The notes beneath the pieces were generated by a model. The model made no database searches. It was not told where the DNA came from and saw only the letters and a program-made list of their open reading frames with translations. From the IMG/VR virus record IMGVR_UViG_3300035208_002851, positions 36,979-100,978 of that record: a stretch of 64,000 nucleotides of DNA; one strand, 5' to 3'. Origin of the DNA: a virus. Taxonomy: Duplodnaviria > Caudoviricetes. Positions 1 through 64,000 of this stretch are shown one piece after another. The translations under genes were made by a program, and so were the position numbers. Each line of letters starts with the position of its first letter. Within the stretch, counting starts at the first letter, position 1.

Positions 1-216
1 ATGATTTTTATAGATTCTGCTCATGAATACCAGAAAACTTTAGATGAAATTATTGCAGCTAATAATATTTTATCCTCAAAAGGATTTATATTTATTCATG
101 ACACCACAAATGGGTTTGTGTTAGCGGCAATTAAAAAATTCCTTGAAAATAATAATTTGTATATATATTCCAATTTTCCAACGCAGTGCGGTTTGGGAGT
201 TTTAAAAAGAAAATGA
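1..216 (+). CDS. Class I SAM methyltransferase (Methyltransf_24-like), 5'-truncated
   Basis: IFIDSAHEY...GFIFIHD motif; ORF runs off the window start. Confidence 0.75.
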   Translation: MIFIDSAHEYQKTLDEIIAANNILSSKGFIFIHDTTNGFVLAAIKKFLENNNLYIYSNFPTQCGLGVLKRK

Positions 217-776
217 TAACTAAATTAGAATCCTTAATAAAAGAATATAACGAATCCTACGAATCCAGAGGTATGACTTTAGATGCTCATACCATGTATA
301 ATTTTATAATTGATAGAAATCTGAAGAAAATCTTAGAAATTGGTGTCCTCCACGGTTCCACCACGAGATTTCTCGCTTTAGCAGTTTCACAACTTAAAGA
401 CGCCAGCTTAACAAGCGTTGACATCGAAAATCAATGTCTAGAAGAAGCAAAGCAGAAGCTTGAAAGTGACGGAACCTTAGCAGGCGTAAACTTTGTTTGT
501 TCCGACTCAGTAAAGTTTCTTAGCGACCAACTCTTAGATTCATGGGATCTAATTTTTATAGATACAGATCACACCTTAAAGCAAACTATAGCTGAAGTTT
601 TCTTGGCAGGACTGGTTGTAAAACAAAATGGTGGTCACATCTTTTTACATGATGCACACATGCCAGATGTTATGACAGCCATTAGAGTTTTCTCAGAATA
701 TAATAAAGGTCAATGTAGTATGACAGTTTTCAAAACCGAATCTGGTTTAGTTTTAATTCAAATGGAGAAAAAATAA
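213..776 (+). CDS. Class I SAM methyltransferase (Methyltransf_24-like)
   Basis: LEIGVLHGST, SVDI, DLIFIDTDH, IFLHD; ATG at 213 overlaps the upstream TGA. Confidence 0.8.
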   Translation: MITKLESLIKEYNESYESRGMTLDAHTMYNFIIDRNLKKILEIGVLHGSTTRFLALAVSQLKDASLTSVDIENQCLEEAKQKLESDGTLAGVNFVCSDSVKFLSDQLLDSWDLIFIDTDHTLKQTIAEVFLAGLVVKQNGGHIFLHDAHMPDVMTAIRVFSEYNKGQCSMTVFKTESGLVLIQMEKK

Positions 777-777
777 A

Positions 778-1902
778 ATGAGGATAGCATACGTAAGTAC
801 TTATAGATGTTCTTGTGGTGTAGGGATTTACCTAGAGGAATTGGCAAACTCAGAATCAAAACTTGCAGAAGTTAAAGTTTTTGCAGAAAAACTTATTCCT
901 CCTCAGGTAGAGAATCCTCCGTTAGACCCAACAATAAATGTAGACTATGAACGTTGCTGGTTACGAGGAGAAGGTTATACTACTTTACAAGAAAAAATAT
1001 TAGAATATAAACCAGATGTTTGCCACATACAATTTGTGGCTGGAATTTTTGGCAGCCTTGACTATGAATTAAATAGTCCTTTCCAAAAATTCTGTAAAGC
1101 TCTACGAGACGCAAATATACAAATCGTTATGACTCTACATGATATTCCACAACATATGCCACAACAAACCAACCTTGGTAAATGGTATAAAAACCTTAAT
1201 GCAAAATTCATCATTATGAATATAGAAATGTCCGCAGGACTGCGAGAATGGGAACCAAGTTTAGATATCAATTTGATTCCTTTGGGAACCCCGATGTTTA
1301 CTCCTATAGATAAACTGGAAGCGCGTAAAAAACTTGGGTTAAAAGAAGAAGATTTTATTATGACTCAAGTTGGTTTCTACGGAATAGACAAAGGAATGCT
1401 TGATATTGTCAAAGCTGTTCCAAATGTTAACATTCCCAACTTTAAGCTTGCTTTTGCTGGTGGTTTCCACCCATTAGCTTCACCTGTGCACAAACCCCAT
1501 GTCTTAGAATGTATGAAGTTTGCTATACAAAATAAAATCACAAACAAAGTAATCTTTGTAAATAAAATTCTACCAGAAGATGAAATCAATCTATGGGCTT
1601 CCGCCTCAGATTTCTTAATTCTTAATCAACAAATGGTATTTGGAAGTTCTACCTCAGCATCTGCTCATAGAATTCTCTGCGCGGGTAAGCCGGTTATTAT
1701 GAGTCAATCCCCAAAATTGTCAGAGTTTCTTAACGGTATACATTGCGTGAAAACTTCTACTGAACAAATCTCCGAAAATGTTAATAAGTTGTATTTGGAT
1801 AAAGTTCTACAAGAAAAGATTTCAAAAAATGCGTTAGAATATGGCAAGAAAACATCTTTCGATGTTATTGCTTTAAAGCATATGGAGGTTTACAAAAAAT
1901 GA
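778..1902 (+). CDS. Glycosyltransferase, GT4 family (GT-B)
   Basis: CGVGIY N-terminus, TLHD, GFYGIDKG, AGKPVI. Confidence 0.8.
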   Translation: MRIAYVSTYRCSCGVGIYLEELANSESKLAEVKVFAEKLIPPQVENPPLDPTINVDYERCWLRGEGYTTLQEKILEYKPDVCHIQFVAGIFGSLDYELNSPFQKFCKALRDANIQIVMTLHDIPQHMPQQTNLGKWYKNLNAKFIIMNIEMSAGLREWEPSLDINLIPLGTPMFTPIDKLEARKKLGLKEEDFIMTQVGFYGIDKGMLDIVKAVPNVNIPNFKLAFAGGFHPLASPVHKPHVLECMKFAIQNKITNKVIFVNKILPEDEINLWASASDFLILNQQMVFGSSTSASAHRILCAGKPVIMSQSPKLSEFLNGIHCVKTSTEQISENVNKLYLDKVLQEKISKNALEYGKKTSFDVIALKHMEVYKK

Positions 1903-2011
1903 AACTATATCAAACATTAAATATGTTCAACGAAGAAGGAGTTATCATCTCCGAAACCATTTCAGACGATACCGAATACCACTTCTTTATTAACGGTAAG
2001 GAAATAAATCT

Positions 2012-3061
2012 ATGATCCGATTTGGCAGTTTAGACTTTCACGATGAGGAGAAGCAAGCTATAGAAGACGTTATCTCTCAAAAAGAACCCCAATTAACAAT
2101 GGGTAAGAAAGTCTATGAGTTCGAGCAAAGTTTTGCTAAATGGCTCGGTGTAAAACATGCTGTAATGGTTAACAGCGGTACTTCAGCACTCATGGTAGCT
2201 TTACAAGCCGACAATGAAGTTGGTGGACATGATTTAATTACATCGGCCCTAACTTATCCAGCAGATTGGAATGCTCTACGAACCACAAGCACTCCCTTTA
2301 ATGTTCAAGATGTAGGAAATGATTTAGTAGTGCATGAAAATAAACATTCTGTAAAAGACCATCTTGCAGTACATTTACTGGGTAAACCTTGTAGAGTAAA
2401 CGCAATTATAGAAGACTGTGCAGAAGCCTTAGGTTCTTCTATTAATGGTAAAAAATTAGGTTCCTTCGGACTTTTAAGTGTCTTTTCATTATATGTTGCG
2501 CATGCTATTAATACTATTGAAGGTGGAATGGTAGCTACAAACAACGATAAATTGTACGATATTTGTAGAAGTCTGCGAGATAATGGTAGAATCTGCACCT
2601 GCCCAGTTTGTACCTTAAAATCTACTGGTGTTTGTACAAAACGTTATTCTTCAGAATCTATAGAACGAAGATGGGAAGTCGGAACAAGCGTTGGATACAA
2701 CTATAAACCTACAGAAATTCAAGGAGCACTAGGACTGGTAAAAATGAAGCACGTAGATGAAATTTGTAAAAGAAGAAATGAAATCTTCCTAAGATACAGT
2801 GATGCTTTCAAAAACTTTAAACAGGAGTCTGACGAATATATAGTCTCTATAGCCTACCCAGTAGAAGTAAAAGACCCACAGAAAACTATAGCTAAACTCG
2901 AAAAAGATGGTATCGAATGTCGCGGCATGTTCCCAGCTTATAGTTCTTTCCAGAAAAATGCTTATAGAATCAACCAAACCCACATTTTGCTACCCCTCCA
3001 GCAAGAAATGACAGATAAAGATGTCGATTACGTGATTGAGAGTGTGAAAAAATGTCAATAA
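2012..3061 (+). CDS. DegT/DnrJ/EryC1/StrS-family PLP-dependent nucleotide-sugar aminotransferase/dehydratase
   Basis: VNSGTSAL, IEDCAEALG, SLYVAHAINTIEGG (His at the usual Lys position, ColD/RfbH-like), GYNYK. Confidence 0.85.
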   Translation: MIRFGSLDFHDEEKQAIEDVISQKEPQLTMGKKVYEFEQSFAKWLGVKHAVMVNSGTSALMVALQADNEVGGHDLITSALTYPADWNALRTTSTPFNVQDVGNDLVVHENKHSVKDHLAVHLLGKPCRVNAIIEDCAEALGSSINGKKLGSFGLLSVFSLYVAHAINTIEGGMVATNNDKLYDICRSLRDNGRICTCPVCTLKSTGVCTKRYSSESIERRWEVGTSVGYNYKPTEIQGALGLVKMKHVDEICKRRNEIFLRYSDAFKNFKQESDEYIVSIAYPVEVKDPQKTIAKLEKDGIECRGMFPAYSSFQKNAYRINQTHILLPLQQEMTDKDVDYVIESVKKCQ

Positions 3062-3303
3062 CTGATGGAATTATTATATGCACATTTAAAGCATTTGAAC
3101 CTTTAGAGCCAGGAGATATGGTTAAATCTCATTATAAACAAGTAAAAAAAATAACAAAAAAAGATAAACTGAGTGAAATTATTGGTATCGTTGATTCATT
3201 CCTTAATATATTTCCTATAGAAAAAGGAAATGATGTTCATATACAAGTTTTTGGTCGCTGTAAAGTTAACAAAGATATGGAAGATATAATATTATGTCAT
3301 TAA
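3052..3303 (+). CDS. Small protein, possible DUF2190/capsid-cement-like fold
   Basis: A.E.L.PGDMV ... IIGIV ... I.KG..V.IQVFG pattern. Confidence 0.35.
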   Translation: MSITDGIIICTFKAFEPLEPGDMVKSHYKQVKKITKKDKLSEIIGIVDSFLNIFPIEKGNDVHIQVFGRCKVNKDMEDIILCH

Positions 3304-4067
3304 GTATTATAGTTCCCGCGTGGAATCATTGGCAAACAACAGCAAATTGCTTAGCCTCAATTTTTAAAAGTAAAATACTCATACCCTATAAAGTTATCGT
3401 AATCAATGACAATTCTACAGACTATACGGCAAAGCTTCTACAAACTATAGGTCAAGAAGGCTATCCAATAACTTTACTAACAAATGACGAAAATAAAGGT
3501 TATCTTGGTTCTACAAACATGGCTCTAAAAATTGTAAACTCTACCTATATTTTATTTTTGAATAACGATGTTATATTAGACAAAAATTGCATAAAAGAGC
3601 TTATAGAGGTCTATAGACAGCACCCAGATATCGGTATTCTTGGTGCCACCCAACTTGATGTTAACAGAAATGAATTGTATCCATTAAAGTTTTTCTTAAG
3701 AGGAGAAAAAGCAACCATTCGAGATCATATCATAGCAACCAATATTCCAGAAAATCTAAGAGAAGCGGATGTAGCTTATTGTGATGATGTACACTTCGCG
3801 TGTTCGTTAACAACTAAAGAAGTTATAGATAAGATAGGCGGTCAACTTGACCCAGATTTCGGACTTGGTAATTACGACCAGGAAAGTGCCTGTTGTGCTG
3901 TTAAAGAACAAGGCTACCAAATTGCAGTTGCTCCACGGGCAAAATTTGTTCATCTCTGTTCAGTCTCTGTTCGAGATAAAATCTCAGAATATTCCTTATT
4001 GCTTGATAAAAACCGTGAACTCTTCTTTAAAAAATGGGGTCAGAAACTTAAGGAGAATAAAATCTAA
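3294..4067 (+). CDS. Glycosyltransferase, GT2 family
   Basis: SIIVPAWN, INDNSTD, NKGY, FLNND. Confidence 0.85.
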   Translation: MSLSIIVPAWNHWQTTANCLASIFKSKILIPYKVIVINDNSTDYTAKLLQTIGQEGYPITLLTNDENKGYLGSTNMALKIVNSTYILFLNNDVILDKNCIKELIEVYRQHPDIGILGATQLDVNRNELYPLKFFLRGEKATIRDHIIATNIPENLREADVAYCDDVHFACSLTTKEVIDKIGGQLDPDFGLGNYDQESACCAVKEQGYQIAVAPRAKFVHLCSVSVRDKISEYSLLLDKNRELFFKKWGQKLKENKI

Positions 4068-4843
4068 TGAAGAAACTTAGTATAATTATCTGTGGTTGGA
4101 ACAACTGGAAGTACACAGCAAAATGTCTATCTCATATTTTCAAGTCTACATATAGTAAAGAAAACTATGATATTATCTTTATAGACAACGCTTCATCCGA
4201 CAAGACAGAAATTCTCCTTACTTATTTAGTCGAACAAGGAGAACCCATAGTCTACCTAAAACAAAAAGAAAACATGGGATTTGTTAAAGGTAATAACATA
4301 GGTTGGAAAGTTGCACAAACACCCTATGTGTTACTACTAAACAATGATGCCTTCGTACAAGAAAAATGCATAGAATCTATGATGGAAATTATAGAATCTG
4401 ACCAAAAAATTGGTGCTGTCGGAGCTATAGAATACACTTTAGATGGAATTCCTACTAAAGGAGATAAACCCTTCATCTTTTTTAAACCAAAAGTCTTATT
4501 AGACCCAGAACTTAAATCTTTAGAAGAACTTGGTTATAAAGATATGCCAAAATTTGTAGATGTAGACATCGTTGGTAGCGCCTGCTCAATAGTTCGTAAG
4601 GACGCCTTAAAAGGTAAAGATATTTTTGATGAAAGATATCATCCCGCACACTATGACCAAGAAGATGCTTGGATGCAAATAAAACATGTTAACGGATATA
4701 GAATTGTCATGCCAGTATATGGTGTAGTTTTCAAGCATAAAATCGCCGCAACTACAAGTCAGAACTTGAAACTCTATGAAGAAGTTTTAAAAGTAAATAA
4801 ACAAAAATTCTTAGATAAATGGTTAACTGAGGTTAAACAATGA
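4067..4843 (+). CDS. Glycosyltransferase, GT2 family
   Basis: SIIICGWN, IDNASSD, NMGF, LLNND; paralog of the upstream GT2. Confidence 0.85.
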   Translation: MKKLSIIICGWNNWKYTAKCLSHIFKSTYSKENYDIIFIDNASSDKTEILLTYLVEQGEPIVYLKQKENMGFVKGNNIGWKVAQTPYVLLLNNDAFVQEKCIESMMEIIESDQKIGAVGAIEYTLDGIPTKGDKPFIFFKPKVLLDPELKSLEELGYKDMPKFVDVDIVGSACSIVRKDALKGKDIFDERYHPAHYDQEDAWMQIKHVNGYRIVMPVYGVVFKHKIAATTSQNLKLYEEVLKVNKQKFLDKWLTEVKQ

Positions 4844-5229
4844 GTGGTAATAACGCAGAATGGATTAAACGCAGAAAAGAACTTTTAAGTAACATAAAGA
4901 AATTTAAGTCAGAAGGAGATAGATTAAGTAAAACTACCCAAATTAACTATATGCATAATGCTATGCATGAATCCGTAGTAGGTTTCTCTGGATGGTTAAA
5001 TGGTTGGATTTCTACAGAATTAACAAAGAAAATCAAGGTTGATGAACAATCAATTCCAATTTTGACAGATAAAGAATTAGATGATTTCTTCATGAGATAT
5101 CAAGACATCGCCACCAAATTCATAGAGTTAGACATTGAAATCACAGATAGTATCACTAAGAAAGCAAAAAAGAAAACCATCTTCAACAAATTCGAAATTA
5201 AAGATACTTCTTCACGGATGGTTGTTTAA
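4840..5229 (+). CDS. DUF2153-like archaeal protein
   Basis: W...DRL...M.ES..G...W...EL...FIELDI..T pattern recalled for DUF2153. Confidence 0.5.
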   Translation: MSGNNAEWIKRRKELLSNIKKFKSEGDRLSKTTQINYMHNAMHESVVGFSGWLNGWISTELTKKIKVDEQSIPILTDKELDDFFMRYQDIATKFIELDIEITDSITKKAKKKTIFNKFEIKDTSSRMVV

Positions 5230-6336
5230 TTGAAGGTTGCACTTGTAAGTACACTTGGAGTTAAATGTGGGATTTCAACCTATAGTACATACCTTGGAGA
5301 TGAACTTAATAAACTTACAAATGTTTTTGTAACTGGGTTAGCTGAATTTCCATTTCCAGATGATAGAGCTATAGATACTTTTAAACCCTCCTTTCCTTAT
5401 TATAATTGCTGGCAACGTTCAGAACCATATAAAAATTTAATAGAAGAATCTAAGAAGTTTGATTATGACATCTATCATATACAACATCAATTTGGATTGT
5501 TTTCAAATGAGCAAGATACAATAGAACTTTATGAAAAATGTAAGAAGCCTATTATCACAACTTTACATGATGTAGTACAACCAGATCCTAGAATGAGTAG
5601 ATATTTTTCCTCGATTATAGAAAACTCTTCTAAACTTATAGTTCATACAAAAACTTGCTATGATTTACTACAGCAATGGAATTGTCCAACTTCTAAAATA
5701 GAATTAATACCACATGGCACAAAACTTATAGATGTTCCAGACAAATTAGAAGCCCGAAGAGTTCTACAGATTCCAGAAAAAGCCAAAGTTATACTTTCGT
5801 GGGGATTTATTTGGGAATCCAAAGGTATCCTAGATTTAGTTAAAATTTTAACTGAAGTTAAAAAAGTATACCCAGAAACAATCTTAGTACACGCAGGTGG
5901 CGTTCACCCAATAATTCAAGGTTCATCATATCTACAAAATATCTTTAAAACAGCTCTTAAAGATGGGTTAACACCTAAAGATTTAATTGTTACAGGTTGG
6001 CTTGCCGAAGATAAAGTTCCTCTCTATTTCAGTGCTTCAGATTTAATAGTTTTAAACTATATGCGTGGTTCTGCAAGTGCAAGCGGTGCAGCCCACAGAG
6101 CAATGGCAGCTCATAGACCTTTGGTTGGAACTGATGATCCATGCCTAAATGGGGATATACCAAGATATATTGTTCCTCGTTTTGATATAAATGCCCTGAA
6201 AGATGGGATAGTCAAAGTTCTATCTGATGAAGTTCTACAGAAATCTTTAGTTGAGCAAGCTGATAAAGTTGCACAAGAAACCTCTTGGAGTAATACTGCT
6301 AAAAAACATTTAGCAGTTTACTCATCTAGTTATTAA
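5230..6336 (+). CDS. Glycosyltransferase, GT4 family
   Basis: CGISTY, HIQHQFG, TTLHD, IPHG, WGFIWESKG; TTG start. Confidence 0.85.
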   Translation: MKVALVSTLGVKCGISTYSTYLGDELNKLTNVFVTGLAEFPFPDDRAIDTFKPSFPYYNCWQRSEPYKNLIEESKKFDYDIYHIQHQFGLFSNEQDTIELYEKCKKPIITTLHDVVQPDPRMSRYFSSIIENSSKLIVHTKTCYDLLQQWNCPTSKIELIPHGTKLIDVPDKLEARRVLQIPEKAKVILSWGFIWESKGILDLVKILTEVKKVYPETILVHAGGVHPIIQGSSYLQNIFKTALKDGLTPKDLIVTGWLAEDKVPLYFSASDLIVLNYMRGSASASGAAHRAMAAHRPLVGTDDPCLNGDIPRYIVPRFDINALKDGIVKVLSDEVLQKSLVEQADKVAQETSWSNTAKKHLAVYSSSY

Positions 6337-8055
6337 TAATGGCAAACCACCAGATATAGCAGCCATTTTTTGTAAAATATTCCTCTTATCTTCAGCAGCT
6401 TGAACAGGATAATTCATTATAGGTACAGGAATTCTTTTTTGAGCTTGGTCTGTAAATAAACATTTACTTGTTAATGTATTACCAGACCAATTATGTTCTA
6501 AATCTATTAATTCAAAATTAGAATTGATATCCTCAGAATTTATAATTACTGGATATCTTGTTCCTATAACATAAGGTCTCGTAATTGCAGTTATATCTAT
6601 TTGAGTTGTAGGACTTTGATTTATACTTAATTTTGTATCTCCAGTATTTTTAGCATATAAAGAATTATTAATATTATCATCATTAATAATTTCAGTTCTT
6701 AAACCATAGGCATTTATAGAATTACTACCACTGGTATGATATTGAAATTTTGTTCCAAAATAAAGTCCATCAACATCAATTTCTTTAGTACTTGAACTAT
6801 TTGCATATGCAAAAGAAACGGATGTTATATTATACCAATCTGGATTACCTATTCTTTCCCATTTATAAGAACCAGTTGTCGTATTATAACTACCAGTTAT
6901 ACTTATTCCTTCATAAGCTGCACCCAAATTAATGGTATACTCATACCATGTTAATACACCACTATTATTTTGGGATTCTAAAACACATGCAAAATAATCA
7001 TTCCATCCATTTGTATGTAAATTTACAAATAACGGAGTACTCAATCCAGTGGTAGGCATACAAAGATAAAAATGCAATATATCTCCGCTGTTTAATGATA
7101 ACGTATTTGGAAGCGTTTTTATAAACCTTAATGCACTATATGTAACAGGAGCAGATCCTGTTTGAGTATAAATAAAGGAACTTCCAGTAGCACTACCTAT
7201 AGAATAAGAAACTACATGGACTGATTTATTTATACCAGAACCAGTTAATCTCCCTTCCCATCCAGTAAGGTTTGTCTCAGTCCAACTATCGTGACTCATT
7301 GGTATGTCTGAACCCGATATTGAAGATGAATCTCTAACACCAAAAACATAATAATCATTTTTTATATCGGCTAAATCTTTGACATATTTATAACTTAGTA
7401 TATCTACTCCTTCCTCAAATGTTGTAGTAGAATCCAAATAAGACTGCCTTGGAAACCAATGTAAATTACTTCCAGTATCAGTATAGTAATCTTTATTATC
7501 AAAATCTGAAATTTCTGTTAAACCATCAAAACACGATGTGTTATCTTGTACAAATTCATATATGTCGGATGAACCACTAATAAAAGTATTTGTAGATGCT
7601 AACCCAGCAGCATTTTTCAAGGAAACTGCACTTTCATACAAAGAACCTGTATACATTCTACGTTGTAATATTCTTTCTAAAGGCTCTCCCAAATCTCTAC
7701 CAGTAAAAGTTCTATAACAGCCAGATTCAGAATAAGAAACTTCTTTTGTATCAATTCTACCAGTAAACATTTCCGAGGTTTGTGGTGTTAATCCAGAACC
7801 AGTATATCCAAACCACATTTTAACAGTATCGAAAACTTCTATATCTTTAAAGGCATTGCCTGTAATAAATCCACTCGCATTGCTACCAGTATCAACAATT
7901 GTAATTTCAAAACTTCCCAGTGCCGTAGTTAATCCTGGTTTTACCCTAAAAGATATAAGTTCATTATTAATATAGCCATATCCAAATCCACGACGTTTGG
8001 TAGAACCACTCCAAAATTCGATTTTATAAACTGGAGTATACATCATTAAACTCAA
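6322..8055 (-). CDS. Baseplate hub / Tal-like tail protein
   Basis: Follows Dit and TMP; FTGRID...FTGRD hub pattern, YGLR near the C-terminus, inserted beta-rich domain. Confidence 0.6.
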   Translation of the reverse strand: MSLMMYTPVYKIEFWSGSTKRRGFGYGYINNELISFRVKPGLTTALGSFEITIVDTGSNASGFITGNAFKDIEVFDTVKMWFGYTGSGLTPQTSEMFTGRIDTKEVSYSESGCYRTFTGRDLGEPLERILQRRMYTGSLYESAVSLKNAAGLASTNTFISGSSDIYEFVQDNTSCFDGLTEISDFDNKDYYTDTGSNLHWFPRQSYLDSTTTFEEGVDILSYKYVKDLADIKNDYYVFGVRDSSSISGSDIPMSHDSWTETNLTGWEGRLTGSGINKSVHVVSYSIGSATGSSFIYTQTGSAPVTYSALRFIKTLPNTLSLNSGDILHFYLCMPTTGLSTPLFVNLHTNGWNDYFACVLESQNNSGVLTWYEYTINLGAAYEGISITGSYNTTTGSYKWERIGNPDWYNITSVSFAYANSSSTKEIDVDGLYFGTKFQYHTSGSNSINAYGLRTEIINDDNINNSLYAKNTGDTKLSINQSPTTQIDITAITRPYVIGTRYPVIINSEDINSNFELIDLEHNWSGNTLTSKCLFTDQAQKRIPVPIMNYPVQAAEDKRNILQKMAAISGGLPLLITR

Positions 8056-8411
8056 AGTATTTCCACAGCCTCTAAACTAAACTTTCTTTCCATTGGATTT
8101 GTACCGGAATCTTTAAAATTTATATTATAAAATAATATTGTAACTTTAGAAATTCCAGTCTCCAATGGATAAGTATATGTTAAAGAACCCGTAGTATTTT
8201 CTAATGCACTTATATAAGATGTTCCACCACCAACAGTAATTGTACCATCCAAAGTAAATTCTCTATTAGAAGTTCCAAACCTTTGAATAATATCCTTGTT
8301 AGCTCCAGGAAGTTTAATTATAGACATTTTTGTAGACTGTTTAACAGTTATAGTTTGAATACATCCATAAGAAAACTCTGTTCCTGAAGAATTTTTTATT
8401 ATTGTTACCAT
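8052..8411 (-). CDS. Distal tail (Dit)-like protein
   Basis: LPG...IIQ.FG...R.FTL.G pattern; lies between TMP and hub. Confidence 0.5.
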   Translation of the reverse strand: MVTIIKNSSGTEFSYGCIQTITVKQSTKMSIIKLPGANKDIIQRFGTSNREFTLDGTITVGGGTSYISALENTTGSLTYTYPLETGISKVTILFYNINFKDSGTNPMERKFSLEAVEIL

Positions 8412-8413
8412 TA

Positions 8414-9217
8414 TTATGAAACTCCTCTTCTTCTTTTTTCAACAAGCATTCTTTTAGCCATTGCATCTAACATGTTATCAACACCTATGTTTGATGATAT
8501 AGCACCTGTAGTCATATTAATGTTAACTACATTAAAATTTGATCCTCCGGCTGGAACAACAGTTTCATTTTTATGTAATAAATATGCACCAGTTGCTGGT
8601 ATTGTACCACCTTTTTGATATGAAGGTAAAGACATGTATGATGCCGAAACAGCAGATGCTCCTGCTGCACCCGCAGCTAATAATCCCATTGCTGCTGGGT
8701 TACCTGCAACTGTTTGTAAAGTAGCATATGCACCGGCTACCTTCATTGTTGATGCCGCTTCCGCCAAATTCACTGTAGTTTTCGCAGCAGAAACCATAGA
8801 AGATATTACAATAGCGGTTCTATACATATCCACGGCGGTTGTTGCAATTCTCATAGCTGCACTAATAGCATAAACATATCCTAAAAATTCTTTTACTTGT
8901 TGATTATTTCCCAAAAGATTCGTGTTTAAAATGGATATGCTTCTACCCATCAACATTAAATCCCAAGAAACACTGCGAATCGGGGAAATTTGGTTTCTTA
9001 GTTCATTAGAATACTCTTCAGCATCTTCTTTAGATTGCCCCCATACACTTTTGGTAGTTCTACCTAATGTTAAAGTTTCTTTTTTAGCTTCTTCGGTACC
9101 AGTATTATCAAAGGAGGAAGTAATATCAATATTTATAGTAAGACTTTCTCCTAATCCTCCAACACCACTGGTACCTTTACTTATTGATTGTCCTTCGGAT
9201 GACGTACCCATTGCCAT
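8414..9217 (-). CDS. Short tape measure protein
   Basis: Ala-rich helical body; C-terminal YQKGG.IP.TG..LLH.NE.VVP motif; downstream of tail chaperones. Confidence 0.65.
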   Translation of the reverse strand: MAMGTSSEGQSISKGTSGVGGLGESLTINIDITSSFDNTGTEEAKKETLTLGRTTKSVWGQSKEDAEEYSNELRNQISPIRSVSWDLMLMGRSISILNTNLLGNNQQVKEFLGYVYAISAAMRIATTAVDMYRTAIVISSMVSAAKTTVNLAEAASTMKVAGAYATLQTVAGNPAAMGLLAAGAAGASAVSASYMSLPSYQKGGTIPATGAYLLHKNETVVPAGGSNFNVVNINMTTGAISSNIGVDNMLDAMAKRMLVEKRRRGVS

Positions 9218-9224
9218 TTAATTT

Positions 9225-9769
9225 TTACCCCCGAAACTTTGATTCAGCAATTAATCTTCTATTTTCCTCATCTTGCTGCTGTTTTAATTCATTATCTATA
9301 ATAATGAATTTCTGGATCTTTTTAGATTCCTCTTTTTCAAGCTGGCTCGGCAAGCAATGGAAAGTTTTACAGAGCTGGTAAGAAATAACATCAAAATCTG
9401 CTGTTTCTCCACCGGCCAGCGAATTTATAAATTTTGTGTATCTACGTTTGAAACAAGATTAATATTCTGTGTAATCTGGAAGAGTCTTTCTCCAAGTTGA
9501 CCATCAATGCTGCGCACCTCTTCAATCTTGAAAGACGCGGCTGTTTCATTTTCATACTTGAAAACAGTCTTTAAAAAGAATTGCTCATTAAAATGGACAT
9601 TATTAAATGTTATAACGGAATTCATTGGGTTCACCACAGAACACTCACTTGTCAAAGTGTTCTTTTCACCCCAAGTCCACTTTCTAAAAGCAAATTTAGT
9701 TCCACTACCAGATGGAATTTCTGTAATATAATATTCTCCTTGTTTACTTAAATTGTATGTTTCTTTCAT
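9225..9769 (-). CDS. Tail assembly chaperone G (9425-9769) with -1 frameshift extension GT (to 9225)
   Basis: Slippery A AAT TTA (9434-9428) just before the stop; the -1 frame is open 67 codons and contains LCKTFHCLPSQL. Confidence 0.75.
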
Positions 9770-9839
9770 TTTTTATCCTCCACGGATTTATATTTTTATC
9801 TTTTCTCAAGATTTTTTAAAAAATTAAAAAAGATGGAAG

Positions 9840-10266
9840 TTAGTTTGTTCCTATTGTTAAACTGCCAGTTCCTGTGAAACTCCAAGATTCACTCATAAGG
9901 TTAGAACCTGGTCTGTGACTAACTGAATTTTTATCCAGTTTCACTCCACCTAATCGAATATAAGGTTGTCCACTTGCTGTACCATTTGGATTAATCTGTA
10001 TATCAATTATAGGCAAAGCCGCGTTTCCTCCTCCTGCTCCTTGGAATTCTGCCCAGACACCCGAACCTGTGTAGAATCTTTCAAGAGTACCCGTAGTACC
10101 ATAAATTCCTTCAACAAGGTATGTTGGATATCTAGAACCGCATTCTTCTTTTGCTTCAACATTATTTACGAAATCATATGATATTCTTTGTATACCATCT
10201 AATGTTTTGTAGGAACTTCCAGTTTTCCATTGAACAACCAACTGCCAGCCGGCGAAAGTCGTCATA
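9840..10266 (-). CDS. Major tail tube protein
   Basis: Size and position before the chaperone; EG...TGTLER, L.GVK pattern; likely start MTTFAGW at 10266. Confidence 0.65.
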
Positions 10267-10797
10267 CTAAGCACCTCCCTTTTCGTACTTTGTAACTAAA
10301 GTATCTCCATAAGCCATAAATAATGGCGGTCTTGTAGTTAAATCATCTGTTCTTCTCCATTGAATATTATACATAAATGTTGACTCTCCAGTCGTTGAAC
10401 TTGTATCAAAATCTGTAGAATTGAAATCTACAGGGTTAAAATTTTCTGTTGGAAAATTAATGTAACTTCCACTCCGAAGGATCCTCTCAACTTCTTTCCT
10501 CATTTTATATATTGCATTTTTTGCCCAACCTATACTTGAATTGGAATCTTGATTTGGTCTAACTATGATTTGTAGACCTAAAGTTTGTGTATCCTCATAA
10601 GTTGCTATACCAGCACCGAAGTCTATTGGAGGTGATGCATTTCCAGATTTAGGTATAACTATGATTTGCGGAAACGCAATACTTGAGTCATAAAATCTTG
10701 AACCCAATTTAACATTTCCATTATTTATAGATAAATCTCCTGTTAAATTCCAGTTATTTTTTATAAGTTGCATCACAGTTATAACTAAATCTACCAT
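10267..10797 (-). CDS. Tail terminator/completion protein (paralog 2)
   Basis: Directly upstream of the tail tube; clear paralog of 13448-13927. Confidence 0.5.
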   Translation of the reverse strand: MVDLVITVMQLIKNNWNLTGDLSINNGNVKLGSRFYDSSIAFPQIIVIPKSGNASPPIDFGAGIATYEDTQTLGLQIIVRPNQDSNSSIGWAKNAIYKMRKEVERILRSGSYINFPTENFNPVDFNSTDFDTSSTTGESTFMYNIQWRRTDDLTTRPPLFMAYGDTLVTKYEKGGA

Positions 10798-10811
10798 TAT
10801 TAAATTTCCCC

Positions 10812-13451
10812 TTAAAATATAGAGGTAAAACTACCAGTAAATATATTTCCAGCAGTTCTAGAGTAGTAATTTGTAAAATCTCCATTAAATATAACAGGTC
10901 GCATAATATAAGCATTACCTACCGTGTGTGAACCTAAAATAAAACCATTTATGGCAGTTGGTGAACTTACAAAGGATTGTAATGATAAGCCGTCAAAAGA
11001 TGCCTTTTCAATATTACCGTCATTATCTATAAAATTAACCGAATCACTATAAGTAAACATTTCAACATTACTAAATGTTGCACCAACTATTGAACCATTT
11101 TGTGGTATTCTAATCCCAGAACCAGTGCCAAATAACCTTATAATAATATTTCTTGCATTTGTACCGCCATTTGATGTAGAAGGAAAATCCATACCAATAG
11201 ATGGATTATTAATATAAATATTATCTAAAATTGCATGACCAGTACTGGCAACGGAATTTGCAATTTGAATACCTATATTCACAGAGTTCATTTTTATGTT
11301 GGTTATTTCTGTTTGATAAGCATCTAAAATTTGAATACCAGAATTTGTTTTATTTGTACCATCAATTTGGAACCCAGAAATTTTTGATCCATTATAAGAA
11401 AGGAAGCTTGTAGGAGATGTCACTGTAAACGCAAAAATACTACCAGTTGGAACTATTTTTACTCCATCACTTAATAATGTAAGTTGTTTATCAGTAATAG
11501 TTATAGTCGAACTTATACTCCAATTTTCATTATTGTTTTTAACATATATTGTAGAACCAGAAGGAGCTGCAACAATTGCCTGATTAATAACACTTGCAAT
11601 ATCAGTAAAAGTAGAAAAATCTGCCTTTCCAGTTAAACCATTTTTAGCATAGTATATTAAATTATCTCTATATATTAAATATGAATAAGGTTCTGCTTCT
11701 GGTAATAAATAATCATAATCATCAACAAGAAACGTTTTTAATTTATTATAATTACCAATATCAATAACTTTTGTAAACAAATTCGTGTGACTTGAGTGTT
11801 CTTCAATCATGTCAAATGGCTGCACAAATCCAGTAGATGATGTATATAAAACAGTACCATCTGTGTCAAGGCTTGCACGTGTTGTTAATCCATACCTATT
11901 ACTACCAGATGCAAATGTTTCAAATTTAGTTTGGAAAAGAATTGAATTCCGTAGTTGAAATTCACCAGAAGAAACCTCCATTGCAATTCCCGCAGCATTA
12001 TCGGAATTTACCCAAAATGTAAGTTCTTCCCATAACCCATGTCCAACAGAAGAATTTCCCGGTAAATATATTCCACAACTATTTACATTATGAATATCCA
12101 TATATATACGACTTAAATTAGTATTATCAAATGAATAATGTATTAAAGGAAATGGTATAAATGTTATAGTTTTAGTACAATATACACTGTAAACATCATG
12201 TATATATGTGTGTTCTGTCCAACAATTGTCTGCCGAAGTATTTTCTAACGCAATACCTCTATCCAAACCATAAACATGTAGCATGCCAACTTCATTTCCA
12301 AGCCCATTTCTAATTAAAATACCATGATTAGTTCCGTGTACAAATTCTTTACCGCTTCCACTAATACTTAAATTTAATATATGGTTTTGTACCGATGCCA
12401 TCCATGTTGATCCCAAAAGTTTAATAGTATAATCTCCATCTGTTTGATTAACAAAATTAACACCATCAGTTACAAAGGTAAGTCTTGTTTTATCTTGAAT
12501 AAGTATTGGCGATGTAATAGGAACATCTTTACCATCTGATTTTACAAAAATTATACTACCTGTAATTGGGGAACCTAAAATTGCAGCATTTATTACCGAA
12601 GAGGCATTTGTACCATCTATACTCCCAGCACTACCCGATCCTCCATAATCTATTTCTCCGTTTTTACCATTTTCCGCCCAATAATAACCACTACCAGAAT
12701 AAATAAGATATGTTACATCTTTTAACAATCCATGAGAAAAAAGAAAGTTAGAACCACTAATTACTCCTATAGAATTAATATTAGTTATATTTGCATTTGG
12801 GCCATAAAAATTAGAACCAGATATTAAACTTCCTGTTATATTATCCGCTATAATATTTTCAATTAAACTTAATGGTCCTCGAAAAAGACTTCCGGAAATT
12901 AAATTACTTCCAGTTATATTATTTGCTATGATATTTGTAATTACAGCAATGGGTCCATAAAAGGCACTTCCAGAAACAAAAATACTACCAGTAATTTCAG
13001 ACGCTGTAATACTTTCACGTAAATATATAGTACCAGAATTCATATTAATTTCTGTTGATAAAACTCCTTCTTCATAATATGTTATTTTTCCCGCTTCAAA
13101 ATCCATAATTGTACAAGTAGCTCCACCATTTGGAGTATAAGTTATTGTTGTTGCTCCATCTTCAAGTATTAAAGCAGTTTGATCTGGAACACTAATAGAA
13201 CCTGTACCATAATTACCTGGTTTAATATGTAAATTGCCAGTACCTATAGAATTAATAGCTAATTGAATTAATCCAATACCATTACTTCCAGATGAACCCA
13301 AAATAGTTCCATTGGTTCCACTTAACATATCATAACTACCAGAACTGTTTTGCACAACAATTCTTGTAGCTGTTTTATTTAATGCATGATCCATCATCTG
13401 ATTAAATCTTATAGCATTCATTTGTGGTGGTATTGTAAAACTTTCACTCAT
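10812..13451 (-). CDS. Tailspike/fibre-like protein with two tandem beta-helix modules
   Basis: Twice-repeated YLIY...Y.A.NG..G..D...ASVIN.AI...P.GS.I.VK header, each followed by G/I/N-rich beta-helix sequence. Confidence 0.6.
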   Translation of the reverse strand: MSESFTIPPQMNAIRFNQMMDHALNKTATRIVVQNSSGSYDMLSGTNGTILGSSGSNGIGLIQLAINSIGTGNLHIKPGNYGTGSISVPDQTALILEDGATTITYTPNGGATCTIMDFEAGKITYYEEGVLSTEINMNSGTIYLRESITASEITGSIFVSGSAFYGPIAVITNIIANNITGSNLISGSLFRGPLSLIENIIADNITGSLISGSNFYGPNANITNINSIGVISGSNFLFSHGLLKDVTYLIYSGSGYYWAENGKNGEIDYGGSGSAGSIDGTNASSVINAAILGSPITGSIIFVKSDGKDVPITSPILIQDKTRLTFVTDGVNFVNQTDGDYTIKLLGSTWMASVQNHILNLSISGSGKEFVHGTNHGILIRNGLGNEVGMLHVYGLDRGIALENTSADNCWTEHTYIHDVYSVYCTKTITFIPFPLIHYSFDNTNLSRIYMDIHNVNSCGIYLPGNSSVGHGLWEELTFWVNSDNAAGIAMEVSSGEFQLRNSILFQTKFETFASGSNRYGLTTRASLDTDGTVLYTSSTGFVQPFDMIEEHSSHTNLFTKVIDIGNYNKLKTFLVDDYDYLLPEAEPYSYLIYRDNLIYYAKNGLTGKADFSTFTDIASVINQAIVAAPSGSTIYVKNNNENWSISSTITITDKQLTLLSDGVKIVPTGSIFAFTVTSPTSFLSYNGSKISGFQIDGTNKTNSGIQILDAYQTEITNIKMNSVNIGIQIANSVASTGHAILDNIYINNPSIGMDFPSTSNGGTNARNIIIRLFGTGSGIRIPQNGSIVGATFSNVEMFTYSDSVNFIDNDGNIEKASFDGLSLQSFVSSPTAINGFILGSHTVGNAYIMRPVIFNGDFTNYYSRTAGNIFTGSFTSIF

Positions 13452-13927
13452 GTTGAATAACCTTCGTAAATTCCTCTAAAATAATTATCTCGTAGTTCAA
13501 ATCTTGATCTCAAAAGTATTGGTCGAGTATCTAATTCATCTATCGTCTTCCATCCATAGGAATAAATAAATGATTCATCATTTCCAGATGAAATATGGCT
13601 TCCACTTTTTATGATTCTATCAACTTCCGTACGAAGTTGATATTCAATATTTTTTGCGCTTCCTAAACTTTTATTTGAATCTGAGTCAGGACGAACCCAA
13701 ATATTTATAGATATCATATCTTGAAATTGATAAGTTGGAATTGGACCACATTCTATAAGAGAACCAAGTGATGTAACTGGAGTTATTGTGATTTGGGGCA
13801 TACCTATTTTTGAATCATACCAACCAGTTGAAAATTGTATTTCAGAAAGATTAATACCAGATTCTGTAGAACTCCAACCATTTTTTATAAGAATTAGAGT
13901 TTGAAGAATAGGATCAGTAGTTGTCAA
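13448..13927 (-). CDS. Tail terminator/completion protein (paralog 1)
   Basis: Position after head closure; shares PQI, VRP..DSN.S.G.AKN, EV.RI..SGS and TRP with 10267-10797. Confidence 0.5.
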   Translation of the reverse strand: MTTTDPILQTLILIKNGWSSTESGINLSEIQFSTGWYDSKIGMPQITITPVTSLGSLIECGPIPTYQFQDMISINIWVRPDSDSNKSLGSAKNIEYQLRTEVDRIIKSGSHISSGNDESFIYSYGWKTIDELDTRPILLRSRFELRDNYFRGIYEGYST

Positions 13928-14346
13928 TAGGTAGAACCACTCCTTGGAACCAATCTTCTAATTCTTGCACTCTTAGAAATTAGTATACCGCCTTCGTACC
14001 ATTCATGTAAAGGTAGTATTAAATATCTTATACCACTATTTGCCGGGACAATAACCTGGTCCCAATGTTCAATTCCAGAATCACTTCGAACTTGAATAGA
14101 GTCTATATCTTCACCATAGAAGCCAGCGTTTGTTACGACATCTGAAGTATCTTCATGGGTAAGAATAGCATTGCAACTTCCTGTAATCCAGTAGACAATT
14201 TCATCACCATAACCATAAGTTGTAGTACTTCCAGTAGTAAACGATTCACTACCAGAAACAACTCTACGAAGCCATTGAATTTGTGTACCCAAAGCATCTA
14301 CAGTAGTGTTTACTTTATCTTGTGCAGATTGGAAGTTTATATTCAT
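13924..14346 (-). CDS. Head closure/stopper-like protein
   Basis: Size, position, beta-rich pattern. Confidence 0.45.
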   Translation of the reverse strand: MNINFQSAQDKVNTTVDALGTQIQWLRRVVSGSESFTTGSTTTYGYGDEIVYWITGSCNAILTHEDTSDVVTNAGFYGEDIDSIQVRSDSGIEHWDQVIVPANSGIRYLILPLHEWYEGGILISKSARIRRLVPRSGSTY

Positions 14347-14377
14347 TTATTAGGTTCCTCACCTAAATTTTATTAAC

Positions 14378-14836
14378 TTAATAATAACTTGGAGCAGTAT
14401 CACGATATGTTGGTTCATTAGATTCTGCGCTTACAGAAAGCGGTTGTATAGCTCTCAAGTGTAATTGCGCGGCTTCTTTAAATTCAGCAATTAAATTTCT
14501 ATAGGTTGCTAAAAGTAAAGGCTGTTGAATAGTAATGCCCGCTGTAATTGAAAACCCGTCTACTATAACATCTCCACTAAGAAGTGTTAAAACTCTCATA
14601 CAACTATAGTCAAGCTCCGCAGCTCTTAAATGATAAAATGTTACATCATCGGTGGCAGCCATTTTATCTTGACCTAAAACACCAGTAAGATAATAATTAG
14701 CCATGTTAATTTGAGCAAGTACACTTCCAGATGATAAAGGTACATTCCAAAATACATAACTACTACCGCTATAAGTACCATTTAATACTTGCCGGACATC
14801 TTCGCACGTTACTATAGGATATATTGATGTTGACAT
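14378..14836 (-). CDS. Head-tail connector (HK97 gp6/SPP1 gp15-like)
   Basis: VT.EDVR...I..A helical adaptor pattern; position. Confidence 0.5.
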   Translation of the reverse strand: MSTSIYPIVTCEDVRQVLNGTYSGSSYVFWNVPLSSGSVLAQINMANYYLTGVLGQDKMAATDDVTFYHLRAAELDYSCMRVLTLLSGDVIVDGFSITAGITIQQPLLLATYRNLIAEFKEAAQLHLRAIQPLSVSAESNEPTYRDTAPSYY

Positions 14837-14837
14837 A

Positions 14838-14969
14838 TCATTTAGCCACTATATATACTTCTTGCCCTTCCTTTCTTAAGAAGTCACTTTGAGAACTTGG
14901 AATAGTTAACCATGTATATTTATAAACCCAATAATCTAATAAGAGGTATCGTTCAGCTAAACTAACCAT
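14838..14969 (-). CDS. Small hypothetical protein (43 aa, not in ORF track)
   Basis: MVSLAERYLLLDYWVYKY...IVAK fills the gap between two structural genes. Confidence 0.45.
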   Translation of the reverse strand: MVSLAERYLLLDYWVYKYTWLTIPSSQSDFLRKEGQEVYIVAK

Positions 14970-14971
14970 TT

Positions 14972-16339
14972 TTAAGCCTCAATTACGTATCCTACATCAA
15001 ATGGAACAGTAATATTATCTGTAACATTACTCATTATATATAATGCTTCGTTTGCAGCACTAATTCTTGGTTGACTAAATTGTTGATGTATACTTCCAGA
15101 ATTGGAAAATGTTAAAAATCTCTTTGATTGTACAGAACCTGTAGTATTACCAAAATAGAAATAATGTAACCCATCTGTTTTGGTAGCAAATCCTGCATCA
15201 TAAATTTTAATTCTTAAACCAGAACCAGAATTTATAATCATACTACCACTACCAGCAACAAGAGTAGTACCGTCACTCCCAGAATTAATTAAGGCAACCG
15301 AACCAGATATTCCAATTGAATAATTGGAAATGGATCCTGTAATAGCTAATGTAATTGTTGAACCTGTAATATTTATTCCAGAAATATTAGTTACTGAAGT
15401 TAATGATCCAGTTATTGCTTGTGTGTAACTGGAACCAGTAATACCTATTGGTGTATTTAATCCAATAGAACCACTTATTGGTAATGTTGAAGATGCATAA
15501 ATTGAACCAGTAATTGCTAATGTGTTTGTAGATCCAGTAATATTTATACCACTAATATTCGTAATTGAGGTTAGGGAACCTGATATAGGTAGAGTTAATG
15601 TAGAACCTGTTATGTTTATACCAGAAATATTAGTTATAGATGTTAGAGAACCTGTAACCGGAAATGTAATTGTAGAACCCGTAATGTTTATACTACCAGA
15701 TATGTTTGTTGTAATTAATGTAACGGAGCCCGTAATTGCCTGTGTATAACTTGAGCCAGATAAACCTATTGTTCCGCCAGTTATATTTGCAGATCCAGTT
15801 ACTGCAAGTGTTCTTGTACTTCCTGTAATATTAACTCCAGATATATCTGTCACACTTGTTAAGGAACCAGTAACTGGCAAAGTTGATGCGGCATTAAAAC
15901 TTCCAGTTATTGAAAACGTTATTATGGATCCAGTTATTCGTATATTTGGATTATTAGTAACCGATGTTAAAGAACCTGTTATTGGTAAAGTTGTTGTAGA
16001 TCCTGTAAGTCTAACACCAGATATATCTGTAATAGTAGAAATTGTTGTAATTGAAGTTAAAGAACCAGTAACAGCTAATGTAGTTGTAGAGCCAGTAATT
16101 AATGAATATGAATTTATCTGTCCAACAGATTCTTCCATTGAAATTTTTAAATTACCAGCAGATGTTAAAGAAGTTGGAATTTGCGCAGTTTTTACTGGAG
16201 TTAAAACTGAACCTGTTTCATCCTGTAGAATAACAACTTCGGTATGAACATCACTACCACTAATAGAATTAACTACTGTTCGTTGTTTCTTTCCAAGACC
16301 AGAATCCAAAGGTAAAATTACATAATTATCTACAGGCAT
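14972..16339 (-). CDS. ITGS-repeat virion fibre-like protein
   Basis: About 30 [ST]GS motifs in quasi-periodic repeats (e.g. NISGINITGSTLTLPISGSLTSIT). Confidence 0.6.
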   Translation of the reverse strand: MPVDNYVILPLDSGLGKKQRTVVNSISGSDVHTEVVILQDETGSVLTPVKTAQIPTSLTSAGNLKISMEESVGQINSYSLITGSTTTLAVTGSLTSITTISTITDISGVRLTGSTTTLPITGSLTSVTNNPNIRITGSIITFSITGSFNAASTLPVTGSLTSVTDISGVNITGSTRTLAVTGSANITGGTIGLSGSSYTQAITGSVTLITTNISGSINITGSTITFPVTGSLTSITNISGINITGSTLTLPISGSLTSITNISGINITGSTNTLAITGSIYASSTLPISGSIGLNTPIGITGSSYTQAITGSLTSVTNISGINITGSTITLAITGSISNYSIGISGSVALINSGSDGTTLVAGSGSMIINSGSGLRIKIYDAGFATKTDGLHYFYFGNTTGSVQSKRFLTFSNSGSIHQQFSQPRISAANEALYIMSNVTDNITVPFDVGYVIEA

Positions 16340-16449
16340 TTTATTTTCACCAAATTAAAAAAGATATTAATATTTAAAATTTTTAAACTGAAGATATTCC
16401 CCATATCTCTATAGAACCATGACCAAACCTAAAAATAAATAGTATTATT

Positions 16450-17316
16450 TTAAAAACTGTTTATGAAATCCATATTTATGTTAAGTTGACTACTTAATAA
16501 ATATGAATTCTGGTTTTCTTCACCAAAATAACCATGTTTTAGGGTTGTATTTTTATATAAATTGCGGAGGCATATACTACCAAAGATTAAACTAGAATCA
16601 GGATAACTATTATTAAGTGAATTTAATTCTAAATCTGATAAAGATTTATTTTTCAGAAGTGTATAATAAGCACTTCTTCCATTAAAAAGTTGAGTGTTTA
16701 AATTGTAGCCGAATAATTCATCAGGTGATGTCGGGGTTCCTACTGTGTAACTGTTTGCGCCAAAAGTTAATACACCACTCGTGGATTTTGGATTTCCATC
16801 AATACTTATGCGGACAACTTTATTGACGAAATCAACTTCACCGTAAACTAGGTGTTTTGTGGTAAGAGAGGGTGCAGTAACACCATAGGTTTGGACCGAA
16901 TCAGTAAGTACACTTCTACATAAAACATTTAATAAACCACTTTCTACATTGATAGAAAATCCAGTTGAACCTGCGTTTATAGATAAAAATATTAAGCGTC
17001 CCATATTAGTTACGTCGTCTAAACTAACCCACGCATACATGGAAATAACAGTAGCGCCATTAAAAAGTGAAGTTAATGGGTTAGTTGTGGCGAAAGTAAT
17101 ATAATCACCTGTTCCGTTTGCGTCTCTACAGGTTTTACCAGCGAAAAAAGGAGAAGCTACTATTGTGGTTCCTGTTGCTGCACCATTATTGCTATTTCCC
17201 GAAGTATCCAACACGGGGTTAGTAGCTACTGGTTCCTCCATCTTCCAAGTTCCCACCACACTAGGTATAATATTTATTGGATTAACCTCATTTAATAATC
17301 CAATAGGAGGAGTCAA
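16450..17316 (-). CDS. LamG/concanavalin A-like domain protein
   Basis: W.MEE...LDTSGN.N.G, IS.YAWV, H.VY, IDG, FNG...Y...LS..E pattern. Confidence 0.7.
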   Translation of the reverse strand: MTPPIGLLNEVNPINIIPSVVGTWKMEEPVATNPVLDTSGNSNNGAATGTTIVASPFFAGKTCRDANGTGDYITFATTNPLTSLFNGATVISMYAWVSLDDVTNMGRLIFLSINAGSTGFSINVESGLLNVLCRSVLTDSVQTYGVTAPSLTTKHLVYGEVDFVNKVVRISIDGNPKSTSGVLTFGANSYTVGTPTSPDELFGYNLNTQLFNGRSAYYTLLKNKSLSDLELNSLNNSYPDSSLIFGSICLRNLYKNTTLKHGYFGEENQNSYLLSSQLNINMDFINSF

Positions 17317-17319
17317 GGT

Positions 17320-17685
17320 TTAACTCACCACTATAAATAAACTACCAGAAACTGCCGCTGCTGCATTATTGCTAATAAGACTAACTTTAATTAGTGGCAC
17401 GGAATCAAAAAATGTGAAATAACTTAGAGAACCACTGTTGAAACTACCACTTTTTAATTGATAATAATTGGTTCTATCAAATGATCCAGAAACAACCAAA
17501 GAACCTGATGATTGTGTAGTAGGATATAAATAAGCATAAATACTCTTAACAGAGTAAGGTGAAACATCGAAGGCGGAGCTAACTATAGATCCTGTTATAC
17601 CTATAGTAACGTTATTAGTTGAATAAAGAGTTTTAGAAAGACCAGAAGTTGAAGTTTTAAAATTTGAAGTAATTGGAGTTGACAT
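17320..17685 (-). CDS. Putative virion protein
   Basis: [ST]GS-rich, directly after the MCP. Confidence 0.5.
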   Translation of the reverse strand: MSTPITSNFKTSTSGLSKTLYSTNNVTIGITGSIVSSAFDVSPYSVKSIYAYLYPTTQSSGSLVVSGSFDRTNYYQLKSGSFNSGSLSYFTFFDSVPLIKVSLISNNAAAAVSGSLFIVVS

Positions 17686-17761
17686 ATGTTTTCCTCAAAC
17701 ATTTTTTAGGGGGAATTTCACCCCCAAAATATTTTTATAAAAAAACTAAAGTATTTTATTT

Positions 17762-18691
17762 TTAGGTAACGTTAATACCTGCGATGGCGCAAATCGTTTG
17801 GCCTTGAAGCACAACTGGGGAATATCTTGCTGTGATGTAAACGCCCACTGAATCTCTTTCTTCAATTGCTTTAATACCAGTAGTAATTGCTCTACGTTCA
17901 ACAAACATACCCATAGGTGAATATTGACCCATAATGTTTGAAGTTTTGCCTCTTGAAAGGACGTAAATACTACCAGTTGGACAATTGGTTGAAGAGAATG
18001 CATCCAGACCCAAGATATCTCCGAACTTACCAGGTACTTGCATCAAACCTTCTTGTAGAATGGGTTCGCCATAATGCATTAAGGATGTGAAGTGTGGAAG
18101 TTTTTCAATGTGAGTCTTAGCTAATGGGTGACATAGCATGGTATCAGGCATATAGTTGAACTGTTCTACCTGTGCTTTGGCATTGATAATATCGTATGTT
18201 CCGACACCTGGACCACCTGAGCCAGAAATAACGAATTCTGTTCCATCGAAAGCAAGAGATTTACCTGTTGCCGTAACTGAACTACCTGTACCAGCGCCTA
18301 TTGCGGCGATACAGTCTTTGTCAATTTTATTGGCAAAGCGTAGTGAAGCACGGATAAGTTGATCTTGCTGGATAGGAATCAAAGAGTCTTCGATCATTTC
18401 TTTAGTTACAAGGAATCCATGTGCAATTTTATAAGGAACAACGTTTACTGAACTGTATGCGGTGACATCTAATGGAATTTCGACACCTTCAGCAACTTTC
18501 TGAACTACAGCACCTGTACTACCCGATTGTTTCGGGAAAGTAATTGAGTTAGATGCGGTAAGAGAGTATTGCTGGAAGAATTGCCGAGCAACCATGTTAG
18601 GCATAGCAATTTGTAGAACTTGTTGGTGTAAAGCCGGATAAAGCAAACCTGCGGTTGTGACTGGTGATAAAACTTGACGTTGTAGTGACAT
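17762..18691 (-). CDS. Major capsid protein (HK97 fold)
   Basis: 309 aa; VAEGVEIP, KIAHGFLVTKEMIEDS, A.KID, PD..L.HP, G.ILGL. Confidence 0.85.
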   Translation of the reverse strand: MSLQRQVLSPVTTAGLLYPALHQQVLQIAMPNMVARQFFQQYSLTASNSITFPKQSGSTGAVVQKVAEGVEIPLDVTAYSSVNVVPYKIAHGFLVTKEMIEDSLIPIQQDQLIRASLRFANKIDKDCIAAIGAGTGSSVTATGKSLAFDGTEFVISGSGGPGVGTYDIINAKAQVEQFNYMPDTMLCHPLAKTHIEKLPHFTSLMHYGEPILQEGLMQVPGKFGDILGLDAFSSTNCPTGSIYVLSRGKTSNIMGQYSPMGMFVERRAITTGIKAIEERDSVGVYITARYSPVVLQGQTICAIAGINVT

Positions 18692-18800
18692 TTTTTAATT
18701 TTCCTCCATAATTTTTTTGTTATTTAATTAAATTCACGGTTAATTAGGTAACTGATTTAACAGTCACTTTTTTTATTAAAAAAAAGAAAGGGATATTTTT

Positions 18801-19226
18801 TTAAGCTACATTATCCATGCAGTTTATGAATGCATATGTGTAACCTGCGCTTCCTGAGACGGTCTTACCTGCTACTTGTGCTACTTTAGTGCTTCCAGAA
18901 GTTCCCCAATAACCTGATCCTGTAATGACTAGTGGTTGACCAAATCTTACAGTACCTGTTGCGGGTAACGATGGCAAGCTTTTTACGTAACCCCAGACAA
19001 TAACTCCTAAAGGATCGCCATCTGAAACTGTTGCTGTAGCGACACCTGCGGGAATCAAAGAACCTGAGGGTGCACTTGTAGGCATGTAACAATAACCAGG
19101 ATTAGTTGATTCAACAACAACTGCTCTACCTGCGATAATACTTCCTGAAGCTGCAAGAGTAATAACCATTGCTGGTGTAACTGCTAGATAATCTGTAGTT
19201 CCTTCGTATGTTAAAAATGCTGACAT
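18801..19226 (-). CDS. Capsid decoration/cement protein (DUF2190-like)
   Basis: A...I.AG.AV, GVA..TV..G....V...G; lies between protease and MCP. Confidence 0.55.
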   Translation of the reverse strand: MSAFLTYEGTTDYLAVTPAMVITLAASGSIIAGRAVVVESTNPGYCYMPTSAPSGSLIPAGVATATVSDGDPLGVIVWGYVKSLPSLPATGTVRFGQPLVITGSGYWGTSGSTKVAQVAGKTVSGSAGYTYAFINCMDNVA

Positions 19227-19237
19227 TTTTATTTCTC

Positions 19238-20386
19238 CTACTCCATTAGATGAGCTTCAGCGAAAGCTTTAATTTCTTTAAACCACACTGGTATAGCATC
19301 TGCTGTAACTTCCTGAGTTGCTTCGTCTGGAGATTCAACTTTCGCACCTTTAAGTGCTTCTTTCTTTTTAGCTTTCTTAGTAGCTTCTTTTTCTTCTTCG
19401 GGTTCTTCTTCCTCTTCTTCTTCTGGACATGTTGGTTTTTCGAACTTGCTTGCTGGAACATCCTTAGGAATACCAGAACTTGTTTCGTCTTTCTTAACTT
19501 TGACTTTCATAAGTTCTTCAAACTTTGCAACTGCTGAACTAAGTTGCTCAAGTTTAGTAGCTACTTCTTCTTTTTTCTTTACTTCTTCTTCTTCTTTCTT
19601 TTTATTTTCATCTATTTCAGCTTTCTTTTTAGTTTCTTCTTCCTTTCGGAATTTTTCTTCAAACTTTGCAAGTTGAGCTGTAATAGCTTCAAGTTTTTCT
19701 CCAAGTAAAACAACTGCGTCTGCGCCTGCTGGTTTTAATGTAGTTGCCTTAATTTCTTCGGTCATGTTTGTTTTTTCCTCCGCTGTTTTATATAAAATAG
19801 GTCCTGCCTTTTCCTCATCCGAAGAATAAGGCGTGACTTGATTAGCAGCCAAAGCTGCTGTAATAGAAGCAGCAAACCCCATTGGAGCAAATTCGCTTGT
19901 ACGGTATGCTGGTTCTGTAACAATTGAAGCTTCCTTCAATCTTATATTTTTAATAATATCATGAGAACCTTTACATTTACAAGTTTTAATTGGTCTTGAT
20001 GGCGTATTACATTTTGAACAAAAAGCATCTGCTGAAGCACCAATACTAATATATTTTAGTCTACCCTTCATTACAGACCTTTGAATTGAAGGGTCGTCAA
20101 TTTCGGCTTCAAACATAACACGTTTATTCTTTTCGTCGTATGAACCAAGTCTAAATCCACCAATTACATCTCTTGCGGATTTGCTGTGGTCCAGCCTTAA
20201 AGTTGCATCCTTAACTTGATTTGCAACCTTCGGCAATTCTTCCATATCAAGAGCAAAGTTGTTAGCACACACATCACCATTAACTAATTCACCCGAAATA
20301 AGTAATGTTCCAGAATCATCCTTATTTTCATTCTGTTTTGATTCTATAATATTTGCATGCCAATTAAACTTTAGATTTTCACTCAT
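19238..20386 (-). CDS. Prohead protease-scaffold fusion
   Basis: LDH...DVIG, ISIG, EASIVTEPAY; C-terminal E/K-rich coiled coil. Confidence 0.8.
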   Translation of the reverse strand: MSENLKFNWHANIIESKQNENKDDSGTLLISGELVNGDVCANNFALDMEELPKVANQVKDATLRLDHSKSARDVIGGFRLGSYDEKNKRVMFEAEIDDPSIQRSVMKGRLKYISIGASADAFCSKCNTPSRPIKTCKCKGSHDIIKNIRLKEASIVTEPAYRTSEFAPMGFAASITAALAANQVTPYSSDEEKAGPILYKTAEEKTNMTEEIKATTLKPAGADAVVLLGEKLEAITAQLAKFEEKFRKEEETKKKAEIDENKKKEEEEVKKKEEVATKLEQLSSAVAKFEELMKVKVKKDETSSGIPKDVPASKFEKPTCPEEEEEEEPEEEKEATKKAKKKEALKGAKVESPDEATQEVTADAIPVWFKEIKAFAEAHLME

Positions 20387-20443
20387 TATGTATCACTTTA
20401 AATAAATAAAATAGGGTCAAATAGACCCAAAATTTGGTTCTTA

Positions 20444-21019
20444 TTACATAGAGCCCAATAAACTTGGACGGAGCCATACGTTAACAAATTGATGCCCATG
20501 TGTTACTGAAGCTGATCCTGTGGTTACTGCAATGCCAAGAGTACCTGAACCCGTTACTATTGTTGCTACCTGTGTACTTAAATTATCAACCATATAATAG
20601 CTGCCAGATTTTACTGCTGAGCCACTTAATGAATTGACAACCCACGCACCTTTGTTAATTGTTACTCCACTACCAGTTGTAATGAATGGAATTATACCCT
20701 GTGTAATAACACTTGCTGATTGACCAGCTGTATAATCTGCTGCTGCAACGCCAAGTATTCCACCTTGAGCTACACCTGTAGCACCACTAATAAAGATACC
20801 CGAACCCGTGTTTGCGAAGAAACATACTGGTTGGTATTTACCTATTGTGTTACCTGCGGTGAACCCTGATAGAATTATTGAGCCACTTGTTGCGAGCACA
20901 TTTGTTTGAGTAATTGCACCAACGGTGTTAGTATTATATAAATCTGTAGTTCTTACAACAGAAGTCCTAATTTCATTATATTCACTTAATGGATTTGCTC
21001 TATTCGGAACGGAAGCCAT
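20444..21019 (-). CDS. Capsid decoration-like protein (DUF2190-like)
   Basis: FTAG..I...QPV, LGVAAAD..AG....V.TQG. Confidence 0.5.
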   Translation of the reverse strand: MASVPNRANPLSEYNEIRTSVVRTTDLYNTNTVGAITQTNVLATSGSIILSGFTAGNTIGKYQPVCFFANTGSGIFISGATGVAQGGILGVAAADYTAGQSASVITQGIIPFITTGSGVTINKGAWVVNSLSGSAVKSGSYYMVDNLSTQVATIVTGSGTLGIAVTTGSASVTHGHQFVNVWLRPSLLGSM

Positions 21020-21062
21020 ATTTCATCAAAACCCCCTTTATTACTATAAATACGTGACCTTT

Positions 21063-21797
21063 TTAACTAATTCGCGCCAGCAATTTCTCCAATGAAGTTA
21101 CTGGTAAGTCAGATACTCCTGCTAAAAGTTTTAAGTTATTTACCTTCCCCCTGAATAATAAAAACCCAAACTTTTCCGCTTTCTCAACTAAAGTTAAACT
21201 CTTATTTTCTTCAACCCAATCCGAAAGATTAATATTTGATAAACCTATAGTGTTAACCGTACGAACCATAACATTAATAGAACTATCTGCTCCAGTAACA
21301 ATGCTTATCTTTTCCCATTCGTCCCTAAGGAAAGTAGCAATATCAAAATCCGATGGAATATCCGTAATTGGATGAGCATGTATAGTACCAATAACTTCCT
21401 CATTTTCTCTATACTCTTTAGTTTTCTTGAAAGTTACAGATAAATCTTCCCCTATATCAAGCATATCCATCCGTATACCTTCGGGAGTTTTAACCAATAG
21501 AGCACCAAATTCTTTTTTAGTGATATTTGTAAATCTATAGATTTTTTGCACTTGTTCTTCAAAAACATCGTTAAGTATTAACTTACTAGAAACATACCAT
21601 CGTTTTGTACAATCTGCACAATTAAAACCAAAAACGATTTCTTTTTTCCTAACAATTTTAACTTGAACTCTAGACCTCAAATTTCCTTGACATCTAGGAC
21701 ATTGAAAATGCTTATTTTCAGGTTTAGTTTTATCTATAGAAAGAGATGGATAAAGCATTGAGGAAGTATGAACAGGATTTAAAATTTCAGTTGACAT
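21063..21797 (-). CDS. Zn-ribbon + JAB/MPN+ metallo-isopeptidase
   Basis: CPRC...CADC; KEFGALL ... IHAHP....S.FD JAMM motif. Confidence 0.7.
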   Translation of the reverse strand: MSTEILNPVHTSSMLYPSLSIDKTKPENKHFQCPRCQGNLRSRVQVKIVRKKEIVFGFNCADCTKRWYVSSKLILNDVFEEQVQKIYRFTNITKKEFGALLVKTPEGIRMDMLDIGEDLSVTFKKTKEYRENEEVIGTIHAHPITDIPSDFDIATFLRDEWEKISIVTGADSSINVMVRTVNTIGLSNINLSDWVEENKSLTLVEKAEKFGFLLFRGKVNNLKLLAGVSDLPVTSLEKLLARIS

Positions 21798-21969
21798 TTT
21801 TATCTTTTCTCCGTATTTTTAATATTCTTCCATTTCTATTTTTTGAGTTCGTTTATCCTTTAAGTAGCCTTCAGTTCCTTCTGAAAAAACAGCATCGTTC
21901 CATTCATTAAGTGCTTTCTGAAATTCTTTTTGAACTTCTTTTCCCATACTTCTAGGCATTTTGCTCGTT

Positions 21970-22350
21970 TTATATACCCCTCATAAAGTTTCTAAAGTCC
22001 CGAGATATTTTCTGCTTATATTCTCCTACAACTTCGTAAATTGCAGGCCATATATGTGGCTGCGCTTCCATTTGTGAAGTACCAAATTCTAGATATTTAC
22101 TGTAGAACTGACCATACTCGTTTTGAGCATCCGCAATTATAGTGTAATTTGGGAAACTTCCTTCCGCGTGTATACTTTCTGCGTGGCGACCAGTATCATA
22201 AGGAGCATTATAACGTGCTCTGAGAACAATTTCGTTAATCATTTCGTCTGCATCAAATTCTATAATATCTTGATTTTTATCTACAGCTTTTACCATATCA
22301 TCTAATTTTTTTAATGTATCTAAAACATCAACAGTTACTGTAAGAGACAT
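21970..22350 (-). CDS. HK97 gp10-like protein
   Basis: APYDTG...SI, Y..YLEFGT..M.AQP...PA. Confidence 0.75.
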   Translation of the reverse strand: MSLTVTVDVLDTLKKLDDMVKAVDKNQDIIEFDADEMINEIVLRARYNAPYDTGRHAESIHAEGSFPNYTIIADAQNEYGQFYSKYLEFGTSQMEAQPHIWPAIYEVVGEYKQKISRDFRNFMRGI

Positions 22351-22676
22351 TATTTTCCAGCCTTTTTACCTGCATCTTCCATTCTTTTTAATCTTGTATA
22401 GTAATCACTTAATTCATCTAAATGGGCAAGTGCAATTTTAGCAGTCATGAATGGATCATTGTTAGTAATATTCCAATTTCCAGCAGTACCATGTTCAAGT
22501 TCAACGTTTAATCCCATATGGAATTCTTTTAAGTCGTATTTACCAGTTTCCCAGAGTCCCATCTGGTTCCCTATGTCTTGCGCATCTTCAACAGTAAAAC
22601 TTCGTTTATATTCATTTTTAAGTGCTGTAATACACGTTTTTATCTCGTTTATTACATCTTTAGACATATTATACAC
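22350..22676 (-). CDS. DUF5661-like phage protein
   Basis: MGLNVELEH...KIALAHL.E..DYY.RL. Confidence 0.65.
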   Translation of the reverse strand: MYNMSKDVINEIKTCITALKNEYKRSFTVEDAQDIGNQMGLWETGKYDLKEFHMGLNVELEHGTAGNWNITNNDPFMTAKIALAHLDELSDYYTRLKRMEDAGKKAGK

Positions 22677-23124
22677 AACTCTTCACTACTTTTAAAGCAG
22701 CAATATCTGCATCATGAATCCTTACATGTAAAGCCGATAATAGAAGACTGGCAGCCATAGCTTCTGGTTCTCCCTTTTTAACTACCATGGCCTTTTCTAA
22801 CATTATTTTCAAATCATCTATTTCTTTCAATGTAATTGTTTTATCACGTAATTTCTCTAATAGAGCATCTCGTTCATATTCAGTGGGATGGTGTAACAAT
22901 TCAACCATAGATTTTTCAACACCTTCCCAAATTAAATTATTTTTAACCTTGATTTCACGTACATCTTCGCATAAAACTTGGAATTTTACAGAAGTATCTT
23001 TTGATTCTAAAATACCTATTCTTTTGTCCAAATCTGCTGTTGTTTTAAACTGTGTATAAACGAAACCAATTACAGTTATACCAAAAGTTATTAAGGAGAA
23101 AAGTGATTCATATGTAAAATCCAT
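22669..23124 (-). CDS. Membrane-anchored coiled-coil protein (holin-like?)
   Basis: One N-terminal hydrophobic helix followed by a helical region. Confidence 0.4.
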   Translation of the reverse strand: MDFTYESLFSLITFGITVIGFVYTQFKTTADLDKRIGILESKDTSVKFQVLCEDVREIKVKNNLIWEGVEKSMVELLHHPTEYERDALLEKLRDKTITLKEIDDLKIMLEKAMVVKKGEPEAMAASLLLSALHVRIHDADIAALKVVKSCV

Positions 23125-23139
23125 TAATTTAACAACAAC

Positions 23140-25113
23140 CTAATTCAAATTTTCTTTTTTTGAGACCATACCATCAAAGTTTTTTCGTACTTCATTAAAA
23201 CAAGCAGTTTTAAAGAGCTGATATGGTTCTATATCTGTTTCATTGAATTCTAAAGTGTCGGGTTTATTTTTTAATAAGTATGAGGACAACGCATATTTAT
23301 CTATAGACTCTTTAGATGCCCTAAAAAGATCGGTTTTAACGTCTTTTACGAGCATTGCGTCATTTTGAAGCTCAAATTTAGCTTTCTGAGTCAAACCTAT
23401 TAAAGATTCTCTAAATTGTTCGTCTAATTGTAAAAGTTCAATTTTTTTTGCCTTTATCTCTTCCATCTTCATATTACTCTCCGGTGGAGTTTTTGACTGT
23501 TCAGTTATTCTTTTAACATCTGGTTGAGTTTTTTCTTTTTCTACTGGCTGTTCTTCCTCTGTTTGAGGAACACCCTTTGAAAATCCAACAGGTTCAGCTT
23601 TTTCAAGCTTATCATATTTGGCTTCTGGAATTCTATTGAATCCCATTTCTGAACGGCATTCATTTACGCTTATAGCACCTGCTTGTAGCAACTGTATAAG
23701 GCGCTGTGAACGCATATTTTTATCTTCTTCAATAATTGGTTTCCAAATTATACTTGCATTTTCAACGTCTTCGCCAAATTCTTCTGTTATGAGGGGTCTG
23801 AAAATGAATTCTTCTATTGAATCGGCAATAAACTCTTGTAGAACTTGTAACTTTGCAATAAAATCATGAAGTATAACTTCGGCCCCGCCCTTAGAACCCT
23901 TATCTGCTTTGCCCATAAGAATGGGTGGTACACCTAAAGATTGGTATCTTCGTAGAAGTAGATAATTCAACCACCAATCTAGGTTTAGATCGGAGGCAAT
24001 TGTTTGCATTTCCTCAAACTCAACGTCTCCCTTTGTAAAAATCATGGTTGCAGCAGTTCTACTTTTTAAGGTAGACATTAAATCTCCCATTTGGGCGGTT
24101 GTATAAGGCTTCTCCATAGAACCTCCTTTAACAATTAGGGGAGGAACTGCTCTGCTGTGAACCCATGTTGCTGCATCATTCTCAAACTGGAGCAATAAAT
24201 CATTATTTTTCAAAATGGGCATCAAAAGACTGGTGCCATACGCAGATTCATATCCCCAACTTGCGGGGCGATTTCTAATATGTATACAAGATTCGTTATC
24301 TATGAGTACTGGAGGGAAAGCCATCCATTGTATAAACCCATATTGATTACCAAAAGAGTCTCTGCGAACACGCATATAGAGGGGGTCTAAATCTTTTAGT
24401 GCAATAATTGTTTTAGCTTTTCCACTTTTTTTAACGGATTTAGCTATAAAATTCTTATTATTTACCTCGTTTTCTCCCTTATATACAGCTTTTTGCACCT
24501 TTTTAAGTGGTATATCAAGAGATTCTAAATCATCCTTTGTATAATTTTCTCCTTGATATTCATAAATTTGTTCTTTATTTTCTTCTACTTCATCCCATTG
24601 GAGTTCAGTGAAACTGTTACCATAAACTAGGGCATCTGTAGCCATTACAGGTAGATGTTGAGGTAGATTGATTCTGTCACATAGTTTTACTATAAATTTT
24701 GTTACTTTTTTATCTTTATGATAAATTGTGAACCCTTTACCAACAGCAAGGTTAACTTGCATCTGAACTGCATCTTGTACATCTGGTTGAGAACGATAAA
24801 TTTTGCGGTATTGAGGAAGATCAGCGAGAGGGTTGACACCGTAAATTTTAGTATAGATATCTGCATAAGGAGACTGTACAAGTCCATATCCGCTACCAGG
24901 AGGTAAAGATTTATCTCCTGTTCCAAGACCCCTTAAAAGTTTTATTGACGGTTGTTCTTGCCAAGTAGGTGGGACATCAATATCATATTCATCTCTCATA
25001 GATTTTGGAACAAGGCGGGCCTGAATCTCTTTATACGTTTTCATAGATCCATCCCATTCTTTCCTCGCTCCATATCTATACCATGGAGGCCTTTTTTCCT
25101 CTTTAGAACTCAT
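23140..25113 (-). CDS. Portal protein
   Basis: DALVYGN, LDP..M, YG.S.L, LGVPP..MG, G.IS.NE.R. Confidence 0.85.
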   Translation of the reverse strand: MSSKEEKRPPWYRYGARKEWDGSMKTYKEIQARLVPKSMRDEYDIDVPPTWQEQPSIKLLRGLGTGDKSLPPGSGYGLVQSPYADIYTKIYGVNPLADLPQYRKIYRSQPDVQDAVQMQVNLAVGKGFTIYHKDKKVTKFIVKLCDRINLPQHLPVMATDALVYGNSFTELQWDEVEENKEQIYEYQGENYTKDDLESLDIPLKKVQKAVYKGENEVNNKNFIAKSVKKSGKAKTIIALKDLDPLYMRVRRDSFGNQYGFIQWMAFPPVLIDNESCIHIRNRPASWGYESAYGTSLLMPILKNNDLLLQFENDAATWVHSRAVPPLIVKGGSMEKPYTTAQMGDLMSTLKSRTAATMIFTKGDVEFEEMQTIASDLNLDWWLNYLLLRRYQSLGVPPILMGKADKGSKGGAEVILHDFIAKLQVLQEFIADSIEEFIFRPLITEEFGEDVENASIIWKPIIEEDKNMRSQRLIQLLQAGAISVNECRSEMGFNRIPEAKYDKLEKAEPVGFSKGVPQTEEEQPVEKEKTQPDVKRITEQSKTPPESNMKMEEIKAKKIELLQLDEQFRESLIGLTQKAKFELQNDAMLVKDVKTDLFRASKESIDKYALSSYLLKNKPDTLEFNETDIEPYQLFKTACFNEVRKNFDGMVSKKENLN

Positions 25114-25133
25114 CTTTTAATCCTCAAATAAAT

Positions 25134-25277
25134 CTATCTTGAATTAATATTCGGTGGAGATTTTAGAACACAATCGGCGCACCAAGCTACTTTGGCATTT
25201 CCCGCAGCAGTTATAACTTGCGAAGCCTGAGTTTCTGAAGCATCTAAAGTTCTACCACATCTTGAACAAACAACCAT
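25134..25277 (-). CDS. Small Zn-finger protein (47 aa, not in ORF track)
   Basis: MVVCSRCG...WCADC; upstream GGAGG. Confidence 0.55.
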   Translation of the reverse strand: MVVCSRCGRTLDASETQASQVITAAGNAKVAWCADCVLKSPPNINSR

Positions 25278-25303
25278 ATTTTAATCCTCCATTTTTTATT
25301 TTT

Positions 25304-25639
25304 TTAAGGCCAATAATTTGGAAAATCAATATCATTATCTAAAGGAGTTGTTTTATTTGATTTCACAATAGTGAAGAATCTAACTAAATCTCCGTTTATG
25401 TCACAATATTTCATAAAAACTCCACATATTGGGCACGGAGCTAAATAATAATAACTATCAGTAGGATTAAATGATAACATTTGATTAGTTGGACCATGAC
25501 AATTTGGGCAACCTTGTGCATATCTTTGCACTGCCCCATATAAAGCGTAAGCGTCTTGCCCATTTACAAAGCAAATTGCTGGATTTTCACCAGACCCCGT
25601 CTTAAAAGTGGGCAAATTTAAGGACAAATCTAAAAACAC
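25304..25639 (-). CDS. Zn-ribbon protein
   Basis: CPNC...CPIC. Confidence 0.5.
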   Translation of the reverse strand: MFLDLSLNLPTFKTGSGENPAICFVNGQDAYALYGAVQRYAQGCPNCHGPTNQMLSFNPTDSYYYLAPCPICGVFMKYCDINGDLVRFFTIVKSNKTTPLDNDIDFPNYWP

Positions 25640-25676
25640 CTATTAATAGAACTCTCTTCTATAGTCCGTGACCATT

Positions 25677-25883
25677 TTATAGCGGTCCCCACTTTTCAGA
25701 CACAGAATTATAATACCTATCGTAGCGACATTTTTTACATCTTGCACGAATTTTATCACCGTCTCCATGTAAAATTGTATAAGAATAGTTTCTAGAACCA
25801 CATATACAAATTGGTGCTACAGGAACTAGAATTCCTATATCATCATCCTTATTTTTTTGAGGTCTACCAACATTGCTAGTCAT
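25677..25883 (-). CDS. Small Zn-ribbon protein
   Basis: CICG...CKKC. Confidence 0.5.
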   Translation of the reverse strand: MTSNVGRPQKNKDDDIGILVPVAPICICGSRNYSYTILHGDGDKIRARCKKCRYDRYYNSVSEKWGPL

Positions 25884-26015
25884 AAATCTCGTTTTTCCAT
25901 ATAGTTAATTTTTGAACCATTCCACAGTTTTTACAAACAACTTCTCCATTTTTTTGATCTATGAAAATGGAGCTTCCACTACTTTTACAATCCATACATA
26001 TTATGTCGTTTTTTT

Positions 26016-27491
26016 CTACCATATAGGCATACCTTCAGTCATACCCTCTCTATCCTTGTTTAACTTTGCAAAAACGCTGTCACTTCTCATTACAATCATT
26101 GGTTCACATGCAGTATATTCAAATTCTTTGTAAACTGCAAGGGTTGCCGCCCATACCATGTCGTCCATACCAGCGGTTTCTTTACCACTGTAGCGGGTGT
26201 GTAAACCAAATTTTGTAGATGTTCTTTGGATACCATGCAACTGTTTTTCGAATTTTTCGGCTATTTCAGCAACAAATTTATCGGGGGAGTCCTTAGAAGG
26301 TATAGCAAATTTCTTTCTTTGCATCAACATTCGCATGCGGATGATGATGTTTTCTTTGACGTTTGCTGTCAAATCAAAGGGTTGGATGAGGTTTCCGCAA
26401 TTTTCTTCTTTGCTAAGTATATCTTCTAAGACATCTCCCCCCGGTCCACTGGCATCTATCTTTATTAAAGTTGGGTTATATTCATTTTTTAGGGATTTAA
26501 TGATGTCTACTTGTTCATCGTAATGTATTCCAGGCATTATTTCAATATGAATAGTCTTAAAGTTTTCTGGAGCAACTTCTTCTACAACGTAGACTATTGT
26601 TTCTGAAGTTGTTCTACCGAAGTCTATACCAAAATAAATGGGATTCCTTGTTTTATAACCTGAGGAGATGAATTCTTTTATTGTTTGGCAGCCATTTATG
26701 AGTTCGTATGGGAAGAAAGCGAGGGATTCATCAACGAATCCACAGCAATATTCTTGTTCAAAGTCGATATCGGTCATTCCCTCTCGTAGAAATTTCTCTT
26801 GTTTAGCAAGACGAGGACATTCGGTAAAGTGTATATGATGATAACTCCAGGTTGTTTTGGTTTTTGGTGATAATCCTAGATAAACTGACATGAGGGGTTC
26901 TACAACTTCATAGTATTTACCTCGTTTACCGTAAGGGGTACTGTTCATGGTGATGTGACCTCCGATGATTTGGAAGTCACGTACAACAATCCATAATTCT
27001 TTGTCGTTGGCAACATGTGCATATTCGTCAAGATAGACATCTGTTTCGGGCCCTCTCATACCGAAGCCACGGATGTTGCCTGGGTCGCTGGAAGGTAGAC
27101 TCATAATACGGGATCCGTTGCTTAGTCTTGCTACTTGGACGCTGTGTTTACTGAAGGCAGGTTGTAGACTTCTTGGAATTGTGGAAAAAAGGTCGTACCA
27201 TTTACCCAAAAGTTCTTCAGCAATACGTTGACCTGTAGATACAAAGATAATTTGTCTACCGGGCATGGTGAAACTCTTATAGATACTTTCGCCTGCGATG
27301 GTTGTGGAGATGCCTGTTTTTTTAGATTTATTAATGGCACGATTACGGGAGGTGTCGCGGACGAGATGTTTCTGATAAGGATCCATATCCCAGTCAATCA
27401 TACCTTCGGGGGATTCTAGCTTTATGAAGGCTTCTATGAAGTTGACGGGATCTAGAAACATCATTAAAGCATTATCATCAGAGATATCCAT
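26016..27491 (-). CDS. terL: Terminase large subunit
   Basis: PYQ, KSKKTGIS (variant Walker A), YLDEYAH, STPYG, EQEY, GIDFG, DDMVWA; likely start 27491 (TAATG overlap). Confidence 0.9.
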   Translation of the reverse strand: MDISDDNALMMFLDPVNFIEAFIKLESPEGMIDWDMDPYQKHLVRDTSRNRAINKSKKTGISTTIAGESIYKSFTMPGRQIIFVSTGQRIAEELLGKWYDLFSTIPRSLQPAFSKHSVQVARLSNGSRIMSLPSSDPGNIRGFGMRGPETDVYLDEYAHVANDKELWIVVRDFQIIGGHITMNSTPYGKRGKYYEVVEPLMSVYLGLSPKTKTTWSYHHIHFTECPRLAKQEKFLREGMTDIDFEQEYCCGFVDESLAFFPYELINGCQTIKEFISSGYKTRNPIYFGIDFGRTTSETIVYVVEEVAPENFKTIHIEIMPGIHYDEQVDIIKSLKNEYNPTLIKIDASGPGGDVLEDILSKEENCGNLIQPFDLTANVKENIIIRMRMLMQRKKFAIPSKDSPDKFVAEIAEKFEKQLHGIQRTSTKFGLHTRYSGKETAGMDDMVWAATLAVYKEFEYTACEPMIVMRSDSVFAKLNKDREGMTEGMPIW

Positions 27492-29029
27492 TAAGTTTCT
27501 AACCAACCACGCCATGAACCATAACAAACTGTATTTGCATTTGACGCGTCTGCTATAACACTACCAACAACATCACATGTTGTGGGAATCCTTACTGGAG
27601 CTTTAAAATCAAAGTCATTTGCTTCATCTTGTAATGTTATTTCAAACCATGGTTGAAAATAAGATATTTTTGTTAAAGTTGTATCATTAAAGTTTGCACG
27701 CATTGTAAACGTTGAAAAGTGACCAGCTGCTATGGCTGCGGACGAAATATGGACTTCATCTATATAAAGTGTGGAACCAGAAGGTACAGTATAAATTAAG
27801 GAACGTCCTCTAGTTTGACCAGCAACAAGACTTCTATAAATATTGGAATTTGTTGAGCCAGTTAAGTTTATGGTACCAGCAGCTTTTAATAAAGTACCTA
27901 CTGTAATGGGTCTTATACTATTGACTCTATAAATATCTGTCGCTGTTGTTGGAACTGGTGTAACACCATTTAGTGTCATTACTTCAGTTTTAGAAACGTA
28001 ATTTTGGTCTAAATATGTAATTGTGAGTGTTCTTATTCCAGAACCTGTAGAATGATCTAATGGACTTGATGATTGAAGGATCATAGAACCTGTGGTTGTT
28101 GGAAAAACATATTTTCCACCAGTGTTCCATATATCTTGTTCTGCATTAATCACTGTGCTAACGTTTCCCAATTTAGTAAATCCAGAATGACCAGTAATAT
28201 TACCTTCAACTATGTCATAAAGATAAGGCATTGAGGAAACTCTGAGTTTAGAATCTGCTAAACGTAAGGCAGAACCAGTAGAATCCGTAAGATAAACTGA
28301 ACCTGTTATAGCTGCTGAGCCTGTTACTGCTAATGTAACTGTAGAACCAGTAAGGCGTACACCAGAAACGTTTGTAACATTATCTAAATCTCCACCAACT
28401 TGAACGGCACCAGCAGGAGAAACTTTGACATCAACATATGTACCGCCACCAACGGTGGTTTTGCCGGAAATAACGGCTTTTACAGGTTGAATGGTGGTTG
28501 TGTCTACAAGGGTGGTCCCCAACGGGAAGGCAATGCCGCTTTTGTCAGTTTTATATAAAATTGTTTGTAATCTGAATATTGTTTGGGGTGTAGCATCGTT
28601 TGTGTACCTCATTCTGATAAAGGTTGCTCTTGGAGAACCAACATAAAATGAACCGGTATTTATCATAGAACTATTAATTGTAAACATCATGGTTCTATCA
28701 ATAGATACACTATCCATGGAATGATCAAAATATAAGGTACCTGTTTTATCGGTTCTTATTAAAATACAGGTTGAGGCATAATCGCTTGCGTTAAACCAGC
28801 TGCCTGTTATGGATTCGTTTGCTTTTAAAAGTACGGAACCGGTCCATGATGAGGATTCTAGAACTAGGCCATCGTCTGAACCAACAACATAAGTGACTGG
28901 TGCACCGCTGCTACCAGTGACACGTTCCCATTTATTAGTTATGGAATCAAAATATTTTTGGTAGGCTGTTTGACCAGCTTTAACGTTGTTTCCGGTTAAG
29001 GTAGAATTTTCAAAAACAGATTCGGTCAT
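27491..29029 (-). CDS. Putative virion structural protein
   Basis: [ST]GS-rich, beta-rich; FIRMRYTN...Q..FRLQT and YTVP.G.T motifs typical of phage virion proteins. Confidence 0.5.
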   Translation of the reverse strand: MTESVFENSTLTGNNVKAGQTAYQKYFDSITNKWERVTGSSGAPVTYVVGSDDGLVLESSSWTGSVLLKANESITGSWFNASDYASTCILIRTDKTGTLYFDHSMDSVSIDRTMMFTINSSMINTGSFYVGSPRATFIRMRYTNDATPQTIFRLQTILYKTDKSGIAFPLGTTLVDTTTIQPVKAVISGKTTVGGGTYVDVKVSPAGAVQVGGDLDNVTNVSGVRLTGSTVTLAVTGSAAITGSVYLTDSTGSALRLADSKLRVSSMPYLYDIVEGNITGHSGFTKLGNVSTVINAEQDIWNTGGKYVFPTTTGSMILQSSSPLDHSTGSGIRTLTITYLDQNYVSKTEVMTLNGVTPVPTTATDIYRVNSIRPITVGTLLKAAGTINLTGSTNSNIYRSLVAGQTRGRSLIYTVPSGSTLYIDEVHISSAAIAAGHFSTFTMRANFNDTTLTKISYFQPWFEITLQDEANDFDFKAPVRIPTTCDVVGSVIADASNANTVCYGSWRGWLET

Positions 29030-29072
29030 TCTTATAGAACCTCAAAATTAGTTAAAAAATTAGAATAAGGAG

Positions 29073-29237
29073 CTACTCGCCCCAGTCTTCGCCTTCAATT
29101 TGAAGTTCGGAGACTGTGAGTATACCACTATTAAGGTGTATTTCGAGCTCAGTGCCGCAACTTGGGCAGGAGATGATTTCTCCATCTTCGGAGTCTTGTA
29201 AAATTAGTAAAACAGCACCACAACAAGGACAGAGCAT
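29073..29237 (-). CDS. lysW: LysW amino-group carrier protein (54 aa, not in ORF track)
   Basis: MLCPCCGA...GEIISCPSCGTELEI...IEGEDWGE*: two Cys pairs, acidic, diagnostic C-terminal EDWGE. Confidence 0.9.
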   Translation of the reverse strand: MLCPCCGAVLLILQDSEDGEIISCPSCGTELEIHLNSGILTVSELQIEGEDWGE

Positions 29238-29251
29238 TAGTATAAGTGAGA

Positions 29252-29464
29252 CTATGATGTATTTAAAGATTTTGGATTATTTTTATAGTCTTTGATGTTG
29301 TGGAAATCTATAGAACTCATTAGAATTAAGGATAAAAGACAGGGAATCTTTTTCTCTACAGTATTCTTGTAGATTGTTTGGGAACCCTTGGTACAGGTTT
29401 GATCTTTGCAGTTTTTACAGAAAGAGTTTTGGAACCATAAAATTGGGCTGTCACTTTTAGTCAT
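29252..29464 (-). CDS. Small Cys-rich protein
   Basis: CKNC...C...C; upstream GTGA. Confidence 0.45.
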   Translation of the reverse strand: MTKSDSPILWFQNSFCKNCKDQTCTKGSQTIYKNTVEKKIPCLLSLILMSSIDFHNIKDYKNNPKSLNTS

Positions 29465-29752
29465 GATAAATCACTTTTTGGGTGGGTCCCCACAAGGAGC
29501 CAGGTTCAGATAGGTGTAATATCTGAACCTCAGAGTTTAAACACCACTGCTCGCAAACTTCTTGCGGTTGTAAGGGGTGCAAAAGTAGGAACCGTGCAAA
29601 CAAAAGTGAGACAGAGGTACGCTAAAAGTTAGCCTGGCCGGGTTAACTTAGAGGTTGACTTGGTAACGCTTTGCTTGTAGTTAGGGTATACGGATGCTCT
29701 TTTACTGGACCCATAAAGAGAAGTATCAATGGAGATATATAAAGATTGTGGA

Positions 29753-30793
29753 TTATAGAGAGTCTAAGATGTTTTTTACAATCGCGGCTTGAGCCATTAG
29801 AACAGCATATTCTGTTCTTAATTGTGTTAAATCTATTTGAGGAGGACAAGGTTGATTGTGAGCTGCAACGTGGGCATCAAGTAATTCTTGGGTTTCGAAA
29901 GTTAGGTTGTCACCATATGGGCAGGTATATGTACTTGATGGAAGTACTTCGTTTACGAGTTTATAGAATGCTGGTAGCGGGGTGTAACCATTGAAAATGT
30001 TGTAGGATTCTCCTGAGGAATCTGGTTGGCTAGCCCAACAGAAGATAGCATCTACATTATTGGTTTTTGCCCAGTTTACAAATGATTCAACGTAGGCTGC
30101 TTGCTCTGCTGTATCTGAATTGGTTTTACCAAATTCGGTAAACCAGACTTCTTTACCTGCATCGTGGGCGCTTGATATCACGGCAAGCATCTTTGCTTGA
30201 GTAGTACCGTAAACGCTTGTGTTGGGACTTCTGGGATCCCAGTAGGAATTTCTAGAGATGAAATCAGAAGCGGTATCTATGGAAGAGGAATAGTGACCTG
30301 TGGTTGGTGAGTATCCGCACATGAAACGTACTGAAAGTGGAACAGTGGTAACAGATTTTGCAGCAGCTATGACATCTAAAATGAATTGATTTTCACTTGT
30401 AGATGCCGTACGTGCCTGAGGCTCATTGAGAACCATAAATCTATAGACGTTTGAACTTGAGAAGGATGATATAACATTTTTTACGTAGGTTATATATTTG
30501 GTTCTATTAGATGAGGAATTAGAAGCGGAGTCTCGGAAGTAGGTATCCCAGGTGGTGTACCAGGTATGGAGGTCGATACAGACTTTGATATTTAATGCGG
30601 AGGCAGCAGTTATGATCTCTTTAGATTTAGTAATACCGGAGCTGGTACCGGATTGAAATTCATTCATCGTGTTAAGGCGAAGTATAACAGCTGGAGCTCC
30701 TTGGGTTTTAAGGAGCTGTAGGAAGGTAGATACTTCACTGGAAGTCATATTATAAAAATTTAGGAGTTCAGTTGAAACGATTTTTGTGGTCAT
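29753..30793 (-). CDS. Clan-A (GH5-like) glycoside hydrolase with C-terminal Zn-finger-like motif and coiled coil
   Basis: IDLH, VLNEP (acid/base), FTEFG (nucleophile), IFCW. Confidence 0.7.
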   Translation of the reverse strand: MTTKIVSTELLNFYNMTSSEVSTFLQLLKTQGAPAVILRLNTMNEFQSGTSSGITKSKEIITAASALNIKVCIDLHTWYTTWDTYFRDSASNSSSNRTKYITYVKNVISSFSSSNVYRFMVLNEPQARTASTSENQFILDVIAAAKSVTTVPLSVRFMCGYSPTTGHYSSSIDTASDFISRNSYWDPRSPNTSVYGTTQAKMLAVISSAHDAGKEVWFTEFGKTNSDTAEQAAYVESFVNWAKTNNVDAIFCWASQPDSSGESYNIFNGYTPLPAFYKLVNEVLPSSTYTCPYGDNLTFETQELLDAHVAAHNQPCPPQIDLTQLRTEYAVLMAQAAIVKNILDSL

Positions 30794-30987
30794 ATCATAT
30801 CACTTTATCAAAGGACCGTGACCGTATTAAAAGAGGGAGTCAAGTTTTTGGGGAGTTGGAGGAGGGGTCCATTGGGACTCAAAGTAGTGACCGCAGTCTT
30901 GACATTGCCATCGTTGTTTACGTCCGCCTCTGGCAAGAATCTTGTAGCCGCATTTAACGGTATGGGTGGAACTACATTTGGGACAAT

Positions 30988-31657
30988 TCATAGGGATTTC
31001 TCCAATATATCATTCATTTCACATTTAACGGTTATTAGGGCAGTCGCATTTTTATTCCAGGTAACTGGTTGTGTAGGCATTTGAAATCCTGGTACTGGTA
31101 TATAGAAACTTGTGGCATTATTACATTTTTTACAGATGAAATGACCTTGATAATGGTATACAGGCTGTAATGATTTACAACAACTACAATAGGTTTTTGT
31201 AACTCTATCCCACCATGGATCTACTGGATTAAGTTTGATTGTTTCTACTTTTTGTCCGCCCTTCTTTAACATTTTAGACTCTCCTTGGGTTTGGGTTTCC
31301 ATTGACGGGGTTTCTTGGTGATTTTAGGATGGGCTTGATTATAGTAATAACAACGACAGTAACCCATTTCGTCGCCTGCACCTTTAAAGGTGGGAAGATT
31401 GAGGCAGTAGATTTTATGCCATGAGGATTCTACTTTGGCGTCGCATTGCTCATAGTCGGGACAAGTGGTTCCACTCATAGAAGCATCGCCACTGAAAGCA
31501 GACCGAAAAAGCCAGATCCGCAGAAAAACCCAACCCCAATTGGGGCTGCTGTGTTGTAGACTTTGGAGGCTTGGAAGTAGATGTTGGATATTAGTAGAAA
31601 TACTATTGCAAGTATTCCGAAGATTATAAATCCTGTTATGTTCATTTTTATCAACAC
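30988..31657 (-). CDS. Three small overlapping ORFs (two Cys-rich, one two-TM membrane protein)
   Basis: ORFs 30988-31302, 31266-31478 and 31475-31657, collinear with the late operon. Confidence 0.45.
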
Positions 31658-32076
31658 GTACTTACGTCTTCTTGGATGTATATATACATTTTGGATTGGA
31701 ATAAAGTAGTTAGAAGACTTTTCTACATGGTCAGAATTTGAATAGTTTCAAAAAATTGGACATTTTTCATATGGAATATATTTTTTATCGTAAGACTCAA
31801 GACATGCGCAATCAGATATGGCGACGTATCGTAAGACTTAAGACTTGAATCTCACGACACATGCCTCATATCTTATCTATCACGACTACATACTCTTTAC
31901 TATCTGTCGTCTCACGATGTACTACTCAGCACTGCATGTCGTCTTACGAAGCACGATAGTTTATATACTGTTTCACACAATTTCCCAAAACTCACTATAT
32001 ATACTCTTTCTAAAAGCTTATAAAGCTTCGCAGACAATACGATACTCATAAGAACACATCTCGAATGTGATAAAGA

Positions 32077-32664
32077 ATGAGCAACAACACAAAAAAGAAA
32101 TCAGAAAACAAAGCTTTAATCGCAAAGCTTCAAGAAGAGTCAAAGACAAAAACAGTTAGTGAAGTAGCACAGCAAGCTTCGCAAACTACACAAGCTGTCA
32201 AAGTCAGAGACGTAAAAGACTTTGTCGTCAAAAAGTCAAACGTCGAACTCGACGCAGACAAACGACAAGTCATCAAAGAGCGTCGTTCTTACATGCTTTC
32301 AGCAGTCGATGACACTTCAAGCGAAGTCTACAATGCTACAATGTATCATGACGCAAACAACAACTTAGTTCTCTTCTCTCAGCAAATCGCAAACAAAGCT
32401 GTAGCTGACTACATCTCAAAGCTCGCATCGATGCAAAAATTCAACGCTCAAAACATCATGAGCTTATTGCATACATGCGGCGGTGCGTACGGTGACAAAG
32501 TTCGCAATGCACTCTTTGCGATCAGTATGCAAACAACTGCAAGCGAAATCGAAGCTGACATTAACTCAGTCGTCGCTAAAGCTAAAGAGAAAAACAAGCA
32601 GTGCATCTACTTCAACATCTTAGAAGATTCTCGACGCGCAAAATACGACTTCATCAAAATCTAA
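32077..32664 (+). CDS. Hypothetical protein (no Pro or Trp; CC/GG-free island)
   Basis: 195-aa ORF, first + strand gene after the strand switch; T-rich tract after the stop. Confidence 0.7.
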   Translation: MSNNTKKKSENKALIAKLQEESKTKTVSEVAQQASQTTQAVKVRDVKDFVVKKSNVELDADKRQVIKERRSYMLSAVDDTSSEVYNATMYHDANNNLVLFSQQIANKAVADYISKLASMQKFNAQNIMSLLHTCGGAYGDKVRNALFAISMQTTASEIEADINSVVAKAKEKNKQCIYFNILEDSRRAKYDFIKI

Positions 32665-32744
32665 GCTTCGCTCTCTCTCTTTTTTTCTTTATAAAGTCAA
32701 GCATTCACTACTTGACGTAAAAGCAAAAAAAGAACGTGAAAAAC

Positions 32745-32954
32745 ATGAACACATTAGAAAAAACAGCTAATAAAGCGCAAAAACAGCGCAAAGAAATTCA
32801 AAAAGACTTAGAAATGATTGATAACGCATTCTATCTTAGTGATACATCTCTCGCAATCAAGTACGCTAACAGTGTTATAGAACGTTCTCAAAAAATGCTC
32901 TCTCTGATTCAAGAATGCGACAAACTCATGCAAGACGTACACTTTGCACACTAA
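32745..32954 (+). CDS. Small helical hypothetical protein (island)
   Basis: GTGA before ATG; no Pro, Gly or Trp. Confidence 0.6.
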   Translation: MNTLEKTANKAQKQRKEIQKDLEMIDNAFYLSDTSLAIKYANSVIERSQKMLSLIQECDKLMQDVHFAH

Positions 32955-33030
32955 TCTCTTTTTTTTATTTCAAATAGCACTCAGCTTCTCGCTCTGTGCT
33001 TGAAAATAAACTTAAAAGAGTTGCACAACT

Positions 33031-33138
33031 ATGACTGAAGAAAAACAAGAATGTAAAACATGCAAATACAAACACTGCGCTATAGTGTGCGCATCATGCG
33101 AAGTTTTCAAAAAAACACGAAATGCGAGTGCATACTAA
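33031..33138 (+). CDS. 35-aa Cys-rich peptide (island, not in ORF track)
   Basis: MTEEKQECKTCKYKHCAIVCASCEVF. Confidence 0.5.
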   Translation: MTEEKQECKTCKYKHCAIVCASCEVFKKTRNASAY

Positions 33139-33405
33139 ATGCAATCAAACTCTGCAATCTGCAAAGAAGTGCAGCAAAAACTCTCAGATATTCGCATGCT
33201 CTCACAAATCATAGACTCTGAGCATGACGCAATCTTTGACAAAAACACAACTTTGCTCATAAGCGACAGAAAAGTCTCTCGAAACGAAATCATAGCTTGC
33301 ATAGATAAACAAGAATTTCTCATAAAAACTTTACAACTTGAAGTTACACTTCAAGTCGAACTCAAAGAGCTGTACAAAAATGACAAAACTCTACACATCT
33401 ATTAA
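33139..33405 (+). CDS. Small helical hypothetical protein (island)
   Basis: Abuts the previous ORF; no Pro, Gly or Trp. Confidence 0.55.
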   Translation: MQSNSAICKEVQQKLSDIRMLSQIIDSEHDAIFDKNTTLLISDRKVSRNEIIACIDKQEFLIKTLQLEVTLQVELKELYKNDKTLHIY

Positions 33406-33880
33406 AAATCTTCTAAGATTCTTCTTAGAGATTCAATCTATAAACTTTCAGTTTGAAATACTTGATCAGTGCATCTCTGAAGAAAAAGCAGAGTGAAACT
33501 ATCAAAGTTTTCTTTCAGCACTTCGAGTACCGTATCGTACGACTCAAGCCTTGCATCTCACGATGCCTTACTCACTCTCAAGTCTTGAATCTTACGACTT
33601 GAGCCTTACTACTCAACCGATCCTCATTCCCTTAAGATGCTCCGCAAGCCACGTTTTACAACCTTGCCTTTCCTTGCTCCGCGGAAGCTTCTATGGATTT
33701 CTCAGCAAAGTTTACACCACAGTTTCACCCACACCTTATGAGAATCTACCGTAGCTTCGCAAAGGCTCGGTAAGGAGGGGCCCAACCCTTTTTTTAAAAC
33801 TCCAATCCTAATCAAATCCTAACCCACAGCAATCTATATATAATCCTTTTGTATAGTGTCTCTTAAAAGAACGTGAAACT

Positions 33881-34144
33881 ATGACGACAAAAAAATTAAG
33901 TAAAAAAACAACGGCTGAATTTTTAAAGCTTCTTTCAGACGTTAATGCCTCTGTAATTATAGCAGAAGCAGTAGCATTCGGCCTTGATAATCATAAAGAC
34001 GCAATCGAGTCAGGCTTAGACGACAATGAAATCGGGCCTATAGAAATACAGAAAGTCTGTGAAGATTTCATAACTCTATGTCGCTACGGCAAAACAACAC
34101 AACAATGGCTTAAACAAAACAAGGTTAAAAAAGCCTTCACTTAA
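33881..34144 (+). CDS. Hypothetical protein
   Basis: Preceded by the cassette promoter (TATATAATCC) and GTGA. Confidence 0.6.
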   Translation: MTTKKLSKKTTAEFLKLLSDVNASVIIAEAVAFGLDNHKDAIESGLDDNEIGPIEIQKVCEDFITLCRYGKTTQQWLKQNKVKKAFT

Positions 34145-34859
34145 TTTTTTTTCTTATATAATCCTCCTTTCCTTACCTTGCTCCGCGACCAACAGAACAG
34201 CTTATATGCTCCTTTTCAGCACTTCAAGTATAAGTCGTGAAACTATGCAAATGAGAATTAAACGTAAAAACCGTTGCTCAAAATTTGACGCAAGAGTTCA
34301 AGAATCAGAACTTGCGGAAAACTGTGAAAAGTGCATCAAAGTAAACGGAAAATGCCTTATTATTCAAAACGAAACAACTGAGTTAAGTGGAGGATTCATG
34401 CCTGAATCGGGTGCTGGAAATACAGGAGAACAACACATTTGAGTTCCACCACTCGCACTATAGTTCCCAAAAAGAAGCAAATCGACCTCACAAGAAGCTA
34501 CTCCGGGGGAGCCCTCTTCTACCGTCCCTCAGGCGAGGTGAAGAAACTATGACTCTCAAGCAGAAGCTTCGCCTTTTTACAAAACATCGATAACGATCCA
34601 AACTTCTATATACTCTCTATGAGCCTTGTTTCTCAATCGTGAATCGTAAGATTTGCCTCTTAAACTTTGTAAGGCTGAAAGCTGCCGAACCTTGTGCCGT
34701 TCCTATCCTCTTAAGACCTTCTGTAGATACCCCACAAGGAATCTACAGTTTGTTTTGCCTATAAAATCTCCTTGAGAAATCTACAGCAGCTTCCCAACCT
34801 TTCCTAGCTTCGCATCTTGCAAGATTTAAGGCAAGGCTTCGCAGTTGTGTAAACAGAGG

Positions 34860-35300
34860 CCCAACCCATTTTTTTGGTGTTGGATTAGGATTAAATCCCT
34901 AAGGCTTTGAAGAGAAGATCGGCGGTAGCTTTACTGAAACTTGGAATTTCTTTTTGTTGCTTACGGTAGTCTTCTATTAGGTCTATAAGTTCTTGCGGTA
35001 GATACACTGAAACTGTTTTTTGCGTGTTTACACCTCTCTATTACTCTATGAGTCTAATAGACTTTTAAGGGTTTTGGTCAAAAAACAGCAAAAGTCTATT
35101 AGAATATGAGGATTTGTGCTTCCAGAGGGGGAAAAGGAGCTGGAAATGAGCTTGGATTGGAGTGGAAATAGGGATTTTTATAAATAAAAATGATAAAATA
35201 AGAGGGCCTATACATACTCTATATTACTACTACTTCTCCAGTAGTATATATAATAATAGTATATATAGTGTATAGGTGTATAGTGTGTAGAATCCTAAGC
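34860..35300. other. Non-coding region with inverted repeats and an AT-rich tract; candidate replication origin
   Basis: Perfect 14-bp IR TCTAATAGACTTTT (35053-35066)/AAAAGTCTATTAGA (35090-35103); TA-rich quasi-palindrome 35205-35285. Confidence 0.35.
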
Positions 35301-35531
35301 TAAGAAAACCATCAACAAACGTTAAATTAAGTCTTAACAACCAAACCAAGCTCTTTTAGGGATAATTGAAATCTATAAATAAATGGCTCTTTTTTAGACA
35401 CATCCATTTTGAAAGTAAGGAGAAACAAGGAGAAAAGTAAGGCTGGAACACCTAAACTGTACATCCACGTACACTTCTGTTCACTCATGTACATTTCTGT
35501 ACATCCATGTTCATTTTATTACTATTATCCT

Positions 35532-38500
35532 TTACTCCAGCTTATCCGAAGAATACAACCCATAAAGAAACACCAGCACCGCGACCGCAAAGCAAGCTAC
35601 CGCAGGCCAAAACAACCCAAACCAATCCCTCTTTAACAAGATTGCTCCAACACTAATAAGTGTCATAGATGTCACCATAAGAACCCCAACCTTAATCCAA
35701 GCCCACAGCAACCTATTCGTAGCTCCTTCCCTCAACCATACCCAAAATCCCATCTTTCAGCCCTCCCCCAAAATCTCTTTCAACTCATCATAAGAACCGC
35801 ACTTACAATGATAGTATCCGCTGCAATGCCCCACCAAAGCACTTCTCGCCTCATTAACCTGCTTTATCGCAGTTGTACCCTGGCTTTTCTCTTGGCACTT
35901 CCTGCACTCCTCAAACCATTTGCCCAAAATTACATCAATCTCCGTTTGTACATCTTCTACCTTAATCCACCCCTGTCTCTGAAACTCCTCCCACTCCACA
36001 TCCTCCTTAGTCCTCTCCGCTGTTCTCGGAATAGCCTTCTCCTTAGCCGCCAACTCCCCCTTAATTTCATTAGTTGTTTTCGCCTTGCTTTTCCAACTCA
36101 TGTTTTCACCACATACCTCACCGTGAAGCAAACATCCACTGGATGTTCTACAAGCTGCGGATAAAGATCCTCCCAATCCTGTTTAAAGAACTCCCTGTAA
36201 AACTGTCCCTTCCCTCTCAGCTTATTCAAGCAATAGTGCAACAGCAAAAACGAATCCCAATTTCCGAAAGCCTTAAACAGCTTCACCCTCTTGTAAGAGT
36301 TGTCTACCTTCAAAAGAATCTCCGTGTTATTCCAAAAGCATCTATACCACGGCAGTTTTCTTTCTTCCAGAATCGTTATCTTCATCTTTCAGTCACACTC
36401 TATGAGTATCACAACTCATAAGGACTACTTAAAGCTTTGCTACGCTGCTACGGCCAAAATACACAAATACTCCAAGCAAACTATTCCTCCCAAAGTGCCT
36501 AACGCACAGCAGAACCAAATCAGCTCCCAATCAGTACCTGCGATGTTTCTATCATACCAACCCTGCCTCTTTCTCCCCAGCTCCATACCCCTTTGTAGAA
36601 CCTCCCCACATCTCTCACAAGTGAAACTATCCTTTCCTTTCCATTTTTCATCAAAAGGTTACACCTCATGCCCTAACCAAAAACAAAGCTTTCTTCTAAA
36701 GTTTAGACCTTTCATCTTTACTCGACCTTCCGTATCTACCGCCCTCTAACCATCCATGCCATGAAAGACTTAATCGAGAACCAACATGGTATAGTTATGC
36801 GGGTCTCGGCTACTTCCAGTCTATTTAGAACTACGGCGGATGCGTTCCTTCGTGCACTCCGCGTAATCATCCTACCTCAAGAGCTCCTCAAGTTCTACCT
36901 CAGCTCGTTTCACTTCACTTCGCCTCCCTCAACTTCCTCAATTTTTTCTCAAGGAAGAACTTCGACCAAACATAACAGCGTATCTCCGCGAACCATCCAT
37001 CGCATTTTTCTTCCCTATAGATACATCTGCTAAATTGACAGCCTTTAATTTTCATTCAGTTTCACTCTCTATAAGTTTTACACGCAAACGGCTTACTTAA
37101 AGCTATCGCGACGCACAGGACTACTTTTTGTGGGGTGTGTTGCAATACTGGGTTCTTGTTGTTTCTACCTGTTTTTGTTGGCAGCGTCCCCAAACACCTT
37201 GTTTTGGCTTCTTCCAATCTTTACATTCTTCACATGACACTATCTTGCTTCCTACTATCTCCCCTATTTTCTGCGCATCCTTTCTAAAGGACTTCATTAT
37301 TTGCTCCGCTTCCTGCTCTGCTTCCTCTTTAGTAGGCAAGAAATACTGATCGCACTTTAAGTGACCCTTCGGGCACTTCTTCTCCTTTCCACCGCACTTC
37401 AAGCAAGTATTCCTCTCAATCTGATAGTACACCTCTAGAGCCCTTTCAAAAATCCTCCTTCGCTCCTCCGTTGGCGGTTTCTTCATTTCCTCCTCTAAAA
37501 ACCTTCCCTGTTCCTCAGTTAAAATTGGTATCGGTTTCGGTCTCATTAGACTGTAAGTCTCCCACTTATTGCGTGACGTTCAGCACACATACCATGAGTT
37601 TCAACGATATCTTTTTCCCAATCATTAATCATTCGTAATGTATCGGTAAGAGTTGCGTTCTTTGGCAGTTTAGAAAGGCGGTAAGTTAGGTTAGTTTCTA
37701 CTTTGCAGTATGGACAAATTTGAGATACGCATGGTTCTTCGGGAATTGGCTTACCATCAATCGGACTTAGAAACTGCAAGTCACACGCTATGTCCTCGAC
37801 TTCGTCCTCTAACAGCTTGATCTTTTTCTGCCGTTTCTCCTTCTCCTCATTCTCCAGAACCACCTTCACCTCATAATCAATCTCCTTTCCCCCTCTGAAA
37901 ACGTGAATGTCCGACACATTCTTGAGTATATACAAGTCATGTATCATACTCTTGACCTCCTCAAGATCCTCCTCTTTCTCAAATTGCCTCAAGATAAAAG
38001 CCCTCTCCGGAGCATGTGAACAGTACACTATCGCAAACGAAAAATTCTCCTTAGCATCCTTAAAAATCGAGTTTCGCTTAGAAGTATAATCCTCTAAGTC
38101 TCTTTCTAACCAATTTACGCTTGTCTGAATGTAACTCATATTTTTGCACACTCTAAAGAGTTCTACAGCAGCGGCTTATAAAAAGCTTTGCTGACACAAC
38201 GGTTTTATAAAAAGGTAGAGTTTTCACCAACTACCAATATAATCTGGGTCACAAAGTTTTACCATTCCACATTTACAACACTCATATTTAAACTTATTTT
38301 CTATTACTTTAAATCTTCCGTGTTTCTTAACAACATCAACTTCCCCTATATAATGGTAACAATGAAAAATATGCATCTTATCACCTCACAACCCCACTTC
38401 CTTGAAGAACGTCACCGCATCCCAATCCTTGAGAATCTCGTAACTACCGCTAATCTCCTTATCCTCCATAAGGATACCACCCACACTCTTTTTGTATCTA

Positions 38501-38883
38501 TAAACTGCGTCACTCCAACTAAAGACATACTCCTTGTTACCACCTCTCGGTGTGTACACCACACTTCCCTTCTCTCTAACTAAGGCGTCAAACTTTGCGC
38601 TTTTCGTTCTACAGACATCTAACTCCGCGCCTTTCGCAGCCGGTATCACATCTATATGCCGTTTGCACCACGTACACTCCGTGATAACCTCCTTATATCC
38701 CTCCCAATTTTTCTGACAATACGGACAGTAATGTTTAAACCTCTGTTTCGCCGCTGTTGCAACGCGCCTCTTCTCCTTTAAGAGCGCCAGCTGGGCTTGC
38801 AGCAACCTAATCTCATCATCTATACTTCTTTCCAAAGTTATACATCCTACTACTACTATAAGTGATACACAACTAATAGTCAT
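35532..38883 (-). CDS. Cluster of small minus-strand hypothetical genes (35532-35753 membrane; 35757-36101; 36098-36385; 37121-37546; 37546-38151; 38386-38883)
   Basis: Several are preceded by minus-strand copies of the cassette promoter; Cys clusters. Confidence 0.5.
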
Positions 38884-38952
38884 ATATGGATAATATAAAC
38901 CCTCTGGTTTTCAACATTTATATAATCCTAAAAGCACTACTACTCTTAAAGA

Positions 38953-41900
38953 GTGAAACATATGTTAGTCTGCATGTATAACATACCAAAAGAATTGATG
39001 ACCCTTAAACCAGAATGTAAAGACTGCTTCTTCCGAAGGGGTCCGGCATGTACTGGGTCCTTCGAAAACCTTAAAATAAGCCAAGATTACGGCGGGCTAC
39101 GCAAATGCAAAGAAACCGATGAATACCTCAAGCAATTCTTAGCCGAAGAACTCGGCAGACTCGGTGACATCAAAAACAAATATGTCGTCATTATGGCTCA
39201 AGTAGAAGACCGGTGTTTCTACGCAGAGGCCCTTGATACCCAACAACAAGTGGAAGAAAACATCCTCACTTCTATGGCAGAAGACGAGTTTAACAACCAC
39301 CAGTATTGGATATTCTACAACGGTAAAGAACTCGAATGGGAAGAAGAGTACCACATCATCATAAAATAACCCTTCTGGATGTTAAACTATAAATAATCCT
39401 CTTTTCTCTTCTCTCTTAAAGAGTGTGTAACAAGCATGAAACCCATAAAAGAATTAGACCCAAGAACAACCCTCTTCTTCTACTACGAGGTTAAATCCAG
39501 CAGTAACAAACCAAACATACCCATGCTTATAGCCTTCATAAACGGTCCAAGCGAAACAAAACACGATGAAATCCAAAAAGAACTCCTCGAAATCATAAAC
39601 CGTGACATCAACCCATATACCAAACGCTCCTGGCTCTTCTCAATTAAAAGTAGAAACAACGATTACTTCCGAGACATCGTTAACCTCAACGTCTTCGGCC
39701 ACTCAGCGTTCTACCTCCACCTAAACGTTCCCTTTGATGTCGTCAAAATTACAAGCAAAGGCGAAAAAGTCCTCATCATAAACCTAGGTGACGAATCCTA
39801 AGCTTCTCTAAAGCTTTATATAATCCCTTCTCTTTTTATTTTTTAAAGAATGAGTGAAACAACATGCAAATAGGTTATGATTCAACAAAACACGCAATCT
39901 TAGATCCTCAAGTTGCTGCTGCTTCCTTTTCAGTTCCCGGTGATTTAACCCTGCAATCCTGTGAATACATGATTTCCTTCCTTGAAAAAATGCTTGCCGA
40001 CTGCCTTAAACAAAAAGAATTCCTCTTGTGTTCTAAGAAGCATCCGTGCGAACACTTCTGCACTATAGACACCTTTTGCTACAAAGGCGGTTTATATGGG
40101 GTTCCTCCATGTACTGAAGTCCAACTATCCTACGAATTTCTCTACTATCCCGGCTACAACGGAACTCTATCCACACGACGTTCCATAAAATAAGCTTTCC
40201 AAATCGTCTAAAACTTTATATCATCCCTTTACTCTTTTTTTTCAAGTGAAACAACATGACAAACAACAACATCGGTCAAGCCCTTCTCATAATTGCAGCC
40301 CTCTATTTCTATTACACAATCAACCTACACTGGGTTATTGTATTAGCCATGTGTCTTTTAGCAACACTCACCTGGACCTACCCCGGCTTCAGCAAAGAGC
40401 GCAAGCGCCTTATTGACGCCCAAGTTGAAACTCTCAGAGCTAAAGCAGCCTACTACCGCTCAAAGCTCTGCGACTAAAGCCTTCAAAGCTTCACCAATAA
40501 AATTCACAATCTTTATATTCTCCTTTTTCTCTCTCTTTTTTCAAAGAACGTGACAAACTATGAACAAACCTAAAGTTGAAACAATCCCAAAAATTCATCT
40601 ACTTGAAAAAGATCCAGAAGATGGATCCGTTTTCACCGTCTCCAAATATGACCTCATTGACTTCGACAAATGCAATAAAAGCCATGACATGTCAGGTTCC
40701 CTAATGAACCATCCCATGGTTGAATAAGAGATGGTGACGAACTTAAGGGTAAAGCACTCTACCTTCAAAAGTCATACAACTGGAAGATAGTTGAAGACTC
40801 CGAAGGCTCCATCTGTCTTATCGCCATCAAAAAGTAAACAACCGTCGGCCAAGCGAAGATTTATCAGTACCAACTTTCAGTACTACTCATAGATGTCTAT
40901 GAGTATAACAACTCCAGTATGCTATAGCTGTCGTCACTATCTTCCGATGAAGCGGAAACGCGGCAAGCGCTGCCTCTTCGGCTACAGTATGTATATCTAC
41001 AAGTGTAAACATCATGTCCCTTCGGTACGACTCATTAGCGACTTCTTCTGCACTTCGTGGCTGGAACTCTTAGACGACCTTGAGGCTTTGCCGAGTACGA
41101 ATGTTTATATTCTCCGCAGTCGTAACAGACTCAAAGAGAGTTGACATAAAATGAGCGAATTAGAGGTTCAACTTAAAAAAGCACAAGAATCCCACAACTG
41201 GTTTGCACCCTCAATGTTTATCACCAGCTACGGTAAACGGGGTTTTAAAATCGAAGTTTCTGCCTACAAACACAACCCTGATGGGTCTATAGAAACCGAC
41301 GACTTCAACATCGACGGTTCAAACTACGCAAAAACCAAAAAAGCTTTCTGGCAAGCCTGGAATTCCAAACATCACAATGCTACCCTCTCAATCCTAAAAT
41401 CAGTCAGCTCTTACGGTTTATAAAATAGGTGAAACATCTATGAGTAAAACAACATCCGACAAAGCCTTAGAAGAATTTATCTCTTCACTTGAAACTCAAG
41501 GCATGGCATGCGGTGAAATCATCGGTGAGTATCTACAGCGAAGCTACCCCAAAGCCACCGTTTTCAAGTTCTACAGAAGTGCAATCGCCTTCCAACAAAT
41601 TCCTAAAACTAAAAGACTTAAAGTTATCGCCTGCGGTGACCCCCACTGTATGGGTCGTGAACTCACTCCTGAAGAACTCAAGAAGTGGACAACTGTCAGC
41701 TACATCGAAGGCGACCGTTTCGGCCCCATTCTCAACGTGAAACTTCCAGAACAAAAAGCAGAATCCATCTATCTCTCAACTTGTCATTAACTACAAGGTG
41801 AGTTTCACTTGACCTGCCAAGACTGCCAAGTTGCTTCGCAAGACTGCTCTTCGAGTGCATACTGCCGCTTGTCAGGGCTCCGCCTCTCTCAAGAGGACTA

Positions 41901-44853
41901 CGTCCTTATACGCTATAAGGTGTTCTACTGGGCGCTGATGCGCTCCTACAAACACTAAAAGCTTTATATCATCCCTTTGCTTTTTTCATCTCACTAAAGA
42001 GTGTGTAACGCATGACAACCGAAAAAGCCATAATAAACCATCTACAATCTTCCATTAGATATGAACAACAAGAAGTTGTACGGTATTCTAGCGAAGTAAC
42101 AGACTGTGTAGGTAGTAACTTTTCACAAAACCTAAATCATTTCACAACCCAATTAACCATACATAAAGCTCGACTAAAAGTTTTTGAAGAACTCCTAACA
42201 GAACTACCAACAATTCACGAACCAGTGACAAACTGTCCAATCTGCGTTGAAACCCATAAAAAACTTAAAGAATCCTTGAAAGAACCTATCACTAAAATTG
42301 TTCAAAAAATACTCGAAAAAGCCTATTGGGCATCAGAAAAAAGCTACTATCCAGACACCGAAGAATACACCAAGCACATGGAAGAGCACAAGAAAAACCA
42401 CGAACTCTAACCCTCTCTTACAGCAATCTTCATATACTCCTTTTTATTTCTTTAGTTTACAAAGAGTGAAACGAAGTATGACAAAACAAAGTAAAACAAA
42501 AGGGTTAGTATTTTTACCAAAATGTGTACAACATGACTGCAAGGTCCAACAACTGTTGCACGCTACGCAACCTAAAAGACACGGCGGTCGTAAATCAATT
42601 AAACTCGAAGAGATTTCTCCCACCATCCGGGAACGAGTCTTCAACCGTCCCTCCTCTCTTAAGTACGTTCCCCTCACTTCAAAAACTCTCTAAGTTTCAC
42701 AACGTCGTAACACGGTGGTTCCACATGAACAAAAGAATGCAAGCCTCACTAAGAGTAGTAAGACACCCAACGAGAATCTTCACAATCTGGTTGAGGCTCA
42801 CCTACTTCCTCTATTACTTTAAATGGAGTAAACTCTCAGTTAAGCGATCTATAGAAGTCTTCCCAGATTGCTTCTTCACCTTAAACTATGAGGAGCTCCG
42901 CGAAGAGATTCTCCTTGCAAGCAAAACATTCAAATAATCCTTTTTCTTTTTGTAAAACTGTGACTCTCTATGAGTAACACTAAAGTAGAAAACCTCAAAC
43001 TCTTCCTCAAGCAATTCAACGAAGAGTCCTCCGGCTGTGAATGCTTACAGAACGCTACGCCACTATTAATAGAACGTACAGGTCATGAAGAAATTCACAT
43101 TCTCTATGAAGAGTTGTACACGGACGACATAGCCTTCATATTATCCACTTGTCTAAAGTACGACTTGCGTATCAAAATTGAAGCTGTCTCCAGCGAAGTT
43201 TTCCTCATTCTCATCTATCCCTAATCAACGCAAAGCTTTATATCATCCCTTTCTTTTTTTGTTCTACAGTGAATAGACATGAGTAAAACACCCCAAGTTT
43301 GGTGCTACAAGTATAAATGGCTCCCTAAAGAACTCTACGAACTTACACTACGCGGCGAGCCTGTCAAAGCTCTCTTAGAGACTGAAATACTTGGCGCTGC
43401 AAGCCACGAACATCTCAACAGGTTGCACCACTCTGTAGACACAGAAGCACGGCTGACAGCTACTCAGAGAGTTGAACTCTTCCAAGCTATAGACACAAAG
43501 TGGACCATTCTTTCGGGAGAAGAAATTCTATGAGAAACAAAAACATTCAAGCCTATGCAGTTTATGACTGGAAAGAACATCACAAAGCCTACAAATTCGT
43601 AGATAAATGGAAGAAACTGGGGTTTAAAGTTTTTGATTATGGCGCTTTAGAACAAGATGCCTTTATTCTTGTAGCCGCCATTACAAAACCTATCAAGAAA
43701 GAAATCCAAAATCGCCATTATCTCAGAGACTCAGTTGAAGGCAATTTTGAAAATCCCATTGAGGTGTAACACATGGGTTTCTACTATGACTGTCAAACCA
43801 AAACAATAGTACAACACGACTTCCAGTTAGACCTCATAGATCCCAAACATTGGGTACGTCATGAGTATCTCGGAACGTGTAAGTGCCCAAAATGTCTACA
43901 AAGGTGAAGAAACTTTGCACGAAAAACACTTTGATAAATGTCCCTGTTGTGAAGGACCAATGCAACGTGAACTGAAAGGTCGAAACACTATCTACCATTG
44001 TTTAGAAGATAGTCATTGCGGAATAATTATCATTGTTCCTTACTGTTAAGCCAATGCCCGCTGTTTAAGCAACACTTATTAGCTCCTTATCTCTCTCTTT
44101 TTCTCAAAGCGTAGCAACGCAAAGTTCGCAACCTGAAAAAGTAGTGACAACTATGCCTGAACTTCCAGAATGTCGGAAATGCGCAGCCTGCTGCGGAGAG
44201 TGCATCTTTCTAAGCTACGCTCCCGCGACGGAACTCTTCTCCTGTCTCATCTACAAGAACAAACACCGAACTAAAGTTAACCTTGAAGATGAAGACTGGT
44301 TTGTTAAAACCCCAGAAGAACATTTATTTGACCAACTTGAGGAAATTGTTTCAGGTTCATACTGCAAAGTGTGCCATAATTTTTATTGTCACAACGACTT
44401 TGAGCGAAACTACTACCATCAATTCATAGAAGATCAAAAGGAGAAAGCTTTGCGCACTCAAGCTAAAGTCCGTGAGAGAATCCCAGATTTCGACACGCTC
44501 ATAGAAATCCTAAACGCGGAGGTGACAAAATAATGGGAAATGAACATATATATAAACTCGTTAGACCAGTGCCTGCAACCAACGAAATAAAAATGCTAAT
44601 CAAGTTCATGTTCTATCCACCTAAAGAACCATCAGAAGACCTCAAGTTCCTCGACTATAAATGGTTCTACGATGTAAGTGACAACTTCAAACTTGGCGGT
44701 AGATTTAGAAGTACCCACATAGAAATCGAGAATGGCTTCCTCATCAAGTTCTATTGTAAAGCAACCAATTCATGCTTCAATGAGGACATGAAACGATATA
44801 TATCCATGCTCAATTTGCGACCACAAATCATTCAATGGGAAATTGAAGGTTAG
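38953..44853 (+). CDS. Array of about 15 small hypothetical genes, mostly monocistronic cassettes (38953, 39436, 39864, 40256, 40560, 41151, 41440, 42012, 42478, 42970, 43279, 43530, 43861, 44144, 44533)
   Basis: Most are preceded by TTTATATnnTCC, a pyrimidine tract, GTGA/GTGT and ATG; consistent C-rich codon usage. Confidence 0.6.
41958..41974 (+). promoter_or_regulatory. Representative copy of the repeated viral promoter (TATA box + TCC)
   Basis: AAAGCTTTATATCATCC, identical at 43232; variants at 39810, 40210, 47876, 53336, 53699, 56138, 60191 and others. Confidence 0.75.
44144..44533 (+). CDS. YkgJ-like CxxCxxCC cluster protein
   Basis: CRKCAACC...CIFL...CLIY..R...C..FYC. Confidence 0.55.
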   Translation: MTTMPELPECRKCAACCGECIFLSYAPATELFSCLIYKNKHRTKVNLEDEDWFVKTPEEHLFDQLEEIVSGSYCKVCHNFYCHNDFERNYYHQFIEDQKEKALRTQAKVRERIPDFDTLIEILNAEVTK

Positions 44854-45105
44854 GAAGTGTTGACTGGTAGTAATACGACCAGTAATCTTCCTTAAAAGAG
44901 AGCTCCTTATTTTACTTCCTAACCATGAACCTATCCTATTCCCTTAAGCATCGCGGAGCTCCACATTTTACAAATTCGATAATGTTCTTACCAAATGGTT
45001 TGGTTGACTGATCTCAGAAATAATCTTGGAAAATCTATAGAGAGCTCCACAGTTAAAATATCTACAAGTTCCACCACTTTAGAAAATGTAGGCCCAACCC
45101 TTTTC

Positions 45106-45321
45106 CTAAGGATTGTTTTCAAGATAAAACCGTACTTGAGTGCACATACGGAGACCTTCATCGGGTTCTATCCGGCAATCTTCTCCTGGATTTTCCAGGC
45201 AGTCTGTCTGGTATTCACAGTCTACACAACAAATTGTACATGGGTGACCTTCTAGGAGCCTTTGACAGTCCCACTTGTTAAGAGTCTGGTCTACTTTTTT
45301 ACCGCCGATATACTTCTTCAT
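45106..45321 (-). CDS. IGG-motif Cys-rich microprotein (N-terminal motif)
   Basis: MKKYIGGKKVDQ. Confidence 0.7.
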   Translation of the reverse strand: MKKYIGGKKVDQTLNKWDCQRLLEGHPCTICCVDCEYQTDCLENPGEDCRIEPDEGLRMCTQVRFYLENNP

Positions 45322-45324
45322 TTC

Positions 45325-45522
45325 TCAAGTTCCCTTCCAGCATTTGTCATTATAATGAGGTCCACAAATTCTGCAGGTACAACCCTTTGTTCCTATAAAT
45401 CCTTGATTAACTCTTGGAAGACCACAGTGACCGTTACAAGTACTCTCCCCATGACATGTTTGACATTTGAACCTGAAGCCTGCTGTCTGGATTTTTTTCT
45501 TTCCACCAATATATTGCTTCAT
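45325..45522 (-). CDS. IGG-motif Cys-rich microprotein (N-terminal)
   Basis: MKQYIGGKKKIQ. Confidence 0.7.
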   Translation of the reverse strand: MKQYIGGKKKIQTAGFRFKCQTCHGESTCNGHCGLPRVNQGFIGTKGCTCRICGPHYNDKCWKGT

Positions 45523-46043
45523 TTCTTCTTCTTTTTCTCCTGTATATGCATAGGCTCTGCATAGTAGACCTTTCGGGTTCCTGCAAGGTTGCCTAAGGTT
45601 TCGGCATTAAGCATGATTGCGCCGTCTGGTATTACGACACATCCTGTTTCGTCTGTGTATGCTGTGCCTATATGATACTTCATAGTTTCACCTTATTTGG
45701 TGGTTGTTTGGGATTTTTTTTGCCTCAATTTCTTCTATTAGAAGTTTGTAACTTGGAGCTGCACACACCCCGCAATTCTTTTTGGAATATCTGCGATGCT
45801 TACAGTATGAACCATGAGGTGTTTTTGGTGTTCTTGTTTCTTGGCAAATTCTTGTCATAGTTTACTCACACTTTTAAGTATTCTGAAAGGTCTATTAAAA
45901 GCTATTGCTCTACAGAGGTTCGCCCTCATTAACATCCTCTTCCTCTTCGTTTGCTACAGCTTTGCTTCTGTGAAAGTGTTCACTTTGTGGAGAACAACCT
46001 CGTAGGGTATCTACTTTAGATTTCTTCGTCGTATAACTCACCT

Positions 46044-46367
46044 CTATTTCATTTGTGAAACTCGGTAACCACCGATGATTTTCTTATCTGGTTTAACATA
46101 TTGAGTGTAGTTTATGAGTTCCCAAACTCTTAGACTCCAGTTGTATTGATACCATGATCCATCTTCAAGTACAACGAATCCCACTCCTCTCGTAAATGGT
46201 ACATTGGTGTCTTTTACTTTTCCTCCACAAGTTTCACAAACTGGATGTGCAGTCATTTTTGGTTTATTTGGAACATTAAATTGAACTAAACTAATAGGGT
46301 TGTTAGCCATTACATTATGACACCAAGGACACAAATAAACTTTTTCTACAGGTTGCATTTTTTCCAA
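46044..46367 (-). CDS. IGG-motif Zn-ribbon microprotein (C-terminal)
   Basis: KKIIGGYRVSQMK*. Confidence 0.7.
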   Translation of the reverse strand: MEKMQPVEKVYLCPWCHNVMANNPISLVQFNVPNKPKMTAHPVCETCGGKVKDTNVPFTRGVGFVVLEDGSWYQYNWSLRVWELINYTQYVKPDKKIIGGYRVSQMK

Positions 46368-46627
46368 CTACCGTGAAAATTGAAAGTTGATCCATCTGGT
46401 AGAATTATGTATTCAGGACCATAAATTCCATCATTTTGGTGGTTTACACACCTAAAGTGTCTGCCTCCGACGCGTATCACATCTTCTCTCGAATTGTAAC
46501 GGAGTTCATCTCCTGCAAACCCACAGGCCCATCCTCCATCAGTATCGTCCCTAAGTTCACCGTGGTTTTCACAGAGACATCTGCGCAAGCCCTGTTGAAC
46601 TTTTCTTCCACCTATATATTGCTTCAT
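46346..46627 (-). CDS. IGG-motif microprotein (N-terminal)
   Basis: MKQYIGGRKVQQ. Confidence 0.7.
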   Translation of the reverse strand: MKQYIGGRKVQQGLRRCLCENHGELRDDTDGGWACGFAGDELRYNSREDVIRVGGRHFRCVNHQNDGIYGPEYIILPDGSTFNFHGSWKKCNL

Positions 46628-46821
46628 TGTTCGATCCTAAACTCCAAATCGCATACTGCGGGAGACATCTGTCCTCCAAGACATCTACCACAGACACATG
46701 TTCCTTTGTTGCATTTTTCCAATGCATTTCTACATCTAAAGATTCTACCGCAGTCTACACATTTAATATGTGTGATGTCCTTATCTTGGATTAGCTTTGT
46801 TCCACCTATATAGGTTTTCAT
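46624..46821 (-). CDS. IGG-motif Cys-rich microprotein (N-terminal)
   Basis: MKTYIGGTKLIQ; ATGA overlap at 46818-46821. Confidence 0.7.
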   Translation of the reverse strand: MKTYIGGTKLIQDKDITHIKCVDCGRIFRCRNALEKCNKGTCVCGRCLGGQMSPAVCDLEFRIEQ

Positions 46822-47033
46822 TCTATGTTCCACTTCTTTTTCCATTCTTCATAACCAGGAGTATTTACCCAACAACTTGGGTAAGAATTACCGGAGCAAT
46901 CAGGACATCTACATGTATTTTTAAACGGTTTATTACGTCCATTACACAAATTACATGTAAATGTTTTACCACACTCTGTACACTTTTGGTTACCATTTTG
47001 GTCTCTTTTAAAGCCACCGATATAGTGTTTCAT
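46818..47033 (-). CDS. IGG-motif Cys-rich microprotein (N-terminal)
   Basis: MKHYIGGFKRDQ. Confidence 0.7.
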   Translation of the reverse strand: MKHYIGGFKRDQNGNQKCTECGKTFTCNLCNGRNKPFKNTCRCPDCSGNSYPSCWVNTPGYEEWKKKWNIE

Positions 47034-47034
47034 T

Positions 47035-47238
47035 TTAACCAAACCTCGTTTTGCATTTAAAGGGTGTATTAGGATCAACATGAATTCGGCAGAAGCAGAA
47101 TGTAGTACCTTTAATTTTAACTTCGTCTTTACATTCACCATTACATATGAATGATTTTCCTCCACACACATTACATATTTTTGTAAAGGTCTTCAAATTT
47201 TGATCCACTTTAGCTCCACCAATGTAAGTTTTAGTCAT
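47035..47238 (-). CDS. IGG-motif Cys-rich microprotein (N-terminal)
   Basis: MTKTYIGGAKVDQ. Confidence 0.7.
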   Translation of the reverse strand: MTKTYIGGAKVDQNLKTFTKICNVCGGKSFICNGECKDEVKIKGTTFCFCRIHVDPNTPFKCKTRFG

Positions 47239-47242
47239 GCTT

Positions 47243-47356
47243 TTAGCCCTCCAAAGTGGATATTAACCAGCCCATAACACCTATTAGTATTAATACTGGT
47301 AGAAGCAGTAAAACAAGCAACTTTGACCGTTTTCGGCGCTTCTTAGTTTTACTCAT
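47243..47356 (-). CDS. 37-aa single-TM peptide (not in ORF track)
   Basis: MSKTKKRRKRSKLLVLLLLPVLILIGVMGWLISTLEG. Confidence 0.45.
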   Translation of the reverse strand: MSKTKKRRKRSKLLVLLLLPVLILIGVMGWLISTLEG

Positions 47357-47391
47357 AGTGTACACATCTATAGAGACTAATATTACGGAGC

Positions 47392-47592
47392 TTAAATAGT
47401 TTTAGTTTCTCTCAGGAGATCGTTTTTACCAATAATGTCGCACGATTCTAATAGTAAACATTGAAAGCAAAAACGGTCTTTAAATCCGTTGCATAGATGT
47501 ATCCCGAATTCATCAATTCTGATTTGAAATTTTTGATCCCGAGGATCAAGTTTACGTTGATCCCGTTTGGCACCGCCTATATAGACTTTCAT
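47392..47592 (-). CDS. IGG-motif microprotein (N-terminal)
   Basis: MKVYIGGAKRDQ. Confidence 0.7.
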   Translation of the reverse strand: MKVYIGGAKRDQRKLDPRDQKFQIRIDEFGIHLCNGFKDRFCFQCLLLESCDIIGKNDLLRETKTI

Positions 47593-47798
47593 TGTATGAC
47601 AGCACAGCCTCCTATAAACTGCGGGTTTCCCTTTCTTTCAGTAACCATTTTAAAATGACACATTCCTTCATAATCAGGATCACATATACGACATGTGCGG
47701 CTGCAAGAAGATTTTTTATAGGCACTACAATCTGTAGAAGTGCAAATAAATTTGCCTTTACCACAGTGTGTACATGTTTTAACAACCTGTTGTGACAT
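47589..47798 (-). CDS. IGG-motif Cys-rich microprotein (C-terminal)
   Basis: PQFIGGCAVIQ*. Confidence 0.7.
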   Translation of the reverse strand: MSQQVVKTCTHCGKGKFICTSTDCSAYKKSSCSRTCRICDPDYEGMCHFKMVTERKGNPQFIGGCAVIQ

Positions 47799-47919
47799 AG
47801 TTTTTACTCTTCGTAGTTACACAACGTGAAGGATTATTTATAGATTCTCATCCTTGAGGCTTCACCCGTGATAACGAAGCTTTATATAGTCCTTAAAGCT
47901 GCTTAAAGCTGTGTAAACT

Positions 47920-48126
47920 ATGAAGCAATATATAGGCGGGCACAAGGTGAACCAAAACGAACGACCACGTTGCTGTGCTAACTGTTATTTTTTCATTTCA
48001 TCACCATATGAAAAATTATGTATGACTAATGGTAATGTATTTGATTTGGTAGAAGATTGGGGATTACAAACAGACTATTCAACTATAGGTAGAGAATGTC
48101 GTGAATTTAAGCCGCGCGTTGCGTAA
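47920..48126 (+). CDS. IGG-motif Cys-rich microprotein (N-terminal)
   Basis: MKQYIGGHKVNQ; own promoter at 47876. Confidence 0.7.
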   Translation: MKQYIGGHKVNQNERPRCCANCYFFISSPYEKLCMTNGNVFDLVEDWGLQTDYSTIGRECREFKPRVA

Positions 48127-48432
48127 GCTTTATATTAACCGAAGTGTAACTCTTGTAACGCGCAACAAATCGTAAAAAAGAGCATAGCGCACATAAAAAA
48201 GGAGAAGAGAAGCAAAGAGGGGTGGGGGATGTTGGTTTTTCTCTCATTCTTTACCCTCCCTCACCCCTTGATCCCTCACAATTCTAAAAGAAAGAGAAAA
48301 GAAAGGCGGAAAGGGTGGGCTGAGGAGAGCTGGTTTGCGCCAGCTTGCGATAATGCACTCCACGGAACACGGTGTGATCCCGTATATAGTTCGTGGCATC
48401 CCCGCAAACTTAAGTAAAAATGATGATCCAAA

Positions 48433-48785
48433 ATGTCAGTATGCGAACATAGAACCAAACGTAATATTCCTTGTGATGGTGACAGAGAGCACGGCATCTG
48501 TCCCAACTACAGTAAGTGCTGGCCCATGGATAAGGATACTATCAGTTCGTTAAGTAGTGGGAAACCAACGGAGGAAAAATAATGGTTGACTGTGAAGATT
48601 CAACTTGCCAATTTAACAGACATGGGTTTGCTGTGAATGTATGTAGTTTTGAACCGAGTATAAATTCAAAACATGAATGTATGAGTTACCTAAAGAAAAA
48701 TATCCAACCAATTAGTATGACACAGGGAACAGTAAATTGCCCTGATGGAAGCAGCTGGAAACCAGTTAAGAAGTCAACAAAATGA
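48433..48785 (+). CDS. Two small Cys-rich ORFs (48433-48582 MSVCEHR..., 48582-48785)
   Basis: Coupled by a TAATG overlap. Confidence 0.45.
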
Positions 48786-49003
48786 ACTGTCCAAACGGCC
48801 TTGGTATCTGTAGGCAAGATTACTGCATCTTGGAGACCTGTCCTAATATCAAAGAATTCATCTTTATCCGAAGGCAAGAAGAAACATTCCGAAAATTCTG
48901 GGAAACAATGGGGTAGAAAACTTTGCGCAAATTTTTCTACAGAAGTCCTGCTTAAAGTAAACTTTATATTATCCTTTAACTTTTTGTTCTATGTGTCGAA
49001 AAT

Positions 49004-49261
49004 ATGATAGTATACCATGTTATCGGTGCTGGCAAGCTTAAGAGATGTCTATTAACAGGGTATCTACCTGGTCCCGTTAGGGCCTGGAAGCAAATCTCTT
49101 CCGCAGAACGTTTCAGCAAGCAAACTGGTAGAAGTATTATACTTAGGTTAAAGTTTCCCGAAGATGGTTCAGTACAACCATTGGGAGGGCACCGCAACGA
49201 AGCAGTCTACATAGTCGGAAACTATAGTTTGAAAGGAATCTTTGGTAACATGAGCAGGTGA
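49004..49261 (+). CDS. Small protein, possibly ADP-ribosyltransferase-like fold
   Basis: VYH...L...G.L..PV..W....A..F...IILR resembles minimal H-type ART domains. Confidence 0.3.
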   Translation: MIVYHVIGAGKLKRCLLTGYLPGPVRAWKQISSAERFSKQTGRSIILRLKFPEDGSVQPLGGHRNEAVYIVGNYSLKGIFGNMSR

Positions 49262-49521
49262 ATCTATTGAAAAATTACATAGGCGGTAAAAAAGTTGTAC
49301 AGTCTATAGGTAGTACACCATTATTAGCCTGTACTGCTTTTTCTATAAGACATGAACGTTGCCGGTATTGTTGTTTCATCTGTGAACATTTATCCCACTG
49401 CTTCCGTGAATGGGAAAGAAGAGAATATGATCATCAAGGTTTCAATTGTTCTGGTCACTGCCCAGATACACAGGATTATGTTAAAAAATATGGCTTGCCT
49501 CCAAGGGTGATAGAAACATGA
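49258..49521 (+). CDS. IGG-motif Cys-rich microprotein (N-terminal)
   Basis: KNYIGGKKVVQ; paralog of the next gene. Confidence 0.7.
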   Translation: MNLLKNYIGGKKVVQSIGSTPLLACTAFSIRHERCRYCCFICEHLSHCFREWERREYDHQGFNCSGHCPDTQDYVKKYGLPPRVIET

Positions 49522-49751
49522 AGCAATACATAGGCGGAGCTAAAGTAAACCAGTCAAATAGTTTATCTGACTTAAAGTGCGCCAGTTTTGAAAATGTGGA
49601 GACACGATGCGGTCAGTGTTGTTTGACTTGTAAAGATTTACCTAACTGTTCCAGAGAGTGGAATGCAGGAAACTATGGTAGAGCGAGAGACTGTGGTTGG
49701 TGTCCTGCTGTATATGATTATGTTAAAATATATGGCGTTCCTCGAAACTGA
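49518..49751 (+). CDS. IGG-motif Cys-rich microprotein (N-terminal)
   Basis: MKQYIGGAKVNQ; shares RC..CC..C..L..C.REW...CP...DYVK.YG.P with 49258. Confidence 0.7.
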   Translation: MKQYIGGAKVNQSNSLSDLKCASFENVETRCGQCCLTCKDLPNCSREWNAGNYGRARDCGWCPAVYDYVKIYGVPRN

Positions 49752-49801
49752 GTTTCAAAAACTTTATATTGACCTGAAAGCATTCTTAGAAGTGAGCATT
49801 T

Positions 49802-50781
49802 ATGACAGAATTAAAAAAGTCGGAAGTAATAGAATCTAAAAAAGGGGAGCATTATAGATTTGTCTCCTTGGAGAACACTGAGCCAGAAGCGAAACTTCTC
49901 TGTGAACAACTTGTAAAGAAGGGCTTCCAACCAGCGACCTTTCAGCGTAACGATAATAAATTTTTCGAGGTTTTCGTGAAATTCAGCAAAGCCGAGGAAC
50001 TCATCTACCTCTTAGAGAGGAAGCATTGCGACGCTTGCCCTCCGGGTAAGAAAGCGGAATGCGACATTAAAACCTGCAAAGTTAAGTCCTCTATAGAGGA
50101 TGTGAACTGGAAAGAGCGCCTTGGGTTCTACAGTTTGATCAGCCACGACTTGAAGAAACTCAGGGAAGCAGAGGTGAAAACGAATGAATAAAATTTGTGC
50201 TGTGGTACTTACAGTATTAGTAATAACATTATTGTTGTATGTACCTATATGTTTGGTTGCTCTCATATTTAATTTACCTATTTTGGAGTCACTTCTATTT
50301 ATGAACAACTTCTTTATGGCAGCAATTATTGTAATTTTTGCCATCATAGGTATAGTTGCTGTTTTTAACTGGTATAGAGACCAATAACATGAAAAACTTT
50401 AAATAATCCTTTCTCTCTTTTTTCTTTAAGTGAGAAGTCTCTATGTGTAAACTAAATAATTGTATCCAAAGAAGACCTAAATGCAAGAACGCGAAACCTT
50501 GTGTTTAACGGAGATGTTAGAATTTGAGTAAAAGACGCGGCAAACTAAGAGCATTAGGGCTCCGTAGAGTTCCACAGAAGTTCTACGTTAACGAGGGGTT
50601 CGGCAACGGTCACTACTGCTTTAGAGCTCCTGTACAGTTGCCCACAGGAGAGGTTGTGAGATTCCGCGAGTCTAAAGATGGTTCGGAACTGTGGCACGAG
50701 CCATTGCGTAGTCCAACTTTAGAGAAGATGGGTCTACAAAGAGACAAATTTGGAAAGATAACATTAATCAAGAAGGTCTAA
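49802..50781 (+). CDS. Three hypothetical genes (49802-50191; 50184-50387 two-TM; 50524-50781)
   Basis: ORF track; promoter copy at about 49757. Confidence 0.5.
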
Positions 50782-50785
50782 AAGC

Positions 50786-51049
50786 ATGAAATGTCCTATA
50801 TGTGGAAGTTCAACAATATTTAATGATTATAGTGGACTAAGTTTGGCTATTAAAGGTTTGCCAGAAAATTGGAAAGCCCTATATTTAGAAGGATTTATGT
50901 GTTTACAATGTGGTGATTCAACAAATAGTTTCATCCTTTTAAAAGATGGTAGACTTTATATTTACAAAGATGATGATGTTTGGACATTAATTAGAAACAC
51001 AACTCCAGATCCCAAAAGAATCGGTGGTTACAAGGTGATTCAGAAATGA
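50786..51049 (+). CDS. IGG-motif Zn-ribbon microprotein (C-terminal)
   Basis: MKCPICG...CLQC...LKDG.LY...W; PKRIGGYKVIQK*. Confidence 0.7.
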   Translation: MKCPICGSSTIFNDYSGLSLAIKGLPENWKALYLEGFMCLQCGDSTNSFILLKDGRLYIYKDDDVWTLIRNTTPDPKRIGGYKVIQK

Positions 51050-51317
51050 CAGAGTTAAACTGCCCAAAGTGTGGAAACCCTCTTTTACAAAGAGACAGGT
51101 ATTCCCATGATTCTCATTATAATATTCCTAGTAGTTTGTTTGAGGATCATATCGCACTTCAATGTAGAAATTGTAGTGTATATTGTTATTATGTGCTTCT
51201 ACCTAACGGAGAGTTGTATAACTACCAAGGTCTTATAGATTGGGTGCTGGTAAGGCAAAAAAAAAGAAGAGACAGTGTGACCCATCGAAGATTATAGGCG
51301 GAGCGTTTGTACAATGA
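51046..51317 (+). pseudogene. IGG-motif Zn-ribbon microprotein split by a frameshift at an A9 tract
   Basis: A9 at 51257-51265; the -1 frame gives KKKRQCDPSKIIGGAFVQ* ending at the ATGA overlap. Confidence 0.65.
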
Positions 51318-51613
51318 GGTGTCCCATGCATGGCTGTGAAATGGAAAACAAGTCTGGAGTAGTTAGTCACCCAACATCCTGGAGTATTGAAACTTTAATG
51401 AATGGGGAAATCCCTTTAGGTACACTAGTTCAAGATAATACGGCTTGGTACTGTAAAGAATGTACACATAGGTGGTATGCTTATATACCACATAATCATA
51501 CTTTATATCATTTCGATCATATTTCCTCGGCTTGGAAAGCTGTGAAAGTTATGCCGGTTTCAAATCGCAAGTGCGACCCGTCTAAAATTATTGGAGGAAA
51601 ATTCGTACAATGA
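51314..51613 (+). CDS. IGG-motif Zn-ribbon microprotein (C-terminal)
   Basis: KCDPSKIIGGKFVQ*. Confidence 0.7.
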   Translation: MRCPMHGCEMENKSGVVSHPTSWSIETLMNGEIPLGTLVQDNTAWYCKECTHRWYAYIPHNHTLYHFDHISSAWKAVKVMPVSNRKCDPSKIIGGKFVQ

Positions 51614-51832
51614 GGTGTCCGGTATGCGGAAATGAAAAAATGGAATTTGATGAATTTGTACAGCAATACTATTGCATAGACTGTTGCCTATCTACTCACA
51701 ATAATGAATGCTGGTTTTCTCCTAATCAAGATGGTAGTATAAACACAGCATCATACTAATAAGGTTTTCTATCTTATAAGCAAAAGAAAGGTTTCACCCG
51801 ACAAAATTATAGGTGGTAAATTCGTACAATGA
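51610..51832 (+). pseudogene. IGG-motif Zn-ribbon microprotein with internal frameshift (not in ORF track)
   Basis: MRCPVCG...CIDCC stops at 51759; the +1 frame reads QHHTNKVFYLISKRKVSPDKIIGGKFVQ*. Confidence 0.6.
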
Positions 51833-52092
51833 AGTGCCCAGTTTGTGGAAATGAACTTACTGAAATTAACAGTCCTATACTTTTAAACCGTCGTAATGGA
51901 CCAGAAACACACCATTGTCACAAATGCTGTCGTAAAGAAGGTAATAACGATAATCAATGTAGATTTAAATTAGAGTCTGGAGGAGTCCTGCTACAGGTTA
52001 CTACAGGTAGACGTTTCGCCGTTTTTTCGGTAAAACTAAGAAAGGTTGACTCTAAGAAGATCATTGGAGGAAGATTCATTGCGCAAGCTTAA
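51829..52092 (+). CDS. IGG-motif Zn-ribbon microprotein (C-terminal)
   Basis: DSKKIIGGRFIAQA*. Confidence 0.7.
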   Translation: MKCPVCGNELTEINSPILLNRRNGPETHHCHKCCRKEGNNDNQCRFKLESGGVLLQVTTGRRFAVFSVKLRKVDSKKIIGGRFIAQA

Positions 52093-52348
52093 GAAGGTTT
52101 ACATCGGCGGAGCAAAGCGTAAGCAGATAAACAACGATAAGATAATTACCGAGTTAATAGAAATTTTTGGTATTTCAAAAAACATCATAAAAAATGACGA
52201 TAGAGGATTTATAGTTCCATCGTTTGTTGATACATATAGTAAAGGTTTTAAAAACTTTATGCGGAGGCATAAAGCAAAAATTGACGTTATTGCTACTGGT
52301 ACTGAAATTCCATTTACTACTTGGTATGTAATTAAACCTACCCAGTAG
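52079..52348 (+). CDS. IGG-motif microprotein (N-terminal, Cys-free)
   Basis: TTG start after GGAGG; KKVYIGGAKRKQ. Confidence 0.6.
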   Translation: MRKLKKVYIGGAKRKQINNDKIITELIEIFGISKNIIKNDDRGFIVPSFVDTYSKGFKNFMRRHKAKIDVIATGTEIPFTTWYVIKPTQ

Positions 52349-52396
52349 CGAAGCTTTTTATAATCCATTTCTGTAGAATCTATAGAAGTGTAAACT

Positions 52397-52750
52397 ATGA
52401 ACGAGAAACACAGCCCAATAGTTACTCCCAGTAATCAACCTAAAGCACTGCAACGCGAGGTTACAACTAAGAAGGCGGTCTACGCAGACCAGTTTGTGAA
52501 GCTTACGCCAGAAGCTCTCTTAGAGGAGATGAAGAAAGCGGGCGGTAGAAACTTAGTGACTGAGCAATTCGCTGTGCTTATAGCTCCTAAGGTGAAGAAG
52601 TCGGAAGATGAAGTGAAGCATCATCTGTGGGATTTAGCGTTGGCACACGTTAGGACTCAAATGAGGAAGCTAGAAGCACAGGACAAAATTACTATGACTC
52701 CAATTAAGGAAGGCGCGAAGCTGCGCTACGAGTACACGGTGGTTGAGTAA
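52397..52750 (+). CDS. Putative winged-helix DNA-binding protein
   Basis: HVRTQMRKLEAQDKI...Y.Y recognition helix and wing pattern; own promoter. Confidence 0.4.
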   Translation: MNEKHSPIVTPSNQPKALQREVTTKKAVYADQFVKLTPEALLEEMKKAGGRNLVTEQFAVLIAPKVKKSEDEVKHHLWDLALAHVRTQMRKLEAQDKITMTPIKEGAKLRYEYTVVE

Positions 52751-52866
52751 CACGGCAGTTAAACCCGTAAGTAAGGAAGAAGAGGAGCTTATGTGGGAAA
52801 CGGAAGTCATGATTACAAAGTTTACCGTGCTCAGTTTACACACAAAAATGATCGTTTATGCTATAG

Positions 52867-53106
52867 GTGGGGATTGAGTTGAAAAATTATATTGGTGGTA
52901 AAAAGTTGGATCAGTCTCATAGAGTTCTACAGAGGATTTGCAGTTGCGGCGAACACTTTACTTGTGAGGGAGAATGCCATGATGTTGAAAGAATTAAATC
53001 ACCAGAAAACTGTAACTGCGGAGATTGTACTAACATTCGAGGATTTTATTCTGCTGGTTCACCACATTGGTGTAAATCACGATTCCCGAATGGGAGGCCA
53101 CAGTAG
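52867..53106 (+). CDS. IGG-motif Cys-rich microprotein (N-terminal)
   Basis: KNYIGGKKLDQ. Confidence 0.7.
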   Translation: MGIELKNYIGGKKLDQSHRVLQRICSCGEHFTCEGECHDVERIKSPENCNCGDCTNIRGFYSAGSPHWCKSRFPNGRPQ

Positions 53107-53331
53107 ATGAAAAATTATATCGGTGGAACCAAAGTTAATCAAGCGGGATTTCCGAAAAAATGTGCCATGTGTAAAAAAATTTTCACTTGCCAAAATGAAT
53201 GTGGAATTAGGGAAAGAATAACTAATATGGACCAATGTGACTGTCCTTCGTGTGCACAGCGATATGATCATTACCCAGAAGGTTCGCCAGCGTACTGTAG
53301 AACGAGATTCCCAGAAAGACATCCGCGCTAA
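53107..53331 (+). CDS. IGG-motif Cys-rich microprotein (N-terminal)
   Basis: MKNYIGGTKVNQ; paralog of 52867 (FTC..EC...ERI.....C.C..C...GSP..C..RFP). Confidence 0.7.
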   Translation: MKNYIGGTKVNQAGFPKKCAMCKKIFTCQNECGIRERITNMDQCDCPSCAQRYDHYPEGSPAYCRTRFPERHPR

Positions 53332-53397
53332 AAGCAAAACTTTATATGTTCCATTTTGTAAGTAGAGATACAGAGCAAAACAAAAAAGTGACAAAAT

Positions 53398-53607
53398 ATG
53401 AAAACTGTAAAAATTGGTAGATTCGGACAGCAATTAAAAGAAATCGCCTTTTCAGATGGCGAAAATGTCAACGATGCGCTTACCGCAGCAAAAGAAACCC
53501 TCAAAAAGGGCGAAACTTTAACCATTGACGGCGAAACTGTTCGTGGTAGCTACGTCTTTGAAGATGGCGACGTAATCATCATCGAAGCATCCACCACCGG
53601 CGCATAA
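53398..53607 (+). CDS. Ubiquitin-like (beta-grasp) protein
   Basis: 69 aa; V.DAL..A, IDGE, EDGDVIII, C-terminus STTGA; first gene of the E2-JAB-E1 cluster. Confidence 0.75.
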   Translation: MKTVKIGRFGQQLKEIAFSDGENVNDALTAAKETLKKGETLTIDGETVRGSYVFEDGDVIIIEASTTGA

Positions 53608-53776
53608 ATCGGCCCAAACACAGTTTAGTGTCTTTCAACCTAAACTAACTCTTTTTTTTATTCAACTTTTCAGCAAAGTTTTCAACCCCTTTAAGCAGAA
53701 AGCTTTATATCTGCCTTTAAGTTTTCTTAAGTTAAAAACAGTTTAAACAAAAAACAAAAAAAATGGAGGAAAAAAA

Positions 53777-55033
53777 TTGAATATAACTTTCGGAAAATTC
53801 GGTGAAGAAGACGAAGATCCACCGATTAAACCTTCAGACTTACAAAGCTTGAAGGACTTCATCACTTCTTTGGTGAATACTCTTAAGCTAAAGAACTACC
53901 GTGAAATCTACGTTGCTGGCCCGCATCAATGCTACAGCCAAGAATACGAACCCAGGACAAAACAAAAAGACATCCTTGAAATCTACTTCTACAGCTTACC
54001 AGATGGGTTAAGCGGTGACTTTGATCGCATTGACCAAATCGTCGCTAACGGCAACACAATCGTTCTCAGAGAAGGTCAAAAAGATTCCATCAAAATTCTT
54101 TCAACGACAGCAAGCTACAAATCTATAGAGGACGACGAAGGTCGACTGATTGCACTCATAAAAGACAACCAAATGTGGGTTCTATGTGACTTGCTACACA
54201 ATGTTGGCACATCTACAGAGGCACAAAGCGTTGCAAAGGATGTCATGCGCTACATCGTTGACATATATTTCAATCCCCCGACAGAAGTGGAACTACGTAA
54301 ACGAGCTGCGGAGAAAATTGATGCCATCATCGAAGAACATTTCGGTAAACACACAAAAGACCTTGAACAGAGAGTCAAAAGTTTAACAGCGGATCTACAA
54401 GAGCGAGAACGGCAGTTAGCGCAGAGTGTCAGAAACTTAGCTTATGAGAGCGAAATGCTTGACCTTGCGAAACGGCGTGTGAAACCAAATGCAGAACAAA
54501 TCATGCGCAACATGGAGAAGATGCCTTTCGTCAAAAAAATCTACTTCAAAAACGGCGTTGTCACAGTTGACACAAAACCAATCAACATCGGTCCCTTCGA
54601 GTACGGTTCGTGGACAATTCAGTTGACACAAGACATAGCCAAATTTACACATGAAGTACAATCAGCCAGCGTTAGACACCCCTACGAGTACGAAGACCAC
54701 AGATTTTGCATGGGCGGATTCGAGAGAAACTACGCATTAGCTGTTTCATCTGGAGAATTCGACAAAGCGTTAACCATCTGTAGACTTGAAATCACAAATT
54801 ATTCAACAGAGACAAGGCAGAAGCCACTTGAAGATTTCCTGAAGAAAATCATGGGCACAGCAAGATTCAACAAAGTCCTCAAAGAAGTTAGGGAAGAAAA
54901 GTTCCCAGACGCAGATGGTCTATTCATCTCAAAGATAGGCGGTGCTACAGTAACGTTTATCGCAACAAAGAAAGCGGCCGATGGCCATGAAGTACCAACA
55001 GTAAAGAGTGTGGAGATCAACTATGCCGAATGA
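53777..55033 (+). CDS. Coiled-coil + prokaryotic E2-like (UBC-fold) protein
   Basis: HPY(x)6FCMG (54677-54715) matches the E2 HP(x)n-C active-site motif; operon context. Confidence 0.55.
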   Translation: MNITFGKFGEEDEDPPIKPSDLQSLKDFITSLVNTLKLKNYREIYVAGPHQCYSQEYEPRTKQKDILEIYFYSLPDGLSGDFDRIDQIVANGNTIVLREGQKDSIKILSTTASYKSIEDDEGRLIALIKDNQMWVLCDLLHNVGTSTEAQSVAKDVMRYIVDIYFNPPTEVELRKRAAEKIDAIIEEHFGKHTKDLEQRVKSLTADLQERERQLAQSVRNLAYESEMLDLAKRRVKPNAEQIMRNMEKMPFVKKIYFKNGVVTVDTKPINIGPFEYGSWTIQLTQDIAKFTHEVQSASVRHPYEYEDHRFCMGGFERNYALAVSSGEFDKALTICRLEITNYSTETRQKPLEDFLKKIMGTARFNKVLKEVREEKFPDADGLFISKIGGATVTFIATKKAADGHEVPTVKSVEINYAE

Positions 55034-56135
55034 GATACAAATAGACTACCCAATCTACTCAAAGATGTTCGCTTACGCTGAAATCGCCAAGAAAACATTT
55101 GACTCAGAAGTCGGCGGCTACCTCATCATAGATGAACTTGAGGGAGGGGGCCTAAAGGTAGAAGACATTATTCTACCCAAGCAAACTGTAAGCGGCGCTA
55201 CGTTTACGACAAAACCAGGACTCAAAGTGGATCCATCAGTGATACCGAAGATACGCGGATTCTGGCATTCCCACCATAACATGGGCACATTCCACAGTTC
55301 TACAGACGACACAACCCTTGGGGACAAATGGAATGGAGAAACCCATGGCAGCGCACCATATGCAGTCTCTATAGTCGTTGCTTTCCCAAACAAGATCATC
55401 GCCTACGTTCAATACTTCAAGCCTATTTTGCTTGAAAAGCTTGAAATCCCAGTAGTGGTGTTACACCCACCGGACGTAACAGGACTCTATGAGAAGTGCG
55501 AAGCTGAGGTCAAGGCGCAAGTATCTAAAGAAGTCTACAATCAAAATTGGAAATGGATGGGAGGCGACTATGAGGAGCTTCCCTCCCCAAAAGACACTGG
55601 AGACGCATCAAGTCCTACAACAGATGAAGAAATGAAAGCGGTCACAGAAAAGTTCCTGCTTGACGAGGCATGTGACGCAATTATAGATCCAACAACAGGT
55701 ATGAGTGTGACGGAGCTTAAAGTACATGGAATGTGGAACCCTACTAAGTACGACCACGACTTAGCAGTACAAGTTAAGCAGATGGTAGAACTTCTAAGAG
55801 AGAAGTACCGCAAGCCCACGGATGAAGAAAAACTGAAATTCGGACAATGCGTCCATATATGTCTCAACCAGCAAAACAAGCCAATATGTTTCATACAAGG
55901 CAAAAACTATGACTGCTCGAAGTGTCAACGAAACCCCAAAAACAAAAAGACCGAAGAAAAGAAGATGTGTGATCCTCTCAATTTAAGCACAGGTTGCCCG
56001 GCAAACCCCGAAATGAAAGGACAATGCCATACATGTAATTTAAACATTTATATGTATGAGCAACCTAAAACTACCGTGGCTGAGCCATCATCAGAAGTTG
56101 TGCAACCAATAGAAGCTTCACAACCCTCATCTTAG
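55023..56135 (+). CDS. JAB/MPN+ isopeptidase with C-terminal Cys-rich region
   Basis: EVGGY, LPKQ.VS, WHSHHNMGTFHSSTD. Confidence 0.85.
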   Translation: MPNEIQIDYPIYSKMFAYAEIAKKTFDSEVGGYLIIDELEGGGLKVEDIILPKQTVSGATFTTKPGLKVDPSVIPKIRGFWHSHHNMGTFHSSTDDTTLGDKWNGETHGSAPYAVSIVVAFPNKIIAYVQYFKPILLEKLEIPVVVLHPPDVTGLYEKCEAEVKAQVSKEVYNQNWKWMGGDYEELPSPKDTGDASSPTTDEEMKAVTEKFLLDEACDAIIDPTTGMSVTELKVHGMWNPTKYDHDLAVQVKQMVELLREKYRKPTDEEKLKFGQCVHICLNQQNKPICFIQGKNYDCSKCQRNPKNKKTEEKKMCDPLNLSTGCPANPEMKGQCHTCNLNIYMYEQPKTTVAEPSSEVVQPIEASQPSS

Positions 56136-56192
56136 ACAATATTTATATTGTCCTTTTTCTTTTTTATTCTTAATTAAAGAGTGTGACACGAA

Positions 56193-56864
56193 ATGTCAGA
56201 ATACCTTAGACAACAGGCTATAGTTAACCAAGAAAAACTCGCCGCACTGCGCATAGCTATTATCGGTGCTGGAAGTATAGGTAGTTTTACCGCGCTTGCG
56301 CTGACAAAGATGGGATGCGAGCATCTTACCCTCTGGGACAAAGACACTGTAGAACTCCATAATGTATCGAACCAATTTTTCAACAAAGACTCTATTGGAA
56401 TCCCGAAAGTAGTTGCTACAAGCCAGGAATGTCAAAGGTATACCCCGAAAAGTGTTGACATTATGTACTACCATGAGTTCTATGAGGGACAGAAACTTGA
56501 CAATTTCGACATCGTGATTGCCTTGACAGACAACATTGAAGGGCGCAAGGCTGCCTTTGAAGCATCTAAGGCTTCGCCAAAGGTTGCACTGTACATGGAT
56601 GGTCGCATGGGTGGCGAACTTTTCAGGACGTTTTGTTTCAATCCTAAAAATGTGGCGTTAGCAACGGAGTATTACAATGACTACATAGACGGTGTGCAGA
56701 ATGAGGAGCTGCCATGCACCGCGCGTACTATAGTGTACAACGTGATGATGGCTTCGAGCGTGATAGCCAGCTTTGTCAAGAAGTTTACACAGGGCGAGGC
56801 AACGCCGTTTCAGTTGTTGTTCAACTTTGGTAACTATAGTTTCTCAAAGTCGAAGCTGGAGTAG
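56193..56864 (+). CDS. ThiF/E1-like adenylyltransferase
   Basis: IIGAGSIGS, D.DTVE.HN..NQ, G.PKV, TDN..GR, DGRMG, LPCT. Confidence 0.9.
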   Translation: MSEYLRQQAIVNQEKLAALRIAIIGAGSIGSFTALALTKMGCEHLTLWDKDTVELHNVSNQFFNKDSIGIPKVVATSQECQRYTPKSVDIMYYHEFYEGQKLDNFDIVIALTDNIEGRKAAFEASKASPKVALYMDGRMGGELFRTFCFNPKNVALATEYYNDYIDGVQNEELPCTARTIVYNVMMASSVIASFVKKFTQGEATPFQLLFNFGNYSFSKSKLE

Positions 56865-56870
56865 GTAACA

Positions 56871-57077
56871 TTGAGATGTAAAAAATGTGGTAGAACATTC
56901 GTCTGTTATAGTAGCAAAACACATAAACCATGTTTTGCTGTGATTAATAATCCTAATTACAGTTGTGTGTGTGACGATTGCAGTACCTCTTCAAAGGGGC
57001 AATGTGTTACTACGCTTGCGCAAGCAGAGGATAAAAAAGTGATAGGCGGCTACAGAGTTCTACAGAGAAGGTGTTAA
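56871..57077 (+). CDS. IGG-motif Cys-rich microprotein (C-terminal)
   Basis: DKKVIGGYRVLQRRC*. Confidence 0.7.
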   Translation: MRCKKCGRTFVCYSSKTHKPCFAVINNPNYSCVCDDCSTSSKGQCVTTLAQAEDKKVIGGYRVLQRRC

Positions 57078-57286
57078 ACGTGAAATGCAGAAAATGCGGA
57101 AGAATGTTTAAGTGTTCACCCAAAGAAGGTGAAGGTGCATGCTCAAGTGCTGGTACAAATAGTTATGTTTGCATGTGTTCCGTCTGCGATGAGGGATTCA
57201 CGAGCCAATTATGTACAACTATTCCTATAGTTAAGGATAAAAAGTTTATTGGCGGTTACAAAATTTTACAGAAGGTTCAAAAATGA
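57071..57286 (+). CDS. IGG-motif Cys-rich microprotein (C-terminal)
   Basis: DKKFIGGYKILQKVQK*; paralog of 56871. Confidence 0.7.
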   Translation: MLNVKCRKCGRMFKCSPKEGEGACSSAGTNSYVCMCSVCDEGFTSQLCTTIPIVKDKKFIGGYKILQKVQK

Positions 57287-58326
57287 AAATACTAAGAAGA
57301 TTGAAAGTGCCGACGGGAGACATTCTGGTAGTAGAAGGACAAAAAGGCTCTCTGGAGATGCTTAGTCTCGGAGACTACGGTAAGGATGTCAACCTTAAAG
57401 CTGACTGCCTAGGTTTAACCAGAGATATAGCTGACGTTAAACATACAAAGTTGTTACCTTTTGAAGAAAAATGGGTCATAACCATTTCAACGCAATATGG
57501 ATGTGAATCGTATTGCAGTTTTTGTGATGTTCCCAAATGTAACACGATTGCTTTCCGCCCAGATATGAAAGTCTATGGTTCTCTCTATAAAAATCGTAAT
57601 GCAACTTTTAATGACTTAATCCAGCAGGTATTGATAGGTGCACATTTACATCCAGAAGTAAAGTTCTCTAAACACTTAAACATCCATTTCGCAAGAATGG
57701 GTGAACCAACATGGAACCCGAATGTTCTTGACGCAGCCAAATTCTTTAGAGAGCATCTTTATCCAGAATATAAGGTGCACCCAGTAGTTTCTACTATGAT
57801 GCCTAATAACAATGAATGGTTAAAAACATTCATACACAACTGGATGAGACTGAAAAATCGCTTGTATGAAGGCAATGCAGGGTTGCAACTTAGCATAAAT
57901 TCTACAAACGAAAAAGAGAGGTTCAAAATGTTTAGCGGCAACGCTTGTACTCTTCCTCAGATTGAAAAGATAATGGAAGGGGTTGTTCCATTTGGTAGAA
58001 AAATCACGTTGAACTTTGCGGTTGCTGACTTTGAGATCAATCCGAAAGTTCTATTAGATTACTTTAACCCAGAGTATTACATCATAAAATTAACACCGAT
58101 GCACAAAACTCTAAAGGCTTTGGAAAACAAGATAAAGACAAAAGGTGACTACACAACGATGTATCCTTATGCTGAAATAGAGAAGTCCTTGAAAGAAGCA
58201 GGCTATGATGTACTTGTCTTTATAGCATCGAAAGAGGAGGATTTGGGTAGAATTACTTGCGGTAACGCAATCTTGAGTGGAACACTGCCTGAGGTTCCAT
58301 ATGAGGAAGTAGGTGAGAAACTTTGA
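57283..58326 (+). CDS. Radical SAM enzyme, RlmN/Cfr-like
   Basis: STQYGCESYCSFC (CxxxCxxC), MGEP, VST, QLS, C-terminal CG. Confidence 0.8.
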   Translation: MKILRRLKVPTGDILVVEGQKGSLEMLSLGDYGKDVNLKADCLGLTRDIADVKHTKLLPFEEKWVITISTQYGCESYCSFCDVPKCNTIAFRPDMKVYGSLYKNRNATFNDLIQQVLIGAHLHPEVKFSKHLNIHFARMGEPTWNPNVLDAAKFFREHLYPEYKVHPVVSTMMPNNNEWLKTFIHNWMRLKNRLYEGNAGLQLSINSTNEKERFKMFSGNACTLPQIEKIMEGVVPFGRKITLNFAVADFEINPKVLLDYFNPEYYIIKLTPMHKTLKALENKIKTKGDYTTMYPYAEIEKSLKEAGYDVLVFIASKEEDLGRITCGNAILSGTLPEVPYEEVGEKL

Positions 58327-58703
58327 AAGATATAAAAATTTGTTTAGAATGCGGATGTCTGGATTACCGTCAGAAAGAAGAGGCACATATAATACTTAGC
58401 GGTGACATAACTTACAGTTTTGATGAAGTACAAGGACATTATATTATAAATGAAAATACCTACGATGAGGATGCTGCCGAAGGTGCAGACTGGGAAAATG
58501 AAGGTGCCCCAGAATGCCAAAATTGCGAGTCTGGTGATCTATTGGATGTTCAACTCACGGAAGAACAATACAGATATTTGATAGCTTTAGAGGATGAAAA
58601 GCGCATAGAGGTAGCTAAAGCTATCAAAGAAGGAAAGTTTACACAGGCGAAGCCAAGAAAAAACGCGAAATATATTGGGGGAGGAAAAGTGTTACAATGT
58701 TGA
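58323..58703 (+). CDS. IGG-motif acidic Zn-ribbon protein (C-terminal)
   Basis: CLEC...CQNC; NAKYIGGGKVLQC*. Confidence 0.7.
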   Translation: MKDIKICLECGCLDYRQKEEAHIILSGDITYSFDEVQGHYIINENTYDEDAAEGADWENEGAPECQNCESGDLLDVQLTEEQYRYLIALEDEKRIEVAKAIKEGKFTQAKPRKNAKYIGGGKVLQC

Positions 58704-58930
58704 AGCATACTTGTAGAACTTGCCATAGAGAATTCTACTGTGTAACGAGTCCTGATGCGGAAGGATTAACTATAGAATACGCTTGTAATAAGAAAACTGA
58801 TGAGGAACATTGCCTTACTATGTGTAATTGTAGTGACTGTGTAGGTCACACCAGAGTTTGCAAGAGCATCTACAGTCTGCCGAAGGTAAGAAAGGAAAAA
58901 TTCATTGGAGGGGAACAGAGATTTCAATAG
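58697..58930 (+). CDS. IGG-motif Cys-rich microprotein (C-terminal)
   Basis: KEKFIGGEQRFQ*. Confidence 0.7.
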   Translation: MLKHTCRTCHREFYCVTSPDAEGLTIEYACNKKTDEEHCLTMCNCSDCVGHTRVCKSIYSLPKVRKEKFIGGEQRFQ

Positions 58931-59172
58931 AGAGAAAACTGAAAGTGGGAGACAGGGTTTGGATAAAGTTTGGAGATAGTTTTTTCCGAAAGGAATATCC
59001 TCATGCACCAATGCTTGTTGAAATAGTTGATTGTAGCGGATCATCCTTTGGAGCACGTCCCGTTAACAAAAGTATGTACCAATACGCTTATGGTTATATG
59101 ATTGATGAGATTTTTGGGGGACCGAAGGTGAGGAAGGCTAATTTCATAGGAGGAGTACAAGTTCAGCAATAA
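58927..59172 (+). CDS. IGG-motif SH3/KOW-like microprotein (C-terminal); start uncertain
   Basis: KVGDRVWI; KANFIGGVQVQQ*; in-frame ATA at 58927 or upstream TTG at 58858. Confidence 0.6.
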   Translation: MERKLKVGDRVWIKFGDSFFRKEYPHAPMLVEIVDCSGSSFGARPVNKSMYQYAYGYMIDEIFGGPKVRKANFIGGVQVQQ

Positions 59173-59413
59173 ATACAAGGTAGGGGATAAGGTATGGATT
59201 AGATACGGCAATGATAATTGCCGCGGAAATCTTCCACACCAATCTGTTTTGGTGAAAATAACAGATATTAGTAGTAGTCCGCAAGGATTCCATGCGGTAG
59301 CTGTAGCTGTAGAATTATCCAAAATAGATTATTGGCATTCTACGAATGAAATTATATATGCTCCTAAAGAGAGAAAGGGAAACTTTATTGGTGGACACCA
59401 AGTCTACCAGTAG
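59171..59413 (+). CDS. IGG-motif SH3/KOW-like microprotein (C-terminal); no canonical start (not in ORF track)
   Basis: KYKVGDKVWI...KGNFIGGHQVYQ*; paralog of the previous gene. Confidence 0.6.
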   Translation, partial: KYKVGDKVWIRYGNDNCRGNLPHQSVLVKITDISSSPQGFHAVAVAVELSKIDYWHSTNEIIYAPKERKGNFIGGHQVYQ

Positions 59414-59475
59414 AAGAGAAGCCAGAAAATATATATAAACCTAAAGAGTAGAACTTATAGAAGTGTAGATTTATT

Positions 59476-60186
59476 ATGGAGTTTCTTTCCACTACAAGTG
59501 AATTTTCGTTTTCGGTAGAAGAAGCCCTTAAAACAGGGTTCTATGTGTCTGGGACCCCTGGGTCGGGAAAGTCGGACATAGCTATGCTTTGCGCGGATGA
59601 GCTCCGCAAGGCGGGAGCGATAGTTATGGTGTGGGATCCTTCTCAGGATTGGCTTGAACGTTACCCTATAGATTATGTGATAAAGTTTAAGAACCCTCCA
59701 TATGCGCTGGAAGATATACAACTTAAGGACGCTATTTTTGATACCTCAACACTAACTGTCCTACAGATGCAGGAAGTGGTAGATAGATTTTGCTGGTTAC
59801 TTTTTAATTATCAAGCCAAAAAAGCAAAAGAGGACAGAAAGCAGTTTTTCTTGATTTTTGAGGAAGCGCAAGTTATGATTCCACAAGGTGTAATGAGGTC
59901 TAAGAGACTACAGAATGTGGCAAGAGTAATAACTGTTGGTAGAAACTATAAGATACGGGTTGGAATTGTAACGCAGTTTGCGGCTACTGTGGATAAAGAT
60001 GCTCTAAAATCCGCAAAAATGCGGTGGTTCGGATGGACAGACGAATATAATGATGTCTCGTATATTGGAAAAATGGTGGGCGAGGAAGAAGCTAAAGGAT
60101 TGCGTTATTACGAACCGGGAACGTTCTTATTCAATTACACAGCCAAGAATACAATGGAAAAGATAAAGATTAAGCCTTACAAGTAG
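59476..60186 (+). CDS. HerA/FtsK-superfamily P-loop ATPase
   Basis: GTPGSGKS, VWDP, LIFEEAQ, GRNY...VTQ. Confidence 0.8.
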   Translation: MEFLSTTSEFSFSVEEALKTGFYVSGTPGSGKSDIAMLCADELRKAGAIVMVWDPSQDWLERYPIDYVIKFKNPPYALEDIQLKDAIFDTSTLTVLQMQEVVDRFCWLLFNYQAKKAKEDRKQFFLIFEEAQVMIPQGVMRSKRLQNVARVITVGRNYKIRVGIVTQFAATVDKDALKSAKMRWFGWTDEYNDVSYIGKMVGEEEAKGLRYYEPGTFLFNYTAKNTMEKIKIKPYK

Positions 60187-60261
60187 AAGTGAAACTTTAT
60201 ATATTCCAGTTGTGTAGTGTTTCACAGAACGTTGAAAGCAAAGCTGAAAGAGGAAAAAGAT

Positions 60262-60546
60262 ATGGATTGCCCAAAGTGTGGACGTGAGTTGAAACCGCAG
60301 AGCCATTATTGGCCTGACCCAAAACGCGCAAATGGCGTTGTTCAACATGGTTTACCAGAGGACTGGTATTCTTATTCTAACATAAAGCCGCAGTATGGCG
60401 GAGATTGCTCATATTGTGGCGGTAAGTTCATAAAAATTAAGAACGGTGACATCTACGAATGGCTAGTCGGACACTGGGAGTTGTTCAGCAAAGCTAAAAA
60501 CCATAGAACAAATGTGAAGCCGATTGGAGGAAGATGGGTTCAATGA
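60262..60546 (+). CDS. IGG-motif Zn-ribbon microprotein (C-terminal)
   Basis: MDCPKCG; VKPIGGRWVQ*. Confidence 0.7.
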   Translation: MDCPKCGRELKPQSHYWPDPKRANGVVQHGLPEDWYSYSNIKPQYGGDCSYCGGKFIKIKNGDIYEWLVGHWELFSKAKNHRTNVKPIGGRWVQ

Positions 60547-60812
60547 ATTGTGCAAAATGTGGTTCACCGTTAGTGCGTGGTAGTACCGATGGTTGGAACG
60601 AAGGGTACAATTTTGGCAAAGTCCTACCAAAGGATTGGTTGCAAGGTATCATACGATGGGACTGCAATCATAGTGGTTGTTATCATACTCATATTCAGTT
60701 AAAAGACGGATCTGTTTATGTTTGTTTAAATGGATCTTGGGTTCTACAGAAAAGAAAAGTTACACGTATTGTTCCCAGAGAACAAATCATAGGAGGATAT
60801 TTTGTTCAATGA
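60543..60812 (+). CDS. IGG-motif Zn-ribbon microprotein (C-terminal)
   Basis: MNCAKCG; EQIIGGYFVQ*. Confidence 0.7.
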   Translation: MNCAKCGSPLVRGSTDGWNEGYNFGKVLPKDWLQGIIRWDCNHSGCYHTHIQLKDGSVYVCLNGSWVLQKRKVTRIVPREQIIGGYFVQ

Positions 60813-61075
60813 AGTGCCCAGAGTGTCATAAAACAATACCATTAGCAGGATTTCACCTTAATGAAAGCGATAATTATGGTCATTCTTTACCCACAGGATG
60901 GTGTAAAGATCATAAGTTATATTATTGCTGTCATTGTTCTATCCATGTCGTTTTACTTAAAGATGGCTCAGCCTATCGTTATATAGACGGCGCTGCAAAT
61001 AATTGGGAAAAAATCAAGGTAACAGTAAGAAAAGTACCAAAAAGCCAAATAATAGGAGGACATTTTGTACAATGA
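60809..61075 (+). CDS. IGG-motif Zn-ribbon microprotein (C-terminal)
   Basis: MKCPEC; SQIIGGHFVQ*. Confidence 0.7.
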   Translation: MKCPECHKTIPLAGFHLNESDNYGHSLPTGWCKDHKLYYCCHCSIHVVLLKDGSAYRYIDGAANNWEKIKVTVRKVPKSQIIGGHFVQ

Positions 61076-61419
61076 AAGTCCATAGTGTATGTATCCTGTG
61101 TCTTAAAACATGTAAGCAACCATATTCAGAGTGGGATGATAATCAGCCCGAATTAAAGTTCTGCCCCAACTTTGATGCTCCGCGGAGTAAACTTCCAATA
61201 GAGACTTTGGATGAACTTATAGAAAACGTGAAACCTCAAGTGATACCTACAAGGGGTGTTCTTCCTCAAGATTACCAAAATAAGAGGTTCTACGATTATT
61301 TTGTAGAATTACGTAAAGTTTACATCCCATGCTCAAAGTGTAAACACATGATTGCGCCGGATGAACTCTACAGAGTGATACTGGATGAACCGGTTTGTCA
61401 GAGGTGTGTGAAAACATGA
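61072..61419 (+). CDS. Cys-rich hypothetical protein
   Basis: ATGA-coupled; CxxC pairs. Confidence 0.55.
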   Translation: MKVHSVCILCLKTCKQPYSEWDDNQPELKFCPNFDAPRSKLPIETLDELIENVKPQVIPTRGVLPQDYQNKRFYDYFVELRKVYIPCSKCKHMIAPDELYRVILDEPVCQRCVKT

Positions 61420-61565
61420 GAGCAGTCTGGATTATTTTCTACGCGGGTAGAATACAAGCGGTGCTAAGTACGGAAACTAAGGCAAAGGAATTTTGTGCTT
61501 TCCAGGGAGAGCATCAACTTGACAAGGTGGATTTGTGGTCTTACGAAGTGTGGTTGGTGGAGTAG

Positions 61566-61823
61566 ATGAAGTGTCCAATTTGCAATTCTGATAAACCGTT
61601 TGGAGAAGGAGGTTATTTGGGCACAAATTTAGCTAACGAGTCGGGCTTACCAAAATGGTTTGATGTTATAGATTGCTGTATCTGTTGTGATACAGCGTCC
61701 ATTTTATTAAAGGACGGATCTATCTATACTTGGCCCTTTATACAATCCAAGGATAGATGGACTTTATTCCGCAAACTAATTAAAAATCCTAAATTCATAG
61801 GTGGATTCAAAGTTATACAATAG
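61566..61823 (+). CDS. IGG-motif Zn-ribbon microprotein (C-terminal)
   Basis: MKCPIC; NPKFIGGFKVIQ*. Confidence 0.7.
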   Translation: MKCPICNSDKPFGEGGYLGTNLANESGLPKWFDVIDCCICCDTASILLKDGSIYTWPFIQSKDRWTLFRKLIKNPKFIGGFKVIQ

Positions 61824-62243
61824 GTGAAAACTATGGATGATAACTTAGTAGATAAATTCAAGCAAAGATTCTCATGGTTCCCAAAAAATGACCCAATGTA
61901 TATTAAAGTAACATTTCCTATGTCTATACATTGTGATAATGGATGGTTCGATTTAATTTGGAAACTATGTGAGGATATTGACATCGTGGTTCAGCGAGAA
62001 TCTTGGAAGGATTTCAGGGTTGACCAAATTAAGGAGAAGTTCGGTGGGTTGCGCTTTTACGTTAATGGTGCAAACAAAGAAGTTTTTGACTTGATACATG
62101 AAGCGGAAGCCAAAAGCTTTAAAATTTGCGAAGTTTGCGGGAAGAAGGGTTCGATGCACGTTGGATTTGGCTGGTACAGAACTATATGTGCCAAGTGTGC
62201 TAAGTCGGATCCTAAGAGAACTTGGGTTAAGGTGAAATTATGA
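61824..62243 (+). CDS. Conserved phage protein (GW...QIKEKFGGLRFY...CEVCG family)
   Basis: Recognisable motif of a widespread phage family of unknown function. Confidence 0.6.
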   Translation: MKTMDDNLVDKFKQRFSWFPKNDPMYIKVTFPMSIHCDNGWFDLIWKLCEDIDIVVQRESWKDFRVDQIKEKFGGLRFYVNGANKEVFDLIHEAEAKSFKICEVCGKKGSMHVGFGWYRTICAKCAKSDPKRTWVKVKL

Positions 62244-62641
62244 AAAAATATATTGGGGGGCATAAAGTTGACCAGAGTGGAACAAAGGATAATAAATTCT
62301 GGACTTTTGCGTCAGGTGATTATGATTTTACGCCTTTTTATATGGATACTGATTTGGCAATACCAAATTCTACTATAGAAGTAGAAACGGATGACTTATC
62401 TATAAGACTTGGAGATATTGTCTCTATAGATAGAGATATGAAAGCCGTAAGAACTCAAAATGGAGGAGTACCGATAGGTAGGGTTCGTGGTATTAACGTT
62501 ACTCCAGACAGAGCGGTAGTAACTGTAGAACGACATACTCAAGGAATTATAGGTATTCAGACTACACAGGAAGGGTATGAAGATTTGATGCAGAGAAGAA
62601 GCTTAATCCATTCTGCGTTAGAGTGGCGGCGACGAGGTTAA
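62240..62641 (+). CDS. IGG-motif protein (N-terminal) with capsid-cement-like domain
   Basis: MKKYIGGHKVDQ; I.LGDIV......A......PIG.V. Confidence 0.55.
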   Translation: MKKYIGGHKVDQSGTKDNKFWTFASGDYDFTPFYMDTDLAIPNSTIEVETDDLSIRLGDIVSIDRDMKAVRTQNGGVPIGRVRGINVTPDRAVVTVERHTQGIIGIQTTQEGYEDLMQRRSLIHSALEWRRRG

Positions 62642-63827
62642 CAGCACTGTGTTTATCCATATAATTTTGCAGAAGATCATCTTCCAGATGTGCTGCCCTG
62701 ATTTTAGATATAGGAAGAAAATAATCGAGAATATCAGATGGATGCTTTCTGGTTAGTTCCACTGCGGGTAGACCGCCTTCGTGTTTTGCGGATAGGTTCC
62801 TTACCGAACCGTTAAGGCTTAGTAGTTCTTGTGATCTGTCATAAGGTTGTCTAACTATGCTTTTGTAGGCTTCTGTAATGTGATGCTCTATCCTTATTTT
62901 TTCTTCAAACTGGAGTCCTTTCCGAACCGAAGCGTTTTTTAAGATTGTGTCGTTGTTGGAACTGTTAGACAAGTTTAGTCCAACCAAGGGTGTGGAACCA
63001 TCAGGACGGCTATAGAGCTTCGCAAGCGTTAGCAAGCCTAAGAAGGAGTAGGGGTTGTCTATACCCATAAAAACGGAGACTTTGAAATGAATGTCAACAC
63101 CGAGTTTGTACAACATGAAGCCGAGTACGATAGTGCCGAAGTTTACGTTGAGGACTTCTTGTACTCCGTATTCGGTGTAGTAGTGGAGAAATTCATCAAC
63201 CCACTGCAAGGCATATTTGTTGGGAACGCCTACACCACCAAAGTAGCCTGTGATGCTATCAACACCAGCAAGGTGACAATTAATGGGTTGTCCGGACTCA
63301 TCGAGTTGTGTGCCTTTTGTGCCAAGGGTTTGAACGCAGCTTGCGCCAATAATGGCCATGGCGGCATGAAAGGCAACGAGGTCAAGGTCTTCGAGTTGTT
63401 CTTTCATAGATCGCACACGGATGTAGCGAGCTGGCATGATTTCTCCTTGAGAGATACTTTGCCGAGCCTCGGCGATAAGCCAAGGAAAATAGTTACAGGC
63501 GGAGATTTCAAGGGTGGTTGGGTGCCCGCTGAAAGTTGTAGAAGCAAAGTTTCTACCGAGAATTTTCTTGCGGTAATTTTCAACGGTGATAAATTTGCCG
63601 TTGTCTCTACAAGCCTCAAGCCATTCCAAGTCTCGGAGATATGGGGATTTGGAAAGTATTTTTTTTCGGCTACTTAAGGCTTGTTCCCTTAAGCACCGAC
63701 AGTTTATTTCATTTATTTTTCCGTATTTTTCTATGACGGAGAAAAGTTCTTGAAAGATTTCTTGGTTTTCACAGTGGTAAAACCAAGAAAGTTCATCTAT
63801 AGATGTTTGTGAAAGTTGTAAATTCAT
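62562..63827 (-). CDS. Conserved cellular-type hypothetical protein
   Basis: 421-aa ORF; LEISA..YFPWL, TKGT, ITGYFGG.G.PN motifs recalled from uncharacterised anaerobe proteins; higher GC. Confidence 0.55.
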   Translation of the reverse strand: MNLQLSQTSIDELSWFYHCENQEIFQELFSVIEKYGKINEINCRCLREQALSSRKKILSKSPYLRDLEWLEACRDNGKFITVENYRKKILGRNFASTTFSGHPTTLEISACNYFPWLIAEARQSISQGEIMPARYIRVRSMKEQLEDLDLVAFHAAMAIIGASCVQTLGTKGTQLDESGQPINCHLAGVDSITGYFGGVGVPNKYALQWVDEFLHYYTEYGVQEVLNVNFGTIVLGFMLYKLGVDIHFKVSVFMGIDNPYSFLGLLTLAKLYSRPDGSTPLVGLNLSNSSNNDTILKNASVRKGLQFEEKIRIEHHITEAYKSIVRQPYDRSQELLSLNGSVRNLSAKHEGGLPAVELTRKHPSDILDYFLPISKIRAAHLEDDLLQNYMDKHSAVNLVAATLTQNGLSFFSASNLHTLPV

Positions 63828-64000
63828 TTTTAAGGGCCCACCCCTTTTTTATGGAGTTGGATTTTGTGCAATTTGAGCTTCTAATGGTTTTTCTTCAGCG
63901 GTTACTTTCTTTAGGACGTATAACTGTTGAAGCATAGTTCTCACAGCATCATCTTTATCTGTAGATTTTTCTAGTATTAATTGTATTGGTCTAAGTAGAC

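Follow-up and report, generated by a model that had tools for sequence, protein, structure and literature searches.

How does a virus come to hold some 1.5 kb of gene-bearing DNA from which one dinucleotide step has been almost wholly removed, and which agent could impose such a loss? The question is raised by a locus in the 101-kb genome of an uncultured archaeal tailed virus, studied here in a window that is the whole 64,000-nucleotide stretch of DNA analyzed. A sequence-only reading had described this locus as an island with zero CC and three GG at the late/early strand switch, coding for four proteins without Pro or Trp and with almost no Gly.

A CC/GG-free zone at the strand switch

Counting confirmed this description. 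The core of the zone (1543–1545 bp; Table 1) contained 331 C and 238 G, no CC at all, and three GG at positions 32479, 32482 and 32491, which are Gly codons of a C-G-G-A-Y-G motif. The depletion was also clear against composition-matched sequence, the check that had been proposed, with 107 ± 8.5 CC+GG expected and a minimum of 80 in 2000 mononucleotide shuffles vs. 3 observed. Windowed counts agreed, as none of the other 1543-bp windows in the 100,978-bp genome had fewer than 77 CC+GG, and the longest CC-free gap in the window after that of the island was 232 bp. Of the 10 double-strand dinucleotide steps, CC/GG alone had outlying gaps (1039 and 494 bp vs. ∼121 bp expected), and the longest gaps of the remaining nine were near expectation. 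The whole depleted zone reached left across a repeat cluster, and its flanks were normal (37 vs. 38 and 32 vs. 28 CC/GG observed vs. expected), with CC frequent from 33530 onward. Outside the zone CC/GG was slightly over-represented in the window, with observed/expected (o/e) ratios of 1.11 for CC and 1.06 for GG, and all 6-kb bins lay between 0.92 and 1.32. The G+C content of the island was 36.9%, compared with 36.5% for the genome, and the island was enriched in C (21.5%). The ban is real and is unique within the genome.

The placement at the strand switch also stood, as the late operon runs leftwards and the island and the genes following it run rightwards. The zone is a few kb away from the large terminase gene (TerL). 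Two complete genomes (G000 and G001) both assemble as circles, and a single 100,864-bp contig spans the stretch, with neither molecule ends nor a supported joint across the island in the contig data. No Rfam families were found in positions 31000–34600.

Table 1. Features of the CC/GG-free module and its surroundings (positions in the window).
Feature	Position	Strand	Remarks
Late operon	ends 31657	leftward	TerL 26016–27527, portal 23140–25113
CC/GG-depleted zone	31775–33529		7 CC/GG vs. 124.5 expected; strict core 31986–33529
Left border cluster, five operator-like half-sites (TCGTAAGA, TCTCACGA, TCTTACGA)	31786–31950		repeat analysis
Promoter-like element: CCC, ∼9 nt, then CTATATATAC	31984–32004	+	repeat
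Anchor gene, 195 aa	32077–32664	+	conserved; no Pro, no Trp, 3 Gly
G-G-A-Y-G codons	32478–32492	+	the core's only three GG; preceded by Cys codon 32475–32477
Intergenic spacer: T-tract (terminator-like) and TTTATAAA (TATA-like)	32665–32744	+	CC/GG 0
Small gene, 69 aa (72 aa from GTG 32736)	32745–32954	+	predicted to be helical; Pro, Gly and Trp absent
Small gene, 35 aa, Cys-rich (CxxC...CxxxCxxC)	33031–33138	+	zinc-ribbon-like, by inspection only
Small gene, 88 aa	33139–33405	+	no Pro, Gly or Trp
Non-coding 3' tail of zone	33406–33529	+	CC/GG 0
Right border cluster, same half-sites (TCGTACGA, TCTCACGA, TCTTACGA)	33531–33610		ban stops here

The ban acts on double-stranded DNA

The shortage of residues noted earlier was borne out, with 3 Pro+Gly+Trp in 387 island residues vs. 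∼44 expected. It does not account for the ban. Resampling of synonymous codons in the four island proteins, which are already low in Pro, Gly and Trp, gave 34.8 ± 5.6 CC+GG with a minimum of 17, still well above the 3 observed. The 370 non-coding bases of the core had no CC/GG vs. ∼20 expected, the left operator region, which precedes the TATA box, had 2 vs. 15.8, and CC and GG were equally banned on the sense strand. Since the ban holds in non-coding DNA, across codon junctions and in the left operator region, it acts on double-stranded DNA and not on protein.

Conservation of the ban among relatives

All nine relatives with DNA examined had a zone of 1.1–1.85 kb with a CC/GG o/e of 0.05, and the ban was still kept where the anchor protein had diverged down to 34–38% identity. 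No Pro or Trp was present in 40 of 52 anchor homologues. Among the 23 closest, Gly occurred solely within a TCGGAYGDK motif and the first Gly of GGAYG was invariant. Judged from these comparisons, selection maintains the ban and has preserved it in every diverged clade relative examined; the purge of both strands postulated at the outset is real and acts on double-stranded DNA. The gene order, with TerL pointing leftwards and the anchor gene rightwards, also occurs in one distant relative, L037, whose anchor gene encodes 10 Pro and 6 Gly with a CC/GG o/e of 0.7–1.0; the border motif is absent from L037. Since L037 keeps the gene order without the ban, the anchor fold does not need the ban.

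The anchor gene was present in all relatives, and the set of small genes varied. The 69-aa gene occurred in L028 and was missing from some relatives, the 35-aa Cys-rich gene was found in L028 and L029, and the 88-aa gene had a 93-aa counterpart in L029. The 88-aa protein had no family or fold matches, with an unusable ESM Atlas search result and a model pLDDT of 0.48.

Outside this group, neither megablast with the region nor tblastn with the anchor protein gave a match among GenBank phages, and TerL was only ∼24% identical to that of any known phage. A scan of IMG/VR with the anchor protein gave no match, and one with TerL recovered G001 and a single short relative. When species genomes were scanned for a host, neither TerL nor RFC had a relative there, and matches to the glycosyltransferase were limited to the same virus family. 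In the ESM Atlas, RFC grouped with archaeal RFC small subunits, with no lineage indicated. One anchor homologue comes from a contig of 2.7 kb assigned to the bin 'Candidatus Pacebacteria', a placement that is probably due to mis-binning.

A putative regulator between operator-like palindromes

The anchor protein begins with a basic stretch of low complexity, followed by a small part rich in beta structure and, toward the C-terminus, by a winged-helix domain (residues ∼98–195); the AlphaFold model has a mean pLDDT of 86.6. In a structure search, residues 98–195 aligned to the winged helices of Zalpha, GntR, MarR, SSV1 F-112 and TFE with Z values of 5.1–7.7, and most of the best 50 matches were winged-helix domains; these Z values are middling and therefore speak for fold only, not for function. 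As in winged-helix proteins generally, three helices form a bundle with a beta wing, and GGAYG makes up the conserved turn between helices 2 and 3, ahead of the recognition helix. Foldseek returned nothing significant for the anchor protein in PDB or BFVD (best E 0.27 and 0.037), Pfam and PHROG gave zero significant matches for any island protein, and NCBIfam gave none for the anchor protein or for the viral methyltransferase considered below. From its model, the anchor protein is probably a winged-helix DNA-binding protein and the likely regulator of the module. A role as replication initiator was considered and dropped, the RepE54 matches having a TM of ∼0.2.

The operator-like unit is an imperfect palindrome, TCGTAAGAC-TYAA-GTCTCACGA, and palindromic sites of the TCGTAAGAC type are found at both module borders. 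The half-sites cluster at the two borders only, which hold 9 of the 19 in the whole genome, and the border palindromes are kept in almost every relative with a border on its contig. This clustering suggests that the anchor protein may bind the border palindromes as a dimer; a homodimer prediction scored 0.00, which counts neither way.

The arrangement of a CCC followed by a TATA-like box repeats at 33823, before the next gene. In the zones of relatives the tolerated CCC mostly lies 8–14 nt (up to ∼25) before the box. As a promoter of all early cassettes the arrangement was rejected, since on the + strand of the early region it matched only at 31984 and 33823, and the promoter claim is limited to these two sites and the zones of relatives. 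A scan for sigma-70 promoters performed no better than on shuffles. The exceptions to the ban are of two kinds only, the Gly codons of the helix-turn-helix turn and one CCC before the TATA box, and are confined to places where function needs them.

Co-depletion of GATC and CTAG

CC/GG was not the only depleted word. In the pooled zones, which come from related and not independent genomes, GATC occurred 4 times and CTAG 6 times vs. 44 ± 7 expected for each, with o/e ratios of 0.09 and 0.14 compared with 0.37 and 0.39 outside the zones in these genomes. Other 4-bp palindromes in the zones were mostly near 1 (0.64–2.2), with TTAA and AATT low and CATG and TATA high. Genome-wide, the most under-represented 4-mers were CTAG, CCGG, GATC and GGCC. 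Within a single genome, the combined depletion of GATC and CTAG in the zone (0.20–0.22) was hardly unlike that of some neighboring bins, and avoidance of GATC/CTAG did not clearly fall off with distance from the zone. The ban-less relative L037 showed a stronger avoidance over its whole length (CTAG 0.18, CCGG 0.00, GATC 0.16, GGCC 0.28), a pattern that, in this one genome, is consistent with a safe zone being traded off against avoidance throughout the genome.

The purge of GATC and CTAG favors an early module proofed against defence. The sequence-only reading had taken the island for such a defence-hardened segment; the poverty of the zones in GATC and CTAG speaks for this part of the claim, and the absence of CC/GG depletion from the remaining genome speaks against it. 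The CCN PAM of type I-A CRISPR, offered there as a possible target, is just one candidate among several.

Candidate explanations

Purifying selection on the DNA duplex excludes CC/GG from the module and all but excludes GATC and CTAG, at the price of the Pro, the Trp and all non-essential Gly of its proteins. The reading that we prefer, with a probability of roughly 0.4, is that the zone is a self-contained early module made safe from DNA-targeting factors. The module consists of the operator-like palindromes at its borders, its own TATA-type promoter or promoters, the winged-helix gene and changing small cargo genes. The ban would leave the module untouchable by factors that require these short words: for CC, either CRISPR machinery that uses a CC-type PAM to interfere or to adapt, or an enzyme that cuts or nicks at a 2–3-bp site, and further, ordinary restriction enzymes. 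The module would work while the remaining genome is not yet exposed, or is otherwise protected. The winged-helix protein would bind the border palindromes and control the module and its neighbors, and the variable small genes would be likely counter-defence cargo. Because CC/GG is undepleted in the other 99 kb, the supposed reader would have to spare the remaining genome.

The earlier proposal that the island genes are anti-CRISPR (Acr) or anti-restriction candidates held in part. The small genes vary between relatives, as anti-defence loci do; the conserved gene encodes a winged-helix protein and is no evident Acr, with no Pfam or PHROG matches. Weighing against the preferred reading, the only conserved gene is regulator-like, and Pfam and PHROG show no likeness between any cargo protein and known Acr or anti-restriction proteins.

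A factor in the infected cell probably reads the CC/GG step on DNA. Marking by the virus itself is an unlikely source of the ban: the virus would modify a word containing CC/GG, and one module that must stay unmarked, for transcription, for regulator binding or for evading modification-dependent host nucleases at entry, would avoid that word. An intact and conserved PF01555 DNA methyltransferase of 313–325 aa is encoded in G000 and G001, with SPPY as motif IV, SPP[YF] being the mark of N4-cytosine enzymes, and the slight over-representation of CC/GG outside the zone (1.06–1.11) points in the same direction. However, motif I of this enzyme is atypical, and the genome is without TGT/DpdA, QueC or a C5-methyltransferase (zero matches to PF01702 and PF06508 in G000). 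Moreover, a methyl mark gives no obvious reason for purging 1.5 kb of coding DNA, and the stronger purge of GATC and CTAG in the zone is left unexplained. That co-depletion also tells against a physical need of the DNA, which we regard as very unlikely. CC/GG is the step most inclined to the A-form, and a duplex without it might serve operator looping, packaging or ejection, or an origin, and the palindromes that bracket the zone in almost every relative with borders on its contig, together with the closeness of TerL (few kb), are compatible with such a role. But L037 has the same gene order and no ban, so the architecture does not need it, and we know of no looping, origin or packaging element that requires the loss of a dinucleotide over >1 kb.

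The remaining alternatives move the cause away from DNA words. A Csx1-type RNase prefers CC, and the purge spans whole transcription units including leaders and 3' tails, as would be expected if module transcripts were escaping a dinucleotide-reading RNase or an RNA-modifying defence enzyme. Dinucleotide reading in mRNA has a precedent in the defence enzyme CmdT, which ADP-ribosylates GA (10.1101/2024.02.24.581662). A reader of RNA is nevertheless highly improbable, as the equal ban of CC and GG on the sense strand points to a reader of duplex DNA that treats both strands alike, the ban includes the operator region upstream of the TATA box, and GATC and CTAG are palindromic DNA words. It is hardly credible that no selection on words occurred at all, the island being the product of decay by a CC-specific deaminase, a foreign segment, or the result of selection against Gly, Pro and Trp in the proteins. 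Pro and Trp are indeed missing from these, but the G+C content of the island equals that of the genome and C is enriched, which rules out decay; no reading frame is broken, relatives down to 34% identity still keep the ban, non-coding DNA and synonymous sites obey it, and a homologue with normal composition exists.

A bolder and more doubtful reading is that a new factor reads bare CC/GG on infecting viral dsDNA. This could be a nuclease or sensor acting in defence, or a mark that the virus makes and such a protein reads. Archaeal and bacterial viruses alike would respond by keeping CC/GG out of a small 'safe zone' that holds the genes for first control and for counter-defence. If so, the operator-bracketed archaeal zone and its ban-less relative would form a matched pair for finding the reader; L037, without the ban, and L038, in which it is partly relaxed, offer a natural comparison for this purpose. 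The ban implies a strong selective agent on ∼1.5 kb of viral DNA. Should the agent be a host defence, the zone would flag the genes that the virus must protect first, and the small genes would be prime anti-defence candidates, few of which are known in archaeal viruses; should it be the virus's own DNA mark, the zone would show where the mark does harm. In metagenomic viruses, the zone is a simple flag for such modules that requires only sequence.

Comparison with known systems

In the immunity region of phage lambda, cI-rexAB lies between the operators OL and OR. The module resembles it in having a repressor-type gene and accessory genes between two operator clusters that face divergent transcription units. 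It differs in that there is no homology to lambda, and no integrase or evidence of lysogeny was found here; to our knowledge, lambda has no dinucleotide ban. In acr-aca operons, variable anti-CRISPR genes accompany a conserved HTH regulator, which recognizes inverted repeats in the promoter that drives it. The module likewise combines a conserved gene of helix-turn-helix type, variable tiny genes and palindromes at a promoter, and differs in that the regulator gene leads the module, both ends carry operator clusters, and Pfam and PHROG searches gave no similarity to known Aca or Acr. We know of no acr locus reported to avoid a dinucleotide. For archaeal anti-defence genes, early regulatory sequences are treated in PMC11065993.

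Closer in kind to the word loss itself are the first-acting segments of T5/BF23 (pre-early DNA) and T7 (leading end), with which the zone shares a short segment, here for putative first-acting genes, that is free, or for GATC and CTAG nearly free, of nuclease target words present elsewhere (CC/GG, GATC, CTAG), the rest of the genome being protected, or here presumably protected, by other means. The first-step-transfer DNA of T5 lacks EcoRI sites, so that one 6-bp site is missing over ∼10 kb of terminal repeat, and in T7 the leading end carrying gene 0.3 is pulled in by transcription. Here, unlike in T5, a 2-bp step is wholly banned at the cost of three amino acids; both complete genomes are circular assemblies, and homologues of T5 A1, A2 and dmp were not found among the island proteins in Pfam or PHROG.

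Avoidance of restriction sites and CRISPR PAMs is the most general likeness, as short words read by defences are under-represented by selection and CC is among the known PAMs. It is depleted genome-wide in Pseudomonas phages that type I-F systems target through this PAM (PMC12174588). The present genome has no genome-wide shortage of this word (CC o/e 1.11, GG o/e 1.06). Published cases are mild and extend over genomes, whereas here the avoidance is absolute, covers 1.1–1.9 kb and has sharp borders. A dinucleotide ban this complete and sharp is far stronger than any motif avoidance that we found in print, and it has outlasted deep divergence at the cost of three amino acids.

Virus Genome and Samples

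The contig G000, whose last 64 kb constitute the window, was 100,978 bp long with a G+C content of 36.5%. Its first 145 nt (1–145) were repeated at 100835–100978 (window 63857–64000) with 99.3% identity and one indel, indicating a closed circular assembly of ~100.8 kb, although it is filed in the collection as "linear" and ~64% complete. Beyond the portal and large terminase (TerL) genes, G000 encoded a family-B DNA polymerase, AAA+ proteins and an RFC small-subunit homologue nearest to archaeal RFCs. Identity of its TerL to those of GenBank phages reached only ~24%. G000 is read as an uncultured archaeal tailed virus. Across 29500–36000 (6.5 kb), contigs from a 2018 landfill run (X1) and a 2022 groundwater run (X2), which belong to different studies, matched without one differing letter, and the record may stem from either; run X4 held diverged relatives at low depth.

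A Zone Without CC or GG

The sequence-only reading had reported an island almost free of CC and GG, purged by selection on DNA, and both claims were borne out. The core (31986–33529) contained 0 CC and 3 GG (at 32479, 32482, and 32491), with both bases common (C 331, G 238), whereas base shuffling predicted 107 ± 8.5 CC+GG (2000 shuffles; minimum 80) and every other 1543-bp window of G000 held at least 77. Among the ten double-strand dinucleotide steps, CC/GG alone showed outlying gaps, of 1039 and 494 bp vs. ~121 expected, and a genome-wide scan found this single island. The whole zone (31775–33529) had 7 CC/GG vs. 124.5 expected; since depletion begins at ~31775, the left repeat cluster belongs to it. 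CC/GG was normal in both flanks and showed no depletion in G000 outside the zone (observed/expected ratio, o/e, 1.1). The CC/GG-poor island is a real and strong feature.

The ban acts on DNA and is maintained by selection. The island's 370 non-coding bases contained 0 CC/GG vs. ~20 expected, and the operator region 5′ of the TATA box 2 vs. 15.8. Redrawing synonymous codons with the four proteins fixed gave 34.8 ± 5.6 CC/GG vs. 3 observed, and these proteins had 3 Pro, Gly, and Trp residues in total vs. ~44 expected. Mutational decay was ruled out as the cause, because island G+C equaled that of the genome and C was enriched. In the zones of G000 and its relatives, exceptions were confined to two functional places: the Gly codons of the TCGGAYGDK motif in the anchor gene (a gene present in all relatives), and one CCC located mostly 8–14 nt (up to ~25) 5′ of a TATA-like box.

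Module Anatomy and the Anchor Protein

Features of the module and associated genes (window coordinates unless stated).
Feature	Position	Details
Portal gene	23140–25113	minus strand
TerL gene	26016–27527	minus strand
Left half-site cluster	31786–31950	TCGTAAGA, TCTCACGA, TCTTACGA
CCC + TATATATA	31984–32004	promoter-like element
Anchor gene	32077–32664	195 aa
Three small genes		69, 35, and 88 aa; T-tracts and TATA-like boxes between
Tail		124 nt, after third small gene
Right half-site cluster	33531–33610	
Methyltransferase-like gene (PF01555), G000	10666–11643 (whole record; L033)	outside window; motif IV SPPY
Methyltransferase-like gene (PF01555), G001	34534–35472 (G001)	motif IV SPPY

The full border site was an imperfect palindrome, TCGTAAGAC-TYAA-GTCTCACGA. 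G000 contained 19 half-sites, about the chance expectation; 9 of these lay in the two border clusters, and there was no other cluster. Similar sites occurred at almost every zone border lying on a contig in relatives. The set of small genes differed between relatives, and none matched a Pfam or PHROG family.

The AlphaFold model of the anchor protein (mean pLDDT 86.6) placed a winged helix at residues 98–195, and the conserved glycines in the turn preceding the recognition helix. In a structure search independent of Foldseek, the 50 best rows were mostly winged-helix domains; Z peaked at 7.7, and as such values are middling, only the fold is claimed. The anchor protein may bind the border palindromes and regulate the module and its neighbors.

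Several other repeated words were observed. AAGCTTCGC occurred three times in the zone (32023, 32174, and 32664), with a further copy at 33745, and TATATAAAGCTTTGCTTCGAAA was common to relatives just 3′ of the TATA box; either may have a regulatory role or belong to the initially transcribed sequence. There were six HindIII sites (AAGCTT) in 1.5 kb of the zone. CC-rich GCCTTGCC tracts preceded the next early genes (33617–33683 and 34161–34193), contrasting sharply with the adjoining CC-free zone. In the relative G001, a CC-rich 24-nt unit, AATTTGCCTTGCCTTTGCCTAACC, was repeated 3–4 times in tandem just right of the zone (106207–106319 and 29–112; L022/L017), and the assembly breaks inside this array.

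Distribution Among Relatives

G001, also a circular assembly (106,319 bp), shared 74% TerL identity with G000 and carried a like zone at 104769–106126, with an anchor protein just 36–38% identical. Zones of 1.1–1.85 kb were present on all seven further homologue-bearing contigs, and the nine pooled zones (14.2 kb) had a CC/GG o/e of 0.05. All 23 near homologues of the anchor protein lacked Pro and Trp, with Gly restricted to TCGGAYGDK. A profile search across 1.8 billion proteins yielded 52 family members, 40 of them devoid of Pro and Trp. A 208-aa called gene lay directly upstream of a relative's anchor gene, partly within the zone (L031 3–440/L032 32–658).

Contig L037 carried a distant anchor homologue (P0065; E = 2.7e-15) with 10 Pro and 6 Gly, and the same layout as G000, TerL pointing left and the anchor gene pointing right. 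Its CC/GG o/e was 0.7–1.0, no other dinucleotide was banned instead, and TCGTAAGA-type border sites were absent. On L038, which bears another homologue, the ban was partly relaxed and border sites were retained. Neither the anchor protein nor the gene order thus needs the ban, which is a lineage trait and therefore depends on something varying between lineages, e.g., a host factor or viral function. TerL was much longer in two relatives (857 aa, L025 3410–5983; >1192 aa, L037 1–610); given this length and Hint/intein-splicing Pfam matches in one of them, both look like intein-bearing terminase genes.

Restriction-Type Words

The pooled zones contained 4 GATC and 6 CTAG, vs. 44 ± 7 expected for each (o/e 0.09 and 0.14), compared with 0.37 and 0.39 in the rest of the genomes (243 kb); the zone is thus hardened against exactly the words that the genome avoids only partly, and the defense-like signature proposed earlier holds. 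Other 4-bp palindromes in the zones were mostly near 1 (0.64–2.2), with TTAA and AATT low, and CATG and TATA high. The zones stem from related viruses and thus do not count as independent samples; within one genome, the contrast between the zone and neighboring bins was weak, with no clean gradient of GATC/CTAG avoidance away from the zone. Under-representation across the whole genome was strongest for the 4-mers CTAG, CCGG, GATC, and GGCC (maximal-order o/e 0.29, 0.45, 0.52, and 0.55), which are typical restriction words, and AGATCT was absent (9.4 expected). Restriction systems directed at these four words are probably present in the host lineage. In the ban-less L037, avoidance of the four was stronger along the full 16.5 kb (o/e 0.18, 0.00, 0.16, and 0.28); this one genome is consistent with a trade-off.

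Possible Causes of the Ban

Sites such as CCGG and GGCC can be removed by few changes; for ~105 CC/GG to be lost, the two-base step itself must be what is read. Our best reading, given a probability of roughly 0.4, is that the module is shielded from DNA-targeting factors since it is required to act early or independently. Purging would render it untouchable by a CC-type PAM or very-short-site nuclease as well as by ordinary restriction enzymes, and it would have to act before, or independently of, the protection covering the rest of the genome. Counting against this are the undepleted CC/GG elsewhere (o/e 1.1) and the putative regulatory role of the conserved gene. The sequence-only interpretation is supported in part: its purge and defense-like signature stand, while the anchor gene, proposed there as a candidate anti-CRISPR or anti-restriction gene, reads from its model as a DNA-binding regulator.

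The main rival, which we consider rather unlikely, holds that the module evades a mark that the virus places on its own DNA. As a candidate enzyme, both full genomes conserve a PF01555 methyltransferase with motif IV SPPY, which we take, by established motif knowledge, to be of the N4-cytosine type. Its motif I is atypical (GDxxxxPxCER, without GxG), its nearest solved relative is 2zie, and the gene immediately after it, read in the same frame, encodes a Cys-rich zinc finger. However, no TGT/DpdA, QueC or C5-methyltransferase was found in G000, and such escape does not account for the GATC/CTAG signal. Three other readings are weaker: an RNA-level reader, since CC and GG are banned alike and the operator region is included; a structural need, since L037 shares the gene order without the ban; and non-selective causes, given the non-coding depletion and the genome-like G+C.

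Comparison With Known Systems

Full-text literature searches turned up no case in which a dinucleotide is banned locally and absolutely, with protein composition reshaped as a result. Published motif avoidance, as for the CC PAM of Pseudomonas phages, is mild and genome-wide (PMC12174588), whereas the ban in G000 is local and absolute; the defense enzyme CmdT reads the dinucleotide GA, on mRNA (10.1101/2024.02.24.581662). The present case brings an archaeal virus family, an operator-bracketed layout around a winged-helix anchor gene, exceptions confined to functional places, GATC/CTAG co-depletion, and a ban-less relative for comparison. If the module is indeed shielded for early or independent action, its logic would resemble that of the first-step-transfer DNA of T5 and the leading end of T7.

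Follow-up and report, generated by a model that had tools for sequence, protein, structure and literature searches.

The tagged gene module and its untagged core

The window (the whole 64,000-nucleotide stretch of DNA that was analysed) comes from an uncultured, tailed virus of 101 kb, which is probably an archaeal virus and encodes an HK97-fold MCP and a protease-scaffold fusion. It contains a single 17.5-kb module of small genes with its own strong promoters, whose products bear a common 11-residue peptide, here termed the tag, at the extreme N or C terminus (Table 1). All 31 full tags of the window (14 N-terminal and 17 C-terminal) are confined to 45.1-62.6 kb, and a scan of the window showed the tag to be absent from every small gene at 27-45 kb. 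The whole genome (100,978 bp) has 33 copies in 32 ORFs; both extra copies are supplied by an ORF outside the window (genome positions 20218-20469) that is tagged at both ends.

Interleaved with the tagged genes is an operon coding a ubiquitin-like protein (Ubl), an E2-like protein, a JAMM/JAB protease and a ThiF-type E1, which to judge from its predicted domains is BilABCD-like. The E2-like protein comprises a GATase1-like N domain, a coiled coil, a UBC-like core with an invariant H-P-Y and Cys311, and a C-terminal β domain, and the JAB protein has a conserved C-terminal Cys-rich (Zn) domain. The untagged core further includes a B204-like ATPase, which looks like a DNA translocase, and three small conserved proteins (at 49802, 50524 and 52397). 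A radical SAM gene also adjoins the tag array in this virus; it is missing from the related viruses G001 and L017, and the viperin-like radical SAM gene of L014 is unrelated to it.

Table 1. Tagged genes of the module and untagged core genes placed among them
Coordinates	Strand	Tag	Length (aa)	Predicted product	Remarks
45106..45321	-	N	71	Cys-rich microprotein	
45325..45522	-	N	65	6-Cys knot	
46044..46367	-	C	107	Zn-ribbon family	
46346..46627	-	N	93	singleton body	
46624..46821	-	N		6-Cys knot	start 46821
46818..47033	-	N		Cys-rich	start 47033
47035..47238	-	N	67	6-Cys knot	
47392..47592	-	N	66		start overlaps stop of upstream C-tagged gene
47589..47798	-	C	69	6-Cys knot	body family shared with N-tagged proteins
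47920..48126	+	N	68		strong TATA-type promoter in front
49258..49521	+	N		Cys-rich	
49518..49751	+	N		Cys-rich	paralogue of 49258
50786..51049	+	C	87	Zn-ribbon family	
51046..51317	+	C		Zn ribbon	tag in different frame, beyond A9 run
51314..51613	+	C	99	Zn ribbon	
51610..51832	+	C		Zn ribbon	tag in different frame
51829..52092	+	C	87	Zn ribbon	
52079..52348	+	N		Cys-free	TTG start
52867..53106	+	N		6-Cys knot	
53107..53331	+	N		6-Cys knot	G001 homologue untagged
53398..53607	+	none		Ubl, ThiS/SAMP2-like β-grasp	tail S-T-T-G-A
53777..55033	+	none		E2-like	
55023..56135	+	none		JAMM/JAB protease	intact H-x-H-x7-S-x2-D motif
56193..56864	+	none	223	ThiF-type E1	
56871..57077	+	C		6-Cys knot	
57071..57286	+	C		6-Cys knot	
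58323..58703	+	C	126	Zn-ribbon/acidic	conserved in 4 viruses
58697..58930	+	C		6-Cys knot	
58858..59172	+	C		SH3/KOW-like	start uncertain
59249..59413	+	C		small protein	start uncertain
59476..60186	+	none		STIV2 B204-like FtsK/HerA minimal ATPase	inside tag array
60262..60546	+	C		Zn ribbon	
60543..60812	+	C		Zn ribbon	
60809..61075	+	C		Zn ribbon	
61566..61823	+	C		Zn ribbon	
62240..62641	+	N	133	singleton body	

Sequence and portability of the tag

The tag consists of basic residues followed by hydrophobic-[I/V]-G-(G)-x-[K/R]-hydrophobic-x-Q, and its net charge lies between +2 and +4. Every ORF listed in the original prediction was checked, and 31/31 bore the motif at the terminus claimed for it. 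Six-frame translation of the window contains 45 I-G-G tripeptides, 31 of which are full tags situated 0-9 residues from an ORF end. A loose core pattern made 30 terminal matches in the real genome as against 0-5 in 20 triplet-shuffled genomes, bearing out the anticipated enrichment at termini over a shuffled background. No conserved cleavage site is evident between the bodies and the C-terminal tags.

BLAST clustering splits the bodies into 6-Cys knots, Zn ribbons, SH3-like proteins and singletons, in keeping with the several unrelated classes that had been proposed, and their sequences appear to bear Zn-ribbon and Cys-knot signatures rather than Ubl-like ones. The 6-Cys family (24 members) includes N-tagged and C-tagged proteins alike, and untagged homologues of it occur in G001. 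As a single body family is tagged at either end, the tag is portable, and the position-independence foreseen for it holds. The statements that the small genes at 33-45 kb are free of terminal copies of the tag, and that the tagged family brackets the Ubl-E2-JAB-E1 genes, were likewise correct, and we judge the operon to be genuine.

Related viruses and sister lineages

The tag is present in at least six related metagenomic viruses. A profile search of 1.84 billion representatives gave 96 hits, 67 of which terminate in the tag; 77 tags from four viruses were catalogued and more occur in L017-L019, with N-terminal versions also seen in L014, L015 and L019. Across these relatives the only invariant positions are [I/V]-G and a Gln 5-6 residues further on: one Gly is found in 77/77 catalogued tags, the second is missing from most tags of G001, L014 and L017, and the Lys after G-G is replaced by Arg, Glu or other residues. 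The original prediction was thus right in describing a terminal motif and mistaken in taking I-G-G as its invariant core and the GGxK Lys as invariant. Residues behind the Gly are conserved as strongly as those ahead of it, and the tag differs considerably among viruses of this IGG lineage with 89% identical MCPs.

The operon, interleaved with tagged genes, was found in 6/6 IGG-type genomes with enough sequence, and in G001, L014, L015, L017 and L018 the tags occur together with the untagged core genes described above. Tags bearing both the invariant Gly and the invariant Gln were seen only in operon-carrying viruses. This co-occurrence is limited to one syntenic virus family, and hence constitutes a single evolutionary observation rather than independent evidence.

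More distant viruses have similar arrays in which homologous bodies carry other C-terminal tags (K-V-K-V-x-L-I or E-K-V-x-F-T) that contain no Gly; each of the three tag types is a β-prone strand in which basic and hydrophobic residues alternate. The Zn-ribbon and 6-Cys bodies of one of these viruses, L021, match IGG-type members, and homologous bodies wear the tag of the lineage in which they reside (e.g. L020:7595 and L021:1600, 46% identity). Within 18-45 kb of sequence, Ubl, E2, JAB and E1 were not detected with the L020 and L021 arrays, and the ATPase is the only one of the IGG-lineage core genes with an L021 homologue (22% identity). The expected association of tag arrays with Ubl genes therefore stands for the IGG type and fails for the sister arrays over that span, which indicates that the Ubl machine cannot be the general reader of such tags.

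Codon usage and RNA-level constraint

Mean information in the tag codons is 1.3-1.5 bits at positions 1 and 2 and 0.4-0.6 bits at position 3. Ile is encoded by ATA, ATT and ATC, Gly by all four of its codons and Gln by CAA and CAG, and the third positions of the Ile, Gly and Val codons are free to vary. This freedom shows that selection acts on the peptide and not on a DNA repeat, as had been argued from the window, with the addition that an RNA-level constraint acts on the C-terminal copies as well. They share sequence with the Shine-Dalgarno element and the start codon of the following gene: in 64/87 the end forms an N-TGA overlap with the next start, and an SD-like word lies within 53/87. 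CAA is preferred for Gln (50/57 C-terminal copies) because CAATGA contains the start of the next gene, and it is this overlap that reveals the RNA-level constraint. The constraint explains the C-terminal copies in part, and the use of their codons by the next gene helps explain why the tag lies exactly at the stop codon.

Functional interpretation

The tag is terminal and non-random, is kept through synonymous changes and occurs at either end of one body family; it is kept across one virus family and is swapped for another tag on homologous bodies of sister lineages. The best reading is that of a portable, lineage-specific terminal address label, selected at the protein level and placed at either end of unrelated small proteins. 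It is probably a short linear motif that forms a basic β-hairpin or strand, and quite probably the tagged proteins of one virus all share a single reader, which evolves in step with the tag. The explanation as a whole, in which this putative partner is encoded within the same accessory module, among its untagged core genes, is put forward tentatively; the candidates would be the BilABCD-like Ubl-E2-JAB-E1 set, the small proteins 49802, 50524 and 52397, and the B204-like ATPase. Since no receptor was found, we infer docking from anatomy: the tag might dock on its partner by β-strand addition, and the ~30 bodies of the Zn-ribbon, Cys-knot and SH3-like kinds would make up a library of exchangeable effectors or adaptors brought to it. 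Separately, the codons of C-terminal tags double as Shine-Dalgarno sequence and overlapping start for the next gene.

A more specific version, in which the virus's own E2-like or JAB protein is the docking site of the tag and the microproteins are interchangeable substrate adaptors (comparable to F-box or SOCS-box proteins) or substrates, is unlikely. All IGG-type loci with enough sequence have the four operon genes among the tagged ones, tags with both invariant residues (Gly and Gln) go with the operon, and the two extra non-catalytic domains of the E2-like protein and the Zn domain of JAB could bind a peptide. However, the co-occurrence reflects one phylogenetic event, sister lineages have tagged arrays with no operon in 18-45 kb, and nothing in the tag sequence points to Ubl recognition. 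By analogy with the T4 capsid targeting sequence (CTS), the tail of the HK97 protease or encapsulin cargo peptides, the last of which also act from either terminus, the tag might instead target the microproteins to the HK97-fold head for co-injection. This finds the closest documented precedent for a short terminal peptide common to unrelated small phage proteins of a variable locus, and the virus encodes an MCP of that fold and a protease-scaffold fusion; yet it too is improbable, given that the tagged genes form a separate module whose promoter type was not seen ahead of the structural operon, and that no conserved cleavage site separates body from C-terminal tag.

It is also unlikely that the tag is a degron or host-hub signal by which a host unfoldase, protease or chaperone reads free ends and imposes a shared fate, such as timed turnover of early microproteins. 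AAA+ recognition tags are similarly strictly terminal and usable at either end, basic-flanked hydrophobic cores are typical of chaperone and unfoldase ligands, and lineage-specific tags could follow differing hosts, but no comparable motif has been described for archaeal proteases, and the variation of the tag among viruses with nearly the same MCP argues against a host reader. Binding of tags to one another, with amphipathic β-hairpins or strands zipping the microproteins, N-tagged and C-tagged together, into mixed oligomers or some larger structure, would suit the β-prone character of all three tag types, the protein tagged at both ends and the adjacent, translationally coupled N- and C-tagged genes at 47592; the positive net charge of the tags (+2 to +4) disfavours self-association, and this reading is very unlikely.

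It is highly improbable that the tag has no protein function and results from translation of a conserved junction between genes, made up of SD, spacer and overlapping start, which spreads by cassette duplication and gene conversion. The overlaps, SD-like words and CAA preference of C-terminal tags accord with such an origin, as do the L021 K-V codons: most of them read AAG GTG, which puts a Shine-Dalgarno sequence 6-7 nt ahead of the next start, and they carry information at their third positions. Against it, N-terminal copies, here and in three relatives, present this peptide in the reading frame of the body, in non-SD codons (AAA GTN; GGA in 0/20 copies versus 33% background) and with no downstream start to serve; several C-terminal tags also lack an overlapping start, the Ile, Gly and Val third positions are free, and the Leu of the L021 tag is preserved through both TTR and CTN codons. 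The di-glycine reading offered earlier, whereby JAB processes the tag at its Gly, E1/E2 conjugate the exposed C-terminus and N-terminal copies give an acceptor Lys, has an invariant Gly, an intact JAMM motif and the Gly|Ala cut that BilC of the related bacterial system makes one residue from the Ubl end (PMC10557695) in its favour, the viral Ubl likewise ending in G-A, but is now extremely unlikely: the second Gly is often lost, the 4-5 residues after the Gly, invariant Gln included, are conserved as no leaving group needs to be, the tag is unlike the S-T-T-G-A tail, the Lys is not kept, cutting of N-terminal copies would free just a heptapeptide, the bodies seem not to be Ubl-like, and sister tags have no Gly. 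What emerges is a protein-level address label that is kept across a whole virus family and is borne by ~30 unrelated small proteins of the virus studied here.

Comparison with known systems

The T4-type internal proteins (IPI, IPII, IPIII and Alt) resemble the tagged proteins in that a CTS of ~10 residues is common to unrelated small proteins of a variable locus, and the N-terminal form of the viral tag starts M-K-x-Y, like the T4 CTS. The latter is N-terminal only, and the prohead protease cuts it off behind a defined Glu, whereas the viral tag is N- or C-terminal with no evident cleavage site, its genes lie outside the structural module and packaging is putative. Encapsulin cargo-loading peptides, which occur at either terminus, and the C-terminal, capsid-targeting tail of the HK97 maturation protease are also short, terminal, Gly-containing and hydrophobic, and dock diverse cargo at the inner face of an HK97-fold shell; their similarity to the viral tag stops at the hydrophobic-Gly pattern, and there are dozens of cargo candidates here rather than one to four. 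The tag can also be likened to the PIP box and the clamp-binding motifs, in which one short motif at the extreme terminus gathers many unrelated proteins on one hub such as PCNA, though it falls outside the PIP consensus.

Multi-precursor RiPP systems such as the prochlorosins, in which one enzyme serves many precursors with a conserved leader, share with this locus many small Cys-rich products, one conserved recognition peptide and adjoining modifying enzymes, here including a radical SAM gene. They differ in that the viral bodies have 50-130 residues with Zn-ribbon signatures and an 11-residue recognition peptide at either end, and the radical SAM gene is inconstant (absent from G001 and L017, unrelated and viperin-like in L014). 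The viral operon itself has the same gene order as Type II BilABCD (Ubl, E2, JAB DUB, E1). Its Ubl terminates in Gly-Ala, its E1 is of the ThiF type, its JAMM motif is intact, and its UBC-like core has both His-Pro-x and a Cys. Unlike the BilABCD system, it is encoded by a virus and not in a bacterial defence island, its E2 carries the GATase1-like, coiled-coil and C-terminal β regions, its E1 has just 223 residues, and it is surrounded by tagged microproteins.

Distribution and sequence signature of the tag

All of the 31 small ORFs listed in the original prediction as bearing a terminal IGG peptide are indeed tagged at the ends reported, 14 at the N-terminus and 17 at the C-terminus. The tag comprises about 11 residues of the form hydrophobic-[I/V]-G-(G)-x-[K/R]-hydrophobic-x-Q. 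These ORFs account for 31 of the 45 I-G-G tripeptides in the six-frame translation of the window, and the full tags are confined to 45.1-62.6 kb, with none among the small genes between 27 and 45 kb, which bears out the claim that the genes preceding the array are untagged. Comparison with shuffled sequence upheld the terminal enrichment, with 30 terminal matches to a loose core pattern in the real genome versus 0-5 in twenty shuffles. The whole genome holds 33 copies in 32 ORFs, the remaining ORF being tagged at both ends and lying 16.5 kb ahead of the first base of the window. It is the sole tagged gene outside the module (the tag array together with its untagged core genes) and the sole double-tagged one, and it is flanked in the replication region by genes for proteins of 215 and 334 aa.

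The mean information of the tag codons is 1.3-1.5 bits at positions 1 and 2 and 0.4-0.6 bits at position 3, and all synonymous codons are used for Ile, Gly, Val and Gln; as originally argued, it is therefore the peptide that is under selection. The out-of-frame tags of two Zn-ribbon genes (Table) suggest a homopolymer assembly error, a recent break or programmed slippage; most differences between the displaced tags and those of their paralogs are still synonymous. An alternative genetic code or read-through is unneeded, as the tags finish at ordinary stops with overlapping starts. We also discarded a TATA-box reading of the K-x-Y-I codons, because the true promoters are separate and stronger and lie 35-45 nt upstream of the starts, the C-terminal copies are not TATA-like, and the third codon positions are variable.

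Related viruses, all of them metagenomic fragments, allowed the motif to be redefined. The IMG/VR contig G001, whose major capsid protein is 89% identical to that of the present virus, carries at least 17 tags at C-termini, mostly with the second Gly replaced and with a basic R-K-K-G patch ahead of the hydrophobic pair. Contigs L014-L016, from ENA and Logan, were reached via homologs of the 418-aa E2-like protein. Searching 1.84 billion cluster representatives with a profile built from the tagged Zn-ribbon proteins gave 96 matches, of which 67 end in the tag and three led to contigs L017, L018 and L019. Members of the virus family occur in the ENA samples ERZ27247124, ERZ27247793 and ERZ1292632. 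L017 carries 19 C-terminal tags within 20 kb, and N-terminal copies are present also in L014, L015 and L019. Across the catalogued tags, [I/V]-G followed by Gln 5 or 6 residues on is invariant (77/77), and a basic patch upstream and, between the Gly and the Gln, one basic and one hydrophobic position are usual but not invariant. An IMG/VR scan with the DNA pattern of the N-terminal tag returned one high-GC chance match only; in JGI metagenomes the tag pattern gave at least 119 single matches, with no array among the matches listed. When the 6-Cys alignment was used in a word-based protein search, only contigs already in the set came back, and GTDB genomes searched with the E2-like alignment yielded nothing.

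Coordinates of the features discussed (positions in the window unless the record or a contig is named)
Feature	Position	Strand	Description
Double-tagged ORF	record 20218-20469		tagged at both ends
Major capsid protein	17762-18691	minus	HK97-fold
Second JAB-like protein	21063-21797	minus	Zn ribbon + H-x-H-x6-S-x2-D
Zn-ribbon genes with displaced tag	51046-51832		two genes, C-terminal tag in another frame, one after A9 run
Ubl-E2-JAB-E1 operon	53398-56864		
Ubl	53398		69 aa
E2-like protein	53777-55033		418 aa
JAB	55023		JAMM motif intact
E1	56193		223-residue ThiF
Radical SAM gene	57283-58326		RlmN/Cfr-like (phrog_24834, 3e-103)
Altered junction	58925-58930		CAATAG instead of CAATGA
Altered junction	59167-59172		CAATAA instead of CAATGA
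ATPase	59476-60186		minimal FtsK/HerA enzyme
Module boundary protein	62562-63827	minus	421 aa
Viperin-like radical SAM gene	L014:12391-13233		same place in module
L020 array	L020:4914-8127		five small ORFs ending E-K-V-x-F-T
L021-L023 array	L021:1600-16625		about 26 different small ORFs ending K-V-K-V-x-L-[I/V]

Portability across protein families and lineages

BLAST clustering of the protein bodies after removal of the tag placed 24 in a 6-Cys family, in which N-tagged and C-tagged proteins occur together, and 20 in a Zn-ribbon family; there are also an SH3-like family and numerous singletons. Pfam and PHROGs searches with ten tagged proteins detected no family except for weak Zn-ribbon matches. 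G001 encodes homologs of the N-tagged 6-Cys proteins of the window that are without a tag. More distant profile matches led to two sister lineages with arrays of other terminal peptides (Table), represented by L020 and by L021, L022 and L023 (contigs of Logan SRR9617863 and ENA ERZ27247709). The bodies of L020:7595 and L021:1600 are 46% identical and their ends differ; similarly, an L021 Zn-ribbon body matches an IGG-tagged L015 protein, and an L021 6-Cys body matches IGG-tagged L018 proteins. Homologous bodies bear the tag type of the resident genome, and on these sequence comparisons the tag is both portable and lineage-specific. One tag that is common to a whole gene repertoire, and that changes between lineages, is what would be expected from a co-evolving common reader.

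We dropped the idea that the type of tag tracks the accessory rather than the structural module, since G001 differs from this virus throughout (portal 61%, protease-scaffold 49%, E2 36%), which makes the comparison uninformative. A guess that the opposite-strand genes in the arrays of the relatives are HNH proteins received no support from Pfam.

Genomic context of the tag array

The virus record is 100,978 bp long, and the window covers bases 36979-100978 of it. The first 145 bases of the record are repeated at its end, indicating that the assembly closes on itself. Genes for an HK97-fold major capsid protein, a protease-scaffold fusion, a portal and a T4-type large terminase identify it as a tailed virus. 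Identity of the terminase to any sequence in 50,697 deposited phage genomes is about 24% at best. Strong TATA-type promoters at the above distance from the starts, and a topoisomerase VI gene on a related contig, are sequence features that suggest an archaeal host. Scans of the region for Rfam families and for tRNA genes were negative. A second JAB-like protein is encoded among the head-assembly genes (68% identity in G001). A 421-aa protein stands at the boundary of the module both here and in L014, where its homolog is 61% identical, and has no match in Pfam, PHROG or NCBIfam.

Within the array lies an operon with the order Ubl, E2-like, JAB and E1. The Ubl is predicted to adopt a ThiS/SAMP2-like β-grasp fold (TM 0.75-0.84 for the model), and its tail S-T-T-G-A is the same in 6/6 viruses. 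The AF2 model of the E2-like protein (pLDDT 80) has four parts, namely a class-I-glutamine-amidotransferase-like N-terminal domain missing its nucleophile Cys, a coiled-coil helix of 60 residues, a UBC-like core and a small C-terminal β domain. Residues 235-342 align to many E2s over 92-99 residues with a middling Z of about 6, and the H-P-Y motif and Cys311 are invariant in 10 homologs. Type II BilABCD shares with the viral operon its order of genes and a Ubl ending in Gly-Ala, and BilC of the E. aridi system cuts between Gly and Ala (PMC10557695). The viral Ubl, ending in G-A, has the form of Gly plus 1-9 residues expected of a BilABCD-like operon, and the operon is here virus-encoded.

The ATPase is closest to the B204 packaging NTPase of STIV2 (Foldseek 7e-11, TM 0.66-0.75) and is the second one in a tailed virus already owning a T4-type terminase. 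In G001, L014, L017 and L019, as in this virus, its gene is set within the tag array, and it was not found in L015 and L018, both contig fragments. The radical SAM gene is present only in this virus and L015; a viperin-like radical SAM gene occupies the same place in L014, and the modules of G001 and L017 contain no radical SAM gene.

The expected co-occurrence of the tag array with the Ubl-E2-JAB-E1 genes holds for the IGG-type relatives G001, L014, L015, L017 and L018, in which the tags occur together with these genes and with three small untagged proteins, and was not detected for the arrays with other tags in the L020-L023 sequence searched. In the latter, tblastn with the core genes (L020 being read over 18 kb and L021 over about 45 kb) detected only a homolog of the ATPase, which is 22% identical, conserves the Walker motifs and is located inside the L021 array.

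Functional interpretation

The tag is probably an address read by a common partner. As the tags are confined to the module and the module genes travel with them, the partner may be one of the untagged core genes, a placement that we offer tentatively.

The original prediction favored docking to the E2/JAB machinery. In the version weighed here, about 30 interchangeable microprotein adaptors would be plugged by the tag into the BilABCD-like conjugation machine of the virus, either at the amidotransferase-like N-terminal domain of the E2-like protein or at the Zn domain of JAB, possibly with the invariant Gln being read; Ubl conjugation or deconjugation would then be directed to many host targets. 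Such an adaptor library would be a prokaryotic-virus counterpart of the F-box/SOCS-box substrate receptors. The shared presence of the operon in the IGG-type relatives is in keeping with this proposal, and its absence from the L020-L023 sequence searched is not. A single complex prediction of the E2-like protein and JAB with a C-tagged 6-Cys protein gave ipSAE values of 0.01 and 0.07 against a mark of 0.32, which speaks neither for nor against docking. We regard this version as unlikely. Loading of the tagged proteins into the capsid, for which the T4 and encapsulin peptides considered below would be models, appears similarly doubtful. It is improbable that the tag is a ligand of a host hub or a degron, and assembly through tag-tag contacts is more improbable still.

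The C-terminal copies are also constrained at the RNA level. Overlap of an N-TGA end with the next start is seen in 64/87 C-terminal tags, and 53/87 contain a Shine-Dalgarno-like word. Of 57 C-terminal copies, 50 use CAA for the Gln, a preference accounted for by CAATGA, which contains the ATG of the next gene, and the K-V codons of L021 are mostly AAG GTG, that is, a Shine-Dalgarno sequence 6-7 nt ahead of the next start. Thus, the C-terminal tag codons double as the initiation region of the next gene, which may represent the origin of the tag and helps explain its placement exactly at the stop. At two junctions (Table) ATA replaces ATG, making the starts of the two C-tagged genes that follow uncertain. 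That the tag is nothing but such a junction, with no function as a protein, is very improbable: the third codon positions are free, and the N-terminal copies encode the identical peptide in the reading frame of the body, with no start downstream, using AAA GTN codons and never GGA for the first Gly (0/20 versus a 33% background), thereby avoiding Shine-Dalgarno-like codons.

The weakest case is that for a di-glycine processing site cleaved by JAB: one Gly is invariant, but the second, though in all window copies, is dispensable (missing from 16/19 tags of G001, most of those of L014 and 19/19 of L017), the residues after the Gly are conserved unlike a leaving group, the tag does not resemble the Ubl tail, and the sister-lineage tags are without Gly.

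Two further candidates were rejected. The PIP box consensus for binding PCNA, Q-x-x-[ILM]-x-x-[FY]-[FY], is not matched by the logo of the tag, and a RiPP leader or follower read by the radical SAM enzyme fails because this cognate maturase is not constant across the tagged viruses.

If one 11-residue peptide addresses about one third of the accessory proteins of the virus to a single reader, then that reader is a central and hitherto unseen node of the infection program, for which the tag would be a simple handle. If the reader were the viral Bil-like machine, a substrate-adaptor system would be known for the first time from a prokaryotic ubiquitin-like pathway. The tag further provides a sequence rule for recognizing effector libraries in uncultured, probably archaeal viruses, the small genes of which are nearly all unannotated. 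The swap of tags on homologous bodies between lineages offers a natural experiment in tag-reader co-evolution, and the C-terminal copies, as the ribosome-binding site of the next gene, a case of protein- and RNA-level selection sharing the same bases.

Comparison with known terminal peptides

Literature and database searches found no description of the tag or of these virus lineages. The nearest precedents appear, by analogy, to be the capsid targeting sequence of phage T4, the cargo peptides of encapsulins and the PIP box and similar hub-binding motifs at protein termini. The encapsulin cargo-loading peptide is terminal and docks on the inner surface of an HK97-fold shell protein. The T4-type capsid targeting sequence is a short peptide common to unrelated small phage proteins, a property shared by the present tag with its 32 ORFs, at least five body families and singletons. 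The T4-type sequence is strictly N-terminal and is followed by a cleavage consensus of the prohead protease, whereas the tag is C-terminal in 17 of the 31 window copies, with no conserved site between the body and the C-terminal tag.
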